From Candidatus Bathyarchaeia archaeon (GTDB taxonomy: Archaea > Thermoproteota > Bathyarchaeia > Bathyarchaeales > DTEX01), in NCBI GenBank assembly GCA_038882715.1, contig JAVZNR010000004.1, positions 46,809 to 110,808 of the forward strand: 64,000 bases of DNA, in the 5' to 3' direction. Below are positions 1-64,000 of this stretch, piece by piece (positions within the stretch are counted from its first letter, which is position 1; every line of letters starts with the position of its first letter). The position numbers and the translations under genes were made by a program. Below the pieces are notes generated by a model. It ran no database searches, had not been told where the DNA came from, and was given only the letters and a program-made list of their open reading frames with translations.

Positions 1-1
1 A

Positions 2-2116
2 GAGCACTGCTCATGGGCTCATCCGAGCCATCCTAAAGAGGCCACCGAGAAGGCTAAAGAATTAGTTAAAATGGCTGTTGCAAAGGCTAGGCTTCTTCAA
101 CCCTTAGAGCCAATAAAAGTTCCAGTGACTCCAACAGCCTTAGTGATAGGCGGAGGAATAGCTGGCATAAACGCGGCCCTAGATTTAGCGGAAATGGGGT
201 TCAAGGTTTACCTCCTTGAGAAGAAGGAGAGTATAGGCGGACATATGGCCCAGCTGGACAAGACGTTCCCAACGCTTGACTGCTCCATCTGTATTGAAGG
301 GCCAAAGATGGTCGATGTCGCTCGCCACCCGAATATTGAGGTAATTTCTTTTGCTGACCTGGTGAAGGTTGAGGGTTATATCGGCAACTTTAGGGTCATT
401 ATTAGAAAGAATCCACGCTATGTCCTAGAGGATAAATGCACTGGCTGCGGTGAATGCTCAGCGGTATGCCCAATAGAGTATCCTAATGACTGGGATATGA
501 ACTTAGGCGTCAGAAAAGCCATATCCGTACCATTCCCGCAAGCTGTCCCATTAATTTATAGGATAAACCGAGACTACTGCATCGAATGCTATAAGTGTGT
601 TGATGCATGTGGACCACGCCAAGCAATAAACTTTGATCAGAAGCCTGAAGAAATAGAGCTTAAGGTTGGCACAATAATCGTTGCGACGGGATACGATATT
701 TATTTGCCGGAAGAAGGTAACCTTTATGGTTATGGTAAATACGCTAATGTTATAACCAGCTTAGAGTTTGAGAGACTAATACTCGCCGCTGGGCCTACAG
801 GCGGACACGTTGTGAGGGCGTCTGATGGAAAAAGGCCTAGCGTCGTCGCATTTATTCAATGTGTTGGCTCAAGAGACGTCAATAAGTATCCCTACTGTTC
901 AAACTTCTGTTGCATGTACACACTTAAACACACGATTCAGCTCAAGGAGCATTATGGTGACGACGTAGAGGTTTACGTATTCTATATGGATATGCGTAGC
1001 CACTTTAAAGGATACGAAGAATTCTATCAAAGGGCTAGAGAGATGGGTGTTAACTTTATTAGGGGCAGAGTTTCGAAGATAGTGGAAGACCCGAAGACGA
1101 AGAACCTCATAATACACGCGGAGGATACGTTACTCGGGGAGCCGATAGAGCTGGAAGCTGAAATGGTTGTTCTCGCAACCGCAGCGATACCAAGCGGGGG
1201 GTCAGATGAACTCGCCCGGCTCTTAAATGTATCAAGGGGGGCAGACGGCTTCTTTCTGGAAAGCCATCCAAAACTCAAGCCGCTAGACACCGCTGTTGAT
1301 GGGATATTTCTGGCTGGAGCATGCCAAGGACCGAAAGACATCCCATATAGCGTTGCTCAGGGATGCGGTGCGGCGGCTAGAGCTGCAACAATATTATCTA
1401 AGCCTTCGGTTACAATAGACCCGATAATAGCCGTTATAGACCCTGAGAAATGTAGGAACACTAAGGTTAAGTGTGGCATATGTGCAATGAAGTGCCCCTA
1501 TGGCGCCATAAAAGCTGAGCTAGGACGGCCAGCTGAAGTCACACCGGCCATGTGCCATGGATGTGGAACATGCGTCGCCGAGTGTCCAGCTGACGCAATA
1601 ACTCAGATGCACTTTACGGATGCACAGATACTTGCGCAGATAGATGCTGCCCTAGAAAATAATCCCGAAGACAAGATTCTTGGAATTTGTTGCAACTGGT
1701 GCGCTTATGCTGGTGCAGACCTCGCTGGAACAAGCCGCTTCGAGTATCATCCAAATATCAGAATCGTTAGAGTCATGTGTTCTGGGCGCGTTGACAGAGA
1801 CTTCATACTATATGCCTTTAGAAAAGGCGCTGGAATGGTTCTCATAGGCGCCTGCCACCCCTATGACTGCCATTACATTGATGGAAATTTAAAGATGAGG
1901 GTTAGAATGGATGCTTTGGCTAAAGCTTTAGAAAAACTTGGCTTAACGCCCGATAGGTTCAGGGTTGAATACGTGTCTGCAGCAGAGGGCGTAAAATTTG
2001 CACAGATAGTTCGAGAGATGGCGACCAAGCTTAAAGAGATTGGCCGCGATAGGATAATTCAAGAAAACGAGAAACTGCGTCCACATCTAGAGCGCATGCT
2101 GGGCAGGAAAAGATAG
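2..2116 (+). CDS. hdrA: heterodisulfide reductase subunit A (HdrA) fused to a C-terminal MvhD-like domain; 5' end lies outside the window
   Basis: The frame of ORF 71..2116 stays open back to base 2 (EHCSWAHPSHPKEATEKAKELVKMAVAKARLL, a conserved HdrA N-domain/linker motif). GGGIAG FAD fold, TLDCSICI motif and four CxxCxxCxxxCP ferredoxin motifs are present. The C-terminal CNWCAYAGADLAG...RVMCSGRVD...GACHPYDCHY matches the MvhD signature. Confidence 0.85.
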   Translation, partial: EHCSWAHPSHPKEATEKAKELVKMAVAKARLLQPLEPIKVPVTPTALVIGGGIAGINAALDLAEMGFKVYLLEKKESIGGHMAQLDKTFPTLDCSICIEGPKMVDVARHPNIEVISFADLVKVEGYIGNFRVIIRKNPRYVLEDKCTGCGECSAVCPIEYPNDWDMNLGVRKAISVPFPQAVPLIYRINRDYCIECYKCVDACGPRQAINFDQKPEEIELKVGTIIVATGYDIYLPEEGNLYGYGKYANVITSLEFERLILAAGPTGGHVVRASDGKRPSVVAFIQCVGSRDVNKYPYCSNFCCMYTLKHTIQLKEHYGDDVEVYVFYMDMRSHFKGYEEFYQRAREMGVNFIRGRVSKIVEDPKTKNLIIHAEDTLLGEPIELEAEMVVLATAAIPSGGSDELARLLNVSRGADGFFLESHPKLKPLDTAVDGIFLAGACQGPKDIPYSVAQGCGAAARAATILSKPSVTIDPIIAVIDPEKCRNTKVKCGICAMKCPYGAIKAELGRPAEVTPAMCHGCGTCVAECPADAITQMHFTDAQILAQIDAALENNPEDKILGICCNWCAYAGADLAGTSRFEYHPNIRIVRVMCSGRVDRDFILYAFRKGAGMVLIGACHPYDCHYIDGNLKMRVRMDALAKALEKLGLTPDRFRVEYVSAAEGVKFAQIVREMATKLKEIGRDRIIQENEKLRPHLERMLGRKR

Positions 2117-2160
2117 ATTCGTTGATGCTTTTGTATCCGCCCATCTTCAATTATTTTATT

Positions 2161-3498
2161 CTATTTAATTTTAGGGCAATCTTTATAGAGCAGGAGAACA
2201 GAATCGTTCTCAAAAGCTGGTCTGAGAGTTCGCCATCCGCCCCCTTCTAAAGTGCCATCTAGAATTGAGCTACCTAGGATCGGATGCATCCACTCTACTC
2301 TCAACCTTCCGCACGCTTCCCGCAGATCCACTTTAATTTCAACGTTAAATGGAGAGTAAATAATGTATGCTTTGCCAGGATCTGCTAAACAATACCCTGT
2401 TGACGCTAACTCTGGTAGCGGAAGCATATCTGCTAGATTAAAGCGAGATGCAAGTTTAACAGTGTTTCCCATAGCTCTGCGTATCTCTTCAGCGTACGGT
2501 ATATCTTCTGCCGGTGATAACCCCGCCCATGTTATTGTTTGATGAGACAAGGCAATTATCCTATCCATGAAGAGGACATTATGTCCGCGTGTAAAGCTCC
2601 TCCAAACCCACTGAGGATTACCTCCCTCACCCCACAGATGATCCGTGTCATTAAGGATAACTTTTGATCCGTCGTTCACCGGAGGATTATCTCGATAACC
2701 TCCCTCTGGATTCGGAGAGACCCAATCCGCTGGACTATTAAGGAGGTCGGCATTACTACCGCTATGTTTGTTACCGCCATACTGGAAGGTCATCCCAACC
2801 GGATGCTGCTTCAGCTTCTCTGCTTCATAAGATTTGATGAAATAGATAAGATAGTATTGCCACTCAGTTGAGTATTTACCTGCTTCATTGCAAACCTCGT
2901 AGAGTGCATTGTCAAACTCATTGACCGTGTCTATGACTTTGCGGACGTAGGCTTTCTGCAGTGCAAGCACTTCTTCATTTTTAAGAGTATAATAATCTAA
3001 TCGTCCACCATCTACACCATTTACATTATTCTCTGGGTGGAATGGATGAAATTCCCAGCCTTGAGCGGCAAATTGGGCGCAATGCCCCTCAAACAGCATA
3101 ATTGATACGTAGATCCCTCTCTCAGCAGCCAGCTCCACCCTCCTGCGGAGGCGCTCAAAATATGATTCGTCAAATTTATTCAGGTCGAACTTGGGTTTCT
3201 TGTCCAAAGCAAGTCCAGAACCTACACGTTTCCAAGGATGGGGCTGGCAGAACGAAAATGGTTTATCTAAAGTGTATCGCCATTTCGGCATCTCCCAGCG
3301 CCACAGTCGAATAAAGTTGTGTCCATACTTTTTAAGAAAGTCCAGGTACGCGGAGAAGTCAAATTCTAGCGGTGGATCACTTACACCCATATCCTGCAGA
3401 TTACACCATGTGTGTGAGCCTGCAAAATAAATGGCGCGTTCGCCGTCATCCGTGAAATACCGCGGGTTTCTTGGGTGAGGATAAATGGTGTATTTCAT
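2161..3498 (-). CDS. TIM-barrel glycoside hydrolase, clan GH-A like (GH5 / DUF4038-GH140-like); family not resolved
   Basis: 445-aa ORF with N-terminal RYFTDDGERAIYFAGSHTWCNLQD, a candidate acid/base Asn-Glu pair in YEVCNEAG, and aromatic-rich sequence typical of sugar-binding barrels. Confidence 0.5.
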   Translation of the reverse strand: MKYTIYPHPRNPRYFTDDGERAIYFAGSHTWCNLQDMGVSDPPLEFDFSAYLDFLKKYGHNFIRLWRWEMPKWRYTLDKPFSFCQPHPWKRVGSGLALDKKPKFDLNKFDESYFERLRRRVELAAERGIYVSIMLFEGHCAQFAAQGWEFHPFHPENNVNGVDGGRLDYYTLKNEEVLALQKAYVRKVIDTVNEFDNALYEVCNEAGKYSTEWQYYLIYFIKSYEAEKLKQHPVGMTFQYGGNKHSGSNADLLNSPADWVSPNPEGGYRDNPPVNDGSKVILNDTDHLWGEGGNPQWVWRSFTRGHNVLFMDRIIALSHQTITWAGLSPAEDIPYAEEIRRAMGNTVKLASRFNLADMLPLPELASTGYCLADPGKAYIIYSPFNVEIKVDLREACGRLRVEWMHPILGSSILDGTLEGGGWRTLRPAFENDSVLLLYKDCPKIK

Positions 3499-3537
3499 CT
3501 TAACCTTCCGATCGAAATGTCCTTTAATCTTATGTGT

Positions 3538-3855
3538 TTAGCCTTTCAACTTAAAGATTTTATGCAATTTAAGCGGCTCGCTTGCATAAACGAAAGGGAC
3601 ATATTTTATATCCATTAAGGGCAAAGGGTTGTTGGCGAAAAGGTCATTCGCCAAAGATTTGGACATTTCTTCTATCCAAAACAAAGGCGAGGCAGCATCT
3701 TTCAGCGAAACGCGCCAACCAGCAAGCAGGAGCTCTTCCTGAAATTGGGCTTTCTGCCTAATGGCTCTATTTTTCAGCCAGCTCCCGATGGTAAAAAATC
3801 GTGAGAGCAGATAAAAAGGGAGGAAAATGGAGAGTTTAGGGCCATCTTCTGTCAA
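3538..3855 (-). CDS. hypothetical protein (possibly not real)
   Basis: 105-aa ORF filling the 340-bp space between the DUF2148-like gene and the glycoside hydrolase, overlapping the upstream gene by 20 nt. No motif recognised. Confidence 0.25.
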   Translation of the reverse strand: MTEDGPKLSIFLPFYLLSRFFTIGSWLKNRAIRQKAQFQEELLLAGWRVSLKDAASPLFWIEEMSKSLANDLFANNPLPLMDIKYVPFVYASEPLKLHKIFKLKG

Positions 3856-4435
3856 AGTATATGTTCTTTCCTCTAGATGAGAGCGGTATCCCTATAATGA
3901 TTGTTGCTTCAGGAATTAGTTTCAGCTTCATGGCCGCTGCGCCTATATGATACATTATTCTGTTATCAATATTTAGGATACTGGCAATTTTAGCCGCCGA
4001 ACCGAGAGCTATCCCTAAATCCAATGCCTTAAATACGCATGTCGGGCCCATGAAATCCTGCCCCACTTTCTTCTGCTTCTCCTCAAACTCCCTGCAGTCT
4101 TTACTGCCGCATGCGCCGCAATTTAATCCAGGGCTTCTATCCCCTCTGACACCTATCAGAACGACGGCTTCAGAATTCTCTACGCTTATTGCATCGCGTT
4201 CAAATAGGCTGGCGCTTCTTTCCTTCGCCATTTCTCTCATTTTTTCAGCTATAGCATTTTTCTCAGCACCATAAACAATTAATGTTAGAACATCATCGAC
4301 CCCTCTAGTTTTAGGCGCCGTTCTCGCAGCAACCTGCATAAGTCTTGCAACATCGATTATTGCCTCTTTTTCTCCTTCTTTGCTCTTAATTATCGGGCTC
4401 ATTCCGGCAACACCAAACCCTAGTCTAAAAGACAT
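3836..4435 (-). CDS. DUF2148-type ferredoxin-domain protein
   Basis: AARTAPKTRG, cysteine cluster GLNCGACGSKDC, and GPTCVFKALDLGIALGSA. It lies 32 nt downstream of the radical-SAM gene on the same strand. Confidence 0.6.
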   Translation of the reverse strand: MSFRLGFGVAGMSPIIKSKEGEKEAIIDVARLMQVAARTAPKTRGVDDVLTLIVYGAEKNAIAEKMREMAKERSASLFERDAISVENSEAVVLIGVRGDRSPGLNCGACGSKDCREFEEKQKKVGQDFMGPTCVFKALDLGIALGSAAKIASILNIDNRIMYHIGAAAMKLKLIPEATIIIGIPLSSRGKNIYFDRRWP

Positions 4436-4467
4436 TAAAAATAAATTTTATTTTTATTTCTAAGAGA

Positions 4468-5547
4468 TTAAAGTGTTAAGGCGATCTCTCTCTGTATGGC
4501 TATGATGTCTTTTACGTCGGGGTCTTTCGGATAATTATATATTGGGCCCCTTGGGTCCTCATTATAATAGGGTCTGTTGCAGCCCGGGCATCCGCTGGTC
4601 TTAAATGGCTCACCGGTTAAAATTATCTTCTTTAAATCTTCGTAGGGCACTCCGAAGCTGATCAGCCGTCCATCTTTGAAAACCATGTCCTCGTAACGTT
4701 TTATTCCACGCGTTATAAGGTAATGCGCTATCTGAACCCTGCGGTAGTAGGTTATGGGCGGCCTCGGATAGTTAGCCATCCTCGTACCTTGTACAGGCGT
4801 GAATGCGAAGAGGGCTGGAAAAATCCCCTGATCTACACACCTTTGTATCATGGAGATAAACTCTTCTTCGCTCTCGCCTAAACCAGCTATGAGATGCGTT
4901 GTAACTCTTCCTCTTCCAAAAACCTTAATGGCATCTTTAAGTGCGCTGAGATGATGGTTCCATCTGTATGGGCCACCAGCTAACTCGCCCTTAACTCTGG
5001 AAAAAATTTCTTCCGTTACAGCGTCCAACGATATACTAATTCTTTCGACGCCAACCCTAGACAACCTGATCATATCTTCAACTGTAAGCGGCTGGCATGA
5101 AATGGATATCGGAACTTTACAGGAAGACCTTATTTTAGAGACTAACTGCTCTAGGTCGCGCTGAACGCCATAATAATTAAGCGCCTGGATGCAAACTCTC
5201 TTTATCTTCTCATTTTCCACAGATTTTTTAATACCGTTTATAACATCATCAACCTTAAAATCCGGCCATATAACCCTCGACAACATGTCCGCTCTTGACG
5301 TGCTGTCTTTGGCTTGCGGACAGAAGGCGCAGTTAGCTGAGCAGCGCCCCTCCCTATACGTAAGCAGGTATACCGTTGTAGGCTCAGCGCTAACAACGCC
5401 CTTCACTAAGCCTAAAACTATTGCTGAGCCCACCGAGACCCTAACCCTCTCCACCCCTTTCAACGCAGCCATCCCGCCATAATATTTTAGTTTAATCATG
5501 TCTCTCCTTTTATACCCTTTTTTGTCCAGAAGAATCCTAGTGCGCAT
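4468..5547 (-). CDS. radical SAM protein, BioB-like fold
   Basis: CSANCAFC (CxxxCxxC) SAM-cluster motif, GLGESEEE, FTPVQGTRM and a C-terminal CPGC pair. It is a paralogue of ORF 8250..9233. Confidence 0.8.
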   Translation of the reverse strand: MRTRILLDKKGYKRRDMIKLKYYGGMAALKGVERVRVSVGSAIVLGLVKGVVSAEPTTVYLLTYREGRCSANCAFCPQAKDSTSRADMLSRVIWPDFKVDDVINGIKKSVENEKIKRVCIQALNYYGVQRDLEQLVSKIRSSCKVPISISCQPLTVEDMIRLSRVGVERISISLDAVTEEIFSRVKGELAGGPYRWNHHLSALKDAIKVFGRGRVTTHLIAGLGESEEEFISMIQRCVDQGIFPALFAFTPVQGTRMANYPRPPITYYRRVQIAHYLITRGIKRYEDMVFKDGRLISFGVPYEDLKKIILTGEPFKTSGCPGCNRPYYNEDPRGPIYNYPKDPDVKDIIAIQREIALTL

Positions 5548-5700
5548 ATACGATCGATTCGCTGAGGATTCAGGGCAGATTCTTATAGGTGCTCTTACGC
5601 ATTTTTGTTTTAACCCTATTATGCCCGGATGAAGTCATCTTGATATTGGGGAAGCATTTAAATTCTCTGTTTGCTCTGCAAATAGTGAAAAACCAAAAAT

Positions 5701-6591
5701 GTGGAGGCATGTGGTTTGCATATAGTTTTTTCAGAAAAGTGTTTGGAGTATTTTGAGCCTGGTCACCCAGAGTCCCCGGACAGAATTTTTAACACGTATG
5801 TCCTGCTCAAGAAAGAAGGATTTAAATTTATTGAAGCTGAGCCATGTCGCGAGGACGATCTCTTAATGGTTCATAGTAGGGAGCATGTCGAAAGAATTAA
5901 AAGCGGACGCTTCTACGATCCGGACACCCCGAATCTTCCGGGAATATATGATTATGCGAGGCTCGCCGTCGGAGCAGCTATAAAAAGCATGGAGATTTCC
6001 TTAGAAGGGGGAAAAGCATTCTCTTTGATGAGGCCTCCGGGCCACCATGCTGGTGTTAATGGCAGAGCTCTTGGGGCTCCAACTTTAGGATTTTGCTATT
6101 TTAATAATATTGCGGTTACATGCAGAAAAGCCTTAAAGATGGAAAGGGTTAATAAGATTGCGATACTGGATATAGATTGCCATCATGGCAACGGGACTCA
6201 AGAGATATTTTTCAGGGATCCGCATGTATTATTTGTCTCCCTCCATAGGTATGGTGGGGTTTATCCTGGAACCGGAGAAAGATCCATAGAGAACTGCCTC
6301 AACTACCCGTTTCTCCACGCTATTAACGATGAAGAATATATTAACGTCTTAAGCGTCGCTTTAGGCGAAATCAAAAAATTTGATCCGGATCTGATAGCCG
6401 TCTCAGCGGGGTTCGATACGCATAAGCACGACCCTATTTGCGGTCTAGGATTAAGCACTCAATCATACATTATGATAGGGCGCATGATTGCGAAATTAAA
6501 TAGAAGAGTTTTCGCGGTTCTTGAAGGCGGCTATGGGAGAGAATTCCCACAATGCGTACTCAACTTCCTCAGAGGTCTCGAAGAAGGATGA
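5701..6591 (+). CDS. histone deacetylase / acetoin-utilisation (AcuC) / acetylpolyamine amidohydrolase family deacetylase
   Basis: RPPGHHA, DIDCHHGNGTQEIF, SAGFDTH and LEGGY motifs, which are the Zn ligands and catalytic His pair of the arginase/deacetylase fold. GTG start. Confidence 0.85.
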   Translation: MEACGLHIVFSEKCLEYFEPGHPESPDRIFNTYVLLKKEGFKFIEAEPCREDDLLMVHSREHVERIKSGRFYDPDTPNLPGIYDYARLAVGAAIKSMEISLEGGKAFSLMRPPGHHAGVNGRALGAPTLGFCYFNNIAVTCRKALKMERVNKIAILDIDCHHGNGTQEIFFRDPHVLFVSLHRYGGVYPGTGERSIENCLNYPFLHAINDEEYINVLSVALGEIKKFDPDLIAVSAGFDTHKHDPICGLGLSTQSYIMIGRMIAKLNRRVFAVLEGGYGREFPQCVLNFLRGLEEG

Positions 6592-6655
6592 TTTTCTCCC
6601 CCGTTTATATTTTTGTCTCGCAATTTAAATTGCTATTGTCTGGAGGAAAAACGCT

Positions 6656-7606
6656 ATGATTGATGGGCTCGAGGTCATTAAGGATTATACGCTTCATGAA
6701 GACATGAGCGTTAGTGAACTTGTTGAGCAGATGAAGGGCGCTTGGGGATTTACCGCAGAGAAGATCGTTAGAGGCGTGGAAATAATGAAGAGAATGATCG
6801 CTGATAAGAGATGCGTAAAGTTTCTCTCTTTTCCAGCGTGCATTGTAGCTACTGGGACTAGAGGGGTTATAAAAGAAATGGTTAAGCGCCGCCTAATAGA
6901 TGTAATTGTGACGACATGCGGGACCCTAGATCACGACTTGGCTAGATGCTGGAAAAATTATTATCGTGGATCATTTGATCTAGACGACAGGAAACTTCAT
7001 AGAAAAGGCGTAAACCGGCTCGGAAATATATTAATTCCAAATGAAAGCTACGGCTTAATCATCGAGGAAAAAATGCGCATACTCTTATCGACTCTCTGGA
7101 ACGAGGGTGTGAGAGAGATTTCAACCCGTGAGCTGAATAGGGAGATAGGCTTAAGACTTTGTAATGAGGATTCGCTGCTCTACTGGGCCGCAAAAAATAA
7201 TATACCCGTTTATGTTCCAGGCATAACTGACGGGGCTATTGGCTATCAAGTATGGTTATTCTCGCAGGACCACAAGTTTAAGATAGATGTTCTCAGAGAT
7301 GAGCAAGAGATAAACGACCTTGTGTTTAGCGCTGAACGCACCGGGGCTCTGATAATCGGCGGCGGCATCTCAAAACACCATGTTATATGGTGGAACCAGT
7401 TTAAGGGCGGCTTAGACTATGCGGTTTACATAACGACGGCTGTTGAGTGGGATGGTAGTCTCTCAGGAGCAAGAGTCCGCGAAGCAATTTCATGGGGGAA
7501 AGTTAAGGAAACGGCGAAACATGTAACTATTGAAGGAGACGCGACAGTAGTGCTTCCGCTTATGATAACAGCGTTAATATCCGAGTTTTCAAAAAGAAAG
7601 GGATAA
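6656..7606 (+). CDS. dys: deoxyhypusine synthase
   Basis: 316 aa with TCGTLDHD, ITDGAIG, IIGGGISKHH and SWGK motifs characteristic of DHS. Confidence 0.9.
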   Translation: MIDGLEVIKDYTLHEDMSVSELVEQMKGAWGFTAEKIVRGVEIMKRMIADKRCVKFLSFPACIVATGTRGVIKEMVKRRLIDVIVTTCGTLDHDLARCWKNYYRGSFDLDDRKLHRKGVNRLGNILIPNESYGLIIEEKMRILLSTLWNEGVREISTRELNREIGLRLCNEDSLLYWAAKNNIPVYVPGITDGAIGYQVWLFSQDHKFKIDVLRDEQEINDLVFSAERTGALIIGGGISKHHVIWWNQFKGGLDYAVYITTAVEWDGSLSGARVREAISWGKVKETAKHVTIEGDATVVLPLMITALISEFSKRKG

Positions 7607-7614
7607 GTCATTAG

Positions 7615-8136
7615 CTAGGATATTCCCAGCCGTCTCTTTACACCCTCATCCGACAATAATATTTCAACAACCCACTTAGCCACCTTGCCAGAAACATCTG
7701 TACACTTATCCCTATGACCGCCCATTTCCTCAAACTTCTTATAGTCTTCTGGATCCCAGAGGTTAAACGATCTTCCAAAGATCTTAGTTTGAACATCTTT
7801 ACAAATACAGCTGCCAAACTCGTTCACAAACCTATCGTACAGCTCCTTCGCCTTAACATGAGACTTCAGAAACCTGCCCTTACCCATGTCTTCCAAACCT
7901 CTTCCAAAGAAGAAGCAGAGCGCCATAACACCTCCAGAGAGAGCGCCGCAGGTTCCATTTCCGCTTAGCCCCAGGCCTCCGGCTAAAGCGTGTGCTGATT
8001 TAATCACTATTTCCATCCCCTCAACGTTAAAGGCCTCGTATATCGCTCTTAAGACTGCTTGAGGGCAGCTTCCATACTCAGCTTCATATCTAAATGCTAG
8101 TTTGTAGGCTTTCTCAGAATATCTCTCAGCCATCAT
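7615..8136 (-). CDS. C_GCAxxG_C_C family putative redox protein
   Basis: SCPQAV, GTCGALSGG, GSCICKD and DKCTD, the spaced Cys pattern of that family. Confidence 0.7.
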   Translation of the reverse strand: MMAERYSEKAYKLAFRYEAEYGSCPQAVLRAIYEAFNVEGMEIVIKSAHALAGGLGLSGNGTCGALSGGVMALCFFFGRGLEDMGKGRFLKSHVKAKELYDRFVNEFGSCICKDVQTKIFGRSFNLWDPEDYKKFEEMGGHRDKCTDVSGKVAKWVVEILLSDEGVKRRLGIS

Positions 8137-8249
8137 TTCAACCTCAACTTAAAATTTTAGATATCCTATAAAATAAATAAAATTTTAAGAATAAGCCATA
8201 GCTCGATGTCTCAGAGATAATCTTTGATATGAGGGAGCTGGAATAATCT

Positions 8250-9233
8250 TTGAGGAAATCGTCGATTAAGGAAAAAGTTGACGATCTCTGGAAGGGTATC
8301 CATGAAGCGAGGGAAATTAGCTGGCAAATATTTGGGAGAAAAATGTACTTTTATGTGCCGGGCTTCACGTATTATAGGTATTTTAAGTCTTCTCCGACGG
8401 CTTTTCCATCGATATCGATTACAGGCTCCTTCTGCTCTCTAAATTGTGATCATTGCGGCGGAAAAATTCTCAGAACTATGATATCGGCCACGACACCAAG
8501 CAGGTTGATAGAGGTCTGCTCTAGTCTGAAAAGGAACGGCGCGATAGGTTGCTTGATTAGCGGGGGCTGTTTGCCTAATGGCTCTGTCCCCATAGAAAGA
8601 TTTATCGACGCTATATCTGAAGTTAAGAGGAAACTAGGATTAACTATCGTGATGCATACCGGTCTGATAGACTTTGAAACCGCTAGAAGACTTAAGGAAG
8701 CTGGCGTAGATGCAGTATCAGTTGACATAATTGGCTCAGAGGAGACCGTTAGGGAAATATATCATCTCAATGCTTCGCTCGATAAGTACGCTGAAACTCT
8801 TAAAGCCTTAAAGCAGTCTGGAATACCGTTCACCCCGCATGTTCTTGTCGGGCTACATTACGGTGAAATACGGGGAGAGATCAAAGCCGTAGAAATGATT
8901 TCAAAGTATGAGCCATCAGCCTTAATCATAATAGTGTTCTTCCCGATCAGAGGAACGAGAATGGAGTCCGTTAGCCCACCATCGCCAGAAACAGTAGCAG
9001 AGATTATTTTGAGAGCCCGTTTCCTAATGCCTAACGTGCCAATCGCGCTTGGGTGTGCGAGACCTAAGGGGGCTCATAGATCCGTAACCGACGTATTAGC
9101 CATCGAATCCGGCGTTAACGCCATAGCTTTCCCAAGCATCGAAGCTATAGAGAGAGCGAAACTCTTAGGTCTAGAGACAAAGTTTTCTCAAACCTGCTGC
9201 TCCCAAATACACAGAGACGCTAGAGCGCCCTAA
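8250..9233 (+). CDS. radical SAM protein, BioB-like fold (paralogue of 4468..5547)
   Basis: ITGSFCSLNCDHC (CxxxCxxC), ISGGC, and FFPIRGTRM, which parallels FTPVQGTRM in the other gene. TTG start from the ORF track; start uncertain. Confidence 0.75.
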   Translation: MRKSSIKEKVDDLWKGIHEAREISWQIFGRKMYFYVPGFTYYRYFKSSPTAFPSISITGSFCSLNCDHCGGKILRTMISATTPSRLIEVCSSLKRNGAIGCLISGGCLPNGSVPIERFIDAISEVKRKLGLTIVMHTGLIDFETARRLKEAGVDAVSVDIIGSEETVREIYHLNASLDKYAETLKALKQSGIPFTPHVLVGLHYGEIRGEIKAVEMISKYEPSALIIIVFFPIRGTRMESVSPPSPETVAEIILRARFLMPNVPIALGCARPKGAHRSVTDVLAIESGVNAIAFPSIEAIERAKLLGLETKFSQTCCSQIHRDARAP

Positions 9234-9264
9234 ATTTTATGCTGTTATGCTGCTGGCAGCCGAG

Positions 9265-10533
9265 CTACTCTCTTATGTGCCCGCGTCCAAGAATGAAGTA
9301 TTTAATCGTTGTTAGATGCTGTACGCTCATGGGTCCGCGGGCATGCAGTTTTTGGGTGCTTATGCCTATTTCAGCTCCAAGTCCATACTGGTTTCCATCC
9401 GTGAAGCGCGTTGAAGCGTTCCAGTAAACGGCCGCTGAATCCACATTCTTAATGAAGCGCAGCGCTTTGCTGAAGTCTGAAGTTATTATGGCGTCCGAAT
9501 GCTTAGTCCCATACTTGTTTATGTGCGCTATGGCTTCATCTATTCCGCTGACAACCTTTACGCCGATTATTAAATCTAAGTACTCTGTATACCAGTCCTC
9601 TTCAGTAGCTGGCTTAACATCAGGTACGATTTTCCTCGTCTCCTCGCATCCCCTAACCTCGACACCGTGAGCCCTTAAGGCGCTTACAATCTTTGGAAGA
9701 AATTCTAGCGCGATGTCCCTATGAACCAGTAACTTCTCAACCGCATTGCATGTTCCAGGCCTCTGACACTTAGCATTTATCACTATTTTTATAGCCATGT
9801 CCTGATCCGCGTCACTTTCAACATATATGTGACAGTTGCCCGTTCCAGTTTCAATGACTGGAACCTTAGCGTTCTCTATTACCGCTTTGATAAGTTCGGC
9901 TCCACCCCTTGGTATAAGGGCGTCAACGTAATCTCTCATCTTCATGAGCTCTAGGGCGGCTCTTCTATCCGTTATTGGGACAACCTGTATCGCGCCTTCA
10001 GGTATTCCTGATTTCATGGCAGCTTCGCTTAAAACCCCTCCAATGACAATGTTAGAGTTTATGGCGTCAGATCCACCCCTCAATATGACGGCGTTGCCGG
10101 ATTTTAAGCATATGCCAGCTGCGTCTGAAGTGACGTCTGGCCGCGACTCGTAGATCACAGCGATCACGCCTAGCGGGACCCTTATTTGACCGATTATTAG
10201 CCCATTTGGTCTAATCCATGTTTTAATTATTTCTCCAACCGGATCCGGGAGATCGGCAACCTCCCTTAGGCACTGCGCCATCTTCGAAATCCTCGATTTA
10301 TTTAAAATTAACCTGTCGAGCAACGATTCTTTAACACCTTTCGCCCTAGATGCCTCAACATCAATCCTGTTAGCTTCAAGAATCTCATCAGCATGCTCCT
10401 CTAAGGCATCAGCCATGTTGTTTAATGCATTATTCTTGGTCTCAGTTGATAGGTTGGCGAGAATATATGAGGCTTCCCTCGCCCTTCTACATATGTCCAG
10501 AATTAAACTCCTTATGCTTTCATCATCCATCAT
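9265..10533 (-). CDS. proA: gamma-glutamyl phosphate reductase
   Basis: 422 aa with VPLGVIAVIYESRPDVT, LKSGNAVILRGG, the ProA-type catalytic-Cys context TGTGNCHIYV, and STRFTDG. Confidence 0.9.
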   Translation of the reverse strand: MMDDESIRSLILDICRRAREASYILANLSTETKNNALNNMADALEEHADEILEANRIDVEASRAKGVKESLLDRLILNKSRISKMAQCLREVADLPDPVGEIIKTWIRPNGLIIGQIRVPLGVIAVIYESRPDVTSDAAGICLKSGNAVILRGGSDAINSNIVIGGVLSEAAMKSGIPEGAIQVVPITDRRAALELMKMRDYVDALIPRGGAELIKAVIENAKVPVIETGTGNCHIYVESDADQDMAIKIVINAKCQRPGTCNAVEKLLVHRDIALEFLPKIVSALRAHGVEVRGCEETRKIVPDVKPATEEDWYTEYLDLIIGVKVVSGIDEAIAHINKYGTKHSDAIITSDFSKALRFIKNVDSAAVYWNASTRFTDGNQYGLGAEIGISTQKLHARGPMSVQHLTTIKYFILGRGHIRE

Positions 10534-10537
10534 TTAA

Positions 10538-11677
10538 TTAATCCGCCTCACTAAACACGTACATAAGCTTCCTAACAATAATCTCTTTACGTCTAATGTA
10601 GCCTAAAACTCTTTTTATTTGTGATGTCTTTAAGCCTTTAATCAGGTTTATTTCGTCACTAGAGTAATTGGTTATGCCGCGCGCAAACTCTTTTTCATCT
10701 GGGCCAACTATGCTAACAACGTCTCCTATCTTGAATTGACCTGAAACATCCTCTATTCCGACAGCCAGTAAACTCGCGCCTCTAAGAATCGCTTGTTTAG
10801 CACCCTCATTAACTTTGATCTGCCCCTTTGCCCCCGCACCGTAGGCTATCCAACTCTTTATACCCGGCATTCTACCGCCTAGCGGCTTAAAATGCGTTCC
10901 CACATCTTTTCCATCCAATATATCTATTAATACATTTTTTCTGCGGCTATTCGCTACTACGAGCGGTATGCCACTCTGCATAGCTATTTCAGCAGCCTCA
11001 AGCTTTGTCTTCATACCACCTCTACCAAGGGCGCTTTTGCCTTCCGCAGCCATTTTTAATTCAGGCGTTATTCTCTCAACTAAAGGAATTACCCGCGCAT
11101 CTTTCTTCTTACTCGGATTGGCGTCGTAAAGACCATCAACGTCAGATAAAATCACAATTAGATCGGCTTGAACAGCGTTACCTATTAAAACGGACAATAT
11201 ATCGTTATCGCTAAAATTGACTTTGTAGCCCTTCATAACAGGCATTATTTCGTCTACTGAAGTAACATCGTTCTCGTTTATTATGGGCACAACCCCTAGG
11301 CTGAGCAGTCTATCGAGAACATTACATATGTGTATATATGAAACCCTATTCGCTAAATCTTCCTTTGTTAAGAGAACCTGTGCAACCCTCAAGTTATGGC
11401 GTTTAAATAATTGGCGATAATGCTCCATGAGAATTGCTTGGCCAACAGCAGCGCATGACTGCTTGAAAACTATATCGTTTGGTTTAGGCTTCACACCTAG
11501 CTCGGCGATCCCGGATGCAATAGCCCCAGAAGTTACAAGAATTATTTGAAATCCCCTTTTAACAGCCGTAGCTATTTGGTCAGCAAGTTCACGTAGGGCG
11601 TCAAGGTCTAAACTTCCGTCTTTTTTAGTGACGCTGCTTGTGCCAACCTTGACAACAATAAGTTTTTTCATATACAT
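10538..11677 (-). CDS. proB: glutamate 5-kinase with C-terminal PUA domain
   Basis: VVKVGTSS, LVTSGAIASG and FSDNDILS motifs, plus a PUA-like C-terminus (IKVNEGAKQAILRGASLLAVGI). It ends 4 nt upstream of proA. Confidence 0.9.
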   Translation of the reverse strand: MYMKKLIVVKVGTSSVTKKDGSLDLDALRELADQIATAVKRGFQIILVTSGAIASGIAELGVKPKPNDIVFKQSCAAVGQAILMEHYRQLFKRHNLRVAQVLLTKEDLANRVSYIHICNVLDRLLSLGVVPIINENDVTSVDEIMPVMKGYKVNFSDNDILSVLIGNAVQADLIVILSDVDGLYDANPSKKKDARVIPLVERITPELKMAAEGKSALGRGGMKTKLEAAEIAMQSGIPLVVANSRRKNVLIDILDGKDVGTHFKPLGGRMPGIKSWIAYGAGAKGQIKVNEGAKQAILRGASLLAVGIEDVSGQFKIGDVVSIVGPDEKEFARGITNYSSDEINLIKGLKTSQIKRVLGYIRRKEIIVRKLMYVFSEAD

Positions 11678-11746
11678 TCAACGCCCATTTGTATATTTAA
11701 CTAAACTTTTATTTTTTTCTGAAAATCGGTGAAAGATAAAAAACAA

Positions 11747-12169
11747 TTATTCTATTATCACAGGGATTTCATGAAAGTTTTTTCCATTAAACTCATAAGC
11801 TGCGATTCTATAGTCTGTGGAGGATACTATCAGCCATATGCTTTCGGGCCACAGCGTCATATATTTCAGATCTCTCACCGAGGGCTTTATATCTCCAGAA
11901 TGAGAGTGAAAGAAACCTATATGTTGAAGACCTTCCTCCTCTGAATCAAGAAACGCTTTCAGGAATTCTTCAGGATCTATTTGAAACATGATCTCTGATC
12001 TAAGAATATTTTTTAAGATAACTACTTTAACCACGCGGGCTTCATTCTCACGGATTAATCCAAATAGTGCACCGCATATCTCTATGGGGTGTTCTTCCCG
12101 CGCTCTATTCGCCAGTAATTTGACGTGCTTCTTGTTTAACCTGAGAATCATTCCGCTTCCTCTAAACAT
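11747..12169 (-). CDS. JAMM/MPN+ metalloprotease (SAMP/Urm1 deconjugase-like)
   Basis: E30 (PIEICG) and H88-S-H90-x6-S97-x2-D100 (HSHSGDIKPSVRD), a JAMM motif with a 6-residue spacer. It starts 10 nt downstream of the E1-like gene. Confidence 0.8.
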   Translation of the reverse strand: MFRGSGMILRLNKKHVKLLANRAREEHPIEICGALFGLIRENEARVVKVVILKNILRSEIMFQIDPEEFLKAFLDSEEEGLQHIGFFHSHSGDIKPSVRDLKYMTLWPESIWLIVSSTDYRIAAYEFNGKNFHEIPVIIE

Positions 12170-12179
12170 ATCTTCACAT

Positions 12180-13331
12180 TCATATTATTCTTTGAACTGA
12201 TATCCCCAATTCACCAACCATTAAATCTAAGAATGATTTGTAGGCTTCCTCACCATTTTTTGCCCCCTCAATTATGGTTACCCCACTCTTTAAAACACTC
12301 GTTATGCCCCCAAACTCATTAAAGAAGGTTATTCCGAGCTCAGCCTTCACCTTGACCTTAAGGCCGCGCTCGCTAACTATCGTCGCAAGCCTATCTAAGT
12401 CGAGGTTAAGATTATCCCTAGGAGTTATTCTGAAGACCCTTCGTCCCTGTCTAGGATGCCCTTCAGATATCAATTTTCTCTCTAGAGGCATTGGTGAACC
12501 CGATGGGTTTAAACCGCATACCGGGCAGCTATCAACTCTACGTATCTCTATTTCTTCAAAGGATAAATCCCCAATATCACAGTAAAGCAGTTTGCCGGCT
12601 AAACGGGGCTTTTTGCCAAGAATTATTCTGATAGCTTCGGAAACCTCTATGCCTGATATCACGCTTAACAAGGATGTGTGAACACCCACGGTAGCGCACA
12701 TAGGTAACGTCTCGTCTCTGATGTTACCTTGAAAGCACTCAAGACACGGGGTTTCGCCGGGTATGATCGTTGTGACGTTGCCAAAAGTCATTATGGCAGC
12801 CGCGAATACATAGGGTATGCCAAGCCTCTGGCAAGCCCTATTTATCGCGTATCGCGGGGCCATTCTGTCAAGTCCATCAACAACGACATCTACGCCCCTA
12901 ATATTTTCTTCCGCATTCTCAGCGCTAATCGATGCGGGTATTGGTTCAACTTCTACATTAGGGTTTAATTCCTTTAATCTCTTGGCGGCGATCTCAACCT
13001 TAGGATACCCGATATTTTTTGCGCCATAAAGCAGTTGCCTATGTAGATTTGAGAGCTCCACAACATCCTGATCAATTAGACGTATATGCCCAACGCCTAT
13101 TGCAGCTAATTGTAGGGCGGTTGGAGAACCTAGGCCGCCCAATCCGGCGACGCAGACGCTTGACCCTTTAAGCTTAAGCTGCCCTTCGTAGCCTATCTCT
13201 GATAAGGCAATCTGCCGTGAGTAGAGCTCAAGCTCTTCATCTGAAAGGGTCTCGCTTTCAGCCCTATAATTCATAACTTGTCCTCCCATAAAAATTGCAT
13301 TGGCGCGTTCATTTAGATTTATCTTAAGCAA
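12180..13331 (-). CDS. ThiF/MoeB/UbaA-type E1-like ubiquitin-like-protein activating enzyme with an extra ~108-aa C-terminal domain
   Basis: YSRQ, the nucleotide loop GLGGLGS, SNLHRQ, two CxxC pairs (C196/C199, C269/C272) and candidate catalytic C212 (PMCATVGV). Residues ~275-383 are Cys-free, so this is not a catalytic rhodanese. Confidence 0.85.
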   Translation of the reverse strand: MLKINLNERANAIFMGGQVMNYRAESETLSDEELELYSRQIALSEIGYEGQLKLKGSSVCVAGLGGLGSPTALQLAAIGVGHIRLIDQDVVELSNLHRQLLYGAKNIGYPKVEIAAKRLKELNPNVEVEPIPASISAENAEENIRGVDVVVDGLDRMAPRYAINRACQRLGIPYVFAAAIMTFGNVTTIIPGETPCLECFQGNIRDETLPMCATVGVHTSLLSVISGIEVSEAIRIILGKKPRLAGKLLYCDIGDLSFEEIEIRRVDSCPVCGLNPSGSPMPLERKLISEGHPRQGRRVFRITPRDNLNLDLDRLATIVSERGLKVKVKAELGITFFNEFGGITSVLKSGVTIIEGAKNGEEAYKSFLDLMVGELGISVQRII

Positions 13332-13389
13332 TAAATATTTAGCCTTAAATATGATAGGCTATAATCGGCGGGTCTCTGTGTGATAGAAA

Positions 13390-14970
13390 ATGGCTGATAT
13401 ATGTCTTATCTTCGAGGTTCATCAACCTTTAAGGTTAAATCGCAGCTTTAACATGGAACTTCTCTCCAGAGGGAACGTTAGCATAAGCGATCTTTACAAA
13501 ATATACTTTGATGAAAAAACCAACAAAGAAATTTTTCTAAGGATCTGCGAGAGATGCTATCTTCCAGCGAGTAAGATAATATTGGAGCAGATAAATAAAT
13601 TTAGAGGGGGGCGAAACGAATTTAAAGTCTCATTTAGCTTCTCCGGGGTTTTTCTTGAGCAATGTGAAATGTGGAGCCCTGGCCCTGGTCTTCTCGATAT
13701 ATTTAAGCGGATGGTTGAGACAGGGTGCGTTGAACTGCTTTGCCAAACATATTATCACTCTCTTTCTAGCCTAAACACTGTCGATCGCTCAGAGTTCCCA
13801 GAACAAGTTGAGATGCACCGTGAGACTATAAAGAAGTTGTTTAACTATACACCGGAGACTTTTGAGAATACCGAGTGCATATATAACAATGAGATCGCGG
13901 AAAAAGTCGAGAAGCTTGGGTTTAAGGCGATAGTGACTGAAGGCGCCGATAGGATACTCGGCTGGAGGGCGCCGAACTTCGTCTATAAGGCTAAGGGCTC
14001 CTCCATCAAAGTCTTATTACGTAACTATAGGCTTTCCGATGATATAGGTTTTCGCTTCGCCTCAACCAAGTGGGATCAATGGCCCCTTACGGCAGATAAA
14101 TATGCGTCTTGGCTGGCACATACGCCTGGTCAAGTCATAGTCCTATTTTTAGATTATGAAACCTTCGGCGAGCATTATTGGGCCGAGAGCGGTATACTTG
14201 AATTTTTAAGATGGCTGCCTACTGAGGTTTGCAGGTGGGGAAATCTGCGTTGGGTAACGCCCTCTGAAGCTATTGAAAAACATGCTCCATGTGACATGAT
14301 AGATGTTCCGCCGGAGAAGACGATTTCATGGGCTGATGCTGAACGTGACACCAGCGCTTGGCTAAGTAACCCGCAACAGCAGATATCATTCAGCCTGCTT
14401 AATGAAATCGGCTTATTAGTTAAAGGGTTGAATGATAGCGACTTACTAAGGATCTGGCGCTACTTACAGATAAGCGATCACTTCTATTACATGTACACTA
14501 AAGGCGGCGAATCCGGCATAGTCCATGACTCGTTTAACCCTTACGGAAACCCTATTGAGGCCTTCATAACATATATGGGCGTGCTACTCGACTTTGAAGC
14601 CAGATGCAAAGCTGAGGTCAGTAAACCGGAATTTAAACATGTGCAGTTATTGAGACGTGTACCAGCTGGCAGAGAATTTAGGTTCTTCTATATGTTTGCT
14701 TCTCCCACGGACATAATTGCTGGCAGCCTTCAAGAGTTTTATGATGCCCTTAAAAAAGTGAGCGCTGAATCAATAGATTTTCATATGAGGCGAGGAGATT
14801 TTGAAAAGTGGATCGCCAACGTGATAGGTGATGCGGAGTTAGCTGCAAAGATAGAGAAACTGCCAAGAATTTGGGAAGATAAGGAAGATCTTCGGCGCGC
14901 ATTAGTAACCCTCCTTGAAGAAAGAATAAAGGAGTTGAAAGGAAAACATGCGAAGACAGTTGCTAAGTAA
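13390..14970 (+). CDS. glycoside hydrolase family 57 protein (alpha-amylase / alpha-glucan-active type) with an extra C-terminal module
   Basis: GH57 regions are present: FEVHQP, GCVELL..TYYH, ENTECIYNNE (candidate nucleophile Glu) and FLDYETFGEHYW (candidate acid/base Asp). C-terminal residues ~424-516 are homologous to ORF 21338..21901. Confidence 0.8.
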   Translation: MADICLIFEVHQPLRLNRSFNMELLSRGNVSISDLYKIYFDEKTNKEIFLRICERCYLPASKIILEQINKFRGGRNEFKVSFSFSGVFLEQCEMWSPGPGLLDIFKRMVETGCVELLCQTYYHSLSSLNTVDRSEFPEQVEMHRETIKKLFNYTPETFENTECIYNNEIAEKVEKLGFKAIVTEGADRILGWRAPNFVYKAKGSSIKVLLRNYRLSDDIGFRFASTKWDQWPLTADKYASWLAHTPGQVIVLFLDYETFGEHYWAESGILEFLRWLPTEVCRWGNLRWVTPSEAIEKHAPCDMIDVPPEKTISWADAERDTSAWLSNPQQQISFSLLNEIGLLVKGLNDSDLLRIWRYLQISDHFYYMYTKGGESGIVHDSFNPYGNPIEAFITYMGVLLDFEARCKAEVSKPEFKHVQLLRRVPAGREFRFFYMFASPTDIIAGSLQEFYDALKKVSAESIDFHMRRGDFEKWIANVIGDAELAAKIEKLPRIWEDKEDLRRALVTLLEERIKELKGKHAKTVAK

Positions 14971-14973
14971 TTT

Positions 14974-15321
14974 CTATCCTCTTATTGCCTTTTCTTTCTC
15001 CTCAAGTCTCCTAATTTCAAGAAAAATTTCGTCTCTTAATGTTTTTTCGTCAAACCATCTTTTACATTCAACACAGTAATGTGCATCATTAGCGTGCAAA
15101 GCGGGATCATCAAGGAATTTATGACCGACAGGACATCTTAGCAGAAATAGATTCAGTTTATTATTAAGATCTTTAAGCTCGCTAGAAGAAATTTTTAAGA
15201 CTTCTGTTATTTCAAAAATAGGATATTTTTCGAGATAAAGGATCTTAACAATTTCCTCTCTAGACAAACCATTTAATTGCATCTCCCTTACACGGTCTCT
15301 GATGGGTTTTCTGCTCAACAC
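14974..15321 (-). CDS. hypothetical small protein, putative HTH plus Cys/His zinc-ribbon-like motif
   Basis: N-terminal helix-rich segment (GLSREEIVKILYLEKYPIFEITEVL), then CPVGH...CVEC. No family recognised. Confidence 0.35.
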   Translation of the reverse strand: MLSRKPIRDRVREMQLNGLSREEIVKILYLEKYPIFEITEVLKISSSELKDLNNKLNLFLLRCPVGHKFLDDPALHANDAHYCVECKRWFDEKTLRDEIFLEIRRLEEKEKAIRG

Positions 15322-15325
15322 CCTA

Positions 15326-15562
15326 TCACCTAGGGTAGCTTGCTAGAACAATTCTCGTATCTGTGCCTTGAACCCCGTTAATCCCCCTAATCCTAAATAT
15401 TATTTTACTTAAATCATCTATGTTGCGTGCCGAAACTTTCGCTATTATGTCGATATCCCCCGCAACTTCATGTGCTTCTTCAACGCCCTCAATCTTCATT
15501 ATCTGAGAAGCGACCTTAGAGACTTGATCAACCTCGACCTTAATAAATACGAAAGCTATCAA
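15326..15562 (-). CDS. stand-alone Lrp/AsnC ligand-binding (RAM) domain protein
   Basis: 78 aa with the beta-alpha-beta-beta-alpha-beta RAM pattern: AFVFIKVE...V...I..I.GVEEAHEVAGDIDIIAKV...D...II..IR.I.GV..T.T. Confidence 0.65.
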   Translation of the reverse strand: MIAFVFIKVEVDQVSKVASQIMKIEGVEEAHEVAGDIDIIAKVSARNIDDLSKIIFRIRGINGVQGTDTRIVLASYPR

Positions 15563-15680
15563 TCAGCAAATTCCCCCTCAAATATTTTAAAGAAAGAATA
15601 AGCCATAAGTTTTTCTGTGCGACTTGAAGAAAATGTTAAATCTTATAGAAACTTTCTTTCTGTAATTAGGAGAACTCAAA

Positions 15681-16928
15681 ATGGAGATAGCCTTCTTCGT
15701 ATACGAGTTTCCGCCCTACATCGTTGGCGGGCTTGGGACGTACGCTGAATACTTAACGAGAGAGCTTGTTAAAATGGGGCATGACGTGACTGTTTTCGCA
15801 ATGCATACTAGGGATGCTCCGACAAGAGACATATATGGCGGTGTTGAAGTACATCGCCCGATAGTTGAAAACATGAATATCAGCCTGCTGTTACCCATGT
15901 TTATACCTGAAGAAATACAGCGTTGGACGGAGAGCGGCAAAAAATTCTTTGGGGACATCTTCCTCTACAACATACTTTCAGCGAGCAAGCTAGTGAACGA
16001 TTTAGTCAGAATGGAGAGAAGAAAAGTTGATTTAATTGTTTCACATGACTGGTTGGGTTCAATAGGTGGAATATTAGCCAGCAGGGGACTAGGTAAACCA
16101 TTTGTTTTCCATGTACATAGCACAGAGCAAGGGCGAACTGGCGATGGTTCGGATACTATTAAGCGTTTAGAGCGCCTAGCAGCCGATTTTGCTGAGAGAA
16201 TTATAACCGTAAGCTATGCTATGAGAGATCATCTTGTGAGCTTAGGTTACGACGAGAAGAAGATTCGGGTAGTCTACAATGGAATAGACGCTGAAAAATA
16301 TGCGCCTGAAAACGTTTCTCCAGAAGAAAGGCTATCCCTGCGGAAGAGTCTAGGCATAGCTGAAGATGAATTCATGATACTTTTTATAGGTAGGCTAACC
16401 TGGGTTAAAGGCGCGGACACTTTAATACTCGCCATGCCGGAGATTTTGAGCAGAGTGCCTAAGGCAAAGCTAGTTATAGTTGGTGTTGGGGAGCAAGAGG
16501 AGCTGCTGAAGGAGGAAGTTGCTAGACTTAACTTATATGATAAAGTAATCCTGAAATACGAGTTTCTGCCCGAGGATATGAGGATAAAGTTTTATGCTGC
16601 GGCTGACGTATGCGTCTTTCCATCCAAATATGAGCCGTTCGGCATAGTATGCACTGAAGCTATGAGTATGGGTAAACCTGTAGTTGTCGGCGCTAGAGGT
16701 GTAAGCGGCTTAAGGGAGCAGGTTGTCCCCTCTGGTCCGAATCAATGCGGTTTCCACATTAACCCCTATGATCCAAGCGACATAGCTAAATTTGTGTCGA
16801 TTCTCTTAGAGAGCGACGAGTTAAGGAAGAAGTGCGGCATCAATGCTAGGAAAAGAGTTTTAGAGATGTTTACATGGAAAACTGTCGCGGAAAACACCAT
16901 CAGAATATACAAGGAGGTTGCTCAGTGA
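15681..16928 (+). CDS. GT4 (group 1) glycosyltransferase
   Basis: N-terminal YEFPPYIVGGLGTY, and the C-terminal GT-B retaining signature FPSKYEPFGIVCTEAM (E-x7-E). Confidence 0.85.
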   Translation: MEIAFFVYEFPPYIVGGLGTYAEYLTRELVKMGHDVTVFAMHTRDAPTRDIYGGVEVHRPIVENMNISLLLPMFIPEEIQRWTESGKKFFGDIFLYNILSASKLVNDLVRMERRKVDLIVSHDWLGSIGGILASRGLGKPFVFHVHSTEQGRTGDGSDTIKRLERLAADFAERIITVSYAMRDHLVSLGYDEKKIRVVYNGIDAEKYAPENVSPEERLSLRKSLGIAEDEFMILFIGRLTWVKGADTLILAMPEILSRVPKAKLVIVGVGEQEELLKEEVARLNLYDKVILKYEFLPEDMRIKFYAAADVCVFPSKYEPFGIVCTEAMSMGKPVVVGARGVSGLREQVVPSGPNQCGFHINPYDPSDIAKFVSILLESDELRKKCGINARKRVLEMFTWKTVAENTIRIYKEVAQ

Positions 16929-17267
16929 AGGGAAACGTATAATAGGTCGATGACGACTTTTCTTCTCCAAAGAGCTGGTTAACAGAATGGAGGGCTCATT
17001 CAATTTTTGGCATATTATCGAAGAGTTTAGGCAAGTCCACCAAATCTACCCTGAAACCTTTAAGCGGATAACGTCTAATCCGTACCATCATGTTAAAGAA
17101 GGATTCTCCTTTAAGTCGATCCCCATCTCTTATGTTGCTTGGGCATCATATAGATCAATTCCAAACAATGCTTTTATCCAAACTAAACTAAATCTCGCTG
17201 GGGCAGAAAAATTGATAATCATGAAGTCATCTAGATATCACTAGCTTAACATACTGGCTGATAAACC

Positions 17268-18434
17268 ATGAATATATGTATGCTCAGCTGGGAATATCCC
17301 CCTAGAATAGTTGGCGGAATATCTAGACACTGCCATGGTTTAGCAAGAGCTCTTACAAAAATGGGGCATTCAGTACACTTGATCACATTAGATTTTCCCG
17401 GAGCACCATATTACGAAGAGGAAGAGGGCGTGAAGATACATAGAACTGCCATAGAATTAGGGCATCCAAACTTTATTGTCTGGGTCTTCCTCTTTAACCA
17501 TTTTATGGAGAAAAAAGTTGCTGCGATAAGAAAACATGAAAAGTTTGAAATAGTCCACGCTCACGATTGGCTTGTGGCTCCCGCCAGCATATCATCAAAA
17601 CATTATTTGAACGTGCCGCTTATCTCAACCATACACAGCACTGAGGTCGGCAGGTCGCGTGGTCTTCACAACCCGGATTCCTACCTGATTGATGGAATAG
17701 AATGGTGGCTGACCTACGAGTCAAAGAGAATTATTGTCGTGAGCAACTCTATGAAGTATGAGGTTAAAGAGCATTTCCGCCTCCCGGATGAAAAAATTGA
17801 TGTTATTCCCAACGCTATTGACTCGTCAAAGTACAGTGTTACGGTTAACCGTGATGAGGTGAAAAGGCGTTTCGGTATAGATCCATCTGAGAGAATAGTT
17901 CTTTTTATTGGAAGGCTTGTTCCGCAGAAGGGTGTAGAATACTTAATTATGGCTGCACCAAAAATAATTGGCCAGCATCCTGAGGCCAGAATAGTTATAG
18001 TTGGAGATGGTTGGTCGAAGGAGTATCTGCTGAATTTAGCGTCTTCAACTGGATGCCAGCATAAAATAACATTCCTAGGATTCTTATCAGACCAGGAATT
18101 AATTGAGTTAACTCTAAGTTCAGACGTTCTTGTTGTTCCGTCTGTTTATGAGCCGTTCGGCATAGTCGCCCTAGAGGGAATGGCGGCCGGAGTGCCAGTT
18201 GTAGCGAGCAATACTGGTGGTCTGTCTGAGATAATTGAGCATGATAAAACTGGTTTCTTAGCCTTTAGGGAGAACCCGGATTCGATAGCTTGGGGGGTCA
18301 ACAAGATACTCTCTGATCCAGGTTATGCGTCGTGGCTTACGCAAAATGCTAAAAGGAAGATCAATGAAGTATATAGCTGGGATGCAGTGGCGAGGAGAAC
18401 TGTTGAAACATATGAGAAGGCTCTTAAGGAGTGA
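17268..18434 (+). CDS. GT4 (group 1) glycosyltransferase (paralogue of 15681..16928)
   Basis: WEYPPRIVGGISRH, VPSVYEPFGIVALEGMAAG and GGLSEII. Confidence 0.85.
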   Translation: MNICMLSWEYPPRIVGGISRHCHGLARALTKMGHSVHLITLDFPGAPYYEEEEGVKIHRTAIELGHPNFIVWVFLFNHFMEKKVAAIRKHEKFEIVHAHDWLVAPASISSKHYLNVPLISTIHSTEVGRSRGLHNPDSYLIDGIEWWLTYESKRIIVVSNSMKYEVKEHFRLPDEKIDVIPNAIDSSKYSVTVNRDEVKRRFGIDPSERIVLFIGRLVPQKGVEYLIMAAPKIIGQHPEARIVIVGDGWSKEYLLNLASSTGCQHKITFLGFLSDQELIELTLSSDVLVVPSVYEPFGIVALEGMAAGVPVVASNTGGLSEIIEHDKTGFLAFRENPDSIAWGVNKILSDPGYASWLTQNAKRKINEVYSWDAVARRTVETYEKALKE

Positions 18435-18440
18435 GCTCTA

Positions 18441-18698
18441 ATGTCAAGTAAATTCACATCAATTCCGGACGAGATCTACCTACTTTGCATATTGCATAAT
18501 ATCGGCGCAACAGAACCGAATAAAGCATTAACACTTGAGGAGATATCGTACTGGACAGCTATGGATCCCTCTAAAGCCGAACAAAATCTCAATAAGCTCA
18601 TAGAGAATAGGTACGTTGAGGTCATGGAGACTATGGGCGCCAAAAGATACTTTGTGTCAGTCGGCGGAATAAGAAAGGTTCTAAGCATGTATAGCTAG
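18441..18698 (+). CDS. small hypothetical protein, possible winged-helix
   Basis: 85-aa ORF starting 6 nt after the GT4 stop. The pattern LTLEEISYWTAMDPSKAEQNLNKLIENRYVE resembles an HTH recognition helix plus wing. Weak. Confidence 0.35.
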   Translation: MSSKFTSIPDEIYLLCILHNIGATEPNKALTLEEISYWTAMDPSKAEQNLNKLIENRYVEVMETMGAKRYFVSVGGIRKVLSMYS

Positions 18699-18710
18699 CC
18701 CAAAGGCTCC

Positions 18711-20156
18711 TTAATGCTCCTTTCTCCCCTTAAACCTATTTATCTTTAGTGTGTAAGCATGCTCACAAGGTTTTCTTTCAGGCATTTTTACTCTCAGCCC
18801 ATCCTCGTTGCGGGTCCACTGCAACGGTTCTTCTACGCCTAGCATTTCGACGCTTCCAATTTCATAAGGATATAGCGTTAACATGGTGCTAAGCGACTTA
18901 ATTTCCGCTTCGCCGCCCGGCCAGTTTAGAAGTATTGCGAAGAGCGTATCGCCCTGTGATGTGAAGCGTATATCTTTGCCAGTAAACCGCTCACTGGCTT
19001 CCTCTTTAAACTCTCCTCCAATAACCTTTGTGGGTCCTTCCCCATAGACTGTCCATGGTCTTGAGCCGTAAATTGCTCCACCATTAATTTTAAGCCATTC
19101 CCCAACATCTAGGAGAATTTTCCGCTGCTCTTCAGGTATTGTTCCGTCTGGTTTTGGTGCTACGTTAAGTAGTAGGCAACCGTTCTTGCTAACTATATCG
19201 ACTAGATCGCTTATTATCAAACCCGCTGGCTTGTAATCGTGGTCTTTAATTTAGCCCCATGATTTCCTACATATCGACGTATCGGTCTGCCAAAAACTCT
19301 GTCTCATAACATCGGATTTTCCACGCTCAATGTCAAGTACAGCAGTACCCTCTGGGAAAGCATTATGCTTGTAGTTTATAACTACGCCAGTGCCCCACTC
19401 ATACGCACGATTATAGTAATAGGCTGCAAAAAACCTAAGATATGGTTCAAAAACCGGCTGCTCAATCCACCAATCGAACCAGAATATCTGAGGCTTATAT
19501 TTGTCCACCAGCTCGCAGGCTCGCCTAAGCCAATCGCTTAAGAACTCGTCATCTGGCTGCGTGCTAGACGGCTTTGCAGGACCATAAAAATCATAGTACT
19601 TCGGGTCTCTAACATCCGAGTTAAAATGCATCCCGCCCTCAAAGAACCACCAGTGCTCAGCCCTGTGATATGAAACCCCAAAGGCTAATCCCTCTCCGCG
19701 GACGGCTTCCGCCAACTCGCCAACTATATCGCGTTTAGGACCCATCCTCACCGAATTCCACCTAGTGTAGCTACAATCGTAGAGAGCGAAGCCATCGTGA
19801 TGCTCGGCAACTAAAACGACGTATCTGGCACCAGCCTCCCGAAATAGCTTAGCCCAATCTACCGGATCCCAATTCTCGGCTGTGAACATGGGTATAAAAT
19901 CCTTGTACCCAAACTTGTCATGAGGCCCATATGTCTCCAAATGATGGTAATAGGCTGGATGACCCCTAATATACATGTTTCTTGGATACCATTCGTTCTG
20001 GAAAGCTGGCACAGAGTAAACTCCCCAATGGATGAATATGCCGAATTTCGCATCCATATACCATCTTGGAAACCTATACTTCTTTAAGGAATCCCATGTT
20101 GGCTTAAATGGTCCTTTAGGTAGATTTGGAAGCCTTAGATTTGCGCTAAACAACAT
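18711..20156 (-). pseudogene. GH29 alpha-L-fucosidase interrupted by a single in-frame TAA (19251..19253); pseudogene, sequencing error or recoded gene
   Basis: ORFs 19251..20156 and 18711..19220 are in the same frame (both end coordinates are 2 mod 3). Read through, the joined translation is ...[43 protein letters not shown].... GH29 motifs are present: FGIFIHWGVYSVPA, AEHHDGF and [13 protein letters not shown]. Confidence 0.8.
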
Positions 20157-20187
20157 GCTTCACCCCAAACATCGCAAAAATATCAGC

Positions 20188-21234
20188 TTACATCTTTAGG
20201 GATTCCTCTTCCCTCTTAAAGGTTTCCCTTAAGTTTCTGGCAGCCTCCTCCGGCGGCATAGTGTTGATATACATTCCGGTGCTCTTTTCAAATCCAGCCC
20301 AAATGGCTAATTTAGGATAAACTTCAATATGCCAGTGATAATGTTTTTCCGGGATCATATGAAAACCAAGGTTGTAGGGAGGATCATTTAATAGGCTTCT
20401 TAAACCTCCAAAGCTAATTCTAAGCGCCTCAGCAAGATACCTAGTTTCTTCTCCCGTGAGCTCCAAAATCGATGACTGATGCCTTTTCGGAAATATCCAA
20501 AACTCAAATGGATTTATCGGGGCCCATGGTGCGAAAACTAGGAAATCAGCGTTCTCCCATATAAAACGCTCACTTTTAGCTTCCACTTCTATTATCTTGC
20601 AGAAAACACAATGTCCCTTCTCCGCATAATGTCTTTCGCTTGCAGATCTCTCCTCCTCTAATATCTTTGGGAGAATCGGTGTCGCTATTATTTGGCTGTG
20701 GGCATGCGACAGCGATGCGCCCGCGCTTACGCCATGATTTCTGAAAATCGACACGTACTTCACGTATTCCTTCGACATGAAGAATGAAACTCTGTCTTTT
20801 AGCGCATTTAATACATGGGTTAACTGCGTTATTCTAGCTACGCCTAGGTGCTCGTCATGATTCGGCGACTCAATTAAAACTTCGTGGTAGCCAAAGGCTC
20901 CCCTAGAGACATGGATATAATCGCCTTGAAAGCTTGAAGAACTCTCTGAGTTTTGTGGTGAAAACGCCGGATAAAGGTTAGGTATGCATCTAATGATCCA
21001 GTCCTTTCGGCGATCCCCATTTTTATCGTGGTCTTTCTTTAGCCCATCATCTTCCATGAAATATATCAGTGATGCTGGCGGGGTCAGATGCTCATTACCC
21101 GGACAGAATGGGCATATCGCTGCTCTTTTCTCCTCTCTCTGGTTTTCTATAAAGTCTGTGGGCCTCTTTCTCCTCTGTGAGGCGATGACAACCCACCTAT
21201 CTAAGATATAGTCTTTTCTCAGATCATTCACCAT
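20188..21234 (-). CDS. galT: galactose-1-phosphate uridylyltransferase-type HIT-superfamily nucleotidyltransferase
   Basis: Zn-site CPFCPGNEH and active-site HAHSQ (HxHxQ, compare HPHGQ of GalT). Two-half HIT architecture, 348 aa. Confidence 0.75.
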   Translation of the reverse strand: MVNDLRKDYILDRWVVIASQRRKRPTDFIENQREEKRAAICPFCPGNEHLTPPASLIYFMEDDGLKKDHDKNGDRRKDWIIRCIPNLYPAFSPQNSESSSSFQGDYIHVSRGAFGYHEVLIESPNHDEHLGVARITQLTHVLNALKDRVSFFMSKEYVKYVSIFRNHGVSAGASLSHAHSQIIATPILPKILEEERSASERHYAEKGHCVFCKIIEVEAKSERFIWENADFLVFAPWAPINPFEFWIFPKRHQSSILELTGEETRYLAEALRISFGGLRSLLNDPPYNLGFHMIPEKHYHWHIEVYPKLAIWAGFEKSTGMYINTMPPEEAARNLRETFKREEESLKM

Positions 21235-21337
21235 AGCGTTAACCCCATAACCCTTATAAAACCCGGAGTCTTAAGATTTACGCCGTCGAGACAACTAGAG
21301 GGTTAAATGACAGTTAAATAGGGTTAGAGAGGGAAAC

Positions 21338-21901
21338 ATGGGGGAAATGAGCGAGGTTAAAATAGAGATCTTGAAATTCTTGTGGCAGTTTAATAGACCC
21401 GCCCGCTTAAAAGAAATATCTGAAGGAGTTGGTTTAGAAAAACGCTCGGTTAACATGCATCTCCTTAATCTTAAGAGGAAAGGTTATGTGAAGGCGCTCG
21501 GCGATGGTCTCTACGCTTTAACGGATTTGGGCAAAGAATTTTTGGGTTTTCCCAAAATTGATGAAAGCTTAGCTAGAAAAATTTTAAGCAAAGTTCCCTT
21601 TGAATTCGCTTTTCACTTCTATATTAGGGAGAACGAACCGCTGAACATTTCCTCGGATAGCTTAATTGAATTACGTGATAGAATTAGGGAAATAGACGCA
21701 AGATCCTTGGAGTTTCATTTCTTTCGAGGAGATTTCGAGAACTGGATTTCATTTCTAGGCGACTTAGAGCTCGCTAGTAGACTGGAGCTCATAAGAAAAT
21801 CTGACATCTCTAGCGAGGATCTTAGAGGGAAAATTTACGAATGCATAAAAGCAAGGTGCGACGAGCTCTTAAACCTCTGCGGAATTAAAAATGGCACTTA
21901 A
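21338..21901 (+). CDS. winged-helix DNA-binding protein fused to a ~95-aa module shared with the GH57 C-terminus (I believe this corresponds to Pfam DUF5752; unverified)
   Basis: N-terminal wHTH (ILKFLWQFNRPARLKEISEGVGLEKRSVNMHLLNLKRKGYV). Residues 86-178 align with GH57 residues 424-516, for example SLEFHFFRGDFENWISFLGDLELASRLE versus SIDFHMRRGDFEKWIANVIGDAELAAKIE. Confidence 0.6.
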   Translation: MGEMSEVKIEILKFLWQFNRPARLKEISEGVGLEKRSVNMHLLNLKRKGYVKALGDGLYALTDLGKEFLGFPKIDESLARKILSKVPFEFAFHFYIRENEPLNISSDSLIELRDRIREIDARSLEFHFFRGDFENWISFLGDLELASRLELIRKSDISSEDLRGKIYECIKARCDELLNLCGIKNGT

Positions 21902-22868
21902 AAGACGATAAAAAACTTTGGAAAAATCTTTCCTCATCCTCCTCACTCAATTTTCTCCTAAGGAAAAATGGTCTGCTAACATACGATGTGTATGTTATTG
22001 AGTATATGCGGTTCGACTTCGAGCAATACCACGTTAAATTTTTACATAGCATGGTTTTTCTCGTGAATAAGCCGGATTTACTTACACCATACCTATATAT
22101 GGCGTTGTGCCGCATGATCTTTTTACCCTCACTAGATTGGAAAGCGATATTTTTGTGGCTTTTTCTCAGGTCTTTCCAATAATTCTTCTGAAACCACGCA
22201 TCCACATCTTTATACGTGTCTTCAAAAATCACGTTTGCCATAGAAAAATACTCTATCGATAGACTTCTACCGATCTCAGCGAATGCAGAAAATTTTTGAT
22301 CCCTAAATGTCAAATATGTTCTTCCAACGGCGATTTTTCTTTCAGAAAGCAAAAAGCTGGAAGGAACGTTAAAACGAGTGTTTAACGCTGACCATGTCAC
22401 TGAATCTTCCTCTGTGTGGCACTTAAATGAGCCAAGTATACGTTCAACTATTTTTTCGCCTTCTTCAATAAGTGGCGATAAAGCAAAATGAGCTATGATT
22501 ATTCGACCACTCTTTTCACAAACCCAAATGTAGGTTGGCTCTTTTAGACCAGATCCGGTTTCGAGAAGCATGGAACGTGCGTTATGAGAAGAAATAAAGA
22601 TGTTTTCCATAACTTTAGCTTTCACGTCGACTTTCTTTTTTGCGGTCTTCTCAATAGTCTTTCTCGCACTATCAATAAATGATGCGGATATTTCTGCCAA
22701 AGATTTGGGCTTTTTCAGGTTAGCTTGCTCCCATTTAACTTCTAAAAACAGGTTTTCCATCTCAAGCCTAAAGTACCCTGAATTTATGTTTCCTCCCTCT
22801 GTTGCAAGGCGCATCTCTTCAGGAACTTGAAGCAGGAAACCATTCCAACCTAATTCTTTAAACTTCAA
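21885..22868 (-). CDS. hypothetical protein built from two tandem homologous ~160-aa halves
   Basis: Both halves show W..(x)..VP near their start and end with W.C.KS.RI...(E)E.E....L.SFKCH (IWVCEKSGRII...ILGSFKCH and TWYCSKSNRIY...FLSSFKCHF). No known family recognised. Confidence 0.5.
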   Translation of the reverse strand: MKFKELGWNGFLLQVPEEMRLATEGGNINSGYFRLEMENLFLEVKWEQANLKKPKSLAEISASFIDSARKTIEKTAKKKVDVKAKVMENIFISSHNARSMLLETGSGLKEPTYIWVCEKSGRIIIAHFALSPLIEEGEKIVERILGSFKCHTEEDSVTWSALNTRFNVPSSFLLSERKIAVGRTYLTFRDQKFSAFAEIGRSLSIEYFSMANVIFEDTYKDVDAWFQKNYWKDLRKSHKNIAFQSSEGKKIMRHNAIYRYGVSKSGLFTRKTMLCKNLTWYCSKSNRIYSITYTSYVSRPFFLRRKLSEEDEERFFQSFLSSFKCHF

Positions 22869-23001
22869 GCGTCTTTATCACCATTGTTGAGATTAATGTA
22901 GATAGCATCATGGAATCTGTAAATAGTTATATTACTCAGAAATATTTTTGATCTCCTTTAAATCTTTTTGTTACATATAAGGTTATGCCGAGGGGAAAAC
23001 T

Positions 23002-24210
23002 TTGACTTTTAATTTTCCAGTCGCTTTTATTAGCGAGGGCGCGGCTAATATTGTTGTTCCTAACCTTAATGCCTTTAGGAAGGGGCCTTGGGATTACGCT
23101 CCTTCTAAGGCACCTGTCTTCTATAACCCTCTCATGAAGCCTTGCAGAGATATCGCTGTTTTGGTTCTTCAATCATATCAAGAATTGGTGAATAGGGAGC
23201 TAAGTGTTTCTGAACCGCTGGCTGGTTGTGGTGTTAGAGGGATAAGGTTCGCGAAGGAGGTTAAAGGAATAAACTCGGTTTTTCTTAATGATATAAATGA
23301 AATGGCTTATAAAATGGCTAAATATAATGTTCAATTAAATAATCTTGAAGAGAAGGTTTTTGTTTCAAATGAAGATGCAAATTTATTTTTATCGAGATAC
23401 GCGGCTCCAGCTAAAAGGTTTGACTTCATAGATATAGATCCATTTGGTTCTCCGGTTCCATATATCGACTCAGCCATTAGGGCGCTAAGGGATGGGGGGA
23501 TGCTGGCTTTAACGGCAACAGATTTAGCTCCACTCTGCGGCGTTTACCCAAAAGTAGCCCTTAGAAAATATGGCGGTTTATCTTTAAAAACCGAATATTC
23601 CCATGAGATTGCTATAAGGCTCTTAGCTGGCTGCCTGACAAGTATGGCCGCTAAACATGATGTTGGCATAAAAATATTGTTCAGCCATGCTGCAAGACAT
23701 TGCATAAGACTATACGCGTTAATCGAGTATGGCGCTAAAAAAGCAGATGGATCTCTAGAAAACATGGGTTACATCTTCCATTGCTTTAAGTGCCTTTATA
23801 GAGAACCTACGAAAGGCATGCTTCCCTTAAACCATAGCTCAAGATGCCCCACGTGTAATTCGCCTCTAAAGGCCGCTGGACCCCTATGGCTTGGGGAGAT
23901 ATCTAATAGAGATTTCTGTAAATCCATTGAAGAAAACATGAAGATTATTAAGCATGAAAATGATAAGATTGCGAGGTTAATTTCTCTAATTAAGGAAGAG
24001 GCTGAAGCCCCTATCACGTATTATGTTGTCGACAATATCTGTGAGAAAATTAGGGCCCCAACTCCTCCGCTAAAAGAAGTTATCAATAATATTGAAGAGG
24101 CAGGTTTCAGAGCTTTCCGCACGCATCTCCATGATAGAGGAATAAAGACTGATGCGCCAGCATCCTTAGTAATTGAAGCCGTTAAGAGAGCTGTGAAAAA
24201 CAGAGTTTAA
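23002..24210 (+). CDS. trm1: tRNA (guanine26-N2)-dimethyltransferase
   Basis: FYNPLMKPCRD, the SAM-binding segment LAGCGVRGIRFA, IDIDPFGSP, and a C-terminal Cys cluster (CFKC...CPTC). TTG start from the ORF track. Confidence 0.9.
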   Translation: MTFNFPVAFISEGAANIVVPNLNAFRKGPWDYAPSKAPVFYNPLMKPCRDIAVLVLQSYQELVNRELSVSEPLAGCGVRGIRFAKEVKGINSVFLNDINEMAYKMAKYNVQLNNLEEKVFVSNEDANLFLSRYAAPAKRFDFIDIDPFGSPVPYIDSAIRALRDGGMLALTATDLAPLCGVYPKVALRKYGGLSLKTEYSHEIAIRLLAGCLTSMAAKHDVGIKILFSHAARHCIRLYALIEYGAKKADGSLENMGYIFHCFKCLYREPTKGMLPLNHSSRCPTCNSPLKAAGPLWLGEISNRDFCKSIEENMKIIKHENDKIARLISLIKEEAEAPITYYVVDNICEKIRAPTPPLKEVINNIEEAGFRAFRTHLHDRGIKTDAPASLVIEAVKRAVKNRV

Positions 24211-24221
24211 AACTAAAACTG

Positions 24222-25085
24222 CTATCTAATGACTTCTATTACGTCTAAACTGGCGTCAATGGATTTAACTGAATGCGTGATTGTTCCAACTGAAATTATG
24301 TCAGGCTCAAGCTTAGCGTATTCCAGTATGTTCTCTCCATTTATCCCACCCGATATTTCAATCAGGACCTTATCGCGGAGACCAATTTCTCTTAAAGACC
24401 CAATAACCCTGCGCGCCTCGTCAACCGACATGTTATCCAGCATTATTATCTCCGCCCCAAGTTTAGCCGCCAGCACAGCCTGCTCCGCATCCTTTGCCTC
24501 AACCTCAATCTTCTTTGAGAAACTTCCAAATAAACGTGCCCTCTTTAAGGCTTCTTCTAAGCTACCCGCGATGATTATATGGTTATCTTTGATTAAAATT
24601 TGATCATCAAGCTTTAATCTATGCGGGTCTCCGCCGCCAACAACTATGGCCCGTTTATCGAAGTATCGTAGTCCGGGGGCGGTTTTCCTTGTTGCAGCTA
24701 CGCGCACATTAAGTCCAGCTTCCCTTATCTTCTTAACTAGTTTTCTTGTTTCTGTAGCGATTCCACTCATACGGGAAAAAATATTTAATGCCGTTCTCTC
24801 AACGGATAGCAGCGCCCTCCCATCCCCCTCGACTATGGCGATAACCGTGTTTGGTGAAACTTCGTCGCCTTCATTCACCAGAAACTCGACTTTCGCATCA
24901 ACCATGTCAAAAATTGTTTTCAGCTCGCGTAACCCGGCTATGACAGCCGCTTCTTTCACGACTATCTGCGCCCGCACTTTGGTTTCCGGCGGCACTATAA
25001 GCTCGGTGGTTATGTCACCTAACCCTATATCTTCCTCAAGGAAAGTCTTAATCTTCTCCTTTAACAGGTCTGTGGGCATGCTCAA
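24222..25085 (-). CDS. nadC: nicotinate-nucleotide pyrophosphorylase (quinolinate phosphoribosyltransferase)
   Basis: LEEDIGLGDITT, TRKTAPGLR, GGGDPHRLKLDD, IMLDNMS and ISGGIN. Confidence 0.9.
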   Translation of the reverse strand: MSMPTDLLKEKIKTFLEEDIGLGDITTELIVPPETKVRAQIVVKEAAVIAGLRELKTIFDMVDAKVEFLVNEGDEVSPNTVIAIVEGDGRALLSVERTALNIFSRMSGIATETRKLVKKIREAGLNVRVAATRKTAPGLRYFDKRAIVVGGGDPHRLKLDDQILIKDNHIIIAGSLEEALKRARLFGSFSKKIEVEAKDAEQAVLAAKLGAEIIMLDNMSVDEARRVIGSLREIGLRDKVLIEISGGINGENILEYAKLEPDIISVGTITHSVKSIDASLDVIEVIR

Positions 25086-25150
25086 TAGGGTTCACCATTT
25101 TAGCAAACTTATTTTGTTAATAAAGGTTAGTCCCCATTATTAAGTATTAT

Positions 25151-26182
25151 TTAAAGATTACTGATGGGATTAGTCCAAGCACATCTGCCTTCTCCATCGA
25201 TTATTTCCACCCTAAAATAGGGATAATCAAAGTTCCTTTTAACTTCGAATTTAACTATTCCTTCATCGTTATATTCAATCGTAAATCTCTCATTATTCGT
25301 GGTCTCTATAGAGAGTATTTGCCGTGAGTTCTCACCCACATGATCGATGCCTGTAATGGTTTTCTCGCATATTTTTCTTTTCTCCGGATCTCTCCAGCAG
25401 TTTAATGTTTCTAGCATTGTATCAAGCGACATAGAAAATCCTTTGCCGTTGGGTGCTATCAAGTTGAGCCTAACAGCTGGTGTTGACTCCACTTGGAGTA
25501 GATTCTGCGCATAATGGAAGTAGGTTATTCTTGGAGCCATACTTGCATAAAATCTGCCCACGCCTATAGATTTTAAGGTTTCTTCCAAACGCGTATCACT
25601 CACGTTGATCCATATGTATCCGCCGTCAGCGTCTATAGGCGGCCTAACGTATCTATGCGAATCATCAACCGCTAAACCTTTAACATTTCTGTTTGATGAA
25701 AGGAGGTTATCCCAGTATACTAGGCCGTATCCCTTAGCCACCTCAACATCGCATCCAGTATTGTAGATTTCTATACCCGTGTAGCCGTTTAACCGAATTA
25801 AATCTTCGTACACTAGGTTCGACCAGTACGGATGTGCTATAAATGATAGCCCGCCAGATTCATTAACATAATCTATCAGATCTTGGGGATCACCTATATC
25901 CAGCACCTTTGGGTCATTTACCCCTAAAACCACTATGTGGTATGGTTCGCCGAGCCTGCCTCTCCCCCTAGAAACTTCGACGCCAAAACTATAAATGCCT
26001 TTAAAAGATTTCACGCTAGTCAATTTCTCGTGATCCGTTATAGACAGAAACATGTAGCCCCTTTTCTCATAAAACTTGGCAATATCTTCCGGGCTGAGCA
26101 AGCCGTCTGAAAGGTTACTATGGCAATGCAAAGACCCCTTAAGCCACAACCCTTCACGCATTGAGAACCTAATCATTTCCAT
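25151..26182 (-). CDS. PHP-domain metal-dependent phosphoesterase with an uncharacterised C-terminal beta-rich region
   Basis: GSLHCHSNLSDG, ITDHE, FIAHPYW and VDDSH, the PHP His/Asp ligand pattern. Confidence 0.65.
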   Translation of the reverse strand: MEMIRFSMREGLWLKGSLHCHSNLSDGLLSPEDIAKFYEKRGYMFLSITDHEKLTSVKSFKGIYSFGVEVSRGRGRLGEPYHIVVLGVNDPKVLDIGDPQDLIDYVNESGGLSFIAHPYWSNLVYEDLIRLNGYTGIEIYNTGCDVEVAKGYGLVYWDNLLSSNRNVKGLAVDDSHRYVRPPIDADGGYIWINVSDTRLEETLKSIGVGRFYASMAPRITYFHYAQNLLQVESTPAVRLNLIAPNGKGFSMSLDTMLETLNCWRDPEKRKICEKTITGIDHVGENSRQILSIETTNNERFTIEYNDEGIVKFEVKRNFDYPYFRVEIIDGEGRCAWTNPISNL

Positions 26183-26292
26183 AATCCTCTTCTAACGATA
26201 TTTCCAATAAATAATAGAGAAAGATTTATAACTTATTTCTCTTATTTTGATGAGAAGACTAAGGGCAGTAGGGAATATAGGAGAATAGAGCC

Positions 26293-27300
26293 GTGGGACA
26301 TAGGAAAATTAGCGCTCCAAGAAGAGGCTCATTGGCCTACTTACCTAAGGCTAGAGCATCCCATATAGTTGGGAGAATAAGATATTGGCCCGAAGTTAAA
26401 GAAGGTCCGGTTTTATTGGGGTTTGCTGGCTACAAATCCGGCATGACTTACACAGTGGTCATTAATGATGAGCCCGGCTCACCGAACTTCGGTAAAGAGG
26501 TTGTTCAGCCAGTCACTATTATTGACGCGCCTCCAATGTACGTAGCCGCAATACGTGCATATGTGAAGGATGAAAATCGCCTTAAGGCGTTAACTGAGGT
26601 TTGGGCTGACTCGTTGCCCAAAGATATTAGCAGAGTAATAACTCCGCCAAAAGTTAACACTAAAGAAAATCTAGAAAAAATAGAGAAATCACTTGATAAG
26701 ATCGTAGAATTTAGAGCCTTAGTTGCCACGCAGCCGAAATTAGCAAACATTCCTAAAAAGAAGCCAGATTTGATGGAGATAAAGATAGGCGGAGGAACAA
26801 TAAAGGAACAATTCGATTACGTGAAGAAAATTTTAGGTAAGACAATATCAGTAGAGGAGGTTTTTAAGGAAGGCCAGTATGTAGACGTCATAGCAGTAAC
26901 TAAGGGCAAAGGCTTCCAGGGACCGGTAAAAAGGTGGGGTGTAAGAACACTTCAGCATAAAAGCCGTAAGACGGAGCGAGGCGTTGGAACATTAGGTCCG
27001 TGGGGTATGAAAAGAGTTATATATACTGTTCCGAGAGCTGGTCAGATGGGTTTCCATCAAAGAACCGAGTATAATAAGCGTATAATGAAAATTGGTAAAG
27101 ATGGGAAAGAGGTTACGCCTAAGGGGGGCTTCCTACACTATGGACCCGTTAAAGGCCCATATATAATGCTGAGTGGAAGCGTTCCCGGGCCAGCTAAAAG
27201 GTTAATAAGGCTTAGATATCCTGCGCGCCCGCCAAAGAAGGCAGTTGAGACGCCGCCACAGATCCTCTTTACTTCACTTGAATCTCAGCAGGGAGTTTAG
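26293..27300 (+). CDS. rpl3: 50S ribosomal protein uL3
   Basis: GTG start. MGHRKISAPRRGSLAY... and VTKGKGFQGPVKRWGV, archaeal-length 335 aa. Confidence 0.95.
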   Translation: MGHRKISAPRRGSLAYLPKARASHIVGRIRYWPEVKEGPVLLGFAGYKSGMTYTVVINDEPGSPNFGKEVVQPVTIIDAPPMYVAAIRAYVKDENRLKALTEVWADSLPKDISRVITPPKVNTKENLEKIEKSLDKIVEFRALVATQPKLANIPKKKPDLMEIKIGGGTIKEQFDYVKKILGKTISVEEVFKEGQYVDVIAVTKGKGFQGPVKRWGVRTLQHKSRKTERGVGTLGPWGMKRVIYTVPRAGQMGFHQRTEYNKRIMKIGKDGKEVTPKGGFLHYGPVKGPYIMLSGSVPGPAKRLIRLRYPARPPKKAVETPPQILFTSLESQQGV

Positions 27301-27314
27301 GGTGGGTATGTGAC

Positions 27315-28100
27315 ATGGCGAGGCTCTTTGCTCGAGTTTTTGATCTAGAGGGGAAAGAGGCTGGTAGAATCCGATTACCAGATGTTTTTAGAACCCCTTT
27401 TAGACCAGATGTTATAAAACGCGCTGTCATCGCCCTTCAATCCCATAGGCTTCAGCCTAAGGGCAGAGATCCGTACGCTGGAAAAAGGACGACGGCTGAA
27501 TCATGGGGTGTTGGCCATGGGCTCTCAAGAGTCCCACGTTTAGACACTGGAAGGGCGGCGTTTGCCCCTGGAATCGTTGGAGGAAGGCTTGCTCACCCGC
27601 CAGTAGTTGAAAAGAAAATTTATAAGAAGATTCCTAAAAAGGAGAAAAAGCTAGCGCTGCTTTCAGCTATAGCTGCGTCGGCGCAGAGAGACATAGTTAA
27701 AGCTAGAGGCCATATAGTTGACAATGTTCCGGAAATACCCTTAGTCGTCGTGGACGACCTCGAAAGCATAAAGAAGGCGAAGGATTTAAGAAGCGCGCTA
27801 ATAAACCTTGGCGTTTGGTCAGATGTTGAAAGGGTTATTGAGAGCGTGAAGGTTCGAAGCGGTAAGGGTAAAATGCGTGGTAGGAGAAAAAAGATGGCTG
27901 TTGGACCGCTAATAGTTGTGTCTAAAGATGATGGCATATTTAGGGCTGCCAGAAATATTCCAGGAGTAAATGTTGTTTATATTAAGGATTTAAATCCTGA
28001 GTTATTGGCTCCCGGCGCCCATCCAGGGAGACTAACGATTTGGACTAGATCTAGTATTGAGGAACTTAGAAAAACTATTTTAGTTAAAGAGGTGGATTGA
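27315..28100 (+). CDS. rpl4: 50S ribosomal protein uL4
   Basis: RPDVIKRAV...[27 protein letters not shown], 261 aa, follows rpl3. Confidence 0.95.
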
Positions 28101-28363
28101 GAATGGATCCTCATGAAATCATCATCTACCCGCTTGTAACTGAGGTTACAAGCCGCTTAATCGAGAAAGAAAATAAGATAGTTTTCATTGTAAGTCGAAA
28201 GGCAACTAAAGGCGACATAAAAAGGGCCGTTGAAGAGCTATATCAGGTCAGAGTTAGTAGCGTTAATACGTCGATAACTAGGGAAGGAACTAAGAAAGCT
28301 TATGTGAAGCTGACTGAAGAGTATAGTGCGACGGATTTAGCGGTTAAGCTAGGTATATTCTAG
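28097..28363 (+). CDS. rpl23: 50S ribosomal protein uL23
   Basis: IIIYPLVTE...NKIVFIV...[19 protein letters not shown]. It overlaps the rpl4 stop; the true start may be the ATG at 28103. Confidence 0.9.
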
Positions 28364-28377
28364 TAGGTGAGAGTGAA

Positions 28378-29109
28378 ATGGGGAAAAGAATACTGGTTCA
28401 AAGGAGAGGAAGAGGCTCCTCAACGTTTAGGGCCTCAACGCATAAACGCGTTGCCCCAGCGAAATATCCAAATCTGTCAAAAATCAATATATTTAATACT
28501 GTTCTGAAGGGACAGATATTAGAGTTAATTCATGACCCTGGCAGAGGCGCTCCATTAGCCCATATAGAGCTCGAAAGCGGGGAAAGATATTATACCGTGG
28601 CTCCGGAAGGGATTCATGAAGGGCAAATAATAGAGGTTGGCGGAAAGGCATCAATAAATGTTGGCAACATTCTTCCAGTTGGAGTAATCCCCGAAGGCAC
28701 GACAATATGCAACATAGAGACGTTACCCGGTGATGGAGGAAGACTTGTACGTGCTTCTGGAGCGTACGCCACGGTGATATCGCATACTCCTGAAGGGACG
28801 CTTATATCTCTTCCATCAGGTAAAACCCGCTACATTAACGATTCATGTTTAGCAACGATAGGTGTCGTAGCGGCATCTGGCCGAGTAGAAAAGCCTTTTG
28901 TAAAAGCTGGCAAAAAATTCCACTTGATGAGAGCAAAGGGGCATAAGTATCCAAGGGTGCGTGGCAGAGCGATGATAGCCGCTTTGCATCCTTTTGGAAG
29001 CGGTAGAAGAGGGGCTAGAAAACCTACAACAGTTTCTCGTAATGCACCTCCTGGAAGAAAAGTTGGTCTAATAGCTGCTAAGAGGGCTGGCAGGAGAAAG
29101 AGAAAGTAG
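28378..29109 (+). CDS. rpl2: 50S ribosomal protein uL2
   Basis: MGKRILVQRRGRGS.FRA, IHDPGRGAPLA, GDGG...RASG and HPFGSGR. Confidence 0.95.
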   Translation: MGKRILVQRRGRGSSTFRASTHKRVAPAKYPNLSKINIFNTVLKGQILELIHDPGRGAPLAHIELESGERYYTVAPEGIHEGQIIEVGGKASINVGNILPVGVIPEGTTICNIETLPGDGGRLVRASGAYATVISHTPEGTLISLPSGKTRYINDSCLATIGVVAASGRVEKPFVKAGKKFHLMRAKGHKYPRVRGRAMIAALHPFGSGRRGARKPTTVSRNAPPGRKVGLIAAKRAGRRKRK

Positions 29110-29152
29110 CCCTTATACTCCTTCTTTTAGAGCTGAGCGCAACTCTTATTAA

Positions 29153-30229
29153 TTGTCGGAAAAGAAAAATAAGAGAATAGGTGATAGCATGGTTAAAATG
29201 CGGTTCGCTGTGATTCTCCCCTTCGGCGATATCTATGACACAAAGAACCTGATTCTCATGAGACAATTGGGCTGTACAGATGTTATAGGTCACGGGCCTC
29301 CAACGCCAAAAGGCTCGGAAGTCTGGGAGTACGGAGACATAGTCCAAATTAAGAGACATGTTGAAAGCTATGGTTTAAAGCTGGAGGTGCTTGAAGACGG
29401 CCCTCCGATAGAGAAGATAATATATAATCTGCCAGGAAAAGAGCAGCAGCTCGAAAACTTCTGTAAATCGTTAGAGAACTTGGGTAAGGCAGGTATAAAG
29501 GTTATAAAGCCGCAACATATGCCTCCGGTTCCAAACATGATTTGGAGGACTGAGATTGATAAGCCGACTAGAGGAGGGGCAACTTCAACAGCCTTCGATT
29601 ACAGCCTTGTTAAGGATATCCCGCCAACCGTTAGATTCGGCTCATATAGGGAAGAGGACATTTGGAAGAACCTTGAGTACTTCCTGAAGAATGTTGTTCC
29701 AACGGCCGAGGAAGCTGGCGTTGTAATAACGTTTCATCCGGATGACCCTCCAATATCTCCTATTCAAGGTTTTCCGCGAATACTTAGAAGCGTAGAAGCT
29801 TTCGATAAGCTACTCAATATTGTTCCTAGCGATAACGTTGGCGTATGTTTCTGCCAGGGATGTTTCGCGGAAATGGGAGTTGATGTTCCAGCAGCAATAA
29901 GGCATTTTGGTAGAAAAAAGAAAATTTTCTTTGCCCACTTTAGAAACGTTGTAGGTTCAGTACATGAGCCCGGCGGCTTTCAAGAAATCTTCCACGATGA
30001 TCCGGCTGGTAGAGTCGATATGTTTGAAGCCATGAAAGCCTACTATGAGGTTGGGTTTGAGGGGCCTATGAGACCTGACCATGCGCCAAAAACCATAGCT
30101 GACCTGCTCTTCGAATGTCTCCTTGGAGGGCACCCCGGATACTACATGATAGGAAAGGTTCTTGCCCTCGGATATATGAAGGGGCTTGCTGAAGCTATCG
30201 AGAAAACATTCTTTAAAGAAAAATATTAG
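29153..30229 (+). CDS. uxuA: D-mannonate dehydratase (UxuA family)
   Basis: Colinear with my recollection of E. coli UxuA: AEEAGV.I.FHPDDPP, GFPRI, FCQGC, IFFAHFRNV, MRPDHAP and HPGY...GK. The true start is probably the ATG at 29189 (MVKMRF...). Confidence 0.8.
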   Translation: MSEKKNKRIGDSMVKMRFAVILPFGDIYDTKNLILMRQLGCTDVIGHGPPTPKGSEVWEYGDIVQIKRHVESYGLKLEVLEDGPPIEKIIYNLPGKEQQLENFCKSLENLGKAGIKVIKPQHMPPVPNMIWRTEIDKPTRGGATSTAFDYSLVKDIPPTVRFGSYREEDIWKNLEYFLKNVVPTAEEAGVVITFHPDDPPISPIQGFPRILRSVEAFDKLLNIVPSDNVGVCFCQGCFAEMGVDVPAAIRHFGRKKKIFFAHFRNVVGSVHEPGGFQEIFHDDPAGRVDMFEAMKAYYEVGFEGPMRPDHAPKTIADLLFECLLGGHPGYYMIGKVLALGYMKGLAEAIEKTFFKEKY

Positions 30230-30263
30230 AAATCCTATTATTTTCTTTTTCTCCCTTTTCTTC

Positions 30264-30959
30264 CTAGGAACGTTTTTCAAGGAATTTTTCCAATAGATCT
30301 GGTCTAGGTGGATAGGCCTCTCTTAAAGGTATTCCTGAAGCTATCATTCTTCTGATAGCGTCCTCTTTAATCTCAACCTCGCTAGCCTTCACAGCTATTT
30401 CTTTAGCCTTCTCCCTCGGTACGGCTATAACCCCGTCCGCATCGCCCATTATTATGTCCCCCGGCCTTATGTGAACCCCCGCACATACAATGTCGCCGTT
30501 AACTTTGTACGGTACAATTACACCTCCTATATGTTCAGGCGTTGTGTTCCTTGCAAACACGGGGAAATTAAGCTTCATTATATATGGGCTGTCCCTTATA
30601 CCTCCATCCGTAACTATGCCCGCGGCGCCTTTAACCTTAAAGCCGAATGTTATGCAGTCGCCGAATACCCCTACGTCGCTTCTGCCAAGTGCTGCCGCAA
30701 CTATTACTTCTCCGCCTCTAATTGAGTCATATGCCTCGTGAACAGCGTTTCCTTTAAATCCCTCTTTGCTTGCCTCTTCGTATGTTATATATTGTATCGT
30801 TAAAGCGGGACCTACAACCTTCATGTCGGGCAGCAAAGGTTTTACTCCAGAAAGCAGGTACCTGGCCCTTGATTCTCCTAAAAGACTGTAAGCTGTTGCG
30901 ACGGAAGCTCTGCTTAGCAACCTTAAAATTTCACTTAAATTAAGTTCTCCCTCAATCAC
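30264..30959 (-). CDS. RraA / HMG-CHA aldolase family protein (putative class II aldolase/decarboxylase)
   Basis: GEVIVAAALGRSDVGVFGDCITFGFKVKGAAGIVTDGGIRDS and GDADGVIAVP, typical of the RraA-like fold. Confidence 0.75.
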   Translation of the reverse strand: MIEGELNLSEILRLLSRASVATAYSLLGESRARYLLSGVKPLLPDMKVVGPALTIQYITYEEASKEGFKGNAVHEAYDSIRGGEVIVAAALGRSDVGVFGDCITFGFKVKGAAGIVTDGGIRDSPYIMKLNFPVFARNTTPEHIGGVIVPYKVNGDIVCAGVHIRPGDIIMGDADGVIAVPREKAKEIAVKASEVEIKEDAIRRMIASGIPLREAYPPRPDLLEKFLEKRS

Positions 30960-31150
30960 TTTTAAATCCTCCCCATGCTAATTGGAAGTTTAGAGACATT
31001 TATAAGGTAGAGGGATATCGCTTTAAGCGTTTTGTCCAATATTTTCCGGCAGGTCTAAGTGGATACAAAAGCATCAACGTTTCTCATCATCTGTTTGACA
31101 ATAATTTTATTACCTAGTCCTCTAATCTTTTTAGGCTAGGTCGATTAGGT

Positions 31151-32410
31151 ATGGGGAAAACGCTCTCAGAAAAGATATTTAGCTTTGCGTCCGGGAAGGA
31201 TGTTTATGCTGGCGACATCGTGATAGCAAAGGTTGACGCAGCTATGGCTCATGATGGAACCGCGCTTCTAGCAATCGAAGCCTTTAAAGAAATGGGTGGT
31301 AAAAATCTTTGGGATCCGTCAAAGGTTGTTTTAGCCATAGACCATGTTGCCCCCAGCTCTAATGAAAATTTCTCAAGAGTACACAAGGTTATGCGTGAAT
31401 TTGCACGTATGTATGGAGCCGTTCTCTACGAGGCTGGATCTGGAATATGCCACCAAATCATGGTTGAATCCGGGCTTGTCTATCCAGGGTCGCTTATTGT
31501 TGGCGCGGACTCGCATACATGCACGTATGGCGCTTTAGGAGCCTTCGCAACAGGTATAGGTTCAACAGAGATGGCGGCGGTGTTCATGTCTGGACGGTTA
31601 TGGTTTAAGGTTCCGGAAACCTTAAAGATTGAAGTGGATGGCTCTTTATCACCGATGGTTTTGCCCAAAGACGTCATATTAAAAATAATTGGGATTGTTG
31701 GAGCTGATGGTGCAACATATAAAGCCATAGAATATCGCGGGGCGGCGGTTAGGGAAATGAGCGTTGATGGGCGCTTAACATTATGTAACATGGCTGTTGA
31801 AATGGGCGCTAAAACCGGCATGGTGGAGCCCGATAACAAAACACTGGAATTTATACGCGGTTTAGGAAATAAGGAATATAGAGCGTTGAAGAGCGATGAG
31901 GATGCTGAGTATGCTGAGAAAATTAACCTTAACGTTTCAGACCTTGAGCCCATGATCAGCTGTCCACACGCGGTTGATAATGTGAAACCTGTTAAGGATG
32001 TCGAAGGAAAGGAGGTTGATCAAGTGTTTCTCGGCTCATGTACGAATGGGCGCCTAGAGGATTTAAGAATAGCGGCTGAAATACTTAAGGGGAGAAAGAT
32101 TAAGGAGAGCGTTCGCATGATAGTGGCTCCCGCATCCAAAAGCATATATCTGCAAGCTCTAAAGGAGGGGTTAATAGAAATCTTTGTGAGGGCGGGCTGC
32201 ATAGTTTGCAACCCGGGATGCGGGCCATGCGCGGGTGCGCATCAAGGGATACTTGCCCCGGGAGAGGTATGCTTATCAACTTCTAACAGAAACTTTAAGG
32301 GTAGAATGGGCAGTACCGATGCGGAAATATATTTGGCTTCTCCGGCAACAGCGGCGGTGACTGCCCTAGAAGGAAAAATAACCGACCCGAGAATATTATT
32401 GAGGCGTTAG
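31151..32410 (+). CDS. leuC: aconitase-family dehydratase large subunit (3-isopropylmalate / homoaconitate type)
   Basis: [47 protein letters not shown] and SNRNFKGR. LeuC versus HacA cannot be separated by eye. Confidence 0.8.
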
Positions 32411-32417
32411 GAGGCGA

Positions 32418-32930
32418 GTGCCGTTGGATGCCAGCATTAAGGGTCGTGTTTGGAAGTTTGGCGACAACATAAATACGGATCTAATTATTGCTGGAAAATA
32501 TAAGCTGAGCATAACCAATATAGATGAGCTGTCAAAACATGCTATGGAGGCTTTAATACCTGGTTTCGCCGAGAAGGTGAAAGAAGGCGATATTATCGCG
32601 GCCGGGAAAAATTTTGGATGTGGCTCAAGCCGCGAGCAGGCTCCGTTAGTTTTAAAGCGTATAGGCATAGGCGCGGTTATAGCTGAGTCATTTGCCCGAA
32701 TATTTTATAGGAATGCGATAAACATAGGGCTGCCAGCCCTTGAGTGCAAGGAAGCGTACAGGATAGCGGATGGGGACATCTTATACGTGGATCTCGCCAA
32801 GGGATATATAAGGAACTTAACTCGTAACGAAACCTATGGAGTTAAACCCATGCCACCAGCCTTGTTAGAGATCTTGGTTAACGGTGGTCTAGTAAACTAT
32901 GTTAAAAAATATGGTAGATTACCATGGTAG
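32418..32930 (+). CDS. leuD: aconitase-family dehydratase small subunit (LeuD/HacB type)
   Basis: [30 protein letters not shown] and [15 protein letters not shown]. It starts 7 nt after the large subunit. Confidence 0.8.
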
Positions 32931-32947
32931 TTAAAGAGATAAAACTC

Positions 32948-34036
32948 CTATTTTTCCGGCACATATATTTCTTCGTCAGGCCTAGGCAGCCTATTCTTAA
33001 CCGGTGGTAATGGAGGGCCTCCTCTTTTCGGCTCTGATAGGTAGTAGTAGGCTGTGCTCGAAATATCTAGGGTTAGGGTGTTTGCGTGGCCATGTTCAAT
33101 TGTCGCCTTTATGCTCTTATAAAATCTAATCGGATCTTCAATATAGTAGCGGTAAACGGTCTGCTTTCTCTTCCAAGGCCATCCTTTTGTTCCGCTATAC
33201 AGGATTACGCCATGATATGGGGCATTATATTCTTGTTGCGGGCCATAGGCGCAGTTAAACCAGTCCTCTGTTCCAGTTCCGTGGATTGATGGGGGCCACT
33301 CTTCGCCATCGATGAAAACCATGTCATCGCCTTCACCGTACCAATCATCTGGGTTCCGGACGAAGCAATCTATATCTAAATGTGCACCGCAGTATATGCC
33401 GTTCCCCTCAGCTTCAAGAATCACGTAGTTATGTTTGCCATCCCTATTATACCATCTGGGATCCCTCGTCATTGTCTGTGGGCTAAGCCTTTCTCTATAA
33501 GCCCATCCATCAGTATCCGCCTCTCGCCTCCATTGAACGTGAAAGTACGCTAAATCTTCGACATCTTTAATAGAGCTATAAATCTCATAGTCAATGTAGA
33601 AGTAATGCCAATATTCTTTTTCGCCTTGGTTTTCAACCTCTATAATAGCCCTATTTTTGAATGGCATAGGCCACCATGAATTAAATCCCTTTCCATCCTG
33701 AGGGCTCATTTGAAGCGGTAAAGAAACGAAGTTCTTCCGCATCCCATGGCCCATACCAAAGAAGTCTCCTATAGGGCACTCAATGCTCGGCTCAGGGCAA
33801 TTGTCCCAGTAGAACCTTAAAACTATCCTGCGTAGATAGTCTTCCTGCGGGATTCCAAGCGTCATCCAGATATGCTTAATGCACGCTGGCCCCTCAATGT
33901 CGGCTATAGTCTTTTTCTCACCTTCCCTAATCAACCAAGCATCCATGTTCCCTCCGGTCTTATCATAGCTTGAAATTCTGCGGCTTCTATAATTCCTTAA
34001 GCGGGGGAGAGAAGCTAGGCTTGAAAAACCTATCAT
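32948..34036 (-). CDS. DUF2961 / GH172-like glycoside hydrolase
   Basis: RSRRISSYDKTGGNMDAW...IADIEGPACIKHIWMT, GDFFG and EDWF, as I recall for the DUF2961 family. Confidence 0.7.
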   Translation of the reverse strand: MIGFSSLASLPRLRNYRSRRISSYDKTGGNMDAWLIREGEKKTIADIEGPACIKHIWMTLGIPQEDYLRRIVLRFYWDNCPEPSIECPIGDFFGMGHGMRKNFVSLPLQMSPQDGKGFNSWWPMPFKNRAIIEVENQGEKEYWHYFYIDYEIYSSIKDVEDLAYFHVQWRREADTDGWAYRERLSPQTMTRDPRWYNRDGKHNYVILEAEGNGIYCGAHLDIDCFVRNPDDWYGEGDDMVFIDGEEWPPSIHGTGTEDWFNCAYGPQQEYNAPYHGVILYSGTKGWPWKRKQTVYRYYIEDPIRFYKSIKATIEHGHANTLTLDISSTAYYYLSEPKRGGPPLPPVKNRLPRPDEEIYVPEK

Positions 34037-34135
34037 TTTTACACCTCGGTTAAAAAGATATATTTGGCGTTAAATTTAAGCTTAATTCTTCTCTCCTTTG
34101 ATAGAAGAGCTGAGGTGATTCATGTAAAGTTTGCC

Positions 34136-34420
34136 CTAACCGCCATGCACGACGGGGATAAGGACTATTTCGTCTCCATCTTTAATCCGCGTTTCTAAAC
34201 AATCTATCAGATTTATATCCTTACCGTTGACAAGTATTATCGTGTTAGGGCGCGGATCCTTCAACTCTGGATCTAGCAAGACATCTCCTAGCGTGTTTAT
34301 CTCCTCTAAAATTCTTTTAATGATCTCCTTAATCTTTAATTCTCCATCTAAATTAAGAGATACCTCATCCCTTCCAGAGACTTTTTTCAGCACCCCTAAC
34401 ATTCGAATTTTAATTCCCAT
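34136..34420 (-). CDS. MoaD/ThiS-fold small ubiquitin-like protein (SAMP/Urm1-like) ending in Gly-Gly
   Basis: 94 aa with beta-grasp-like pattern and C-terminus ...DGDEIVLIPVVHGG followed directly by the stop. Confidence 0.75.
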   Translation of the reverse strand: MGIKIRMLGVLKKVSGRDEVSLNLDGELKIKEIIKRILEEINTLGDVLLDPELKDPRPNTIILVNGKDINLIDCLETRIKDGDEIVLIPVVHGG

Positions 34421-34458
34421 GCTTGCGTTCTTCCCCCTTCACAATACTTAGCGCAGCC

Positions 34459-34797
34459 CTATAATTTTAAGGTTGTTAACCCCATTCTTCTTAAAAATTC
34501 GCTGAGGCCTTCACAATCGTCTATTTCAAATAGGTGGCTCAGGCAACCACAATCCGATGAGCCAAAACTTTTCACTGGCTTATATAGTTCGCCCATGGCC
34601 CTCGCCAATAAGCATTCCTCAGTTTTTGGAGCCGCCTTAAAAAATACGCCTAGAATCTTTACATGCTCATTATTAAGCAGGTAATCTATATGCCAAAATA
34701 TCCGTTTCTCTTTGCTGAAATGTCTAGCCACCCTTTTCTCTAAGCTGCTTTGAGCTGAACCTACGTAAGCGTAGAGCCCGCTACCGAAGGTTAGCAC
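34459..34797 (-). CDS. DUF123 / GIY-YIG-superfamily protein; annotated GTG start is probably not the native N-terminus
   Basis: GLYAYVGSA...RHF, WHIDYL and a Cys pair (CGC). The same frame stays open upstream to 34878 and encodes GIYVLVISVEKEINIRVGSLG, but the only ATG (34871..34869) is one frame off. Confidence 0.65.
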   Translation of the reverse strand: MLTFGSGLYAYVGSAQSSLEKRVARHFSKEKRIFWHIDYLLNNEHVKILGVFFKAAPKTEECLLARAMGELYKPVKSFGSSDCGCLSHLFEIDDCEGLSEFLRRMGLTTLKL

Positions 34798-34840
34798 GCC
34801 GAGAGAACCGACCCTTATATTTATTTCCTTTTCAACTGAT

Positions 34841-35386
34841 ATGACTAATACGTATATACCTCTCGTTTCATCGCCCCCTCAAAATCTAAGTGCGCTTATA
34901 TTTATGGTCAACATATATTATAGTGTGCTCAGTCATCTAGTAATAAGGAAAGCTGAGAAATCAGACTTAAAAAGATTATATGAGATAGAGGTTAGATGCT
35001 TCCGCGAAGACGCTTTTCCATATTCTTTTATAGAGCGGTTTGTTGAGGATCCTGAGTTTATAACGTTAGCTGCCATATTGGAGAATAAAATTGTCGGGTT
35101 TATAGTGGCTTCTATAGAGATTTTTAAGAGTGAACGTGTTGGACACATATATTCCATAAATGTTGAGCCTGAATATAGGCGAAGAGGCATAGGGTCGCGC
35201 CTGTTAGAATCAATGGAGGAAAGTTTAAGGAAGCGTGGAGCTAAAGCATGTTATCTAGAAGCGCGTAAGGATAATATTGCCGCCATAAACCTATACCTTA
35301 AGCACAAATATTCTGTCGTCGGGATTTTAAGAAATTATTACGGTGCTGGAAGCGACGGGATAAAATTTATGAAAGTTTTAGAGTAA
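34841..35386 (+). CDS. rimI: GNAT N-acetyltransferase, RimI / archaeal Ard1-like
   Basis: IRKAEKSDLKRLYEIE and the acetyl-CoA motif RRRGIGSRLL. A more likely start is the in-frame ATG at 34904, which would also remove the overlap with the DUF123 gene. Confidence 0.75.
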   Translation: MTNTYIPLVSSPPQNLSALIFMVNIYYSVLSHLVIRKAEKSDLKRLYEIEVRCFREDAFPYSFIERFVEDPEFITLAAILENKIVGFIVASIEIFKSERVGHIYSINVEPEYRRRGIGSRLLESMEESLRKRGAKACYLEARKDNIAAINLYLKHKYSVVGILRNYYGAGSDGIKFMKVLE

Positions 35387-35437
35387 AAGGTGATATAAGG
35401 GCGTATTGTACATTTAGAAATGGTTGAGTGATCTAAA

Positions 35438-35755
35438 ATGGTTTATTGCATAAGGTGTGGTAAAGAAATATCTGGGGATGCAAATTACTGCCCATATTGC
35501 GGGGCACCGCAAAAAGAAGTAAAAAGAACAGTTTACGAGGTTTCGTCGGACGATCTAATAAACAGAATAAAGGAGATAATTCACAAAGGAAACGTCACCA
35601 AGATAATAGTTAAGAATGAAAAGGATGAAACTCTCCTTGAGATGCCGGTAACGGTCGGCCTAGTAGGTGCCTTGTTAGCCCCTTGGGTGGCAGCTTTAGG
35701 CGTCATAGCGGCTTTGGTAGCGAAATGTAAAATAGTTGTTGAGGAAAAAGAGTAG
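35438..35755 (+). CDS. zinc-ribbon protein with DUF4342-like C-terminal domain
   Basis: CIRCGKEISGDANYCPYCG zinc ribbon, then IIVKNEKDETLLEMPVTVG and a hydrophobic segment. Confidence 0.55.
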   Translation: MVYCIRCGKEISGDANYCPYCGAPQKEVKRTVYEVSSDDLINRIKEIIHKGNVTKIIVKNEKDETLLEMPVTVGLVGALLAPWVAALGVIAALVAKCKIVVEEKE

Positions 35756-35774
35756 GTAGAAGGGTGATTAAGGT

Positions 35775-36452
35775 ATGCTAGAGCTGAAGATTGGTCATCG
35801 AGGCGCTAAAGCATATGAGCCTGAAAACACTATACGCAGTTTTAAAAGAGCCTTAGAGTTAGGCGTGAACGCTATTGAACTTGACGTGAGAAGAACCAAA
35901 GACGGTGAGTTAGTGGTTATCCATGACGCGGAAGTTGACAGAACAACGAGCGGTAAAGGATTAGTTAGCGAATTAACGCTCAGGGAGATCAAGGAGCTGT
36001 CTACTGAGAAAGGCGAAAAGATACCAACCTTAGAAGAAGCCCTTGATTTTCTCGACAGAAAAGTGAGAATACTTATAGAATTAAAGGAGATCGGAACAGA
36101 GGATAAAGTCCTAGAGATCGTTAGGAAGAGGGATTTAGAGGACAACGTGATAATAATCTCATTCCATGAGGAAGCCCTTAGAAGAATTAGAGAATTGAGT
36201 GATAGCGTCAAAACCGGTTTAATCTACGTGAAGCACAAAGATCCAATAAAAACTGCTCTATCGCTTAAGGCACAGTATCTGTTTCCAATGTATAGATTCG
36301 TCCACTCATCCTTCGTTAAAAAGGCCCATGAGAACGGCCTAAAAGTTGTTGTATGGACAATAAATACTCCGGAAGAAGCTCGGGAGTATGCCGAAAAAGG
36401 TGTTGATGGAATAGCTAGCGATAGGCCCGACATACTGAAAGACATAAAATAA
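35775..36452 (+). CDS. glycerophosphodiester phosphodiesterase
   Basis: IGHRGA...PENT, ELDVRRTKDGELVVIHD and VWTIN, the GDPD catalytic His/Glu/Asp pattern. Confidence 0.85.
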   Translation: MLELKIGHRGAKAYEPENTIRSFKRALELGVNAIELDVRRTKDGELVVIHDAEVDRTTSGKGLVSELTLREIKELSTEKGEKIPTLEEALDFLDRKVRILIELKEIGTEDKVLEIVRKRDLEDNVIIISFHEEALRRIRELSDSVKTGLIYVKHKDPIKTALSLKAQYLFPMYRFVHSSFVKKAHENGLKVVVWTINTPEEAREYAEKGVDGIASDRPDILKDIK

Positions 36453-36493
36453 GGGCATTAGGGGCAAGATAAGTTACTGCTTCAGCGTTGTTC

Positions 36494-39400
36494 TCAAGAG
36501 GGTTTAATTAGCAAAGTCTTTATTTCAAATGGATTGATCTGTAGCCTAATTTTATTATCGAGAGTTTCGAGAGGTCTTATTGGCTCCTCCATTAAATCCG
36601 CTTCATAAGCCTCCTTTACACTAAAACTAAATTGTATTTCCATCAGGCCTCCTTCGCCAGAAGCATCGTAAACCCTAACCACCAAGCTGTTTCCTTCCTC
36701 AGCCTCCTTAAAGCATGAAACGACTATGTTGCTTGGCTTAACGTTGATGAAGCTCATCTCCTCATCTGCGCTGCCATGCTCTCTCCGATCTGGAACCGCG
36801 TATGCTATTAGTGGATGGTTTAGCTCCCACCCTCTTCTAAATGTCAGCGCCCTCTTCCAATCGTTTTTATGCGGGTATAACGCGTAAGTTATTTCATGAA
36901 TTCCCTGATCAGGCTTAGGATCGGGACTATAGCTGGTTCTGACAAGCGTCATTCTCACAGTATTACCTTTCACATCGAACCCGTGCTTGCAGGTACTTAT
37001 TATGCTTAGACCATACTCGTCATCGGATAGATCAACCCATCTCAGCGCGGGATACTCGGTTCCATCCGGAACCCTTTCAATGTATCCAAAAGGTATCTCA
37101 AACGTGGCTTTAGACATGTTAAGCATGGGTGTATAGGAGACCTTAAGCATGGGAGCGTCAGTTTCATCATCCGCTAACTCCTGCCAATTAATTAGCATCC
37201 GGAGATCTATTCGAGGCAAACCGTTATAGAGACTTATATATTGGGTAATTTCAGAGTTGCTATGCTTCCAAGAGACCTTGATCGTAGCTCTTACTGGACC
37301 TTTCTCTATGACCTCTGTTTTAGCCCCCCTTATAAGATTCTCTACACGAGATATTGGCCCGATTATCCATGCCGACATTGGATGAGGCGTCTCATATAAA
37401 ATTTGCATTAAATTGCTGAATACGGGTTTAGTGTAGGGGTACCGCTCCTCCTTGAATACAAACCTTCCGTTCACCTTATCATACAGCGTTTTTATTGTGC
37501 CTGAACCCTCATTTATCTCGATCTTAAAGTGGTCGTTCTCAAGCAGATTATGTTGGACTAGTAAGCTTGAACTGTTTTCTTCAGTGGAAGGTTCTTCAAC
37601 TATATAATATACTTTGTAACCTAGTGGTGGAACGCTGGCTAAAAATAATAATTCATCTTCGTGGATCTGAATCGGTCGCCTTTCCTTACCATCATAAGAT
37701 ATTGCGACAGCATTCTTTGGAAGAAGATTCTTAGGAACCTTTACTCTCACTATATCTGTTCTATCCCAAGAAAGAGTGTTGAAGACGATTATGGGTATGC
37801 CAGCTCTCGAATACTTTATCTTTTTAGAGAAGTTCGTCACCTTAAGATCTATTAAGTTTTTGGCAGCTTCAAACGTTTCCTGATAGAGATTTATTGGGTA
37901 TATATATGCTTCAGGGCTTCCACTCCCATCAAGAATATCATGGAATTGGTTAAAGAGCATTTTTAACCATAAGCCCTTCAAATCACTCTTATCGCCGGAT
38001 CCGGTTATAGCGCATATTTTCTCAGCGTCAATGAGTAGAGATTCACACAGCCTATTATATTTTTTGACGTCGCCATGAGTAGTGTAGCATCCATCAAAAG
38101 TGAACTGTAGTTCATCATTAATGACTGGTATTAGTAAACCTCGATCTTCGATCTCTTTTCTAACTTCATTAAAGAATCTATGTGTTGAACTAAAAACTAA
38201 GTCTGGTAAGGTGGGTTTTTTCCGCATCTCATACGTGTTCTCGATATCTTCCACCATAGCTCCTCCACCGTGGTCGCCTGCGCCATAGACAAACATGCTG
38301 GTTTTAAGGCCGTAGCGCTCGTAGAGATCTAAAACTAGATCTATTATGTTTCTCGGAGCCACAAAATTATTATAAATGCTTGTGAAAGCTAAAACCCTTG
38401 ATCCGTCGGGCCCCTCCCACCAGAAAATAGGATGACCTTTACCACAGCGCATAAAATAGTAGTATTTTATACTGAATTTTCTTAAAATCTGTGGCAGGGT
38501 CCATATGTGGCCAAATGTATCCGGCTCCCAACAGACCTCAGTTTTCACATTAAATTTCTCGTAAACATAATGTTTTGCGTATAAGAATTGTCTCAGTAGT
38601 GCTTCAGTGCCAGCCATGTTTAAGTCCGCTTCAACCCACATAGATGCAGTTACATCCCAGTTACCCCTCGTAACATATTGCCTTATCCTCTCAAATAAAT
38701 CTGGGAAACTCTCTTCAACGGTCTTATAAGTTACCGCCTGGCTCTGCGAGAAGTGAAAATCGCCATATTTGTCCATTAGATTAACCATCGTGGAAAAAGT
38801 ATTTTTAATGGTGTTGAGCGTATCTTCCCAAGGCCAAAGCCAGTTCATATCTATGTGAGCATGAGCCACCAAATGAACCCTAAATTTTTTTGCCTCAGCA
38901 GAGAGAGGCGAAATCTCCCTTCGAACCTTATCAATCTCATTCAGCAGATGCTGAAAACTTCCTTCAATGGCGCTAAGATCGAATTTTTCCAATATTTTAT
39001 CTGTAAAATCTTTGTTTAAAACCCTTGCGAATCTAATTTCTTCTATGAAAGACTCTATTTCAAACGCTATCTTTTCAATGTTGCTATAGGTCACGTAGAA
39101 TTGCGGTACATGGATTGGTTCATGCTTCGGAAATAAATGTATCGCTACAACATAGGTTTTTCCAGACTCTGTTCTCTCGTCTAAAATTACTCTTGGTCTG
39201 AGCTCCAGCCAATAGTCTGCACTTAAAACACGTCGCCCGTCAACGAACACCTCGCTTTTACCGAGTATTGCTGATGAATGAAGTTTTACAACAGATCCCG
39301 GAACCTCTATTCCATCAATTTTTTCTGGGACAGTTATTTTACATCTAAGCCACCCTTCACCTTTCCGAGCATCAAATACCATAGGTAACTTAGCTTGCTG

Positions 39401-39592
39401 CCATCGTGAATCATCAAAGTTGGGATCATAGGCTTCTAGGGCTTCACCTTGATAAAATTTCCAGGAAAGCTGGCTTCTGTACCCAGTTAAACTCTCGTAT
39501 CTTCTCCTTAAACCATCAACGATTTTTTCAAACGTTCCCTTGCTGTTATTCAGCGATGACCCTTCCTTCACGTGTTTTAGGGGGCAATTCAT
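36494..39592 (-). CDS. GH38 alpha-mannosidase
   Basis: 1032 aa with VAHAHIDMNWLW, PDTFGH and the QFHDILDGS context, all typical of GH38. Its ATG overlaps the upstream gene's TGA (ATGA at 39589..39592). Confidence 0.9.
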   Translation of the reverse strand: MNCPLKHVKEGSSLNNSKGTFEKIVDGLRRRYESLTGYRSQLSWKFYQGEALEAYDPNFDDSRWQQAKLPMVFDARKGEGWLRCKITVPEKIDGIEVPGSVVKLHSSAILGKSEVFVDGRRVLSADYWLELRPRVILDERTESGKTYVVAIHLFPKHEPIHVPQFYVTYSNIEKIAFEIESFIEEIRFARVLNKDFTDKILEKFDLSAIEGSFQHLLNEIDKVRREISPLSAEAKKFRVHLVAHAHIDMNWLWPWEDTLNTIKNTFSTMVNLMDKYGDFHFSQSQAVTYKTVEESFPDLFERIRQYVTRGNWDVTASMWVEADLNMAGTEALLRQFLYAKHYVYEKFNVKTEVCWEPDTFGHIWTLPQILRKFSIKYYYFMRCGKGHPIFWWEGPDGSRVLAFTSIYNNFVAPRNIIDLVLDLYERYGLKTSMFVYGAGDHGGGAMVEDIENTYEMRKKPTLPDLVFSSTHRFFNEVRKEIEDRGLLIPVINDELQFTFDGCYTTHGDVKKYNRLCESLLIDAEKICAITGSGDKSDLKGLWLKMLFNQFHDILDGSGSPEAYIYPINLYQETFEAAKNLIDLKVTNFSKKIKYSRAGIPIIVFNTLSWDRTDIVRVKVPKNLLPKNAVAISYDGKERRPIQIHEDELLFLASVPPLGYKVYYIVEEPSTEENSSSLLVQHNLLENDHFKIEINEGSGTIKTLYDKVNGRFVFKEERYPYTKPVFSNLMQILYETPHPMSAWIIGPISRVENLIRGAKTEVIEKGPVRATIKVSWKHSNSEITQYISLYNGLPRIDLRMLINWQELADDETDAPMLKVSYTPMLNMSKATFEIPFGYIERVPDGTEYPALRWVDLSDDEYGLSIISTCKHGFDVKGNTVRMTLVRTSYSPDPKPDQGIHEITYALYPHKNDWKRALTFRRGWELNHPLIAYAVPDRREHGSADEEMSFINVKPSNIVVSCFKEAEEGNSLVVRVYDASGEGGLMEIQFSFSVKEAYEADLMEEPIRPLETLDNKIRLQINPFEIKTLLIKPS

Positions 39593-40791
39593 TCAGGGAC
39601 ATTTATCCATCTGCCTTTCTCTGCGGAATCTAGTATTGCCTCCATAACCTCTTGGCACTTTAATCCATCATAGAAGGTTGCGCCTAAAGGTGCAATCGGC
39701 TTATCGTTAACTACGCAATCTATGAAGTGATGGATCTCATGGACAAATGTGTGCTCCCATCCAATTATGTGGCCGTGAGGCCACCAGTATTCGATATATG
39801 GATGAACGGTCTCCGTGACCAAGATATTTCTGAAACCCATTCTATCTGCAGGGTCTTTTCTCGAATATACTTCTAGCTCGTTTAGTCTCTCAAGGTTAAA
39901 GCATATTGTGCCCTCTGTGCCATGAATTTCTATTCTCTGGTAGTTTTTCCTTCCAGCGCAGAACCTTGAAGCCTCTAAGCTGCCTATCGCCCCATTCTTA
40001 AATCTGACAAGTGAGATGAAGGCGTCATCGACATCAACCTGCCCTTTCTTTGATGGGTCTTCTGGCAATGGACGTTCTTTAATAAATGTCTCCGTCATAC
40101 CGCAGACAGAGGAAATTTCCCCGATAAGGAACCTGGCCAAATCTATTATGTGTGAGCCTAAGTCCCCTAGGGCTCCTGCCCCCGCTACATCCTTACGAAG
40201 TCTCCAAACAAGTGGGAAATTGGGATCCATAATCCACTCCTGAAGGTAAACAGCTCTAAACTGTAGAATCTTTCCAATGTAACCCTCATCGATAAGTCTT
40301 TTAGATAATCTTATTGCCGGAACAAATCGGTAGTTGAAAGCCGTCATGTGTTTGACCCCGGCCTTCTCAGCCGCCCTATACATTTCTTCAGCTTCTTTCA
40401 CGGTGGTTGCCAGAGGTTTTTCGCAAAGAACATGCTTCCCACTTTCAGCAGCTTCGATAATTGGAGGGGCATGCATATTGTTCGGCAATCCGTTGTCCAC
40501 TATCTCAACGTTTTCGTCTTTAATCAGCGCCCTCCAGTCAGTATAATATTTCTCGAACCCATATCTTTTAGCGGCCTCAGCAACAGCTTTCTCAGTCCTT
40601 CCAAATATTGCTACTAATCTTGGCTTCGCAGGGGGAGGATAGAAGAATATTGGCATCTTTATATACGCGTTTGCGTGAGCTTTACCCATAAATGCGTAGC
40701 CAAGTAAGCCTACGCCTATCTCCTTAATCTCCTTCACTTCGCCTGCAACCTTACCCATCCTTACGAAACCTACTTCCTTCTCCTCAGGCAT
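39589..40791 (-). CDS. Gfo/Idh/MocA family NAD(P)-dependent oxidoreductase
   Basis: Rossmann-type N-terminus IGVGLLGYAFMGKAH, the GFO family motif LCEKPLA, and a C-terminal alpha/beta dimerisation domain. Confidence 0.85.
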   Translation of the reverse strand: MPEEKEVGFVRMGKVAGEVKEIKEIGVGLLGYAFMGKAHANAYIKMPIFFYPPPAKPRLVAIFGRTEKAVAEAAKRYGFEKYYTDWRALIKDENVEIVDNGLPNNMHAPPIIEAAESGKHVLCEKPLATTVKEAEEMYRAAEKAGVKHMTAFNYRFVPAIRLSKRLIDEGYIGKILQFRAVYLQEWIMDPNFPLVWRLRKDVAGAGALGDLGSHIIDLARFLIGEISSVCGMTETFIKERPLPEDPSKKGQVDVDDAFISLVRFKNGAIGSLEASRFCAGRKNYQRIEIHGTEGTICFNLERLNELEVYSRKDPADRMGFRNILVTETVHPYIEYWWPHGHIIGWEHTFVHEIHHFIDCVVNDKPIAPLGATFYDGLKCQEVMEAILDSAEKGRWINVPE

Positions 40792-40798
40792 CGCTATC

Positions 40799-41761
40799 TC
40801 ACCACCAAACCTTCTCTAATGGAGCTTTGATGATTAAAGGCTTTAAGAAAGCTATACATTTCTCGCAGCCATCTTCCCTGCTCATAACCGGATCTTCATG
40901 CTCATAGCTTAATACATAATCGTATCCAACCTCAACAAAAGCCGTCAATATCCTTTTCCAGTTCACGTCGCCCCAGCCGACGACACGAAATCTAAAACCT
41001 CTATCCGGTCTACGCCATGAGCCGGTAGGTATGCAACCAGATATTGGAAGATTCTCTTTAACAAGCTCAGCGTCTTTTGCGTGCGCATGGTAAATCCTGT
41101 CACCGAATTTTTTGATGAACACTACTGGATCAATGCCCTGCCAGACAAGATGGCTCGGGTCAAAATTAAAGCCGAACTCTTTCTTACCGTTTATGGCTTT
41201 AATCGCTCGTTCGGCTGTCTCAATATTATAAGCCTGCTCCTGCGGGTGAACTTCATGCGCGAACTTTACGCCGTGAGCCGCAAAATGATCTAGGATTTCT
41301 CCCCAGCGCTCAGCGAAAACCTCAAATCCCCTCTCAAAAATCTTCTCGTATGCTGGCGGAAAGATATACCATGCGCCCCAGTTTGGAGCCCCAATAAAAC
41401 CGTTTACTACAGGGACATCTAGAGCTGCGGCGGCTTCGGCCGTCTTCTTCATGCGCTCCACACCGTACTTAACTTTTTCCTCAGGGGTCCCCTTAAACCA
41501 TTCATCGGTCGACTCGTCGTGAGGGCCTAAAACAAGTTGTCCCTCGAGATGGTTGCTCAATGCTGAAATCATTAGACCATATTTCTCCACGGTCCTCTTG
41601 TATTCGGATGCGCCTCCACTAAGAATCTTCTCTATATTTATGTGATTGCTTCCTTTCCAAGCGGCTATCTCTACAGCCTCATAGCCAAGCTTTGAGACGT
41701 ATTCTAAGACTTTCTCGAGACTTAGCTCGTTGAACAGTATTGTGAATATACCTATCTTCAA
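40799..41761 (-). CDS. xylose-isomerase-like TIM barrel ('sugar phosphate isomerase/epimerase' family)
   Basis: GYEAVEI, HEVHP, NFDPSHL, YHAHAKD and SYEHED, the metal-ligand pattern of the AP-endonuclease-2/xylose-isomerase fold. It ends 7 nt upstream of the GFO gene. Confidence 0.85.
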   Translation of the reverse strand: MKIGIFTILFNELSLEKVLEYVSKLGYEAVEIAAWKGSNHINIEKILSGGASEYKRTVEKYGLMISALSNHLEGQLVLGPHDESTDEWFKGTPEEKVKYGVERMKKTAEAAAALDVPVVNGFIGAPNWGAWYIFPPAYEKIFERGFEVFAERWGEILDHFAAHGVKFAHEVHPQEQAYNIETAERAIKAINGKKEFGFNFDPSHLVWQGIDPVVFIKKFGDRIYHAHAKDAELVKENLPISGCIPTGSWRRPDRGFRFRVVGWGDVNWKRILTAFVEVGYDYVLSYEHEDPVMSREDGCEKCIAFLKPLIIKAPLEKVWW

Positions 41762-41821
41762 ATTAAACCCCCCATTCTGACAAAAATATTTATGCTGAAT
41801 GCTAATAAATATCTTTGGGAA

Positions 41822-42052
41822 CTAAAGATCGTCAACATCGGTAGCTTCTTCCTCTTCCTGTTTTTCATAGTTTTTCTCTAAGTAGTATCTTCTCGTTCTT
41901 ATATCGCAGCCGATTTTACCTTCCTCAAAGAGTTTACGCAGAGACCTAAAGACGGCTTTAGGCGCCTTATTTAATTTCTCAGCTATCTCCATTAGAGTTA
42001 AAGGTTCAGACTCCTTTAGAAGGCTTAAGATTTCATCTTCCAGTTTACCCAT
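41822..42052 (-). CDS. small winged-helix protein with acidic tail; candidate local regulator
   Basis: 76 aa, ILSLLKESEPLTLMEIAEKLNKAPKAVFRSLRKLFEEGKI. It sits at the head of the TIM-GFO-GH38 gene string and is divergent from the GFO gene at 42174. Confidence 0.5.
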   Translation of the reverse strand: MGKLEDEILSLLKESEPLTLMEIAEKLNKAPKAVFRSLRKLFEEGKIGCDIRTRRYYLEKNYEKQEEEEATDVDDL

Positions 42053-42173
42053 AAAGTAAACCTCCTTTTATCAGAGGATTATTATTGAAAATTTAAATCT
42101 TTAGCTTAGCCGACATTAGTTCAAACCCGTCTATCCATAATCCTTAAATTGGCATAAGGTTAATCTTAAACCC

Positions 42174-43319
42174 ATGGAAAAAATAAATATTGCATTAATA
42201 GGATGCGGTGGAATATCTAATGCGCACATTGGAGGGCTCCGCGCCCTAAGCACATCGGGACTAAAGATCTTTAACGTAAAAGCGGTATGTGACGTTGCTG
42301 AGAAAAACGCTGAAGAGAAGGCTAATTTAATCCATTATTTCCAGGATTCTAAACCGAGAGTCTACACAGATATCGATAGAATGCTTAGGGAAGAGAGCCT
42401 CGACGCTGTAGACATATGTTTACCGCACAACATACATCATACGGTAGCTTCTCAATGTTTAGAGAGAGGGCTACATGTAATTATCGAGAAGCCACTAGCG
42501 ATAACCATGAGGGCTGCAAAACGTATCATTGATGAAGCATCGAAACATAATAAGGTGCTGGCTGTCGCAGAGAATTATAGAAGAGCGCAAAAAGAGAGAG
42601 CTTTCTGGTGGGCTATAAGAGAAGGGCTGATCGGCGAGCCACGTATCGTCCTATGGTCTGCCATGAGCTGGGGTCCTAAGCCATGGGGCTGGAGAGAAGA
42701 TAAGTTTTCCGCTGGTGGAAGCTGGGTTTTTGATGGAGGTGTACATTGGGCGGATCTAGATAGATATCAGCTTGGTAGGGAGGCGATAGAAGTTTTCGCC
42801 ATGTGCCATACTTTTGACCCGGTTAAGGAGAATGTGAAAGTGACGGTTGACGACATGACCATAGCGATAATAAGATATGAAGGAAATGTTTTTTCTCAGT
42901 GGATCTGGACACGGGCAACGCCAGCTAAAAGGATCTACATGCACACCATATGTGGCTCAAAGGGAAACCTTTCAGATGATGGTATTCACCTGGAAACAGA
43001 ATATGGAAAAATTGAAACTAAATCTATAGATACGCTTGTAGAAGAGATGCGGAGAAACCTTCCTAAAGAAACCTTGGAGAAACTTTTCCCAAGAGGGATA
43101 ACTGATACATTTGCCATCGAGTTATACGATTTCTACGACTCGGTGGTCAGCAAAGGAAAACCTGAAGTTGACGCGATTGAAGCGTATAAAGACATGGCGA
43201 TACCTTTAGGCTTTTACGAGTCGGCCAAGCTAAACAAACCTGTCAGAGTTAAAGATGTTGAGGATTTACTCGTTGAAGAGTATCAGAAGGAGATAAATGA
43301 GAAACTCTCAATAACGTAA
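42174..43319 (+). CDS. Gfo/Idh/MocA family oxidoreductase
   Basis: INIALIGCGGISNAH and IIEKPLA, with a C-terminal GFO domain. Confidence 0.85.
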   Translation: MEKINIALIGCGGISNAHIGGLRALSTSGLKIFNVKAVCDVAEKNAEEKANLIHYFQDSKPRVYTDIDRMLREESLDAVDICLPHNIHHTVASQCLERGLHVIIEKPLAITMRAAKRIIDEASKHNKVLAVAENYRRAQKERAFWWAIREGLIGEPRIVLWSAMSWGPKPWGWREDKFSAGGSWVFDGGVHWADLDRYQLGREAIEVFAMCHTFDPVKENVKVTVDDMTIAIIRYEGNVFSQWIWTRATPAKRIYMHTICGSKGNLSDDGIHLETEYGKIETKSIDTLVEEMRRNLPKETLEKLFPRGITDTFAIELYDFYDSVVSKGKPEVDAIEAYKDMAIPLGFYESAKLNKPVRVKDVEDLLVEEYQKEINEKLSIT

Positions 43320-43372
43320 CCCCCTTATTTCTTTATAATCGAATATGGGGAAATTTTCGTCGCAAAAATAGG

Positions 43373-44578
43373 TTGCTCTCATTATTTTATCGTTGTTCTC
43401 AACTTTTTATACTTGAGGGAAAGTTAAGATACAAGCGTCCTAGAATTATATTTTTGGTGAAAATATTGGGAAAATGCTCAGTATGCGGCATTAGCTCGCC
43501 TCTAGTTTCCAGTAATCTAGGCGTATGCTCAAAATGCATAAAGGAGAAGCCAGAGGAAGCCCTAAAGGTGGTTAGCAGGGTACGCGAGGTTTCACGCAGA
43601 TCATTTAATCTACCATCAAGTGTACCAAAAAGCCCGGAAGGCGTAAAGTGTGGAATGTGCAGAAATGAATGCGCCATTCCTTCTGGAGAAAAAGGATTCT
43701 GCGGTCTCTCATATAATGTTGAAGGCTCCCTCACACGTCTAGGTGGAACGCCGGAGAAAGGTATTTTAGAATGGTACTATGACCCTTTGCCGACGAACTG
43801 CGTAGCATGGTGGTTTTGTCCTGGCTGCACAGGCGCTGGCTATCCGAAGTACGCTTATAAGCCAACTGCCGAGACTGGCTATATGAATCTCGCCGTCTTC
43901 TATGGTGCATGTAGCCTAGATTGCCTCTTCTGCCAAAACTGGCATTACAGAACTCTCTCTCAGAGACTAAGTCCCTATTTAAGCTGTGAGGAGTTAGCTG
44001 ACAAAGTTAATAGCAGGGTCTCATGCATATGCTTCTTTGGCGGAGACCCATCGGTTCAAATGCCCCATGCGTTAAAAACCAGCGAGATAGCGCTAAAAAA
44101 GGCTGAGGATGGAAAACGTATATTGAGGATATGTTGGGAAACAAATGGAAACATGAGTAAAAGTTTTGCTATTAAAGCAGCTGAATTATCGTTCAGGAGC
44201 GGCGGCATCGTAAAGTATGATCTAAAAGCATGGGACGAAAACATTTACAAAGCTCTATGCGGAGCCTCAAACAAGCCTTCCTTTGAAAATTTCAGAACTA
44301 TAGGCGAAAAGTACTTTAGGGAAAGACCGGAAGTCCCTGTTTTAACAGCAAGTACCCTTCTTATCCCAGGCTACATAGATCCCTCGGATGTTGAGGAGAT
44401 AGCTAAGTTTATTGCGAGCGTAGACCCAGATATCCCGTATACTCTGCTCGCGTTCTATCCGCAATACGTTATGAGCGACCTGCCAACTACAAGTAGAAAA
44501 CAAGCTTATGACTGCTATAACGCGGCGAAAAGATATCTTAGAAAAGTGAATATAGGAAATATTCATCTGCTCTCTTAG
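43373..44578 (+). CDS. radical SAM enzyme of the PflA / AmmeMemoRadiSam-like (COG1180-type) class with N-terminal Cys-rich region
   Basis: CSLDCLFCQNWHY (CxxxCxxC followed by QNW), upstream CGMCRNEC...FCG and a CSVCG...CSKC ribbon. There is no Cys-rich SPASM-type C-terminus. The start is uncertain (TTG in the ORF track). Confidence 0.75.
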   Translation: MLSLFYRCSQLFILEGKLRYKRPRIIFLVKILGKCSVCGISSPLVSSNLGVCSKCIKEKPEEALKVVSRVREVSRRSFNLPSSVPKSPEGVKCGMCRNECAIPSGEKGFCGLSYNVEGSLTRLGGTPEKGILEWYYDPLPTNCVAWWFCPGCTGAGYPKYAYKPTAETGYMNLAVFYGACSLDCLFCQNWHYRTLSQRLSPYLSCEELADKVNSRVSCICFFGGDPSVQMPHALKTSEIALKKAEDGKRILRICWETNGNMSKSFAIKAAELSFRSGGIVKYDLKAWDENIYKALCGASNKPSFENFRTIGEKYFRERPEVPVLTASTLLIPGYIDPSDVEEIAKFIASVDPDIPYTLLAFYPQYVMSDLPTTSRKQAYDCYNAAKRYLRKVNIGNIHLLS

Positions 44579-44589
44579 CCTGATTTTAT

Positions 44590-44611
44590 CTATGGATCAT
44601 TTTTCTATCCA
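44590..44611. promoter_or_regulatory. copy 1 of a 22-nt element containing the inverted repeat ATGGAT-N9-ATCCAT
   Basis: CTATGGATCATTTTTCTATCCA. It is 19/22 identical to 44767..44788. Confidence 0.4.
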
Positions 44612-44766
44612 TGAACGAAGCGTAAATCGACTCCTCCCCGATCGAGCGAAGCATTTTTGGACATAAAAAATGTCTATTAACGCGAAATCAAGCGGCACTT
44701 TCGTCTTAAGCGAACGACCTCCATGCGAAATGAATTCGAGCCTTCCTTAAAAGTGCTCTTTCTAAA

Positions 44767-44788
44767 CTATGGATTCTTCTTCTATCCA
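44767..44788. promoter_or_regulatory. copy 2 of the 22-nt element (TGGAT-N9-ATCCA), just upstream of a TATA-like box
   Basis: CTATGGATTCTTCTTCTATCCA. It ends 22 nt upstream of TTATATTA (44811..44818). Confidence 0.4.
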
Positions 44789-44810
44789 AACGGAGAAAAA
44801 TCTTAGTTAA

Positions 44811-44818
44811 TTATATTA
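44811..44818 (+). promoter_or_regulatory. TATA-like box for the TIM-barrel gene pair
   Basis: TTATATTA, 39 nt upstream of the ATG at 44857. This would place a start site near 44840 if archaeal -26 spacing applies. Confidence 0.3.
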
Positions 44819-44841
44819 GTTGAGTGTAAGAATAAAATGGT

Positions 44842-45708
44842 TTGAGGCATCTAAAAATGGTTAGGGTGTCCTGTAGTTTATGGGGTTATAGGGACTGGCC
44901 GCGAGAAAAAGCCCTAGAGGATATTGGAAAAATCGGATACAAAGGTGTTGAAATAGTTATGCATCATTTAGGGACTCCAATTGGCTACCATTTGAATCAG
45001 AATGCTCTTCCACTTAATAGCGAGGAGATGGATAAATTGAAGAGAGAGCTCAGCGAGAACAATCTTCGCATCGTCTGCCTATCTCCCTCAAGCGATTTCC
45101 TTGTACCTCCCAGCGTAAGACAGTTTGTGCCACACCTCCCTTCACCTGATGATGCTACAGTGTTAAGGAAAGTTATAGATCTTGCTGTTGAACTAGGGAA
45201 ACCCTTAGTTCGCCCATTTCCTTGCGCCGATAAACCTACCTATATGAGCATGGAAGAGGCTTTAAACGTTGTGATCCGTGGATTAAAAGATATAACGGCA
45301 TATGCAGCGTCCCTTGATGTTAAAATTGCGCTAGATGTTACACATAGCCGGGTAACCAACACCGTAAATAATGCCGTAAAAATACTTGAGAAGGTGGACT
45401 CAGATTATTTTGGATTTAACATTCACACCGTTGGCAAATTAGCGATTCTGCTGGCGGAAGCTCTCATCGCTAATGGTTGGGGCGATAAAATATTCCATAC
45501 GCACCTTCTTGATGCAAAAAGAATGCCAGGCAAACCATTTGGAGAACCAGTTCCACTCGGCGAAGGTGACAACTATATAGAGGAGTTTCTTATACTCCTT
45601 AAAGACGCAAAATATTCCGGCTGGTACAATTTTGAGGGAAAAAGAGAGGACGCAAAAGCTGCCCATGATTACTTAATTGGGAAAATTAAAGAATTAAATC
45701 TCCCATAA
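44842..45708 (+). CDS. xylose-isomerase-like TIM barrel protein
   Basis: GYKGVEI, LDVTH and FHTHLLD, the fold-typical metal-ligand spacing. The likely true start is the ATG at 44857 (MVRVSCSLWGY). Confidence 0.7.
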   Translation: MRHLKMVRVSCSLWGYRDWPREKALEDIGKIGYKGVEIVMHHLGTPIGYHLNQNALPLNSEEMDKLKRELSENNLRIVCLSPSSDFLVPPSVRQFVPHLPSPDDATVLRKVIDLAVELGKPLVRPFPCADKPTYMSMEEALNVVIRGLKDITAYAASLDVKIALDVTHSRVTNTVNNAVKILEKVDSDYFGFNIHTVGKLAILLAEALIANGWGDKIFHTHLLDAKRMPGKPFGEPVPLGEGDNYIEEFLILLKDAKYSGWYNFEGKREDAKAAHDYLIGKIKELNLP

Positions 45709-45745
45709 AAGTTTATCATGTGGCGCCTTAAAGGAGGACCCGCTT

Positions 45746-46684
45746 ATGATTAAACTTGCTCTATTTACGGTAACTTATTGCGGCTTATGGTATAGAGGGC
45801 GGGCTCTTTCACTTAGAGAACAGATAATTAAAGCCAAAGGCCTCGGGTTTGAAGGCATATCTATAGAGACGAAAAGACCCGTAGCGCTTCCATGCGACCT
45901 AAATAAAAAGGATAGAAAGGAAATAAAGGAGGTTGCGGACTCATATGGTGTTAAAATCTGCGCTATTGAAACAATGTCAAATTTCGCAAGGCCGCTCATA
46001 GAGGACAGAGAAAATAACCTTTGTATGGTTAAGGAAGCCATAGAGTTAGCAGCGGACTTAGAGGTTGATGTGGTTAAGGTTTTTGCCGCTTGGCCTGGAA
46101 CCAGCAGATATGATGGTCTTGGCACTTATGACTTTGGTCGAAGGATATTTGATTATGAAGGCAACTTTATAACTGATGTTGAGAGGTGGCGGCTGTGCGT
46201 TGAGGGAATTAGAGATGCAGCTAGGTGGGCAAAAGACTATGGTGTAAACATTGCGTTACAGAATCATCCACCAGTTATACGCTATGGATATGAAGACGCT
46301 CTTCAAATGGTTAAAGAAGTCAACGTGGAAAACGTAAAATTATGTTTGGACGTCCCATTGTTTTCTAATCAGAGTGATGAGTATATACATGAAGCGATTG
46401 AGGCTTGTAAAGATGTCGGCATAATTCTCTCACATTACGGCTCCCTAGACTTCGATGAGCTATCAAGCGGCGAAATCTTGATGCGTAGATACATAAATTA
46501 TCCAGCTTTCATAAGAGAGCTAAAAAGAATAGGTTATAATGGTTTTCTCGCATCTGAAGAATGTGCCCCAGTTCTAGAGAATCATGAGCACCAAGGTGTT
46601 GAAGTTGTAGATAGGCACGTAAAAGCGGCATTAAAATATATGAGGAAGCTACTATTAACCGGTGAAGAGCCCCCGGGTGATTAA
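45746..46684 (+). CDS. xylose-isomerase-like TIM barrel protein
   Basis: GFEGISIE, ALQNHP, LDVP and a C-terminal SEE motif; 312 aa. Confidence 0.75.
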   Translation: MIKLALFTVTYCGLWYRGRALSLREQIIKAKGLGFEGISIETKRPVALPCDLNKKDRKEIKEVADSYGVKICAIETMSNFARPLIEDRENNLCMVKEAIELAADLEVDVVKVFAAWPGTSRYDGLGTYDFGRRIFDYEGNFITDVERWRLCVEGIRDAARWAKDYGVNIALQNHPPVIRYGYEDALQMVKEVNVENVKLCLDVPLFSNQSDEYIHEAIEACKDVGIILSHYGSLDFDELSSGEILMRRYINYPAFIRELKRIGYNGFLASEECAPVLENHEHQGVEVVDRHVKAALKYMRKLLLTGEEPPGD

Positions 46685-46740
46685 CCCAAACACCCGAAAT
46701 AAATTGAATTAAAGACACTTAACTTAAAAAATGAGCCAAG

Positions 46741-47796
46741 TTAAAAATTGCTTTTCATGCTCTCTACAAGCTCTTTTTCTCCTCTTTCCTCAAAGAATCT
46801 CATCGCAGTGTCGACGTTTACTTTTCTTGGTTGTTTCCCCCAAAGTCTCTTAAAGTTCTCTGAATATATTTTCCTTAAAGTGTTCACTGGCAGTTTTAAA
46901 CCTATAAACGGTTCTTTATACCTTGTCAGTAATTCGTCCGCTGTTTCCGGAGTAAAGAACTCTTCATCCGACTCTAGGAATTTCCTAACTATCCATATTC
47001 TAGCGACCGCTTCGACCTCCGTCTGCCACGTTGCAATATCTGTTCCAAAAAATATTCTGTCCTGATATTTTATGAAGAAGTCTCTCCAATCATCCCTCCT
47101 ACGCGAAATATTATATATGAGCTCTATTCCCGGAGTTAAATCAAGGTTAGCATTCTTATGGCGGTTAAGAAAGTCGGCTGCCTCTTCAAGATTCGCTGAC
47201 ATAAAGTAGAAGTGACATAGAACTATCTTCAAGCGTGGATGCCTATCTAGGATATCTTCCATCTCCCTATAGAGCTCCTCCTTCAACGGGTAGTCTCCGC
47301 CATAGTAAACCCAACCCCTTTTCTTAGCCCATTCTGGAGCTAGATTTTCATCCCAGAACTCTTCTGGGTCGGCAACATGGCATAAGACTGGAAAACCGTA
47401 GGATTCGCAAGCACCCCAAAAACCCTCATAGTACCCGCTGTTCAGCGGCACATGTATCCTTTTTGGAACCGGCTTCGAACCCATTTCTCCGACGCCGTCA
47501 AAACCTGCTTCGATTAAAGAGCGAATGTAGTTGTCCCAGTTGACATTAGGCATGCTACCTGTGCCGCCTGACCAAGGCACAAACCCACCAGCATAAAATA
47601 AGCCAGGGTACTTTAACTTCAAATATATTCCAGCATCACCTCCAGTTACATAAATCTTGTTGAGTCTGCCTTCTTCAGCCACTTTAACCATAAACTCAGC
47701 CATTCTCTTCAGGTTCGCGTTATTGCGCCAGTCATCAAAATGGACGTGGCAGTCGATAACAGGTAGATCGGCAAACTCGGATAAATATGGATGCAA
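46741..47796 (-). CDS. amidohydrolase-superfamily TIM-barrel metal hydrolase (Amidohydro_2-like; lactonase/decarboxylase/isomerase type)
   Basis: VIDCHVHF (HxH), VLCHV, VLCHFY and FFGTD, the ligand order of the amidohydrolase fold. Confidence 0.7.
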   Translation of the reverse strand: MHPYLSEFADLPVIDCHVHFDDWRNNANLKRMAEFMVKVAEEGRLNKIYVTGGDAGIYLKLKYPGLFYAGGFVPWSGGTGSMPNVNWDNYIRSLIEAGFDGVGEMGSKPVPKRIHVPLNSGYYEGFWGACESYGFPVLCHVADPEEFWDENLAPEWAKKRGWVYYGGDYPLKEELYREMEDILDRHPRLKIVLCHFYFMSANLEEAADFLNRHKNANLDLTPGIELIYNISRRRDDWRDFFIKYQDRIFFGTDIATWQTEVEAVARIWIVRKFLESDEEFFTPETADELLTRYKEPFIGLKLPVNTLRKIYSENFKRLWGKQPRKVNVDTAMRFFEERGEKELVESMKSNF

Positions 47797-47905
47797 GACT
47801 TTTTCGCCTCCATTAAACTAAAACACCCCTTAATCTTAAAGGGGCGCTCCGAATATAAAATGCTTAATACTCATAATTAATTATTTTAGAATCAGAGTCA
47901 ATTTA

Positions 47906-48832
47906 ATGTTGCTTACGGTTGTGGTGATGTATTTGATGAGAATCGGAATAATTGGTTTTGATACTTCTCACGCTGTAGAATTTACGAAGCGCATAAACCA
48001 CATAGGTATATCTGAGGACCATTGGGTCTACGGCGCGAAAGTAACAGTAGGTTGCCCCTGCGGACCCTCAAGTTTTGCCAGCGAAGATATAATTGCGCAG
48101 AGAACGCAAGCTCTCAGGGAATTTGGCGTTGAAATAGTAGATTCTCCCGAAGAAGTTATTGGTAAAGTTGATGCAATTATGATAGAGCTACAGGAGGGTG
48201 ATTTACATTTGAAGATCGTTGAGCCCTTCCTAGAGGCAGGCATACCCTCATTCATAGATAAGCCGCTCGCATGCAGCGTAGCTGATGCAAAAAAGATTTT
48301 TGAATTAGCCCATCTTTATAATACTCCAGTCTTCTCATCATCGTCGCTTCGCTATGCTCCTGAGGTTCAGGAACTAAAGTCTAGGGAAGACTTAGGTAAG
48401 GTTTTAGGAGCCGAGACATATTCGCCCGCAATCCTAAATCCAAAGAACCCTGGGCTCTTCAATTACGGCATTCATGGTATAGAGATGCTATACACTATTA
48501 TGGGAAATGGCTGTAAGTCAGTTAGATGCGTCCATAAAGAGGGGTGGGATGTCGTCATCGGCACATGGCATGACGACCGAATAGGAATTTTCAGAGGGAT
48601 ACGAAAAGGTCCGCATGTCTACGGCTTCACAGCTTTTTGCGAGAGAGATGTGGTCTCCTCCAGCATAAACACACAATACATTTATAGGGAACTGTTAAAG
48701 AGGGTTATTGAAATGTTTAAAACGCGTAAAATGCCAGTAACTCCGGAGGAGACCATTGAAATTATCGCTTTTATTGAAGCAGCATTAAAGTCTGCTGAAA
48801 GAAAGTCCAGAGAAATAGCGTTGCGTTTTTAA
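47906..48832 (+). CDS. GFO-like oxidoreductase (divergent)
   Basis: MRIGIIGFDTSHAVEF and FIDKPLA. The probable true start is the ATG at 47936. Confidence 0.6.
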   Translation: MLLTVVVMYLMRIGIIGFDTSHAVEFTKRINHIGISEDHWVYGAKVTVGCPCGPSSFASEDIIAQRTQALREFGVEIVDSPEEVIGKVDAIMIELQEGDLHLKIVEPFLEAGIPSFIDKPLACSVADAKKIFELAHLYNTPVFSSSSLRYAPEVQELKSREDLGKVLGAETYSPAILNPKNPGLFNYGIHGIEMLYTIMGNGCKSVRCVHKEGWDVVIGTWHDDRIGIFRGIRKGPHVYGFTAFCERDVVSSSINTQYIYRELLKRVIEMFKTRKMPVTPEETIEIIAFIEAALKSAERKSREIALRF

Positions 48833-48895
48833 AACCCTTAATAATTTGATTTGAGCTCTATAAACATATTTACTTAGCCTTAGATAGTAACAGAT

Positions 48896-50263
48896 ATGGA
48901 GTCAAACGTAAATATTAGGGAGATATCTCTGAGCTACGTATCCTATAATTTTAGAACCCCGCTGAAATTCGGCTCAGTTATCGTTAATGAATCGGTTTCT
49001 CTGATCGCTAAAGTTCTAGTTAAGAGGAAGGGGGGTGGTGAAGCTGAAGGCATCGGGTCTATGCCCCTCATGTGCGAATGGGCTTTTCCAGATCCAAAAG
49101 TAGAGCACGAAGATAAGCTTGAAGCAATGAAACTCGTAGCTGAAAAGTACGCTGAGACTATAGAGGAAGAGTCCGGCAGCGGCATTTATCTACATCCTAT
49201 AGATTGGTTCATGAGGTTTGAGGATGAAATATTAAGGATAACTCATTATGTTTCTGAAAGTTTTAAGCTAAAGGCTCCTTTGCCAGTCTTAGCGTCTCTA
49301 GTGGCGGTATCACCTATAGATGCTGCTATTCACGATGGTTTTGGTAAAGTCAACAATATATGTAGCTATGATGGTTACGGACCCAAGTATATGGAGAGAG
49401 ATTTAAGCTATTATCTCGGATCAAAATTTAGGGGCAAATATATTTCTGATTATATAAAGCCAAGATACGAGGAAAAGATACCGGTTTTCCATCTCGTTGG
49501 AGGGCTAGATAAGCTCACTAAAGATGAGATAAGTCCCGAGGATCCTAAGGATGGTTTCCCTGTCAGCCTAGAAGAATGGATCGAGAGGGATGGCGTCTTC
49601 TGCTTTAAAATAAAGCTAAATGGCGTAGATATAGATTGGGATGTGGAGAGAACTAAGACTGTAGCTAGAATCGCCGAAGAAAAACTTGAGGAGAAGTTCG
49701 GCAGAAATGAATACTTTCTTTCGGTTGACTCAAATGAAATGCATAAATCACCTGATGATGTTCTTGAGTATCTTAGAAGAATTAAGAGGGAAGCCCCGGA
49801 CGTTTTTGAGAGGATACTTTACATAGAGCAGCCGGTCAACAGAGATCTAGAGAAATATAGGTTTAATATGATGTTGGTGTCAGCGATTAAGCCGGTGTTG
49901 GCTGATGAGGGAGTCATCAATATAGGCAGCTTCGACTTGGCCTTAAGCCTAGGATGGTCTGGCGTGGCTCTAAAAACTTGTAAATGTCATAGCTCAGCCC
50001 TGCTACTAATGGCTAAAGCCGAAGAGGCTGGAGTCCCCTACAGCGTTCAAGATTTAACGTGTTCAGGCTTAGCCTTAGTGCATTCGGCTGGTTTTGCTTC
50101 TAGGATAAACCCCATAAAAGGATTTGAATATAATGCTAGGCAGTATCTTCCACTAGCTTTCCCAGAGGTTCAGGGAAAATATGAGGAGTTGTTTAATGTT
50201 AGAAATGGTTTTATAAGGACGGGTATACTTAATGGGTCTCTTGGTTTAGGTTTATCACTTTAG
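48896..50263 (+). CDS. enolase-superfamily protein, MLE-subgroup-like residue set
   Basis: K238-x-K240 (FKIKLNG), D278 (SVDSNE), E311 (YIEQP), D337 (LADEG) and K360/K363 (ALKTCKC), with spacing as in MLE/dipeptide-epimerase type enzymes. The N-terminal capping region is long (~230 aa). Confidence 0.65.
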   Translation: MESNVNIREISLSYVSYNFRTPLKFGSVIVNESVSLIAKVLVKRKGGGEAEGIGSMPLMCEWAFPDPKVEHEDKLEAMKLVAEKYAETIEEESGSGIYLHPIDWFMRFEDEILRITHYVSESFKLKAPLPVLASLVAVSPIDAAIHDGFGKVNNICSYDGYGPKYMERDLSYYLGSKFRGKYISDYIKPRYEEKIPVFHLVGGLDKLTKDEISPEDPKDGFPVSLEEWIERDGVFCFKIKLNGVDIDWDVERTKTVARIAEEKLEEKFGRNEYFLSVDSNEMHKSPDDVLEYLRRIKREAPDVFERILYIEQPVNRDLEKYRFNMMLVSAIKPVLADEGVINIGSFDLALSLGWSGVALKTCKCHSSALLLMAKAEEAGVPYSVQDLTCSGLALVHSAGFASRINPIKGFEYNARQYLPLAFPEVQGKYEELFNVRNGFIRTGILNGSLGLGLSL

Positions 50264-50275
50264 AGGTGTTCATCT

Positions 50276-51301
50276 GTGAGCGATAAAATTAAGATAGGAA
50301 TTATAGGCGCGGGATCGCATGCAGTTAAAGTACACTATCCCTCGCTTGCAAGCTTCACCGATGTGGAGCTGAAGGCTGCTTGTGATCTAAACGAGGATAG
50401 ACTCAAATTAGTTAGCGGGAAATATTGTATAGAAAGCGTATTTAGAGACTATAAGGAAATGCTCAGCAAAGTACCTTTAGATGCTGTTTACGTTATCATG
50501 GCACCTATACCGACCAGCTTCTATGCGGGCGCTGAACCCATGTTTTCAATAGTTCTTGAATGCCTTAAACGCGGGCTCCATGTTTTTGTGGAGAAACCTC
50601 CTGGAATCACGTCTTCTGAGACTGAAAAGATGGCTGAAGCCGCGAAGAAGAATGAGTGTAGAAGCATGGTTGGATTCAATAGGCGGTTTATACCAGTATT
50701 CAAGAGAGCTAAAGCCATAGTTGAAGAGTATGGTCAGATAACTCATTGCTCTGCAGTCTTTCACAAAAATGCTTTGAATGAGAGCCAGCCATGGGGATCG
50801 GTAAGCCACCTTGTAGCTGACGTAATACATGCCGTCGATGCTTTAAGGTTTATGGGTGGAGAGCCGGAAAAGGTTGCGAGCTATTTTTCGAGCTTTTACA
50901 CGGATTATCCAAACAGCTTTAACGCTCTGCTTATTTTTAGTAATGGCTGCGTAGGTCATTTATGCTCAAACTATTCTTCTGGCGGACGGGTACACTATTT
51001 TGAGATGCATTCGAGAGGAATATACGCCATGGTAGATTTGCCTCTGGAGCCGCCTGAAAAACAGCTAGCCTATATACTTAGGGAGAATAAGCCTTATGGG
51101 GAAATGGAGATAATAAAAAATCTTGACCTCGTAGATGGGGTCAGAGACTTTCACGTAACTTACGGGTTCCTCCAGGAAAATAGGCATTTCATAGACTGTA
51201 TTAAAAGCGACATAGAACCTGAAACCAACTTCGAAGACGCCGTTAAAACCATGAAACTCGTAGAGCTCATAAGTGCGTCAACAATAGAAAAAGTATTTTA
51301 A
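50276..51301 (+). CDS. Gfo/Idh/MocA family oxidoreductase
   Basis: GTG start. IKIGIIGAGSHA and FVEKPPG, with a GFO C-terminal domain. Confidence 0.8.
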   Translation: MSDKIKIGIIGAGSHAVKVHYPSLASFTDVELKAACDLNEDRLKLVSGKYCIESVFRDYKEMLSKVPLDAVYVIMAPIPTSFYAGAEPMFSIVLECLKRGLHVFVEKPPGITSSETEKMAEAAKKNECRSMVGFNRRFIPVFKRAKAIVEEYGQITHCSAVFHKNALNESQPWGSVSHLVADVIHAVDALRFMGGEPEKVASYFSSFYTDYPNSFNALLIFSNGCVGHLCSNYSSGGRVHYFEMHSRGIYAMVDLPLEPPEKQLAYILRENKPYGEMEIIKNLDLVDGVRDFHVTYGFLQENRHFIDCIKSDIEPETNFEDAVKTMKLVELISASTIEKVF

Positions 51302-51330
51302 TGGCATTTTTAGGGAGGTGATCTACAGTA

Positions 51331-52134
51331 ATGATGCTCGTATTATTTTCTAAAATGTTTCAGTCAATGCCCATGGAAAGGTTCGCGGATCTCGCAGCCA
51401 ATATGGGTTTCGAGGGAATCGATTTAACAGTTAGGCCAGAAGGGTATATAGAGCCTAGAGATGTGCCGGAAAAACTTCCTGAAGCCATAAGAATATTTGA
51501 AGGAAAGGGGTTAAGCGTGCCCATGATAACGACATCTATAACATCGGCGGATGAACCATATGCTGAAGAAACTTTCTCTACCGCGTCAAACATGGGAATA
51601 AAATATATTAAGCTCGGATACTGGAGGTATAGGGGTTTCGGTAACATTAGAAAGCAGATTGAGGAAGTTCGTGGAAAACTTAAAGGAATCGAAAAACTCT
51701 GCGAAAACTACGGGGTGACTGCCGGATTACATATACACTCAGGCATGTTTGCAACAGCTGAGCCAGCAATAGTATATCTTATGCTTAATGGATTCGAGCC
51801 AAAGTATATTGGCGCATATATAGACCCCGGTCATATGGCTGTTGAAGGCGGACTTGCGGGGTGGCTGATGGGCATGGATATCCTCTCTGATAGAATAGTC
51901 ATGGTCGCTGTGAAGGATTTCGGCTGGTTTAAGACTAGTCAGGGATGGGTTGCAAATACTGTTCCTCTTGGTGAAGGGTTAGTTCCTTGGAAAGAAGTTT
52001 TTAAAATACTTAAAGACATAAAATTTCATGGTCCAATATCGCTTCACAGCGAGTACCATGAAAGTCTTGAGAGGATAATAGAGATCACTAGAAGAGACTT
52101 AGCATATGTGAAGCACATTCTCAACAAATTATGA
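51331..52134 (+). CDS. xylose-isomerase-like TIM barrel protein
   Basis: GFEGIDL, GLHIHSG, IDPGH and LHSEY. Confidence 0.75.
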   Translation: MMLVLFSKMFQSMPMERFADLAANMGFEGIDLTVRPEGYIEPRDVPEKLPEAIRIFEGKGLSVPMITTSITSADEPYAEETFSTASNMGIKYIKLGYWRYRGFGNIRKQIEEVRGKLKGIEKLCENYGVTAGLHIHSGMFATAEPAIVYLMLNGFEPKYIGAYIDPGHMAVEGGLAGWLMGMDILSDRIVMVAVKDFGWFKTSQGWVANTVPLGEGLVPWKEVFKILKDIKFHGPISLHSEYHESLERIIEITRRDLAYVKHILNKL

Positions 52135-52153
52135 GCTCGGGGAGATGGATTGA

Positions 52154-53170
52154 GTGGGCAGGAAAATCAGAGTTTTAATAACGATTCCCAGAGAGCTGTA
52201 TGCGCAACTCTCAAGGATGGAGGATGAAGACAAGCTTCGGGAGTTTGCTGATGTTGAATTTAATCCGTATAGTAGGAATTTAAGTGAGGACGAGCTTGCA
52301 GACTTTATAAAAGGCGTTGATGGCTGCATAACTAGCTGGGGTTCTCCGAGGTTCACTAAGAAAGTTTTAGACAAAGCCGATAAACTTAAGATCATAGGTC
52401 ATGCTGCGGGAAGCGTGAAGCCATACGTTACAGATGAAGTTTTCAAGAGAGGCATAGTGGTTGTTAATGCTGCATCAGCTATAGCCATCGGAGTCGCCGA
52501 GTTCACTTTAGCCATGATTTTAAACTGTTTAAGGGCTATACCGCAGCATATAAGCGCCATGCGGAGAAGAGACTGGAGATATAAGGAAGCGAGATCCGGG
52601 GAAACCTTCGACCTCAGAAATAAGGTTATAGGTTTGATTGGATTTGGCGCGGTTGCTCGTGAGCTCGTTAACCTTCTTAAACCATTTAATGTCAGAATTC
52701 TAGTTTTTGATCCATATGTATCAGTTGAGGAGTTAAGGAAGTACAGTGTAGAGAAATCCGATTTAGACCACTTGCTGTCAAATTCCGATATAGTTAGCTT
52801 GCATGCGGCTCTAACACCTGAAACATATCATATGATAGGTGAAAGGGAGCTTAAAATCATGAAGCCGACATCTTTCCTCATAAATACTGCGAGAGGCGCA
52901 TTAGTAGACGAGAGATCTTTATGCAAAGCCCTAAGAGAAAGATGGATAGCGGGGGCGGCATTAGATGTTTTTGAAGAGGAGCCTTTGCCACCGGAAAGCC
53001 CGCTCTATGATTTAGATGAGAACGTTTTTCTCACGCCACACGTAGCAGGTCTATCCGATGAGAGAAGAAGCATGTTATTCGGCGTTATTGTGGAAGATTT
53101 TAGAAGGTTCTTTTCTGGCGAGAAGCCACTAAATACCATAGACTATACGAGACTTAGTTTCCTAGCATAG
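52154..53170 (+). CDS. D-isomer-specific 2-hydroxyacid dehydrogenase family (glyoxylate/hydroxypyruvate reductase or PGDH-like)
   Basis: GLIGFGAVAREL (NAD loop), INTARG, ALDVFEEEP and TPHVAG (catalytic His context). Confidence 0.85.
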   Translation: MGRKIRVLITIPRELYAQLSRMEDEDKLREFADVEFNPYSRNLSEDELADFIKGVDGCITSWGSPRFTKKVLDKADKLKIIGHAAGSVKPYVTDEVFKRGIVVVNAASAIAIGVAEFTLAMILNCLRAIPQHISAMRRRDWRYKEARSGETFDLRNKVIGLIGFGAVARELVNLLKPFNVRILVFDPYVSVEELRKYSVEKSDLDHLLSNSDIVSLHAALTPETYHMIGERELKIMKPTSFLINTARGALVDERSLCKALRERWIAGAALDVFEEEPLPPESPLYDLDENVFLTPHVAGLSDERRSMLFGVIVEDFRRFFSGEKPLNTIDYTRLSFLA

Positions 53171-53307
53171 ATGCTCTAGAGGAGACAACAGCGATTTCAC
53201 AGCGCTTGCTATAAATTTGATCATAATCTTTTTCTCGACAAGAAAAGATTATGCCAAGTGATTCTTCTCTCTCGGTTCATCTTGACAAACGCATGTGTGG
53301 TGAGAGA

Positions 53308-53751
53308 TCAGTATATCAGTAGGCTTTCATTCCACATCCTTAATAATCTATCACATTCATTCTTAACTTCCAGCTTTCGACTCTTCTCCCCCAATTTCTT
53401 AAGGAACTCTATGCGTTTTTCAAATGATTTAAGCTCCAGTAGACCAGCGTGATACGACTCTATGCGCTCTTCCTCAAGCTGCATCTGTACGTAGTAAGCC
53501 TCTTGAATAAATCTGCCAGCTGCGTCAACCGGGTTTTCAACAGCGTACTTATTTGCCCAGATTGTCGCTTCAGAGACTCTCAGCTGCGTTAAACCATTAA
53601 TCTCCCTTATACAATAAATATAGGTTCTTAAGAAGTCATAGTAGCCGGCGGTCTTAATGAGTTTAAGGGCTTTACGCACCATCGCCTTGAAGTCAGAGCT
53701 CCCCTCAATTCTCAAGCGGTGGACTTCGCCAATTTTTACTGTCTTCCCCAA
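53308..53751 (-). CDS. hypothetical protein
   Basis: 147-aa ORF with no competing gene. No motif recognised. Confidence 0.4.
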   Translation of the reverse strand: MGKTVKIGEVHRLRIEGSSDFKAMVRKALKLIKTAGYYDFLRTYIYCIREINGLTQLRVSEATIWANKYAVENPVDAAGRFIQEAYYVQMQLEEERIESYHAGLLELKSFEKRIEFLKKLGEKSRKLEVKNECDRLLRMWNESLLIY

Positions 53752-53920
53752 GTCTCAATCATCTCTCAGTGATTCTCTTTAAAATCCATAATTTATCTTT
53801 TTATTAGATGAAAGTTGCTAATAAAATGAGGGGATTAAAGGAGGTTAACCGCCTACTACGCCTACCTGGGAGGTAGAAAAATTTAGAGGCAGAAAGGACG
53901 ATTATGGTTGTTTATCTAAT

Positions 53921-54892
53921 TTACACACAGTGGCAGGCAATCCACCTGTTACCGATCAGCCGGAGCTCTGGTTTTATTTTCTCGCAATCTTCGGTGGCAT
54001 ATGGGCATCTTGTGTGAAATTTGCAGCCCGAGATTGGTTTTAATAGGCTTGGCACATCAATGCTTTTCAACGGAATGCTTTTTCTCTCTCTAGCGATCTT
54101 TGGATCTGGCACCGGGATAGCTGCGAGTAACGCTTTAGTGTATGGATGCATTGGATTGCGTATCGTCTCCTCAGTTTCCCCTGCTTCAACAATGTCTCCC
54201 AGATACATTATGGCAATTTTTCCGTTTTTAGCGAAGTATCTTGCCACCCCTAAATCATGAGTTATAAGCAGGAATGTTGTTTTTAATTCCTCTCCGATTT
54301 TATGCAGCATGTCAAGTATCTCTACCCTGAGAGATGCGTCAAGCATAGATACTGCCTCATCAGCAACTATGAATTGAGGTTTAACCGATATTGCTCTGGC
54401 TATGACAACCCTTTGCATTTGGCCTCCGCTTAACCTGCTCGGATACCTCTCTATAAAATCTTCTGGAGGGGATAAGCCAACCATCTCTAAAAGATCCAGC
54501 GCCATTTTTCTCGCCTCGTCTCTTCCCCTCGCCATCTTATGGCGTAAGATCTGCGGTATCAGTGCGGCCGACAACTTCTTCGCGGGATTAAGCGCATCGT
54601 AAGGATTCTGGGGTATTATCTGAGCGTTCCTGCGGAATTCTTCGAATTCCTTTCTGGAGAGGCGCCATATGTCTCTTCCTCTATACAATACTTGGCCAGA
54701 GCTTGGTTTTATAAGACCGAGCAAAAGCCTTCCGAGGGTGCTTTTACCGCAGCCTGATTCTCCTACTAGCGCTATTTGTTCACCTTCCTTTATGCCAAAT
54801 GACACCTCATCTACAGCTCTAATTTTTACCCTAGACTTAAACATCCCTACGCTTACTTCAAATTCTTTTGTTAGTTTTCTGGCCTCCATCAC
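53921..54892 (-). CDS. Opp/Dpp-class ABC transporter ATP-binding protein (F-type)
   Basis: Walker A GESGCGKST, signature LSGGQMQR, Walker B IVADEAVSMLD, and the C-terminal HPYT...C.F..RC extension. Confidence 0.9.
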   Translation of the reverse strand: MMEARKLTKEFEVSVGMFKSRVKIRAVDEVSFGIKEGEQIALVGESGCGKSTLGRLLLGLIKPSSGQVLYRGRDIWRLSRKEFEEFRRNAQIIPQNPYDALNPAKKLSAALIPQILRHKMARGRDEARKMALDLLEMVGLSPPEDFIERYPSRLSGGQMQRVVIARAISVKPQFIVADEAVSMLDASLRVEILDMLHKIGEELKTTFLLITHDLGVARYFAKNGKIAIMYLGDIVEAGETEETIRNPMHPYTKALLAAIPVPDPKIARERKSIPLKSIDVPSLLKPISGCKFHTRCPYATEDCEKIKPELRLIGNRWIACHCV

Positions 54893-55017
54893 GTATTCGG
54901 AGATGATTTCACCTCCGATGTTTCATCTCTCCATTCCATATTCGCCTTGAAAAATAACTTGAATTGTGCTTATTGCGGCGAGAAATCATGTTTGGCTTCA
55001 CCATTCATTCGTAATTT

Positions 55018-55953
55018 TTAGCCTGAGCGTAGACGTGGATTGAACACTTCCTCTAAAGATCCAGACAGAAAGACTAGCCCAATCTGTAATAGTATAATGC
55101 ATATTGCAGGGGCCAGAAGGGAAGCTTGCCTTATTGAGAATACGGCTCCCGCATAATTTACAGCTAGGTTTAGCATTACGCCCCAGTTTTGGCTTTTATA
55201 AGGCGCTAATCCGAGCATGAAAAGGCCTACTTGAGCGTAAATTGCTCCCGTGAAAGCGAATATGCCATTTATAATTATGTAGGGCATTATATTTGGCAGT
55301 ATTTCGCTGAGTATAATGTGGATTGATGGCATACCGAGACATTTTGCCATTTCTATGAACCCTCTCTCCCTTAAAGAAAGGGTTTGAGCTCGAATTGCCC
55401 TTGAAAGGGGTGCCCACGCGGTTATGCTCAGTATCGCAGCCAGCAGCACTGGGTTCGAAGTCCTTAAAACGGAGGCTATGACAATTAGTAGCGGGAAGCT
55501 TGGGATTGTGAGAACTATATCCGTAACAGCCACTAATGCGGAGTCCATTTTACCTCCCATATACCCTGAAAGGATGCCCATAAAAGTAGCTACTGATGTA
55601 GTTATTAAGGCAGCTACGAAACCGACAAATAAAACGTCTTGAGAGCCAACTATGAGCATTGCTAATATATCTCTGCCAAACCAGTCTGTGCCAAGAGGAT
55701 GTTTAAGGGAGGGGGGCTGTAATGCCTCACTTAAGCTCACAGTTGATGGATCATACTTCACTATCAATGGGCCGACTGTGGCCACTAACACAAAGAATGA
55801 GACTATTATGAGTCCCACGGTTCCTCTTTTACTCTTCAATATTATTTTTAGTGGATCGTATACGAGTTTTTTCAGAGTTTTTATCAATATTTCTTTAATC
55901 TGAGCCATATTTTCCACCTTACCTTTCAATTCTAACCCTTGGGTCAAGGACAC
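55018..55953 (-). CDS. Opp/Dpp-class ABC transporter permease (C-type)
   Basis: Multi-pass membrane protein with the N-terminal GTDWFGRDI motif and an EAA-like loop (ERGFIEMAKCLG). Confidence 0.85.
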   Translation of the reverse strand: MSLTQGLELKGKVENMAQIKEILIKTLKKLVYDPLKIILKSKRGTVGLIIVSFFVLVATVGPLIVKYDPSTVSLSEALQPPSLKHPLGTDWFGRDILAMLIVGSQDVLFVGFVAALITTSVATFMGILSGYMGGKMDSALVAVTDIVLTIPSFPLLIVIASVLRTSNPVLLAAILSITAWAPLSRAIRAQTLSLRERGFIEMAKCLGMPSIHIILSEILPNIMPYIIINGIFAFTGAIYAQVGLFMLGLAPYKSQNWGVMLNLAVNYAGAVFSIRQASLLAPAICIILLQIGLVFLSGSLEEVFNPRLRSG

Positions 55954-56908
55954 CGTAGAGAAGATCGGCTATGAAATTAGATAATATGATTGCAAGCGTT
56001 GTTATAAGGAAGCAACCCTGCATTAAAGGATAATCTCTCGCTGTAACGCTATAAGTTAAGTAATAGCCTATTCCGGCGTAAGTGAAAATGTTCTCTATTA
56101 ACACTGACCCCGAAAACATGTAGCCTATAGCTATAGCTAGCCTAGTGAATAGTGGTATTATCGCGTTTCTTCCAACATAAGAAAACATTATTCTTCTTCC
56201 CTTTAGTCCTCGCGCCTCCGCCACCTTTATATAATCTTCTCCTAAAACGCTTATAGTTGCACCTCTCATCTGCAGAATCCAGCTGCCTACTGTTGTAATA
56301 AGGAAAGAAAGTATTGGTAATGTCGCATGATAAAATATGTTAGATATAAATTCTAAAGTGAAGCCCGGAGGAATTCTAGGGTCACGGGTTCCCCTCATGG
56401 GGAAAATCTTCCATACGCAAGCGAAGAAAAATAGAAAGATAAGCGCTAAAACGTAGTTTGGTATAGCATTAGTTATCGTTGAAAGCAACGTGATCGTATG
56501 ATCAGCCTTCGTATTTCTTCTATATGCCGCGAACATTCCGAGGATTATGCCTAGCATAAAGCTTAAAGTTATGCTGATGGACAATAGGAAGACGGTCCAT
56601 GGAAGAGCATAAGAAATAATTCTTATTACTGGCACCCCAGTATAGATATAGGAGACTCCTAAATTACCCTTAAAAATCAGCTGCAAATATTCAATGTATT
56701 GTTCCCACGCTGGTTTCGAAAAATCTATTTGGTAAAGTGAGGAGACCATCATTCTAGCCTGCTCCATAGACATTCCCTGCTGCATGTATTGGTTGATCAT
56801 AACATCGATAGGGTTCCCGGGCATTAAACGTATTAAAAAGAAGGTTAAGGTAATAGCTATATAGAAGGTTGTTAAAAGCGTAATTGTTCTTTTAACGATC
56901 CACCTCAA
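55919..56908 (-). CDS. Opp/Dpp-class ABC transporter permease (B-type)
   Basis: Starts RWIVKRTITLL, contains LMPGNP and an EAA loop (DYIKVAEARGLK). It overlaps the next permease gene by 35 nt. Confidence 0.85.
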   Translation of the reverse strand: MRWIVKRTITLLTTFYIAITLTFFLIRLMPGNPIDVMINQYMQQGMSMEQARMMVSSLYQIDFSKPAWEQYIEYLQLIFKGNLGVSYIYTGVPVIRIISYALPWTVFLLSISITLSFMLGIILGMFAAYRRNTKADHTITLLSTITNAIPNYVLALIFLFFFACVWKIFPMRGTRDPRIPPGFTLEFISNIFYHATLPILSFLITTVGSWILQMRGATISVLGEDYIKVAEARGLKGRRIMFSYVGRNAIIPLFTRLAIAIGYMFSGSVLIENIFTYAGIGYYLTYSVTARDYPLMQGCFLITTLAIILSNFIADLLYGVLDPRVRIER

Positions 56909-56963
56909 GGTCTAACCACCACCAAAAATAAAAAAAGGGAAGATTTAAAAATTTTTTCTATTT

Positions 56964-58898
56964 TCACCTCCGCCTTAGCGCCACTACCACGGCAGCTATC
57001 ACCGCTATAACCGCCACACCGATAACGCCGTAGACCCATGTTGGTATAATTTCAACTGGCTTTTCTACCTCAACTGGCTTTTCAACTACGACTTCAACTG
57101 GTTTTTCAACTTCTACCGGTTTTTCGACCACGACTTGCTCGGGCGGTACCGGTTTCAATGTTCCAGACGCTATTATCCAGCCAAGAGCATAATATTCATC
57201 CTTTGAGTGCCAAAGGTAGAAGAGATCTCCTTTAGGAGGCCACTGCCACCTGCCAAGATAGTATACGTAAGTGCATGGCTTCTCTCTAAGGGTTATCCAA
57301 GGCAGATAATAGTTTGTTACCCAAGCGAGCGTCTTTAGCACCTCTTTCTGCTTCGCCATATCTACGGCTGATCCAAGCGCCACGGTTAAGTCCTTAACGC
57401 TTACCACCGTCCCATTCGGAAGTGTGGCGTACTCAAAGCCCTCGCCAACTTGCTCAGGTAGCTCAGGTATCCTTCCAAACTGCACAAAATGCCTATTCCA
57501 AGTCTCCCATGGATGTATCTGGAAGAAGAAGAACTCCAGTCCCATCACGAACTCTCCCCTTCTGAAGACTTCGCCGAACTTTGCCTCATCAATAGTTATC
57601 GGGTTCACTATAATGCCCACTCTCGCAAGCTGAGCTTTAAGGTTTTCAGCGCAGAGCACCCAGTCAGCCCAGGGCGGATTATAGAGGTCAAACTCAAATC
57701 TTGTTTTTCCATCAGGAGCTATCCATACGCCGTCTGAACCCTTAGTGCAACCAATCTTTTTGAGCAGCTCTTCTGTCTTCTTTGGATTGTAATCGTAGTT
57801 GTTTAGGTTATTTTTAGCCCAGTCTTCACCTAGGAATAGGGAAATGTGATCTGCAGTCATTCCACATGGATACTTAGCTGGGAATGACAGATTGGGGTGC
57901 GGAGACGCAGCTATAGCTAGCTCTGTGCGGTTAATGGCGTAAGCTATAGCCTGCCTGACCTCAGTAATATTGAGAGGATAAACCCTACAGTTGAACAGTA
58001 ATATGTTTCCGTGAGTCCACCTAAGTATTGGAACGTATAACATTGGCTTCATTAAAACCTCTTGGTAAACCGCTGCGGGCAGATCTGGCGAGTTGAAGTC
58101 GAAAGCATATGTGAGCATTGGCGCTAATTGCGCTGTTCCTCCAATGTTAACCTGCATAAACTCATCGACATAAACGTTCTCGATGCCTCTCCAATATTGG
58201 GATCGCTTAACAAGCCATATATCGGCCTCTGTATACTCCTTTATTTCGAATGCTCCTGTTCCAATAGCTTTCGGCGGCCTGTAGTTTCTTAGCGCTTCCC
58301 TCAGTGGAGCCATCTCTTCTTCTGGAGCTCCCTTCTTAATGAGCTCGATCGCCTTATCGCTGAAGTTGCCGAAGACCGAATCTGACCATATGGCTGTCCT
58401 CATTATGTAGAACTCGGTTAGTATAAATGGCTTCTTTAAGTGGAAGACCACTTTGTAATCACCTTGGGCTTCAACGCTTTCGATGTAGTCCCAGAGCCAC
58501 GACTTAACGAGATACCAGCAGTAAAATGTACATACAACATCTTTACTCGTGAAGTCTGTGCCATCACTAAACTTAATGCCCCTTCTAAGATTAACGGTTA
58601 AGGTTAGGCCGTCCTCGCTTAAAGACCAGCTCTCAGCCAACCAAGGTATCCAAGTCCAGTTAGCTAAATTTATGAAGGCTAATGGTTCAACGACAAGGCC
58701 TTCGGGACCAAAGTAGGAGCCTGTGGTGAACGGGTTCCAGTGGACAGGCGGTTTTATTGCAGGTTGACCGTAAGTGAATACTCTCGCTTTCTGCTCCTGT
58801 CCTCCTATTCTCGCAATGGAGAAGCTGCCGAAGAGTAAAGTCCCTAAAAGTATTATGACAAGAGCCAACCCGCGTATTTCGCCAATTTTTCTCTCCAA
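56964..58898 (-). CDS. family-5 (Opp/Dpp-type) extracellular solute-binding protein with repeat linker and C-terminal membrane anchor
   Basis: N-terminal signal/anchor helix, then a family-5 SBP motif (RGIKFSDGTDFTSKDVV). The C-terminus carries the (V)EKPVEV repeat, a hydrophobic helix and RRR. Confidence 0.85.
   Translation of the reverse strand: MERKIGEIRGLALVIILLGTLLFGSFSIARIGGQEQKARVFTYGQPAIKPPVHWNPFTTGSYFGPEGLVVEPLAFINLANWTWIPWLAESWSLSEDGLTLTVNLRRGIKFSDGTDFTSKDVVCTFYCWYLVKSWLWDYIESVEAQGDYKVVFHLKKPFILTEFYIMRTAIWSDSVFGNFSDKAIELIKKGAPEEEMAPLREALRNYRPPKAIGTGAFEIKEYTEADIWLVKRSQYWRGIENVYVDEFMQVNIGGTAQLAPMLTYAFDFNSPDLPAAVYQEVLMKPMLYVPILRWTHGNILLFNCRVYPLNITEVRQAIAYAINRTELAIAASPHPNLSFPAKYPCGMTADHISLFLGEDWAKNNLNNYDYNPKKTEELLKKIGCTKGSDGVWIAPDGKTRFEFDLYNPPWADWVLCAENLKAQLARVGIIVNPITIDEAKFGEVFRRGEFVMGLEFFFFQIHPWETWNRHFVQFGRIPELPEQVGEGFEYATLPNGTVVSVKDLTVALGSAVDMAKQKEVLKTLAWVTNYYLPWITLREKPCTYVYYLGRWQWPPKGDLFYLWHSKDEYYALGWIIASGTLKPVPPEQVVVEKPVEVEKPVEVVVEKPVEVEKPVEIIPTWVYGVIGVAVIAVIAAVVVALRRR
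57051..57134 (-). repeat. in-frame tandem repeat, 2 x 42 nt (each made of 18+24-nt subrepeats), encoding VVVEKPVEVEKPVE twice
   Basis: On the plus strand: ttcaactggcttttctacctcaactggcttttcaactacgac / ttcaactggtttttcaacttctaccggtttttcgaccacgac. Confidence 0.8.
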
Positions 58899-59014
58899 TA
58901 ATATTCCCCCTTCACGTAGAAAATATAGGGCTACTCTTTAAAAGTTTTTCTCAAATTTTAGGCATAAGCAATTTTGGATTAATTTTTTAAAGGTGTTAAG
59001 GAAATACTAGTTGT

Positions 59015-59224
59015 ATGGATCCATCTACCGGTAGAGTTGCCTTTAATATAGGGGTTCTTCTAGTTTTTTTAGCGTTAATTCCTTTACCATTCTTAGATTT
59101 TAATTCAGCGGAGTTTATCGTTGACGTTATAGCGTTAACCGTTTCACTCGCCTTCCTATTATATGTATCTTACGATGTCAGAAAACAAGTAAAGCAGGCA
59201 GGTATATCAAAAGAAGATAAATAA
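59015..59224 (+). CDS. small hypothetical membrane protein (two predicted helices)
   Basis: 69-aa ORF with two hydrophobic stretches, lying between the binding-protein gene and the D-type ATPase gene on the opposite strand. Confidence 0.35.
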   Translation: MDPSTGRVAFNIGVLLVFLALIPLPFLDFNSAEFIVDVIALTVSLAFLLYVSYDVRKQVKQAGISKEDK

Positions 59225-59290
59225 AAATAATAGCCGTATAGCCTTTAAGCGAGAACCAAAATTTTAACGGCAAACTGATGTCTGAAACAA

Positions 59291-60301
59291 TCACTTGCTG
59301 TAGAGGTGGCAGGCAACTAGATGCCCGTTTCCTAAATTCAGGAGCGACGGCACCACTTTCTTACATATATCCATTGCATATTGGCATCGAGTATGGAATT
59401 TGCATCCCGGCGGCGGGTTCATTGGGTCAGGGACGCCCTTAGATAAAGGTCTAAGACCCTCTAGGCTTCCAGTTACTGAGGGTATAGATTTTAAGAGGCC
59501 TTGCGTGTATGGATGCTTAGGTTCATAGAATATCTTCCATACGTCCGCTATTTCAACTATTTTGCCCAAATACATTACTGCGATTCTATCAGCTATTTCA
59601 GCTAAAACCGGTAAATCATGCGTTATAAATAACATCGTCAAGCTAGTCTCCTTATGAAGATCCTTAAGTATGTCAAGAATGTAGGCTTGTGTTAAAACGT
59701 CAAGGGCTGAGGTGGGCTCATCCAGTATTACAAGATCGGGATCAAGTATTAGGCTCAAAGCGATCAGCGACCTCTGCTTCATCCCACCGCTCATCTCATG
59801 CTGAAATAGTCTTAGAACTCGGTTTGGATCCAAAAGAACGTTTTTAAGTAGACCTGAAGCCTTAGAAAGCAATTCTTCTTTGTCCACCCTTTCCTCATGG
59901 TCAAGCACCGTGTCGAGGAAATGCTCCTTTATTCTCATCACAGGGTTAAAGGACGAGATCGCTCCTTGAAAAACAATTGATATGTTCTTCCACCTGAAGT
60001 TACGCAGTTCTTCCTCGGATAAGGACATTATATCTACCATGCTTCCATCTTTTCTCCTGAAAAACACCTTCCCGCTTTTAATATACCCATTTGGATCCAC
60101 TTGCCTTATTATCGCGCGAGAGAAAACCGACTTACCGCATCCACTCTCTCCAGCTAGCCCTAAAACTTCACCACGGTACACGTCAAGACTTACATCGTCT
60201 ACAGCTCTAAGTATTCCTCGTGGAAGCTTAAATTCAACAATTAGATTTCTAACTTCAAGTATAGTTTCGCCTTCATCCTTCCCCTTAAACCTAGGCTCCA
60301 T
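59291..60301 (-). CDS. Opp/Dpp-class ABC transporter ATP-binding protein (D-type)
   Basis: Walker A GESGCGKS, signature MSGGMKQR, Walker B LILDEPTSALD, and C-terminal HPYT...CKFHTRC. Confidence 0.9.
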   Translation of the reverse strand: MEPRFKGKDEGETILEVRNLIVEFKLPRGILRAVDDVSLDVYRGEVLGLAGESGCGKSVFSRAIIRQVDPNGYIKSGKVFFRRKDGSMVDIMSLSEEELRNFRWKNISIVFQGAISSFNPVMRIKEHFLDTVLDHEERVDKEELLSKASGLLKNVLLDPNRVLRLFQHEMSGGMKQRSLIALSLILDPDLVILDEPTSALDVLTQAYILDILKDLHKETSLTMLFITHDLPVLAEIADRIAVMYLGKIVEIADVWKIFYEPKHPYTQGLLKSIPSVTGSLEGLRPLSKGVPDPMNPPPGCKFHTRCQYAMDICKKVVPSLLNLGNGHLVACHLYSK

Positions 60302-60386
60302 AGATATCCACTAGTATATCTATTGTTTAAAAATTTTTTTTGGTTTTCGGTTAATCTTCGCTAGGATGAGTTGCATCCTTCGGGAT

Positions 60387-60860
60387 CTAGATTATTTTCA
60401 TCATCCTCGTCCATTTTCCGAGGGTTATGGTTTCAATAAACCCTTTCTTCTTATAGAATTCTTTTGCAGATATATTTTTCACTCCAACCCATAAGCCCAT
60501 TAAATTTCTATCCTTTTTCCTCGCATAGTTAGTTGCTTCACCAATCAGTATGCTTCCTATTCCCTGCCCCCTGTAATTTGGATGAACAAAGAGCTCATGA
60601 ATTTCACCTAGAATCTCTCCTTCAAAGTGGCTGAACCAATTTGCGTCGCATGCCATAAAGGCGACTGGCTCATTTAATTCAACTACAAGGAAACCTTTGG
60701 GGTCCCTCCTAAATAGCCATCCAAAATAATCTTTTATGTCCTTCTCATCAATATAAGCGTACTCTTCAAGCCCCCTATAGGACTCGACGTATAATTTAAT
60801 AAAAGAATCGACGTCGCCCGTTCTCACATTCCTAACTTTCACAATAACCTTTTTTATCAC
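60387..60860 (-). CDS. GNAT family N-acetyltransferase
   Basis: VHPNYRGQGIGSILI (acetyl-CoA Q/RxxGxG motif) and a C-terminal YKKKGF. Confidence 0.8.
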   Translation of the reverse strand: MIKKVIVKVRNVRTGDVDSFIKLYVESYRGLEEYAYIDEKDIKDYFGWLFRRDPKGFLVVELNEPVAFMACDANWFSHFEGEILGEIHELFVHPNYRGQGIGSILIGEATNYARKKDRNLMGLWVGVKNISAKEFYKKKGFIETITLGKWTRMMKII

Positions 60861-61089
60861 TTATACTTAAAAATCTCTCGATGGGAGCCCTATCCCTCCT
60901 TAAAAGATTAGCCGAGATAGAATCTCCTTCTACTGGGAAAGAAGAAGAGACGGCATCATCTCAAACTGCTTGTAGAATCTAGGCTATAAAGTTCTAACAG
61001 AACTTCAAACGTTCTTGTTTTAATGGATACATTTAGAACAAAGTTAAATCAAGTTACCCCATCTTGCAGCAGCTAGTAATTTAAAGATC

Positions 61090-62166
61090 CTAGGCTTTCG
61101 TTTCAGCGTCACCTTTTGGGTTTAACCCCTTTATATTGGTGAACCCGATGGAGCCTTCTATTGCTTGTATCGGGAAAGGTCTCTTCATAGAGTATACGTA
61201 TGGTATTGCTATATCGACTTTATCGCTTTCCTGTATCGCCTTAATTATTCTTTTTGTTAACTCATACATTATACGCGGTCTTTCCGTCGCATTAGTCATG
61301 AACCTAAGTCTCATAAATACACCATACCAGTCAGATACATCTGCACGAATATATGGCTCCTGCCCAGTTGCCTTTATAATATCCGCCGTGACCTCTTTGG
61401 CCGCGTTTAATAGGATTCTCTCGGCTTCATCCCAGTCAGAGTCAAATGTTATTCTTAGAACGAACTCGTCAAGTATATAAGCCGGGCCAGGCTCGGCTTC
61501 ACCCGTACTAAACCTCTTTCTGAACATTTCGATGAGCTTTTCCTGCTCTTTAGGCGTATAGTTAATGATTAATGTGCCGAAAAGCATCGCGTTTGGTATT
61601 AGGATTGTTCTGTTTACTGGTTCCTCGCTTCCAACAGAGCCGCCCACCTGATTTAGTATTGTGTACAGTGGGGTGACGGCGACAACATCGCCGACTAAGC
61701 CATAGGATGGTAATTGAACTCTATCGCCAACGCTGAAGGGCCTAATGATCGATATCAGTAACCAACCAGCTATACCCGTTATAGGTGCTTGCAGAGACCA
61801 TCCCAGAAACATCCCTCCAAAAGCTGCGAATACCGAGCCTAAAGCTCCAAGCGAAAACCAGTCGCTTAAAATGGATATTATTCCAGCTAGAATTAAGCCT
61901 GCCTTAATGACATTATTAATCATTATTACTTCGCCCTCTTTAGCGCCGACCCTCAACATCGCCGATCTTATCAGCAACGAGATGAGCATGTAGCCTATTG
62001 TGAGCCCTGCAAATAAGATAAGAGCTGAGATGAATCTTACTGCATACTGTTCACTCATGAAGAAAGCGAGCATTTTTGATCCACCAAGCAAGTAGTACCA
62101 TAAAGCGATGGTTAGAGCTAAAGCAGCCATTATCAACGTTAACTTTCTCTGCATAATCACCACCAT
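61090..62166 (-). CDS. MscS-family mechanosensitive channel
   Basis: Several N-terminal TM helices, then the pore-helix/beta-domain junction IIRPFSVGDRVQL...G.V..V....T. Confidence 0.8.
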   Translation of the reverse strand: MVVIMQRKLTLIMAALALTIALWYYLLGGSKMLAFFMSEQYAVRFISALILFAGLTIGYMLISLLIRSAMLRVGAKEGEVIMINNVIKAGLILAGIISILSDWFSLGALGSVFAAFGGMFLGWSLQAPITGIAGWLLISIIRPFSVGDRVQLPSYGLVGDVVAVTPLYTILNQVGGSVGSEEPVNRTILIPNAMLFGTLIINYTPKEQEKLIEMFRKRFSTGEAEPGPAYILDEFVLRITFDSDWDEAERILLNAAKEVTADIIKATGQEPYIRADVSDWYGVFMRLRFMTNATERPRIMYELTKRIIKAIQESDKVDIAIPYVYSMKRPFPIQAIEGSIGFTNIKGLNPKGDAETKA

Positions 62167-62254
62167 GCAAACATACTTACGATAAGACTTAGGAAAACAC
62201 CTTTTTATCCTTTTATATAAAGAATAGCGAGTATAGTTAGTCAGAGGATCAGTG

Positions 62255-62926
62255 TTAAGCGCGGTTCACCGCAAAGTAACCGCTGACAGCTGGCTTATAG
62301 ACGTCATCTCCCTTAAACTTTACGTAAACCTTGATTTGGTCTCCAATCTTAAGGGTCTTTAACCCTTCTACGACAAAAGATCCGGATTTATCGGTGGTTC
62401 CATAAGCAAGCATCTTATCATTTCTAAAGATTCTAGAATCATATATTTCTACTCGGGCTCTCTCTATGCCCTCGCCTGTAATAGCGTCAACAAGTTTACC
62501 GATTACTGTAAAGCCGGGGTTCCGCGAGAACTCGGATATTTTCTCAATAAATATGCGGCTTTCTCTCTTAGAAGCGCGCAGCCTTGGGGGAGAGCCTTTC
62601 GGCTGCATATATACTTCTTCGTCTTCTATGAAAACTTTATAATAATATTCGGCTTCAAACGGTGGTTTAAAAGATACAACTATTTTTTCGCTTGAGAGGG
62701 GAGGCAGGGTTACAATATGTTTAGAGTACTTTATGAGCATGTCAGGGAGAAGTTTATTGCTCTTAAATATCGCCACTTTAACTAGACCTATTGCCGGCTG
62801 CATTCTTAAGGGGTTCTCAACAATAGTCTCTACGAATACTCTATCGTAAACAAGGCAGCATGAGACTGGTTTTCCGGAGGGGTCAATCCACATGGAAGAT
62901 TTGTATTGCGGTAAGGGACCCTTCAA
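62255..62926 (-). CDS. hypothetical protein with C-terminal carboxypeptidase-regulatory-like (beta-sandwich) domain
   Basis: GKLVDAITGEGIERARVEIYDS...GTTDKSGSFVVEGL resembles the CarboxypepD_reg pattern. The N-terminal part is unassigned. Confidence 0.4.
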   Translation of the reverse strand: MKGPLPQYKSSMWIDPSGKPVSCCLVYDRVFVETIVENPLRMQPAIGLVKVAIFKSNKLLPDMLIKYSKHIVTLPPLSSEKIVVSFKPPFEAEYYYKVFIEDEEVYMQPKGSPPRLRASKRESRIFIEKISEFSRNPGFTVIGKLVDAITGEGIERARVEIYDSRIFRNDKMLAYGTTDKSGSFVVEGLKTLKIGDQIKVYVKFKGDDVYKPAVSGYFAVNRA

Positions 62927-62968
62927 TTTAATACCACCATCAACGTGAACATGCTTTCAGGGAGCTCC

Positions 62969-63181
62969 TTAGGGAAGACAAGCGTAGATAAGGCAGCATG
63001 CAACAGCCAAAAACGCTCCAATTAAACCCCAAATAACCCATTCTGACGTGAAAATCTGGGGAAAAAGTTCCGCGATTACTGGAAAGACATGAACATAAAT
63101 TAAATTAGCCATAGCTCCCAAAATAAAGCCCATAAACCCGATTATCGTTATCGCAAGCATCATTTTAAGTTTCTGGCTCAT
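62969..63181 (-). CDS. small hypothetical membrane protein
   Basis: 70 aa with two strongly hydrophobic helices. Confidence 0.4.
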   Translation of the reverse strand: MSQKLKMMLAITIIGFMGFILGAMANLIYVHVFPVIAELFPQIFTSEWVIWGLIGAFLAVACCLIYACLP

Positions 63182-63364
63182 ATCCTGCCCTCCGCATATT
63201 CCTCTTTTTCAGGGCCAAGACCGCTTTAGGCTGACTCTTCTTTAGAATGGGCCGAATATTTTAAACTATACATTATCGGGGCATCTACGTAGATAACATG
63301 TCTATATACTAGATATGAGTAGGAAAGTGTTAGGCAAAAGATCTGCTACGCTCGATATATTTAT

Positions 63365-63805
63365 ATGTTCATGCTTATATATTATCCATTGGGGGCCAAT
63401 ATGCCTGTTCAAAGGTTCAGGATAACTCCTACTTGTAAAAGCGCATTATTTAGAGCTAAGAGATGGTTTTACTCTACATTCTATACTGGGGTTCCAGCCG
63501 AGATAAAGGAGGAAAATAAGAAGGTTTGGGTCGACTTAGCCGCTAAGCTCGTCGAAGAGATAAATAAGCGCAACGCCACGGATAAGCCAGCTAGACTCAT
63601 AATAAATTATGAAACGGGGCCGCGGGGAGAGTTTAAGCCGCTTTCAGCGACAATAGAGATTATGGAGATAAGACCGCTAGAAACCCTTACAATATTCACA
63701 TCAAAAGAGGAAGAGAAAAAGAAATTAAAGGCAGAGCTGGAGGAGCTGGTTAGAAAGGCGAAAGAGCTGGGATTAAGTCTAAAGGATCTAGAAGAGATTT
63801 CATAG
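63365..63805 (+). CDS. hypothetical protein with C-terminal charged coiled-coil-like tail
   Basis: 146-aa ORF; the start is more likely the internal ATG (MPVQRFRITP). No motif recognised. Confidence 0.35.
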   Translation: MFMLIYYPLGANMPVQRFRITPTCKSALFRAKRWFYSTFYTGVPAEIKEENKKVWVDLAAKLVEEINKRNATDKPARLIINYETGPRGEFKPLSATIEIMEIRPLETLTIFTSKEEEKKKLKAELEELVRKAKELGLSLKDLEEIS

Positions 63806-63939
63806 ATCTCCGCATCGCCATCTTAGAACCTCTATTTTTGTCATGAATTGGATGAGTTGCTAGCGTAGATAGGGGTTGTGGCATCGTAAATCATTTAAGG
63901 ATAATAACTCTAAATTTTATTTGTCAGCAGGTGGAAAAT

Positions 63940-64000
63940 ATGTCTGAGCCGGAGTTAAAAGAGGTCGGTAAAGTAACCCACTACTTCACAAAGATAGGTG
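63940..64000 (+). CDS. 5' end of a CDS truncated by the window edge (function not callable)
   Basis: ATG preceded by AGGTGG 8 nt upstream, and the frame is open to the window end (MSEPELKEVGKVTHYFTKIG). Confidence 0.3.
   Translation, partial: MSEPELKEVGKVTHYFTKIG

Follow-up and report, generated by a model that had tools for sequence, protein, structure and literature searches.

Gene content and clustering of the locus

The window (the whole 64,000-nucleotide stretch of DNA that was analysed) matches Candidatus Bathyarchaeia MAGs at NCBI, for example GCA_038867805.1, in agreement with the archaeal host assumed earlier. Deoxyhypusine synthase, Trm1, and archaeal-type L3 are among the archaeal markers that it carries. 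Four GFO-type oxidoreductases and four TIM barrels had been read from the sequence within 12.5 kb, and all eight were found in the open reading frame list and confirmed by Pfam. The PF01408 (GFO_IDH_MocA) scores for GFO1, GFO2, GFO3, and GFO4 were 86.7, 82.9, 40.1, and 66.5 bits, respectively (cut-off 24); the weakest match, that of GFO3, covered the N-terminal domain only. TIM1, TIM2, TIM3, and TIM4 showed PF01261 scores of 129, 99, 96, and 78 bits, respectively (cut-off 31.1). No further ORF of at least 250 aa in the 64 kb showed either domain above its Pfam cut-off, and UxuA gave only a sub-threshold PF01261 match. For TIM2 (283 aa), GFO3 (298 aa), and the radical SAM protein (370–373 aa), the starts chosen by gene callers give shorter proteins.

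The intergenic distances were 7 nt for GFO1/TIM1, 29 nt for GFO4/TIM4, and 37 nt for TIM2/TIM3, so the two adjacent GFO/TIM pairs and the tandem TIM barrels of the sequence-only reading were confirmed. Its flanking glycosidase and Opp-class importer were also recovered by Pfam, as a GH38 gene (36494..39592, minus strand), whose start shares 4 nt with the end of GFO1, and an ABC importer of the Opp/Dpp class (53921..60301, minus strand), made up of two ATPases, two permeases, and a binding protein of family 5. Eight GFO/TIM genes would fall among 12 of about 58 genes by chance with P ~1e-5. Every pair of the eight GFO/TIM proteins is less than 30% identical, and they are not recent duplicates.

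Cassette A

Cassette A runs from a small winged-helix regulator (wHTH, 76 aa; 41822..42052, minus strand), recognised by its translation and weak HTH_5/MarR matches on the called gene, through TIM1 (40799..41761, minus strand) and GFO1 (39589..40791, minus strand) to the 1032-aa GH38 alpha-mannosidase. It also includes the divergently transcribed GFO2 (42174..43319, plus strand), and it is kept in at least 13 Bathyarchaeia species. GFO1 matched levoglucosan dehydrogenase (LGDH, PDB 6a3f) over its full length (E 4e-112) and PDB 4h3v (E 5e-109), with 46% identity to each. The catalytic Glu of the EKP motif and the catalytic His equivalent to H193 are kept in GFO1, whereas the Glu43 equivalent is Gly-Arg and the NCBIfam LevoglcsnDh score (435.6 bits) stays below the curated cut-off of 650. 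In the phylogeny GFO1 falls in a separate clade of Bathyarchaeia and thermophilic bacteria. Because this clade is separate and the uncharacterised 4h3v is as close as LGDH, the C3 regiochemistry is assumed. We describe GFO1 as an NAD(P)-dependent sugar dehydrogenase that is LGDH-like and a candidate C3 oxidase.

TIM1 showed strong matches to PDB 2zds (SCO6571, E 4e-60) and 8ro4 (AtHYD, the Agrobacterium 2-hydroxy-3-keto-glucal hydratase, E 5e-28). Other classes in the PDB were at about 1e-4 or weaker, such as AtOGE (8bvk, 3e-4) and IolE (6e-4). TIM1 is thus a specific AtHYD homologue and a candidate 3-keto-sugar eliminase/hydratase; its invariant residues are E170, H172, D201, H204, H225, H227, K229, D230, and E287. 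No LgdB1/AtOGE-type eliminase was identifiable in the window. LgdB2 reportedly acts as both eliminase and hydratase, and LgdA is reported as possibly reversible (PMC7676230, PMC10066097); therefore, a dehydrogenase and one TIM barrel can suffice. GFO2 gave generic PDB matches only (~1e-19 to 1e-21) and is a candidate LgdC-like 3-keto-sugar reductase. The GH38 protein contains the GH38 N, middle, and C domains in Pfam, and its match to MngB was weak (119 bits; cut-off 1138).

In the synteny comparison, the order TIM1 then GFO1 was observed in about 13 Bathyarchaeia species, and TIM1 lies directly upstream of GFO1 also in Dictyoglomota, Chloroflexota, Oceanobacillus, Rubrobacter, and Actinomycetota. 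In 10 other Bathyarchaeia species the wHTH gene directly precedes TIM1. GH38 follows GFO1 in six genomes, including L007, L009, L097, L098, and L100, and this linkage is confined to closer relatives. Two different arrangements link GFO2 to the cassette: it adjoins the cassette in L097 and L098 and lies between GFO1 and GH38 in L100. Most GFO2 orthologues occur without GFO1 or TIM1, elsewhere in varied sugar contexts. The radical SAM gene (43373..44578, plus strand; PF04055, Cys-rich N-terminus) neighbours TIM1 in about 11 Bathyarchaeia species, and a block of genes that by eye resemble housekeeping genes is kept there with it. Its product scored below every NCBIfam cut-off, and the gene is probably a syntenic neighbour outside the pathway. 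None of the remaining window genes was found within 10 kb of GFO1 in other species.

Only cassette A is homologous to the bacterial oxidise/eliminate/hydrate/reduce routes for glycoside or anhydrosugar cleavage, and its own route plausibly consists of oxidation, elimination/hydration, and reduction. A pyranoside or anhydro-sugar would be oxidised at C3 by GFO1. TIM1, as a metal-dependent enzyme of the AtHYD/LgdB2 type, would eliminate the C1 substituent and/or hydrate the resulting 2-hydroxy-3-keto-glycal, and the 3-keto-sugar would be reduced by GFO2, or by GFO1 working in reverse. Because GH38 is translationally coupled to GFO1, the arrangement suggests a substrate that contains an alpha-mannoside.

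TIM2 and TIM3

TIM2 (44842..45708, plus strand) is an orphan PF01261 barrel with no PDB sequence match, and its family comprises only 10 clusters among 5.8 billion proteins. The TIM2 model (pLDDT 87.7) gave a flat Foldseek ranking, made up of epimerases and isomerases, and its profile aligned with the TIM1 family in hhalign at E 1e-14. TIM3 (45746..46684, plus strand) has 788 homologues. Its profile matched tagatose 3-epimerase (6e-10) and also Art22, MJ1311, and IolI, against E values of only 0.03–0.08 for the C-deglycosidases 7bvr and 7xrf. Both are stand-alone epimerase/isomerase-like barrels. The tandem pair had been likened to the DgpB/DgpC heteromer. This analogy fails because TIM2 and TIM3 orthologues occur apart in other genomes: TIM2 orthologues were found without TIM3, and the TIM3 gene stands alone in three other genomes. 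A TIM2/TIM3 heteromer is thus unsupported. In the Dgp/Car heteromer itself, a single TIM barrel is joined by a small subunit that is not a TIM barrel.

Cassette C and neighbouring genes

Cassette C consists of GFO3 (47906..48832, plus strand), the 455-aa enolase-superfamily enzyme Enol (48896..50263, plus strand; PF13378), GFO4 (50276..51301, plus strand), TIM4 (51331..52134, plus strand), and a D-2-hydroxyacid dehydrogenase, 2HADH (52154..53170, plus strand; 2-Hacid_dh_C, 193 bits). Its core is the triad of Enol, TIM4, and 2HADH, whose orthologues lie side by side in three contigs from distant Thermoproteota/Bathyarchaeia (L091–L093). In these contigs both the TIM4 orthologues (44–61% identity) and the 2HADH orthologues (39–68%) adjoin Enol, and a GFO4 orthologue (47%) lies near the triad in L093. 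The conserved partners of TIM4 are therefore Enol and 2HADH, and not primarily a GFO.

The TIM4 profile showed only weak PDB matches (4kw2 at 4e-6, MJ1311, and IolE at 1.6e-4). GFO3 is divergent, with DKP replacing EKP and a degenerate glycine loop, GIIGFDTSHA; the best NCBIfam match of GFO4 was IolG (99 bits; cut-off 355). Enol belongs to a family of more than 1500 homologues, mostly from Bathyarchaeia and Thermoproteota. It had no NCBIfam match and no true PDB sequence match, and thus none to characterised dehydratases or cycloisomerases in these two collections. Its residues K238/K240, D278, E311, D337/E338, and K360/K363 (KxK, D/E/D, and K motifs) are invariant, and its model (pLDDT 92.8) gave dipeptide epimerases and muconate lactonizing enzymes as top folds. 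2HADH resembles PGDH and glyoxylate reductase, below both cut-offs. The Amidohydro_2 protein (46741..47796, minus strand; PF04909, 50 bits) found no match in the NCBIfam search; we take it to be a candidate sugar lactonase or lactone isomerase from the known PF04909 sugar lactonases.

The conservation of the triad across Thermoproteota suggests chemistry on sugar acids or lactones instead of cleavage of glycosides. By family-level analogies, cassette C would most likely process a sugar acid or lactone: a GFO may oxidise at C1, the Amidohydro_2 protein would handle the lactone, Enol would carry out ring-opening or dehydration, and TIM4 and 2HADH would isomerise and reduce the keto-acid. The Opp/Dpp importer may be sugar-specific.

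Alternative explanations

Cassette A could also act without glycosidic cleavage, which we consider unlikely. It may be a cyclitol pathway with an IolG/IolE-like dehydrogenase and dehydratase, possibly supplied by the GDPD gene that adjoins GH38 and is kept with it in L007, L009, L097, and L098. GFO1 indeed scored 142 bits with the IolG model and matched scyllo-inositol/L-glucose dehydrogenase (5ya8) at E 5e-57, and TIM1 matched IolE weakly. However, GFO1 scored far higher to LGDH than to inositol dehydrogenases (379 vs 197 bits), as did TIM1 to AtHYD than to IolE (101 vs 22 bits); the IolG, IolE, and IolO scores were 3- to 8-fold under the curated cut-offs, and iolB, iolC, and iolD are absent from the 64-kb window. 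Alternatively, the pair would epimerise or isomerise a keto-sugar in the manner of E. coli YcjS/YcjR, by C3 oxidation, TIM-barrel epimerisation, and reduction. The xylose-isomerase-like fold supports epimerases including YcjR, and mannose/glucose interconversion through dehydration and rehydration of a 2-hydroxy-3-keto-glycal is possible in principle and would fit GH38.

Archaeal pentose oxidation is known to pair GFO-family aldose dehydrogenases with dehydratases of the enolase superfamily, as in Haloferax Gfo6/XacD. It is improbable that most or all of the GFOs here are likewise aldose 1-dehydrogenases of non-phosphorylative oxidative pathways, acting for instance on mannose or fucose from GH38/GH29, with Amidohydro_2 as lactonase, Enol or UxuA as aldonate dehydratase, the RraA-like protein and 2HADH downstream, and the TIM barrels as keto-acid or ketose isomerases. 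The cluster does hold Amidohydro_2, an enolase-superfamily enzyme, and 2HADH together, an NF041392 match of 98 bits (NCBIfam) occurs in the window, and UxuA, which the RraA-like aldolase adjoins, exceeds the NCBIfam mannonate-dehydratase subfamily cut-off (219 > 191). UxuA and RraA are nevertheless 9 kb away, past housekeeping genes, Enol is of the MLE type and not a known aldonate dehydratase type, and the specific conserved TIM1–GFO1 pairing and TIM1–AtHYD homology would be left unexplained.

The sequence-only reading had proposed one multi-substrate, hydrolase-independent system that cleaves glycosides or C-glycosides by four GFO/TIM pairings, with TIM2/TIM3 as a Dgp-like heteromer. We give it the lowest probability of the readings considered. 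The tight clustering, the glycosidase and importer on the flanks, the homology of module 1 to LGDH and AtHYD, and the remote relation of TIM2 and TIM4 to the TIM1 family (hhalign E 1e-14 and 1e-13, respectively) speak for it, and the archaeal contig L089 also has two side-by-side GFO–TIM pairs. Against this, TIM2, TIM3, and TIM4 showed no specific match to AtOGE, AtHYD, DgpC/CarB, or the BT/AL TIM enzymes, TIM4 keeps Enol and 2HADH as partners, and TIM2 and TIM3 orthologues lie apart, often without a GFO. A DUF6379-type small subunit or DUF1080 lyase was not found in the Pfam scan of the window, and the close relative L097 is without the block. None of the modules matched the Iol, Dgp/Car, or BT2156-2160 models. 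In favour of the earlier reading, no module mapped onto IolG, IolE, or IolO, all being far below the curated cut-offs. The glycoside-cleavage interpretation is therefore partly supported: there is support for GFO1/TIM1, by LGDH and AtHYD homology and conserved adjacency, and none for TIM2, TIM3, and TIM4, so four iterated modules are not supported.

A composite island

The locus is not one iterated system but a mosaic in which at least three unrelated cassettes lie together. L097, with about 80% nucleotide identity, does not have the 44.8–53.3 kb block, and the Opp operon is absent there too; the arrangement is thus recent and specific to the species. Homology, synteny, and the structure of the island are observed here, and every substrate and reaction step is inferred from them. 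The best explanation, to which we assign a slightly better than even chance, is that this hot-spring Bathyarchaeia genome carries a composite island for sugar catabolism, in which cassettes A and C would act as proposed above.

Gene content of the region

Four GFO/IDH/MocA (PF01408) oxidoreductase genes and four PF01261 TIM-barrel genes occupied the 12.5-kb region, and the ORF list and Pfam agreed with all eight positions proposed in the sequence-only reading. The oxidoreductase genes were GFO1 (39589-40791, − strand), GFO2 (42174-43319, + strand), GFO3 (47906-48832, + strand), and GFO4 (50276-51301, + strand). GFO3 was the weakest of these, with a Pfam match of 40 bits limited to the N-terminal domain. 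The TIM-barrel genes were TIM1 (40799-41761, − strand), TIM2 (44842-45708, + strand), TIM3 (45746-46684, + strand), and TIM4 (51331-52134, + strand). The gaps of 7 nt (GFO1/TIM1) and 29 nt (GFO4/TIM4) were measured at the values already reported from the sequence, and TIM2 and TIM3 were separated by 37 nt. The glycosidase and the Opp-class importer described earlier as flanks were also recovered by Pfam. They were a GH38 alpha-mannosidase, whose start shares 4 nt with the GFO1 stop, and on the opposite flank an Opp/Dpp-class ABC importer. No further ORF of at least 250 aa in the window had a GFO or PF01261 domain above the Pfam cut-off; chance clustering is therefore unlikely (approximately 1e-5).

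Several genes of the region were absent from the earlier gene list: a 76-aa winged-helix regulator (wHTH; 41822-42052, − strand), a radical SAM protein (43373-44578), a 455-aa enolase-superfamily protein (Enol; 48896-50263, + strand), a D-2-hydroxyacid dehydrogenase (2HADH; 52154-53170, + strand), and an Amidohydro_2 protein. We refer to wHTH-TIM1-GFO1-GH38 with the divergent GFO2 as cassette A, and to GFO3-Enol-GFO4-TIM4-2HADH, which the Amidohydro_2 gene adjoins, as cassette C.

Several NCBI Bathyarchaeia MAGs, e.g., GCA_038867805.1, have contigs identical to the window, which contained archaeal markers (deoxyhypusine synthase, Trm1, and archaeal ribosomal proteins). Scanning the window for Rfam families and tRNAs gave no hits. 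A sigma-70 promoter/terminator scan gave counts not above those of shuffled sequence, and its model is uninformative for an archaeon. Two ORFs, at 53308-53751 (147 aa) and 21885-22868 (327 aa), had no Pfam match; the 147-aa ORF was conserved with 73% identity in L097, a related metagenomic locus.

Other sugar-related genes were present in the window. A UxuA mannonate dehydratase (29153-30229) scored 219.2 bits on its NCBIfam model, above the subfamily cut-off of 191. Its gene immediately follows those of ribosomal proteins L3-L4-L2, with a convergent RraA-like aldolase (29153-30959 for the two), and the pair may belong to an oxidative route for mannose or hexuronate. Further carbohydrate-related genes were scattered at 2161-3498, 13390-18434, 19251-20156, and 32948-34036, comprising a DUF6298/apiosidase-like protein, GH57 with two GT4 glycosyltransferases, a short 301-aa GH29 alpha-L-fucosidase ORF, and GH172 (DUF2961).

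Mosaic composition and the variable island

The sequence-only reading regarded the region as iterated GFO/TIM modules. Every TIM-TIM and GFO-GFO pair was less than 30% identical, and several pairs were scarcely detectable by BLAST. Tandem duplication as the origin of the eight genes was rejected because of these low identities; judged by their divergence, the genes are members of different subfamilies assembled together and not duplicates.

Gene neighborhoods gave a similar picture. A genome-collection scan with GFO1 produced 80 loci, in which the neighbors within 10 kb of the GFO1 homologues were compared. TIM1 was the sole widely recurring neighbor. The wHTH and radical SAM genes recurred in Bathyarchaeia, GH38 and GDPD in closer relatives, and GH172 in one locus (L007). 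GFO2, TIM2, TIM3, TIM4, the Amidohydro_2 gene, GFO3, Enol, and GFO4 showed no recurrence within 10 kb of GFO1 across the 80 loci.

A metagenome scan with GFO2 identified the relative L097, with approximately 80% nucleotide identity. L097 was collinear with window positions 34164-44790 and then directly with 53308-53718 and 60389-61710. Because collinearity jumps from 44790 to 53308 and 60389, both the block from TIM2 to 2HADH (44791-53307) and the Opp operon (53900-60388) are missing from L097 (compared over its positions 10607-14969). The genes found there in place of the Opp operon were, by eye, unrelated to sugar transport: a SIS-domain fusion, a PfkB-like kinase, a HAD hydrolase, a GNAT protein, and an M20 peptidase. 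The 12.5-kb arrangement is a recent, species-level juxtaposition within a variable region or genomic island. The idea of iteration was not borne out by these data; of the four proposed modules, the interpretation is supported for TIM1-GFO1 only.

No convincing flanking repeats or IS elements were found around the inserted block. Between the radical SAM gene and TIM2, the spacer contains two copies (44590-44611 and 44767-44788) of a 22-nt sequence with an internal palindrome (CTATGGAT...ATCCA). Its second copy ends just before 44790, where the collinearity with L097 stops. The repeat might serve as an operator or a terminator, or mark an island boundary.

GFO1 and TIM1 of cassette A

GFO1 matched levoglucosan dehydrogenase (LGDH; PDB 6a3f) over its full length (E 4e-112, 46% identity) and matched the uncharacterised structure 4h3v equally well. 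On the NCBIfam levoglucosan dehydrogenase equivalog NF052479 it scored 435.6 bits, below the curated cut-off of 650. True LgdA sequences cluster at approximately 70% identity (PMC10066097), and the 46% identity of GFO1 to PpLGDH lies below this level of the characterised cluster. In a neighbor-joining tree, GFO1 fell into a clade with Bathyarchaeia, Atribacterota, Dictyoglomota, Chloroflexota, Armatimonadota, and Actinomycetota sequences, separate from both PpLGDH and 4h3v. On three sequence-level counts, i.e., cut-off, identity, and clade, GFO1 is classified as not a true LGDH.

For LgdA, Glu103 of the conserved EKP motif has been proposed as catalytic together with His193 (PMC10066097). GFO1 keeps both, as its CEKPLA and GDLGSH motifs align with the catalytic Glu and the His193 region of 6a3f. 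Glu43 at the end of β2 is the NAD selector in PpLGDH (PMC11612644); at this position GFO1 has Gly followed by Arg, as does 4h3v, which hints at the use of NADP(H) or of both cofactors by GFO1.

TIM1 matched SCO6571 (2zds) with E 4e-60, and the Agrobacterium 2-hydroxy-3-keto-glucal hydratase AtHYD (8ro4) with E 5e-28 (residues 15-313 against 24-325) at less than 30% identity. Other classes were far weaker, with AtOGE (8bvk, 3e-4), IolE, and the epimerases all at approximately 1e-4 or weaker. Metal-dependent barrels of this fold typically carry a set of residues that is invariant in the TIM1 family (E, H, D, H, H, K, D, and E), and conserved residues of the E/D/H/E type were seen. The putative activity would be Mn2+-dependent hydration or elimination. 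Going by these alignments, cassette A qualifies as an AtHYD-type homologue (TIM1) paired with an LGDH-like dehydrogenase.

Conserved order and proposed route of cassette A

TIM1 followed by GFO1 was found in more than 25 loci of archaea and bacteria, approximately 13 Bathyarchaeia species included. This adjacency reproduces the pairing of an AtHYD-type protein with a sugar 3-dehydrogenase. TIM1 homologues of the bacterial loci were 37-41% identical, and 67% in a Dictyoglomota MAG. The wHTH gene lay upstream of TIM1-GFO1 in 10 further Bathyarchaeia species, and GH38 followed GFO1 in six genomes. GFO2 orthologues adjoined cassette A in L097 and L098 and sat between GFO1 and GH38 in L100, which makes GFO2 a reasonable candidate for an LgdC-like reductase; the majority of GFO2 orthologues lay away from cassette A, among genes that by eye belong to other sugar contexts.

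LgdB2 is eliminase and hydratase in one, and LgdA may act in both directions (PMC7676230, PMC10066097), so that a dehydrogenase with one TIM barrel can be a complete unit. For cassette A, homology and synteny are established by the data; we infer the regiochemistry, the substrate, and the role of GFO2. The best reading would be C3 oxidation of a glycoside or anhydro-sugar, followed by elimination/hydration and then by reduction, with a substrate possibly exposed by, or associated with, alpha-mannosidase action.

Bacterial TIM1-GFO1 pairs in L023, L026, L034, and L037 belong to Chloroflexota and Rubrobacter loci. Their neighbors, identified by eye, include a 247-aa TIM barrel, ThuA-like proteins, extra GFOs, and a GH1 beta-glycosidase, and would fit 3-keto-sugar metabolism. 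The 247-252-aa TIM protein beside Chloroflexota GFO1 homologues had no homologue in the window.

The radical SAM protein has a Cys-rich N-terminal extension and fell below all NCBIfam cut-offs. Its gene adjoins HTH-TIM1-GFO1 in approximately 11 Bathyarchaeia species; in L020 and L029 its distance to the pair is 6 kb. By eye, nadX, H+-pyrophosphatase, class II amidotransferase, and nadC travel with it. As these neighbors look like housekeeping genes, its membership of the pathway was rejected as unproven.

Comparison of cassette A with known systems

Among known systems, cassette A comes closest to the lgd pathway and to the OGE/HYD operon of Agrobacterium. Like cassette A, the lgd pathway (LgdA/LgdB1/LgdB2/LgdC) of Bacillus smithii, Pseudarthrobacter, and Paenarthrobacter (PMC7676230, PMC10066097) combines a GFO dehydrogenase with a PF01261 barrel of approximately 320 aa, has a second GFO nearby, and follows the same logic of oxidation, elimination/hydration, and reduction. 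TIM1 resembles LgdB2-type proteins (approximately 325 aa), a suggestive likeness in length alone. The two systems differ in the dehydrogenase, since GFO1 is 46% identical to LGDH, falls below the equivalog cut-off, forms a separate clade, and replaces Glu43 by Gly-Arg. They may differ also in the eliminase: an LgdB1-type protein (approximately 275 aa) adjoins lgdA in 253 of 265 loci (PMC10066097), and none was recognised in the window, where the comparison covered AtOGE (8bvk) and the 247-252-aa TIM protein of the Chloroflexota loci. Cassette A further has a GH38 mannosidase and an archaeal wHTH, and its host is an anaerobic hot-spring archaeon.

With the GlycDH/AtOGE/AtHYD/Gfo operon of Agrobacterium tumefaciens (PMC10628242; 8bvk, 8ro4), cassette A shares the AtHYD homologue TIM1 and a GFO reductase (here the candidate GFO2) beside the hydratase homologue. 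As oxidase, an NAD(P)-dependent GFO takes the place of the FAD-dependent GlycDH, and an AtOGE-type eliminase was not found in the window, where the 8bvk match was 3e-4.

The other systems were more distant. BT2156-2160/AL1-5 of Bacteroides and Alistipes (bioRxiv 10.1101/2024.03.25.586180) similarly uses GFO 3-dehydrogenases and a sugar-phosphate-isomerase-type TIM barrel for stepwise oxidation, elimination, and hydration, and also handles alpha-mannosides. The BT_2158/BT_2159 family models scored 31-42 bits here against cut-offs of 650-750, Pfam found no DUF1080 protein in the window, and the N-termini, as read, gave the proteins no signal peptides or periplasmic organisation. DgpA/DgpBC and CarA/CarBC (7xr9, 7xrf, 7bvr) likewise pair a GFO oxidoreductase with a PF01261 TIM-barrel lyase, but DgpA-type matches were generic here (approximately 1e-19 to 1e-20) and the TIM3 and TIM4 profiles matched 7bvr and 7xrf at E 0.03-0.25. 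Pfam found no small second subunit in the region, and tandem full TIM barrels differ from the Dgp/Car architecture.

The inositol enzymes IolG/IolE/IolI/IolO belong to the same two protein families and share the type of chemistry, in which a dehydrogenase acts first and water is then beta-eliminated, or a centre epimerised, next to the ketone. A clean mapping onto this pathway, the outcome that would have spoken against the sequence-only reading, was not seen: the best scores for IolG (142 against 355 bits), IolE (41 against 290 bits), and IolO (37 against 300 bits) did not reach the equivalog cut-offs, and iolB, iolC, and iolD were absent from the 64-kb window. Overall, the searches related GFO1 to LGDH and TIM1 to AtHYD, and no module matched the Dgp/Car, Iol, or BT2156-2160 models.

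The Enol-TIM4-2HADH triad of cassette C

The genes GFO3-Enol-GFO4-TIM4-2HADH are separated by 63, 12, 29, and 19 nt. Enol had no NCBIfam match, and its PDB sequence matches were spurious hits to designed repeat proteins, with no genuine one among them. The Enol family comprised more than 1500 homologues; the best 120 were 51-100% identical, and those with an organism name came from Bathyarchaeia, Thermoproteota, Nitrososphaerota, or Crenarchaeota. The MLE subgroup (muconate-lactonizing enzymes) was defined by KxK at the end of β2, D/E/D metal ligands, Lys at the end of β6, and a capping-plus-barrel fold. In the alignment this signature was invariant (K238/K240, D278, E311, D337/E338, and K360/K363). 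The AF2 model (pLDDT 92.8) gave dipeptide epimerases and MLEs as top Foldseek matches, with 3,6-anhydro-L-galactonate cycloisomerase (5xd9) at rank 26. All the defining features being present in alignment and predicted model, Enol is assigned to the MLE subgroup of the enolase superfamily.

In three distant contigs, an Enol orthologue was flanked by orthologues of TIM4 (44-61%) and 2HADH (39-68%); a GFO4 orthologue (47%) was also present in one of them. The triad spans 48896-53170 in the window, 4946-9186 in L091, 2743-8359 in L092, and 3351-6734 in L093. Since it is kept in these three contigs, the conserved partners of TIM4 are Enol and 2HADH, and the GFO4/TIM4 adjacency noted earlier is secondary. 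A CN_hydrolase or GFO4 orthologue sometimes accompanies the triad, and the contigs belong to distant Thermoproteota and Bathyarchaeia.

Analogues for cassette C are Amidohydro_2 sugar lactonases or lactone isomerases, MLE-type lactone or anhydro-sugar-acid cycloisomerases, and GFO aldose 1-dehydrogenases. Sugar-acid/lactone routes with an MLE-type cycloisomerase and an Amidohydro_2 enzyme include the Agrobacterium Gli/Gci galactarolactone isomerase and cycloisomerase and the 3,6-anhydro-L-galactonate cycloisomerase. By this analogy, cassette C and the adjoining Amidohydro_2 gene may serve sugar-acid or lactone chemistry. The routes share dehydrogenases, Amidohydro_2, and an MLE-type enolase-superfamily enzyme with cassette C. 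They differ in that Enol has no sequence-level match to those enzymes, is approximately 90 aa longer, and has a TIM barrel and a 2-hydroxyacid dehydrogenase as conserved partners, a partnership that we do not know from sugar-acid/lactone cycloisomerase routes.

GFO3 and GFO4 had weak NCBIfam and Pfam profile matches. In GFO3, DKP replaces the EKP motif and the dinucleotide-binding loop is degenerate (GIIGFDTSHA); it may have unusual cofactor binding or be non-catalytic.

TIM2 and TIM3

TIM2 belongs to a tiny family of 10 clusters. Its orthologues adjoined an aminotransferase gene in one context and a different GFO in another. In the archaeal locus L089 (8807-14577), and in L090, the TIM2 orthologue directly follows an unrelated 381-aa GFO, with a second GFO-TIM pair and a sulfatase alongside; these archaea have further GFO-TIM pairs, in different combinations. 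The TIM2 model was a generic xylose-isomerase-like barrel, and its structure search, a flat list over the whole xylose-isomerase-like superfamily, had no discriminating power and was rejected as a classifier. In the near-identical MAG GCA_038830345.1 (L003, 5083-5935), TIM2 was split between two ORF calls (104 and 177 aa), which reflects either a frameshift or pseudogene, or an assembly error.

TIM3 had 788 homologues in archaea and bacteria, the nearest being ketose 3-epimerases, Art22, MJ1311, and IolI. A heteromer of TIM2 and TIM3 had been suggested from their tandem position. This is unsupported by co-occurrence, because none of the TIM2 orthologues examined occurred with TIM3, and TIM3 stood alone, with neither GFO nor TIM2, in three other genomes. 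In profile-profile comparison, TIM2 and TIM4 were closer to the TIM1 family than to TIM3 (E 1e-14 and 1e-13 against 2e-9), and the conserved Glu/His positions of TIM1 were partly substituted in these alignments.

Novelty and biological meaning

To our knowledge, hydrolase-independent cleavage of glycosides or anhydro-sugars by a GFO dehydrogenase and a TIM-barrel lyase/hydratase has been described solely in bacteria. The literature search found no link of these pathways to archaea, and the LgdA survey covers bacterial phyla only (PMC10066097), in line with the sequence-only statement that such pathways have not been described in archaea. Cassette A is therefore a new archaeal relative, of a distinct subfamily, of a known system type. 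It is adjoined by a widespread archaeal enolase-superfamily cassette, so far uncharacterised.

We put forward one joint reading, tentatively and as somewhat doubtful in its entirety. In this reading, a conserved module of two or three enzymes linked to a regulator in Bathyarchaeia, wHTH-TIM1-GFO1 with or without GFO2, would cleave a glycoside or anhydro-sugar by a non-Koshland mechanism of oxidation, then elimination/hydration, then reduction, the first such case in Archaea. The module would be shared with thermophilic Dictyoglomota, Atribacterota, and Chloroflexota via horizontal transfer and would act here together with the GH38 mannosidase. Separately, Enol-TIM4-2HADH would constitute a new sugar-acid/lactone ring-opening pathway.

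Common in Thermoproteota, cassette C with its triad is a good target for enzyme discovery. GFO-plus-TIM adjacency alone does not mark a 3-keto-glycoside module, as TIM4 belongs to the enolase-superfamily cassette. Bathyarchaeia are abundant, uncultured carbon degraders; an LGDH/AtHYD-like operon conserved across many of the species would give them a further way of processing glycans, one that surveys based on CAZymes overlook.
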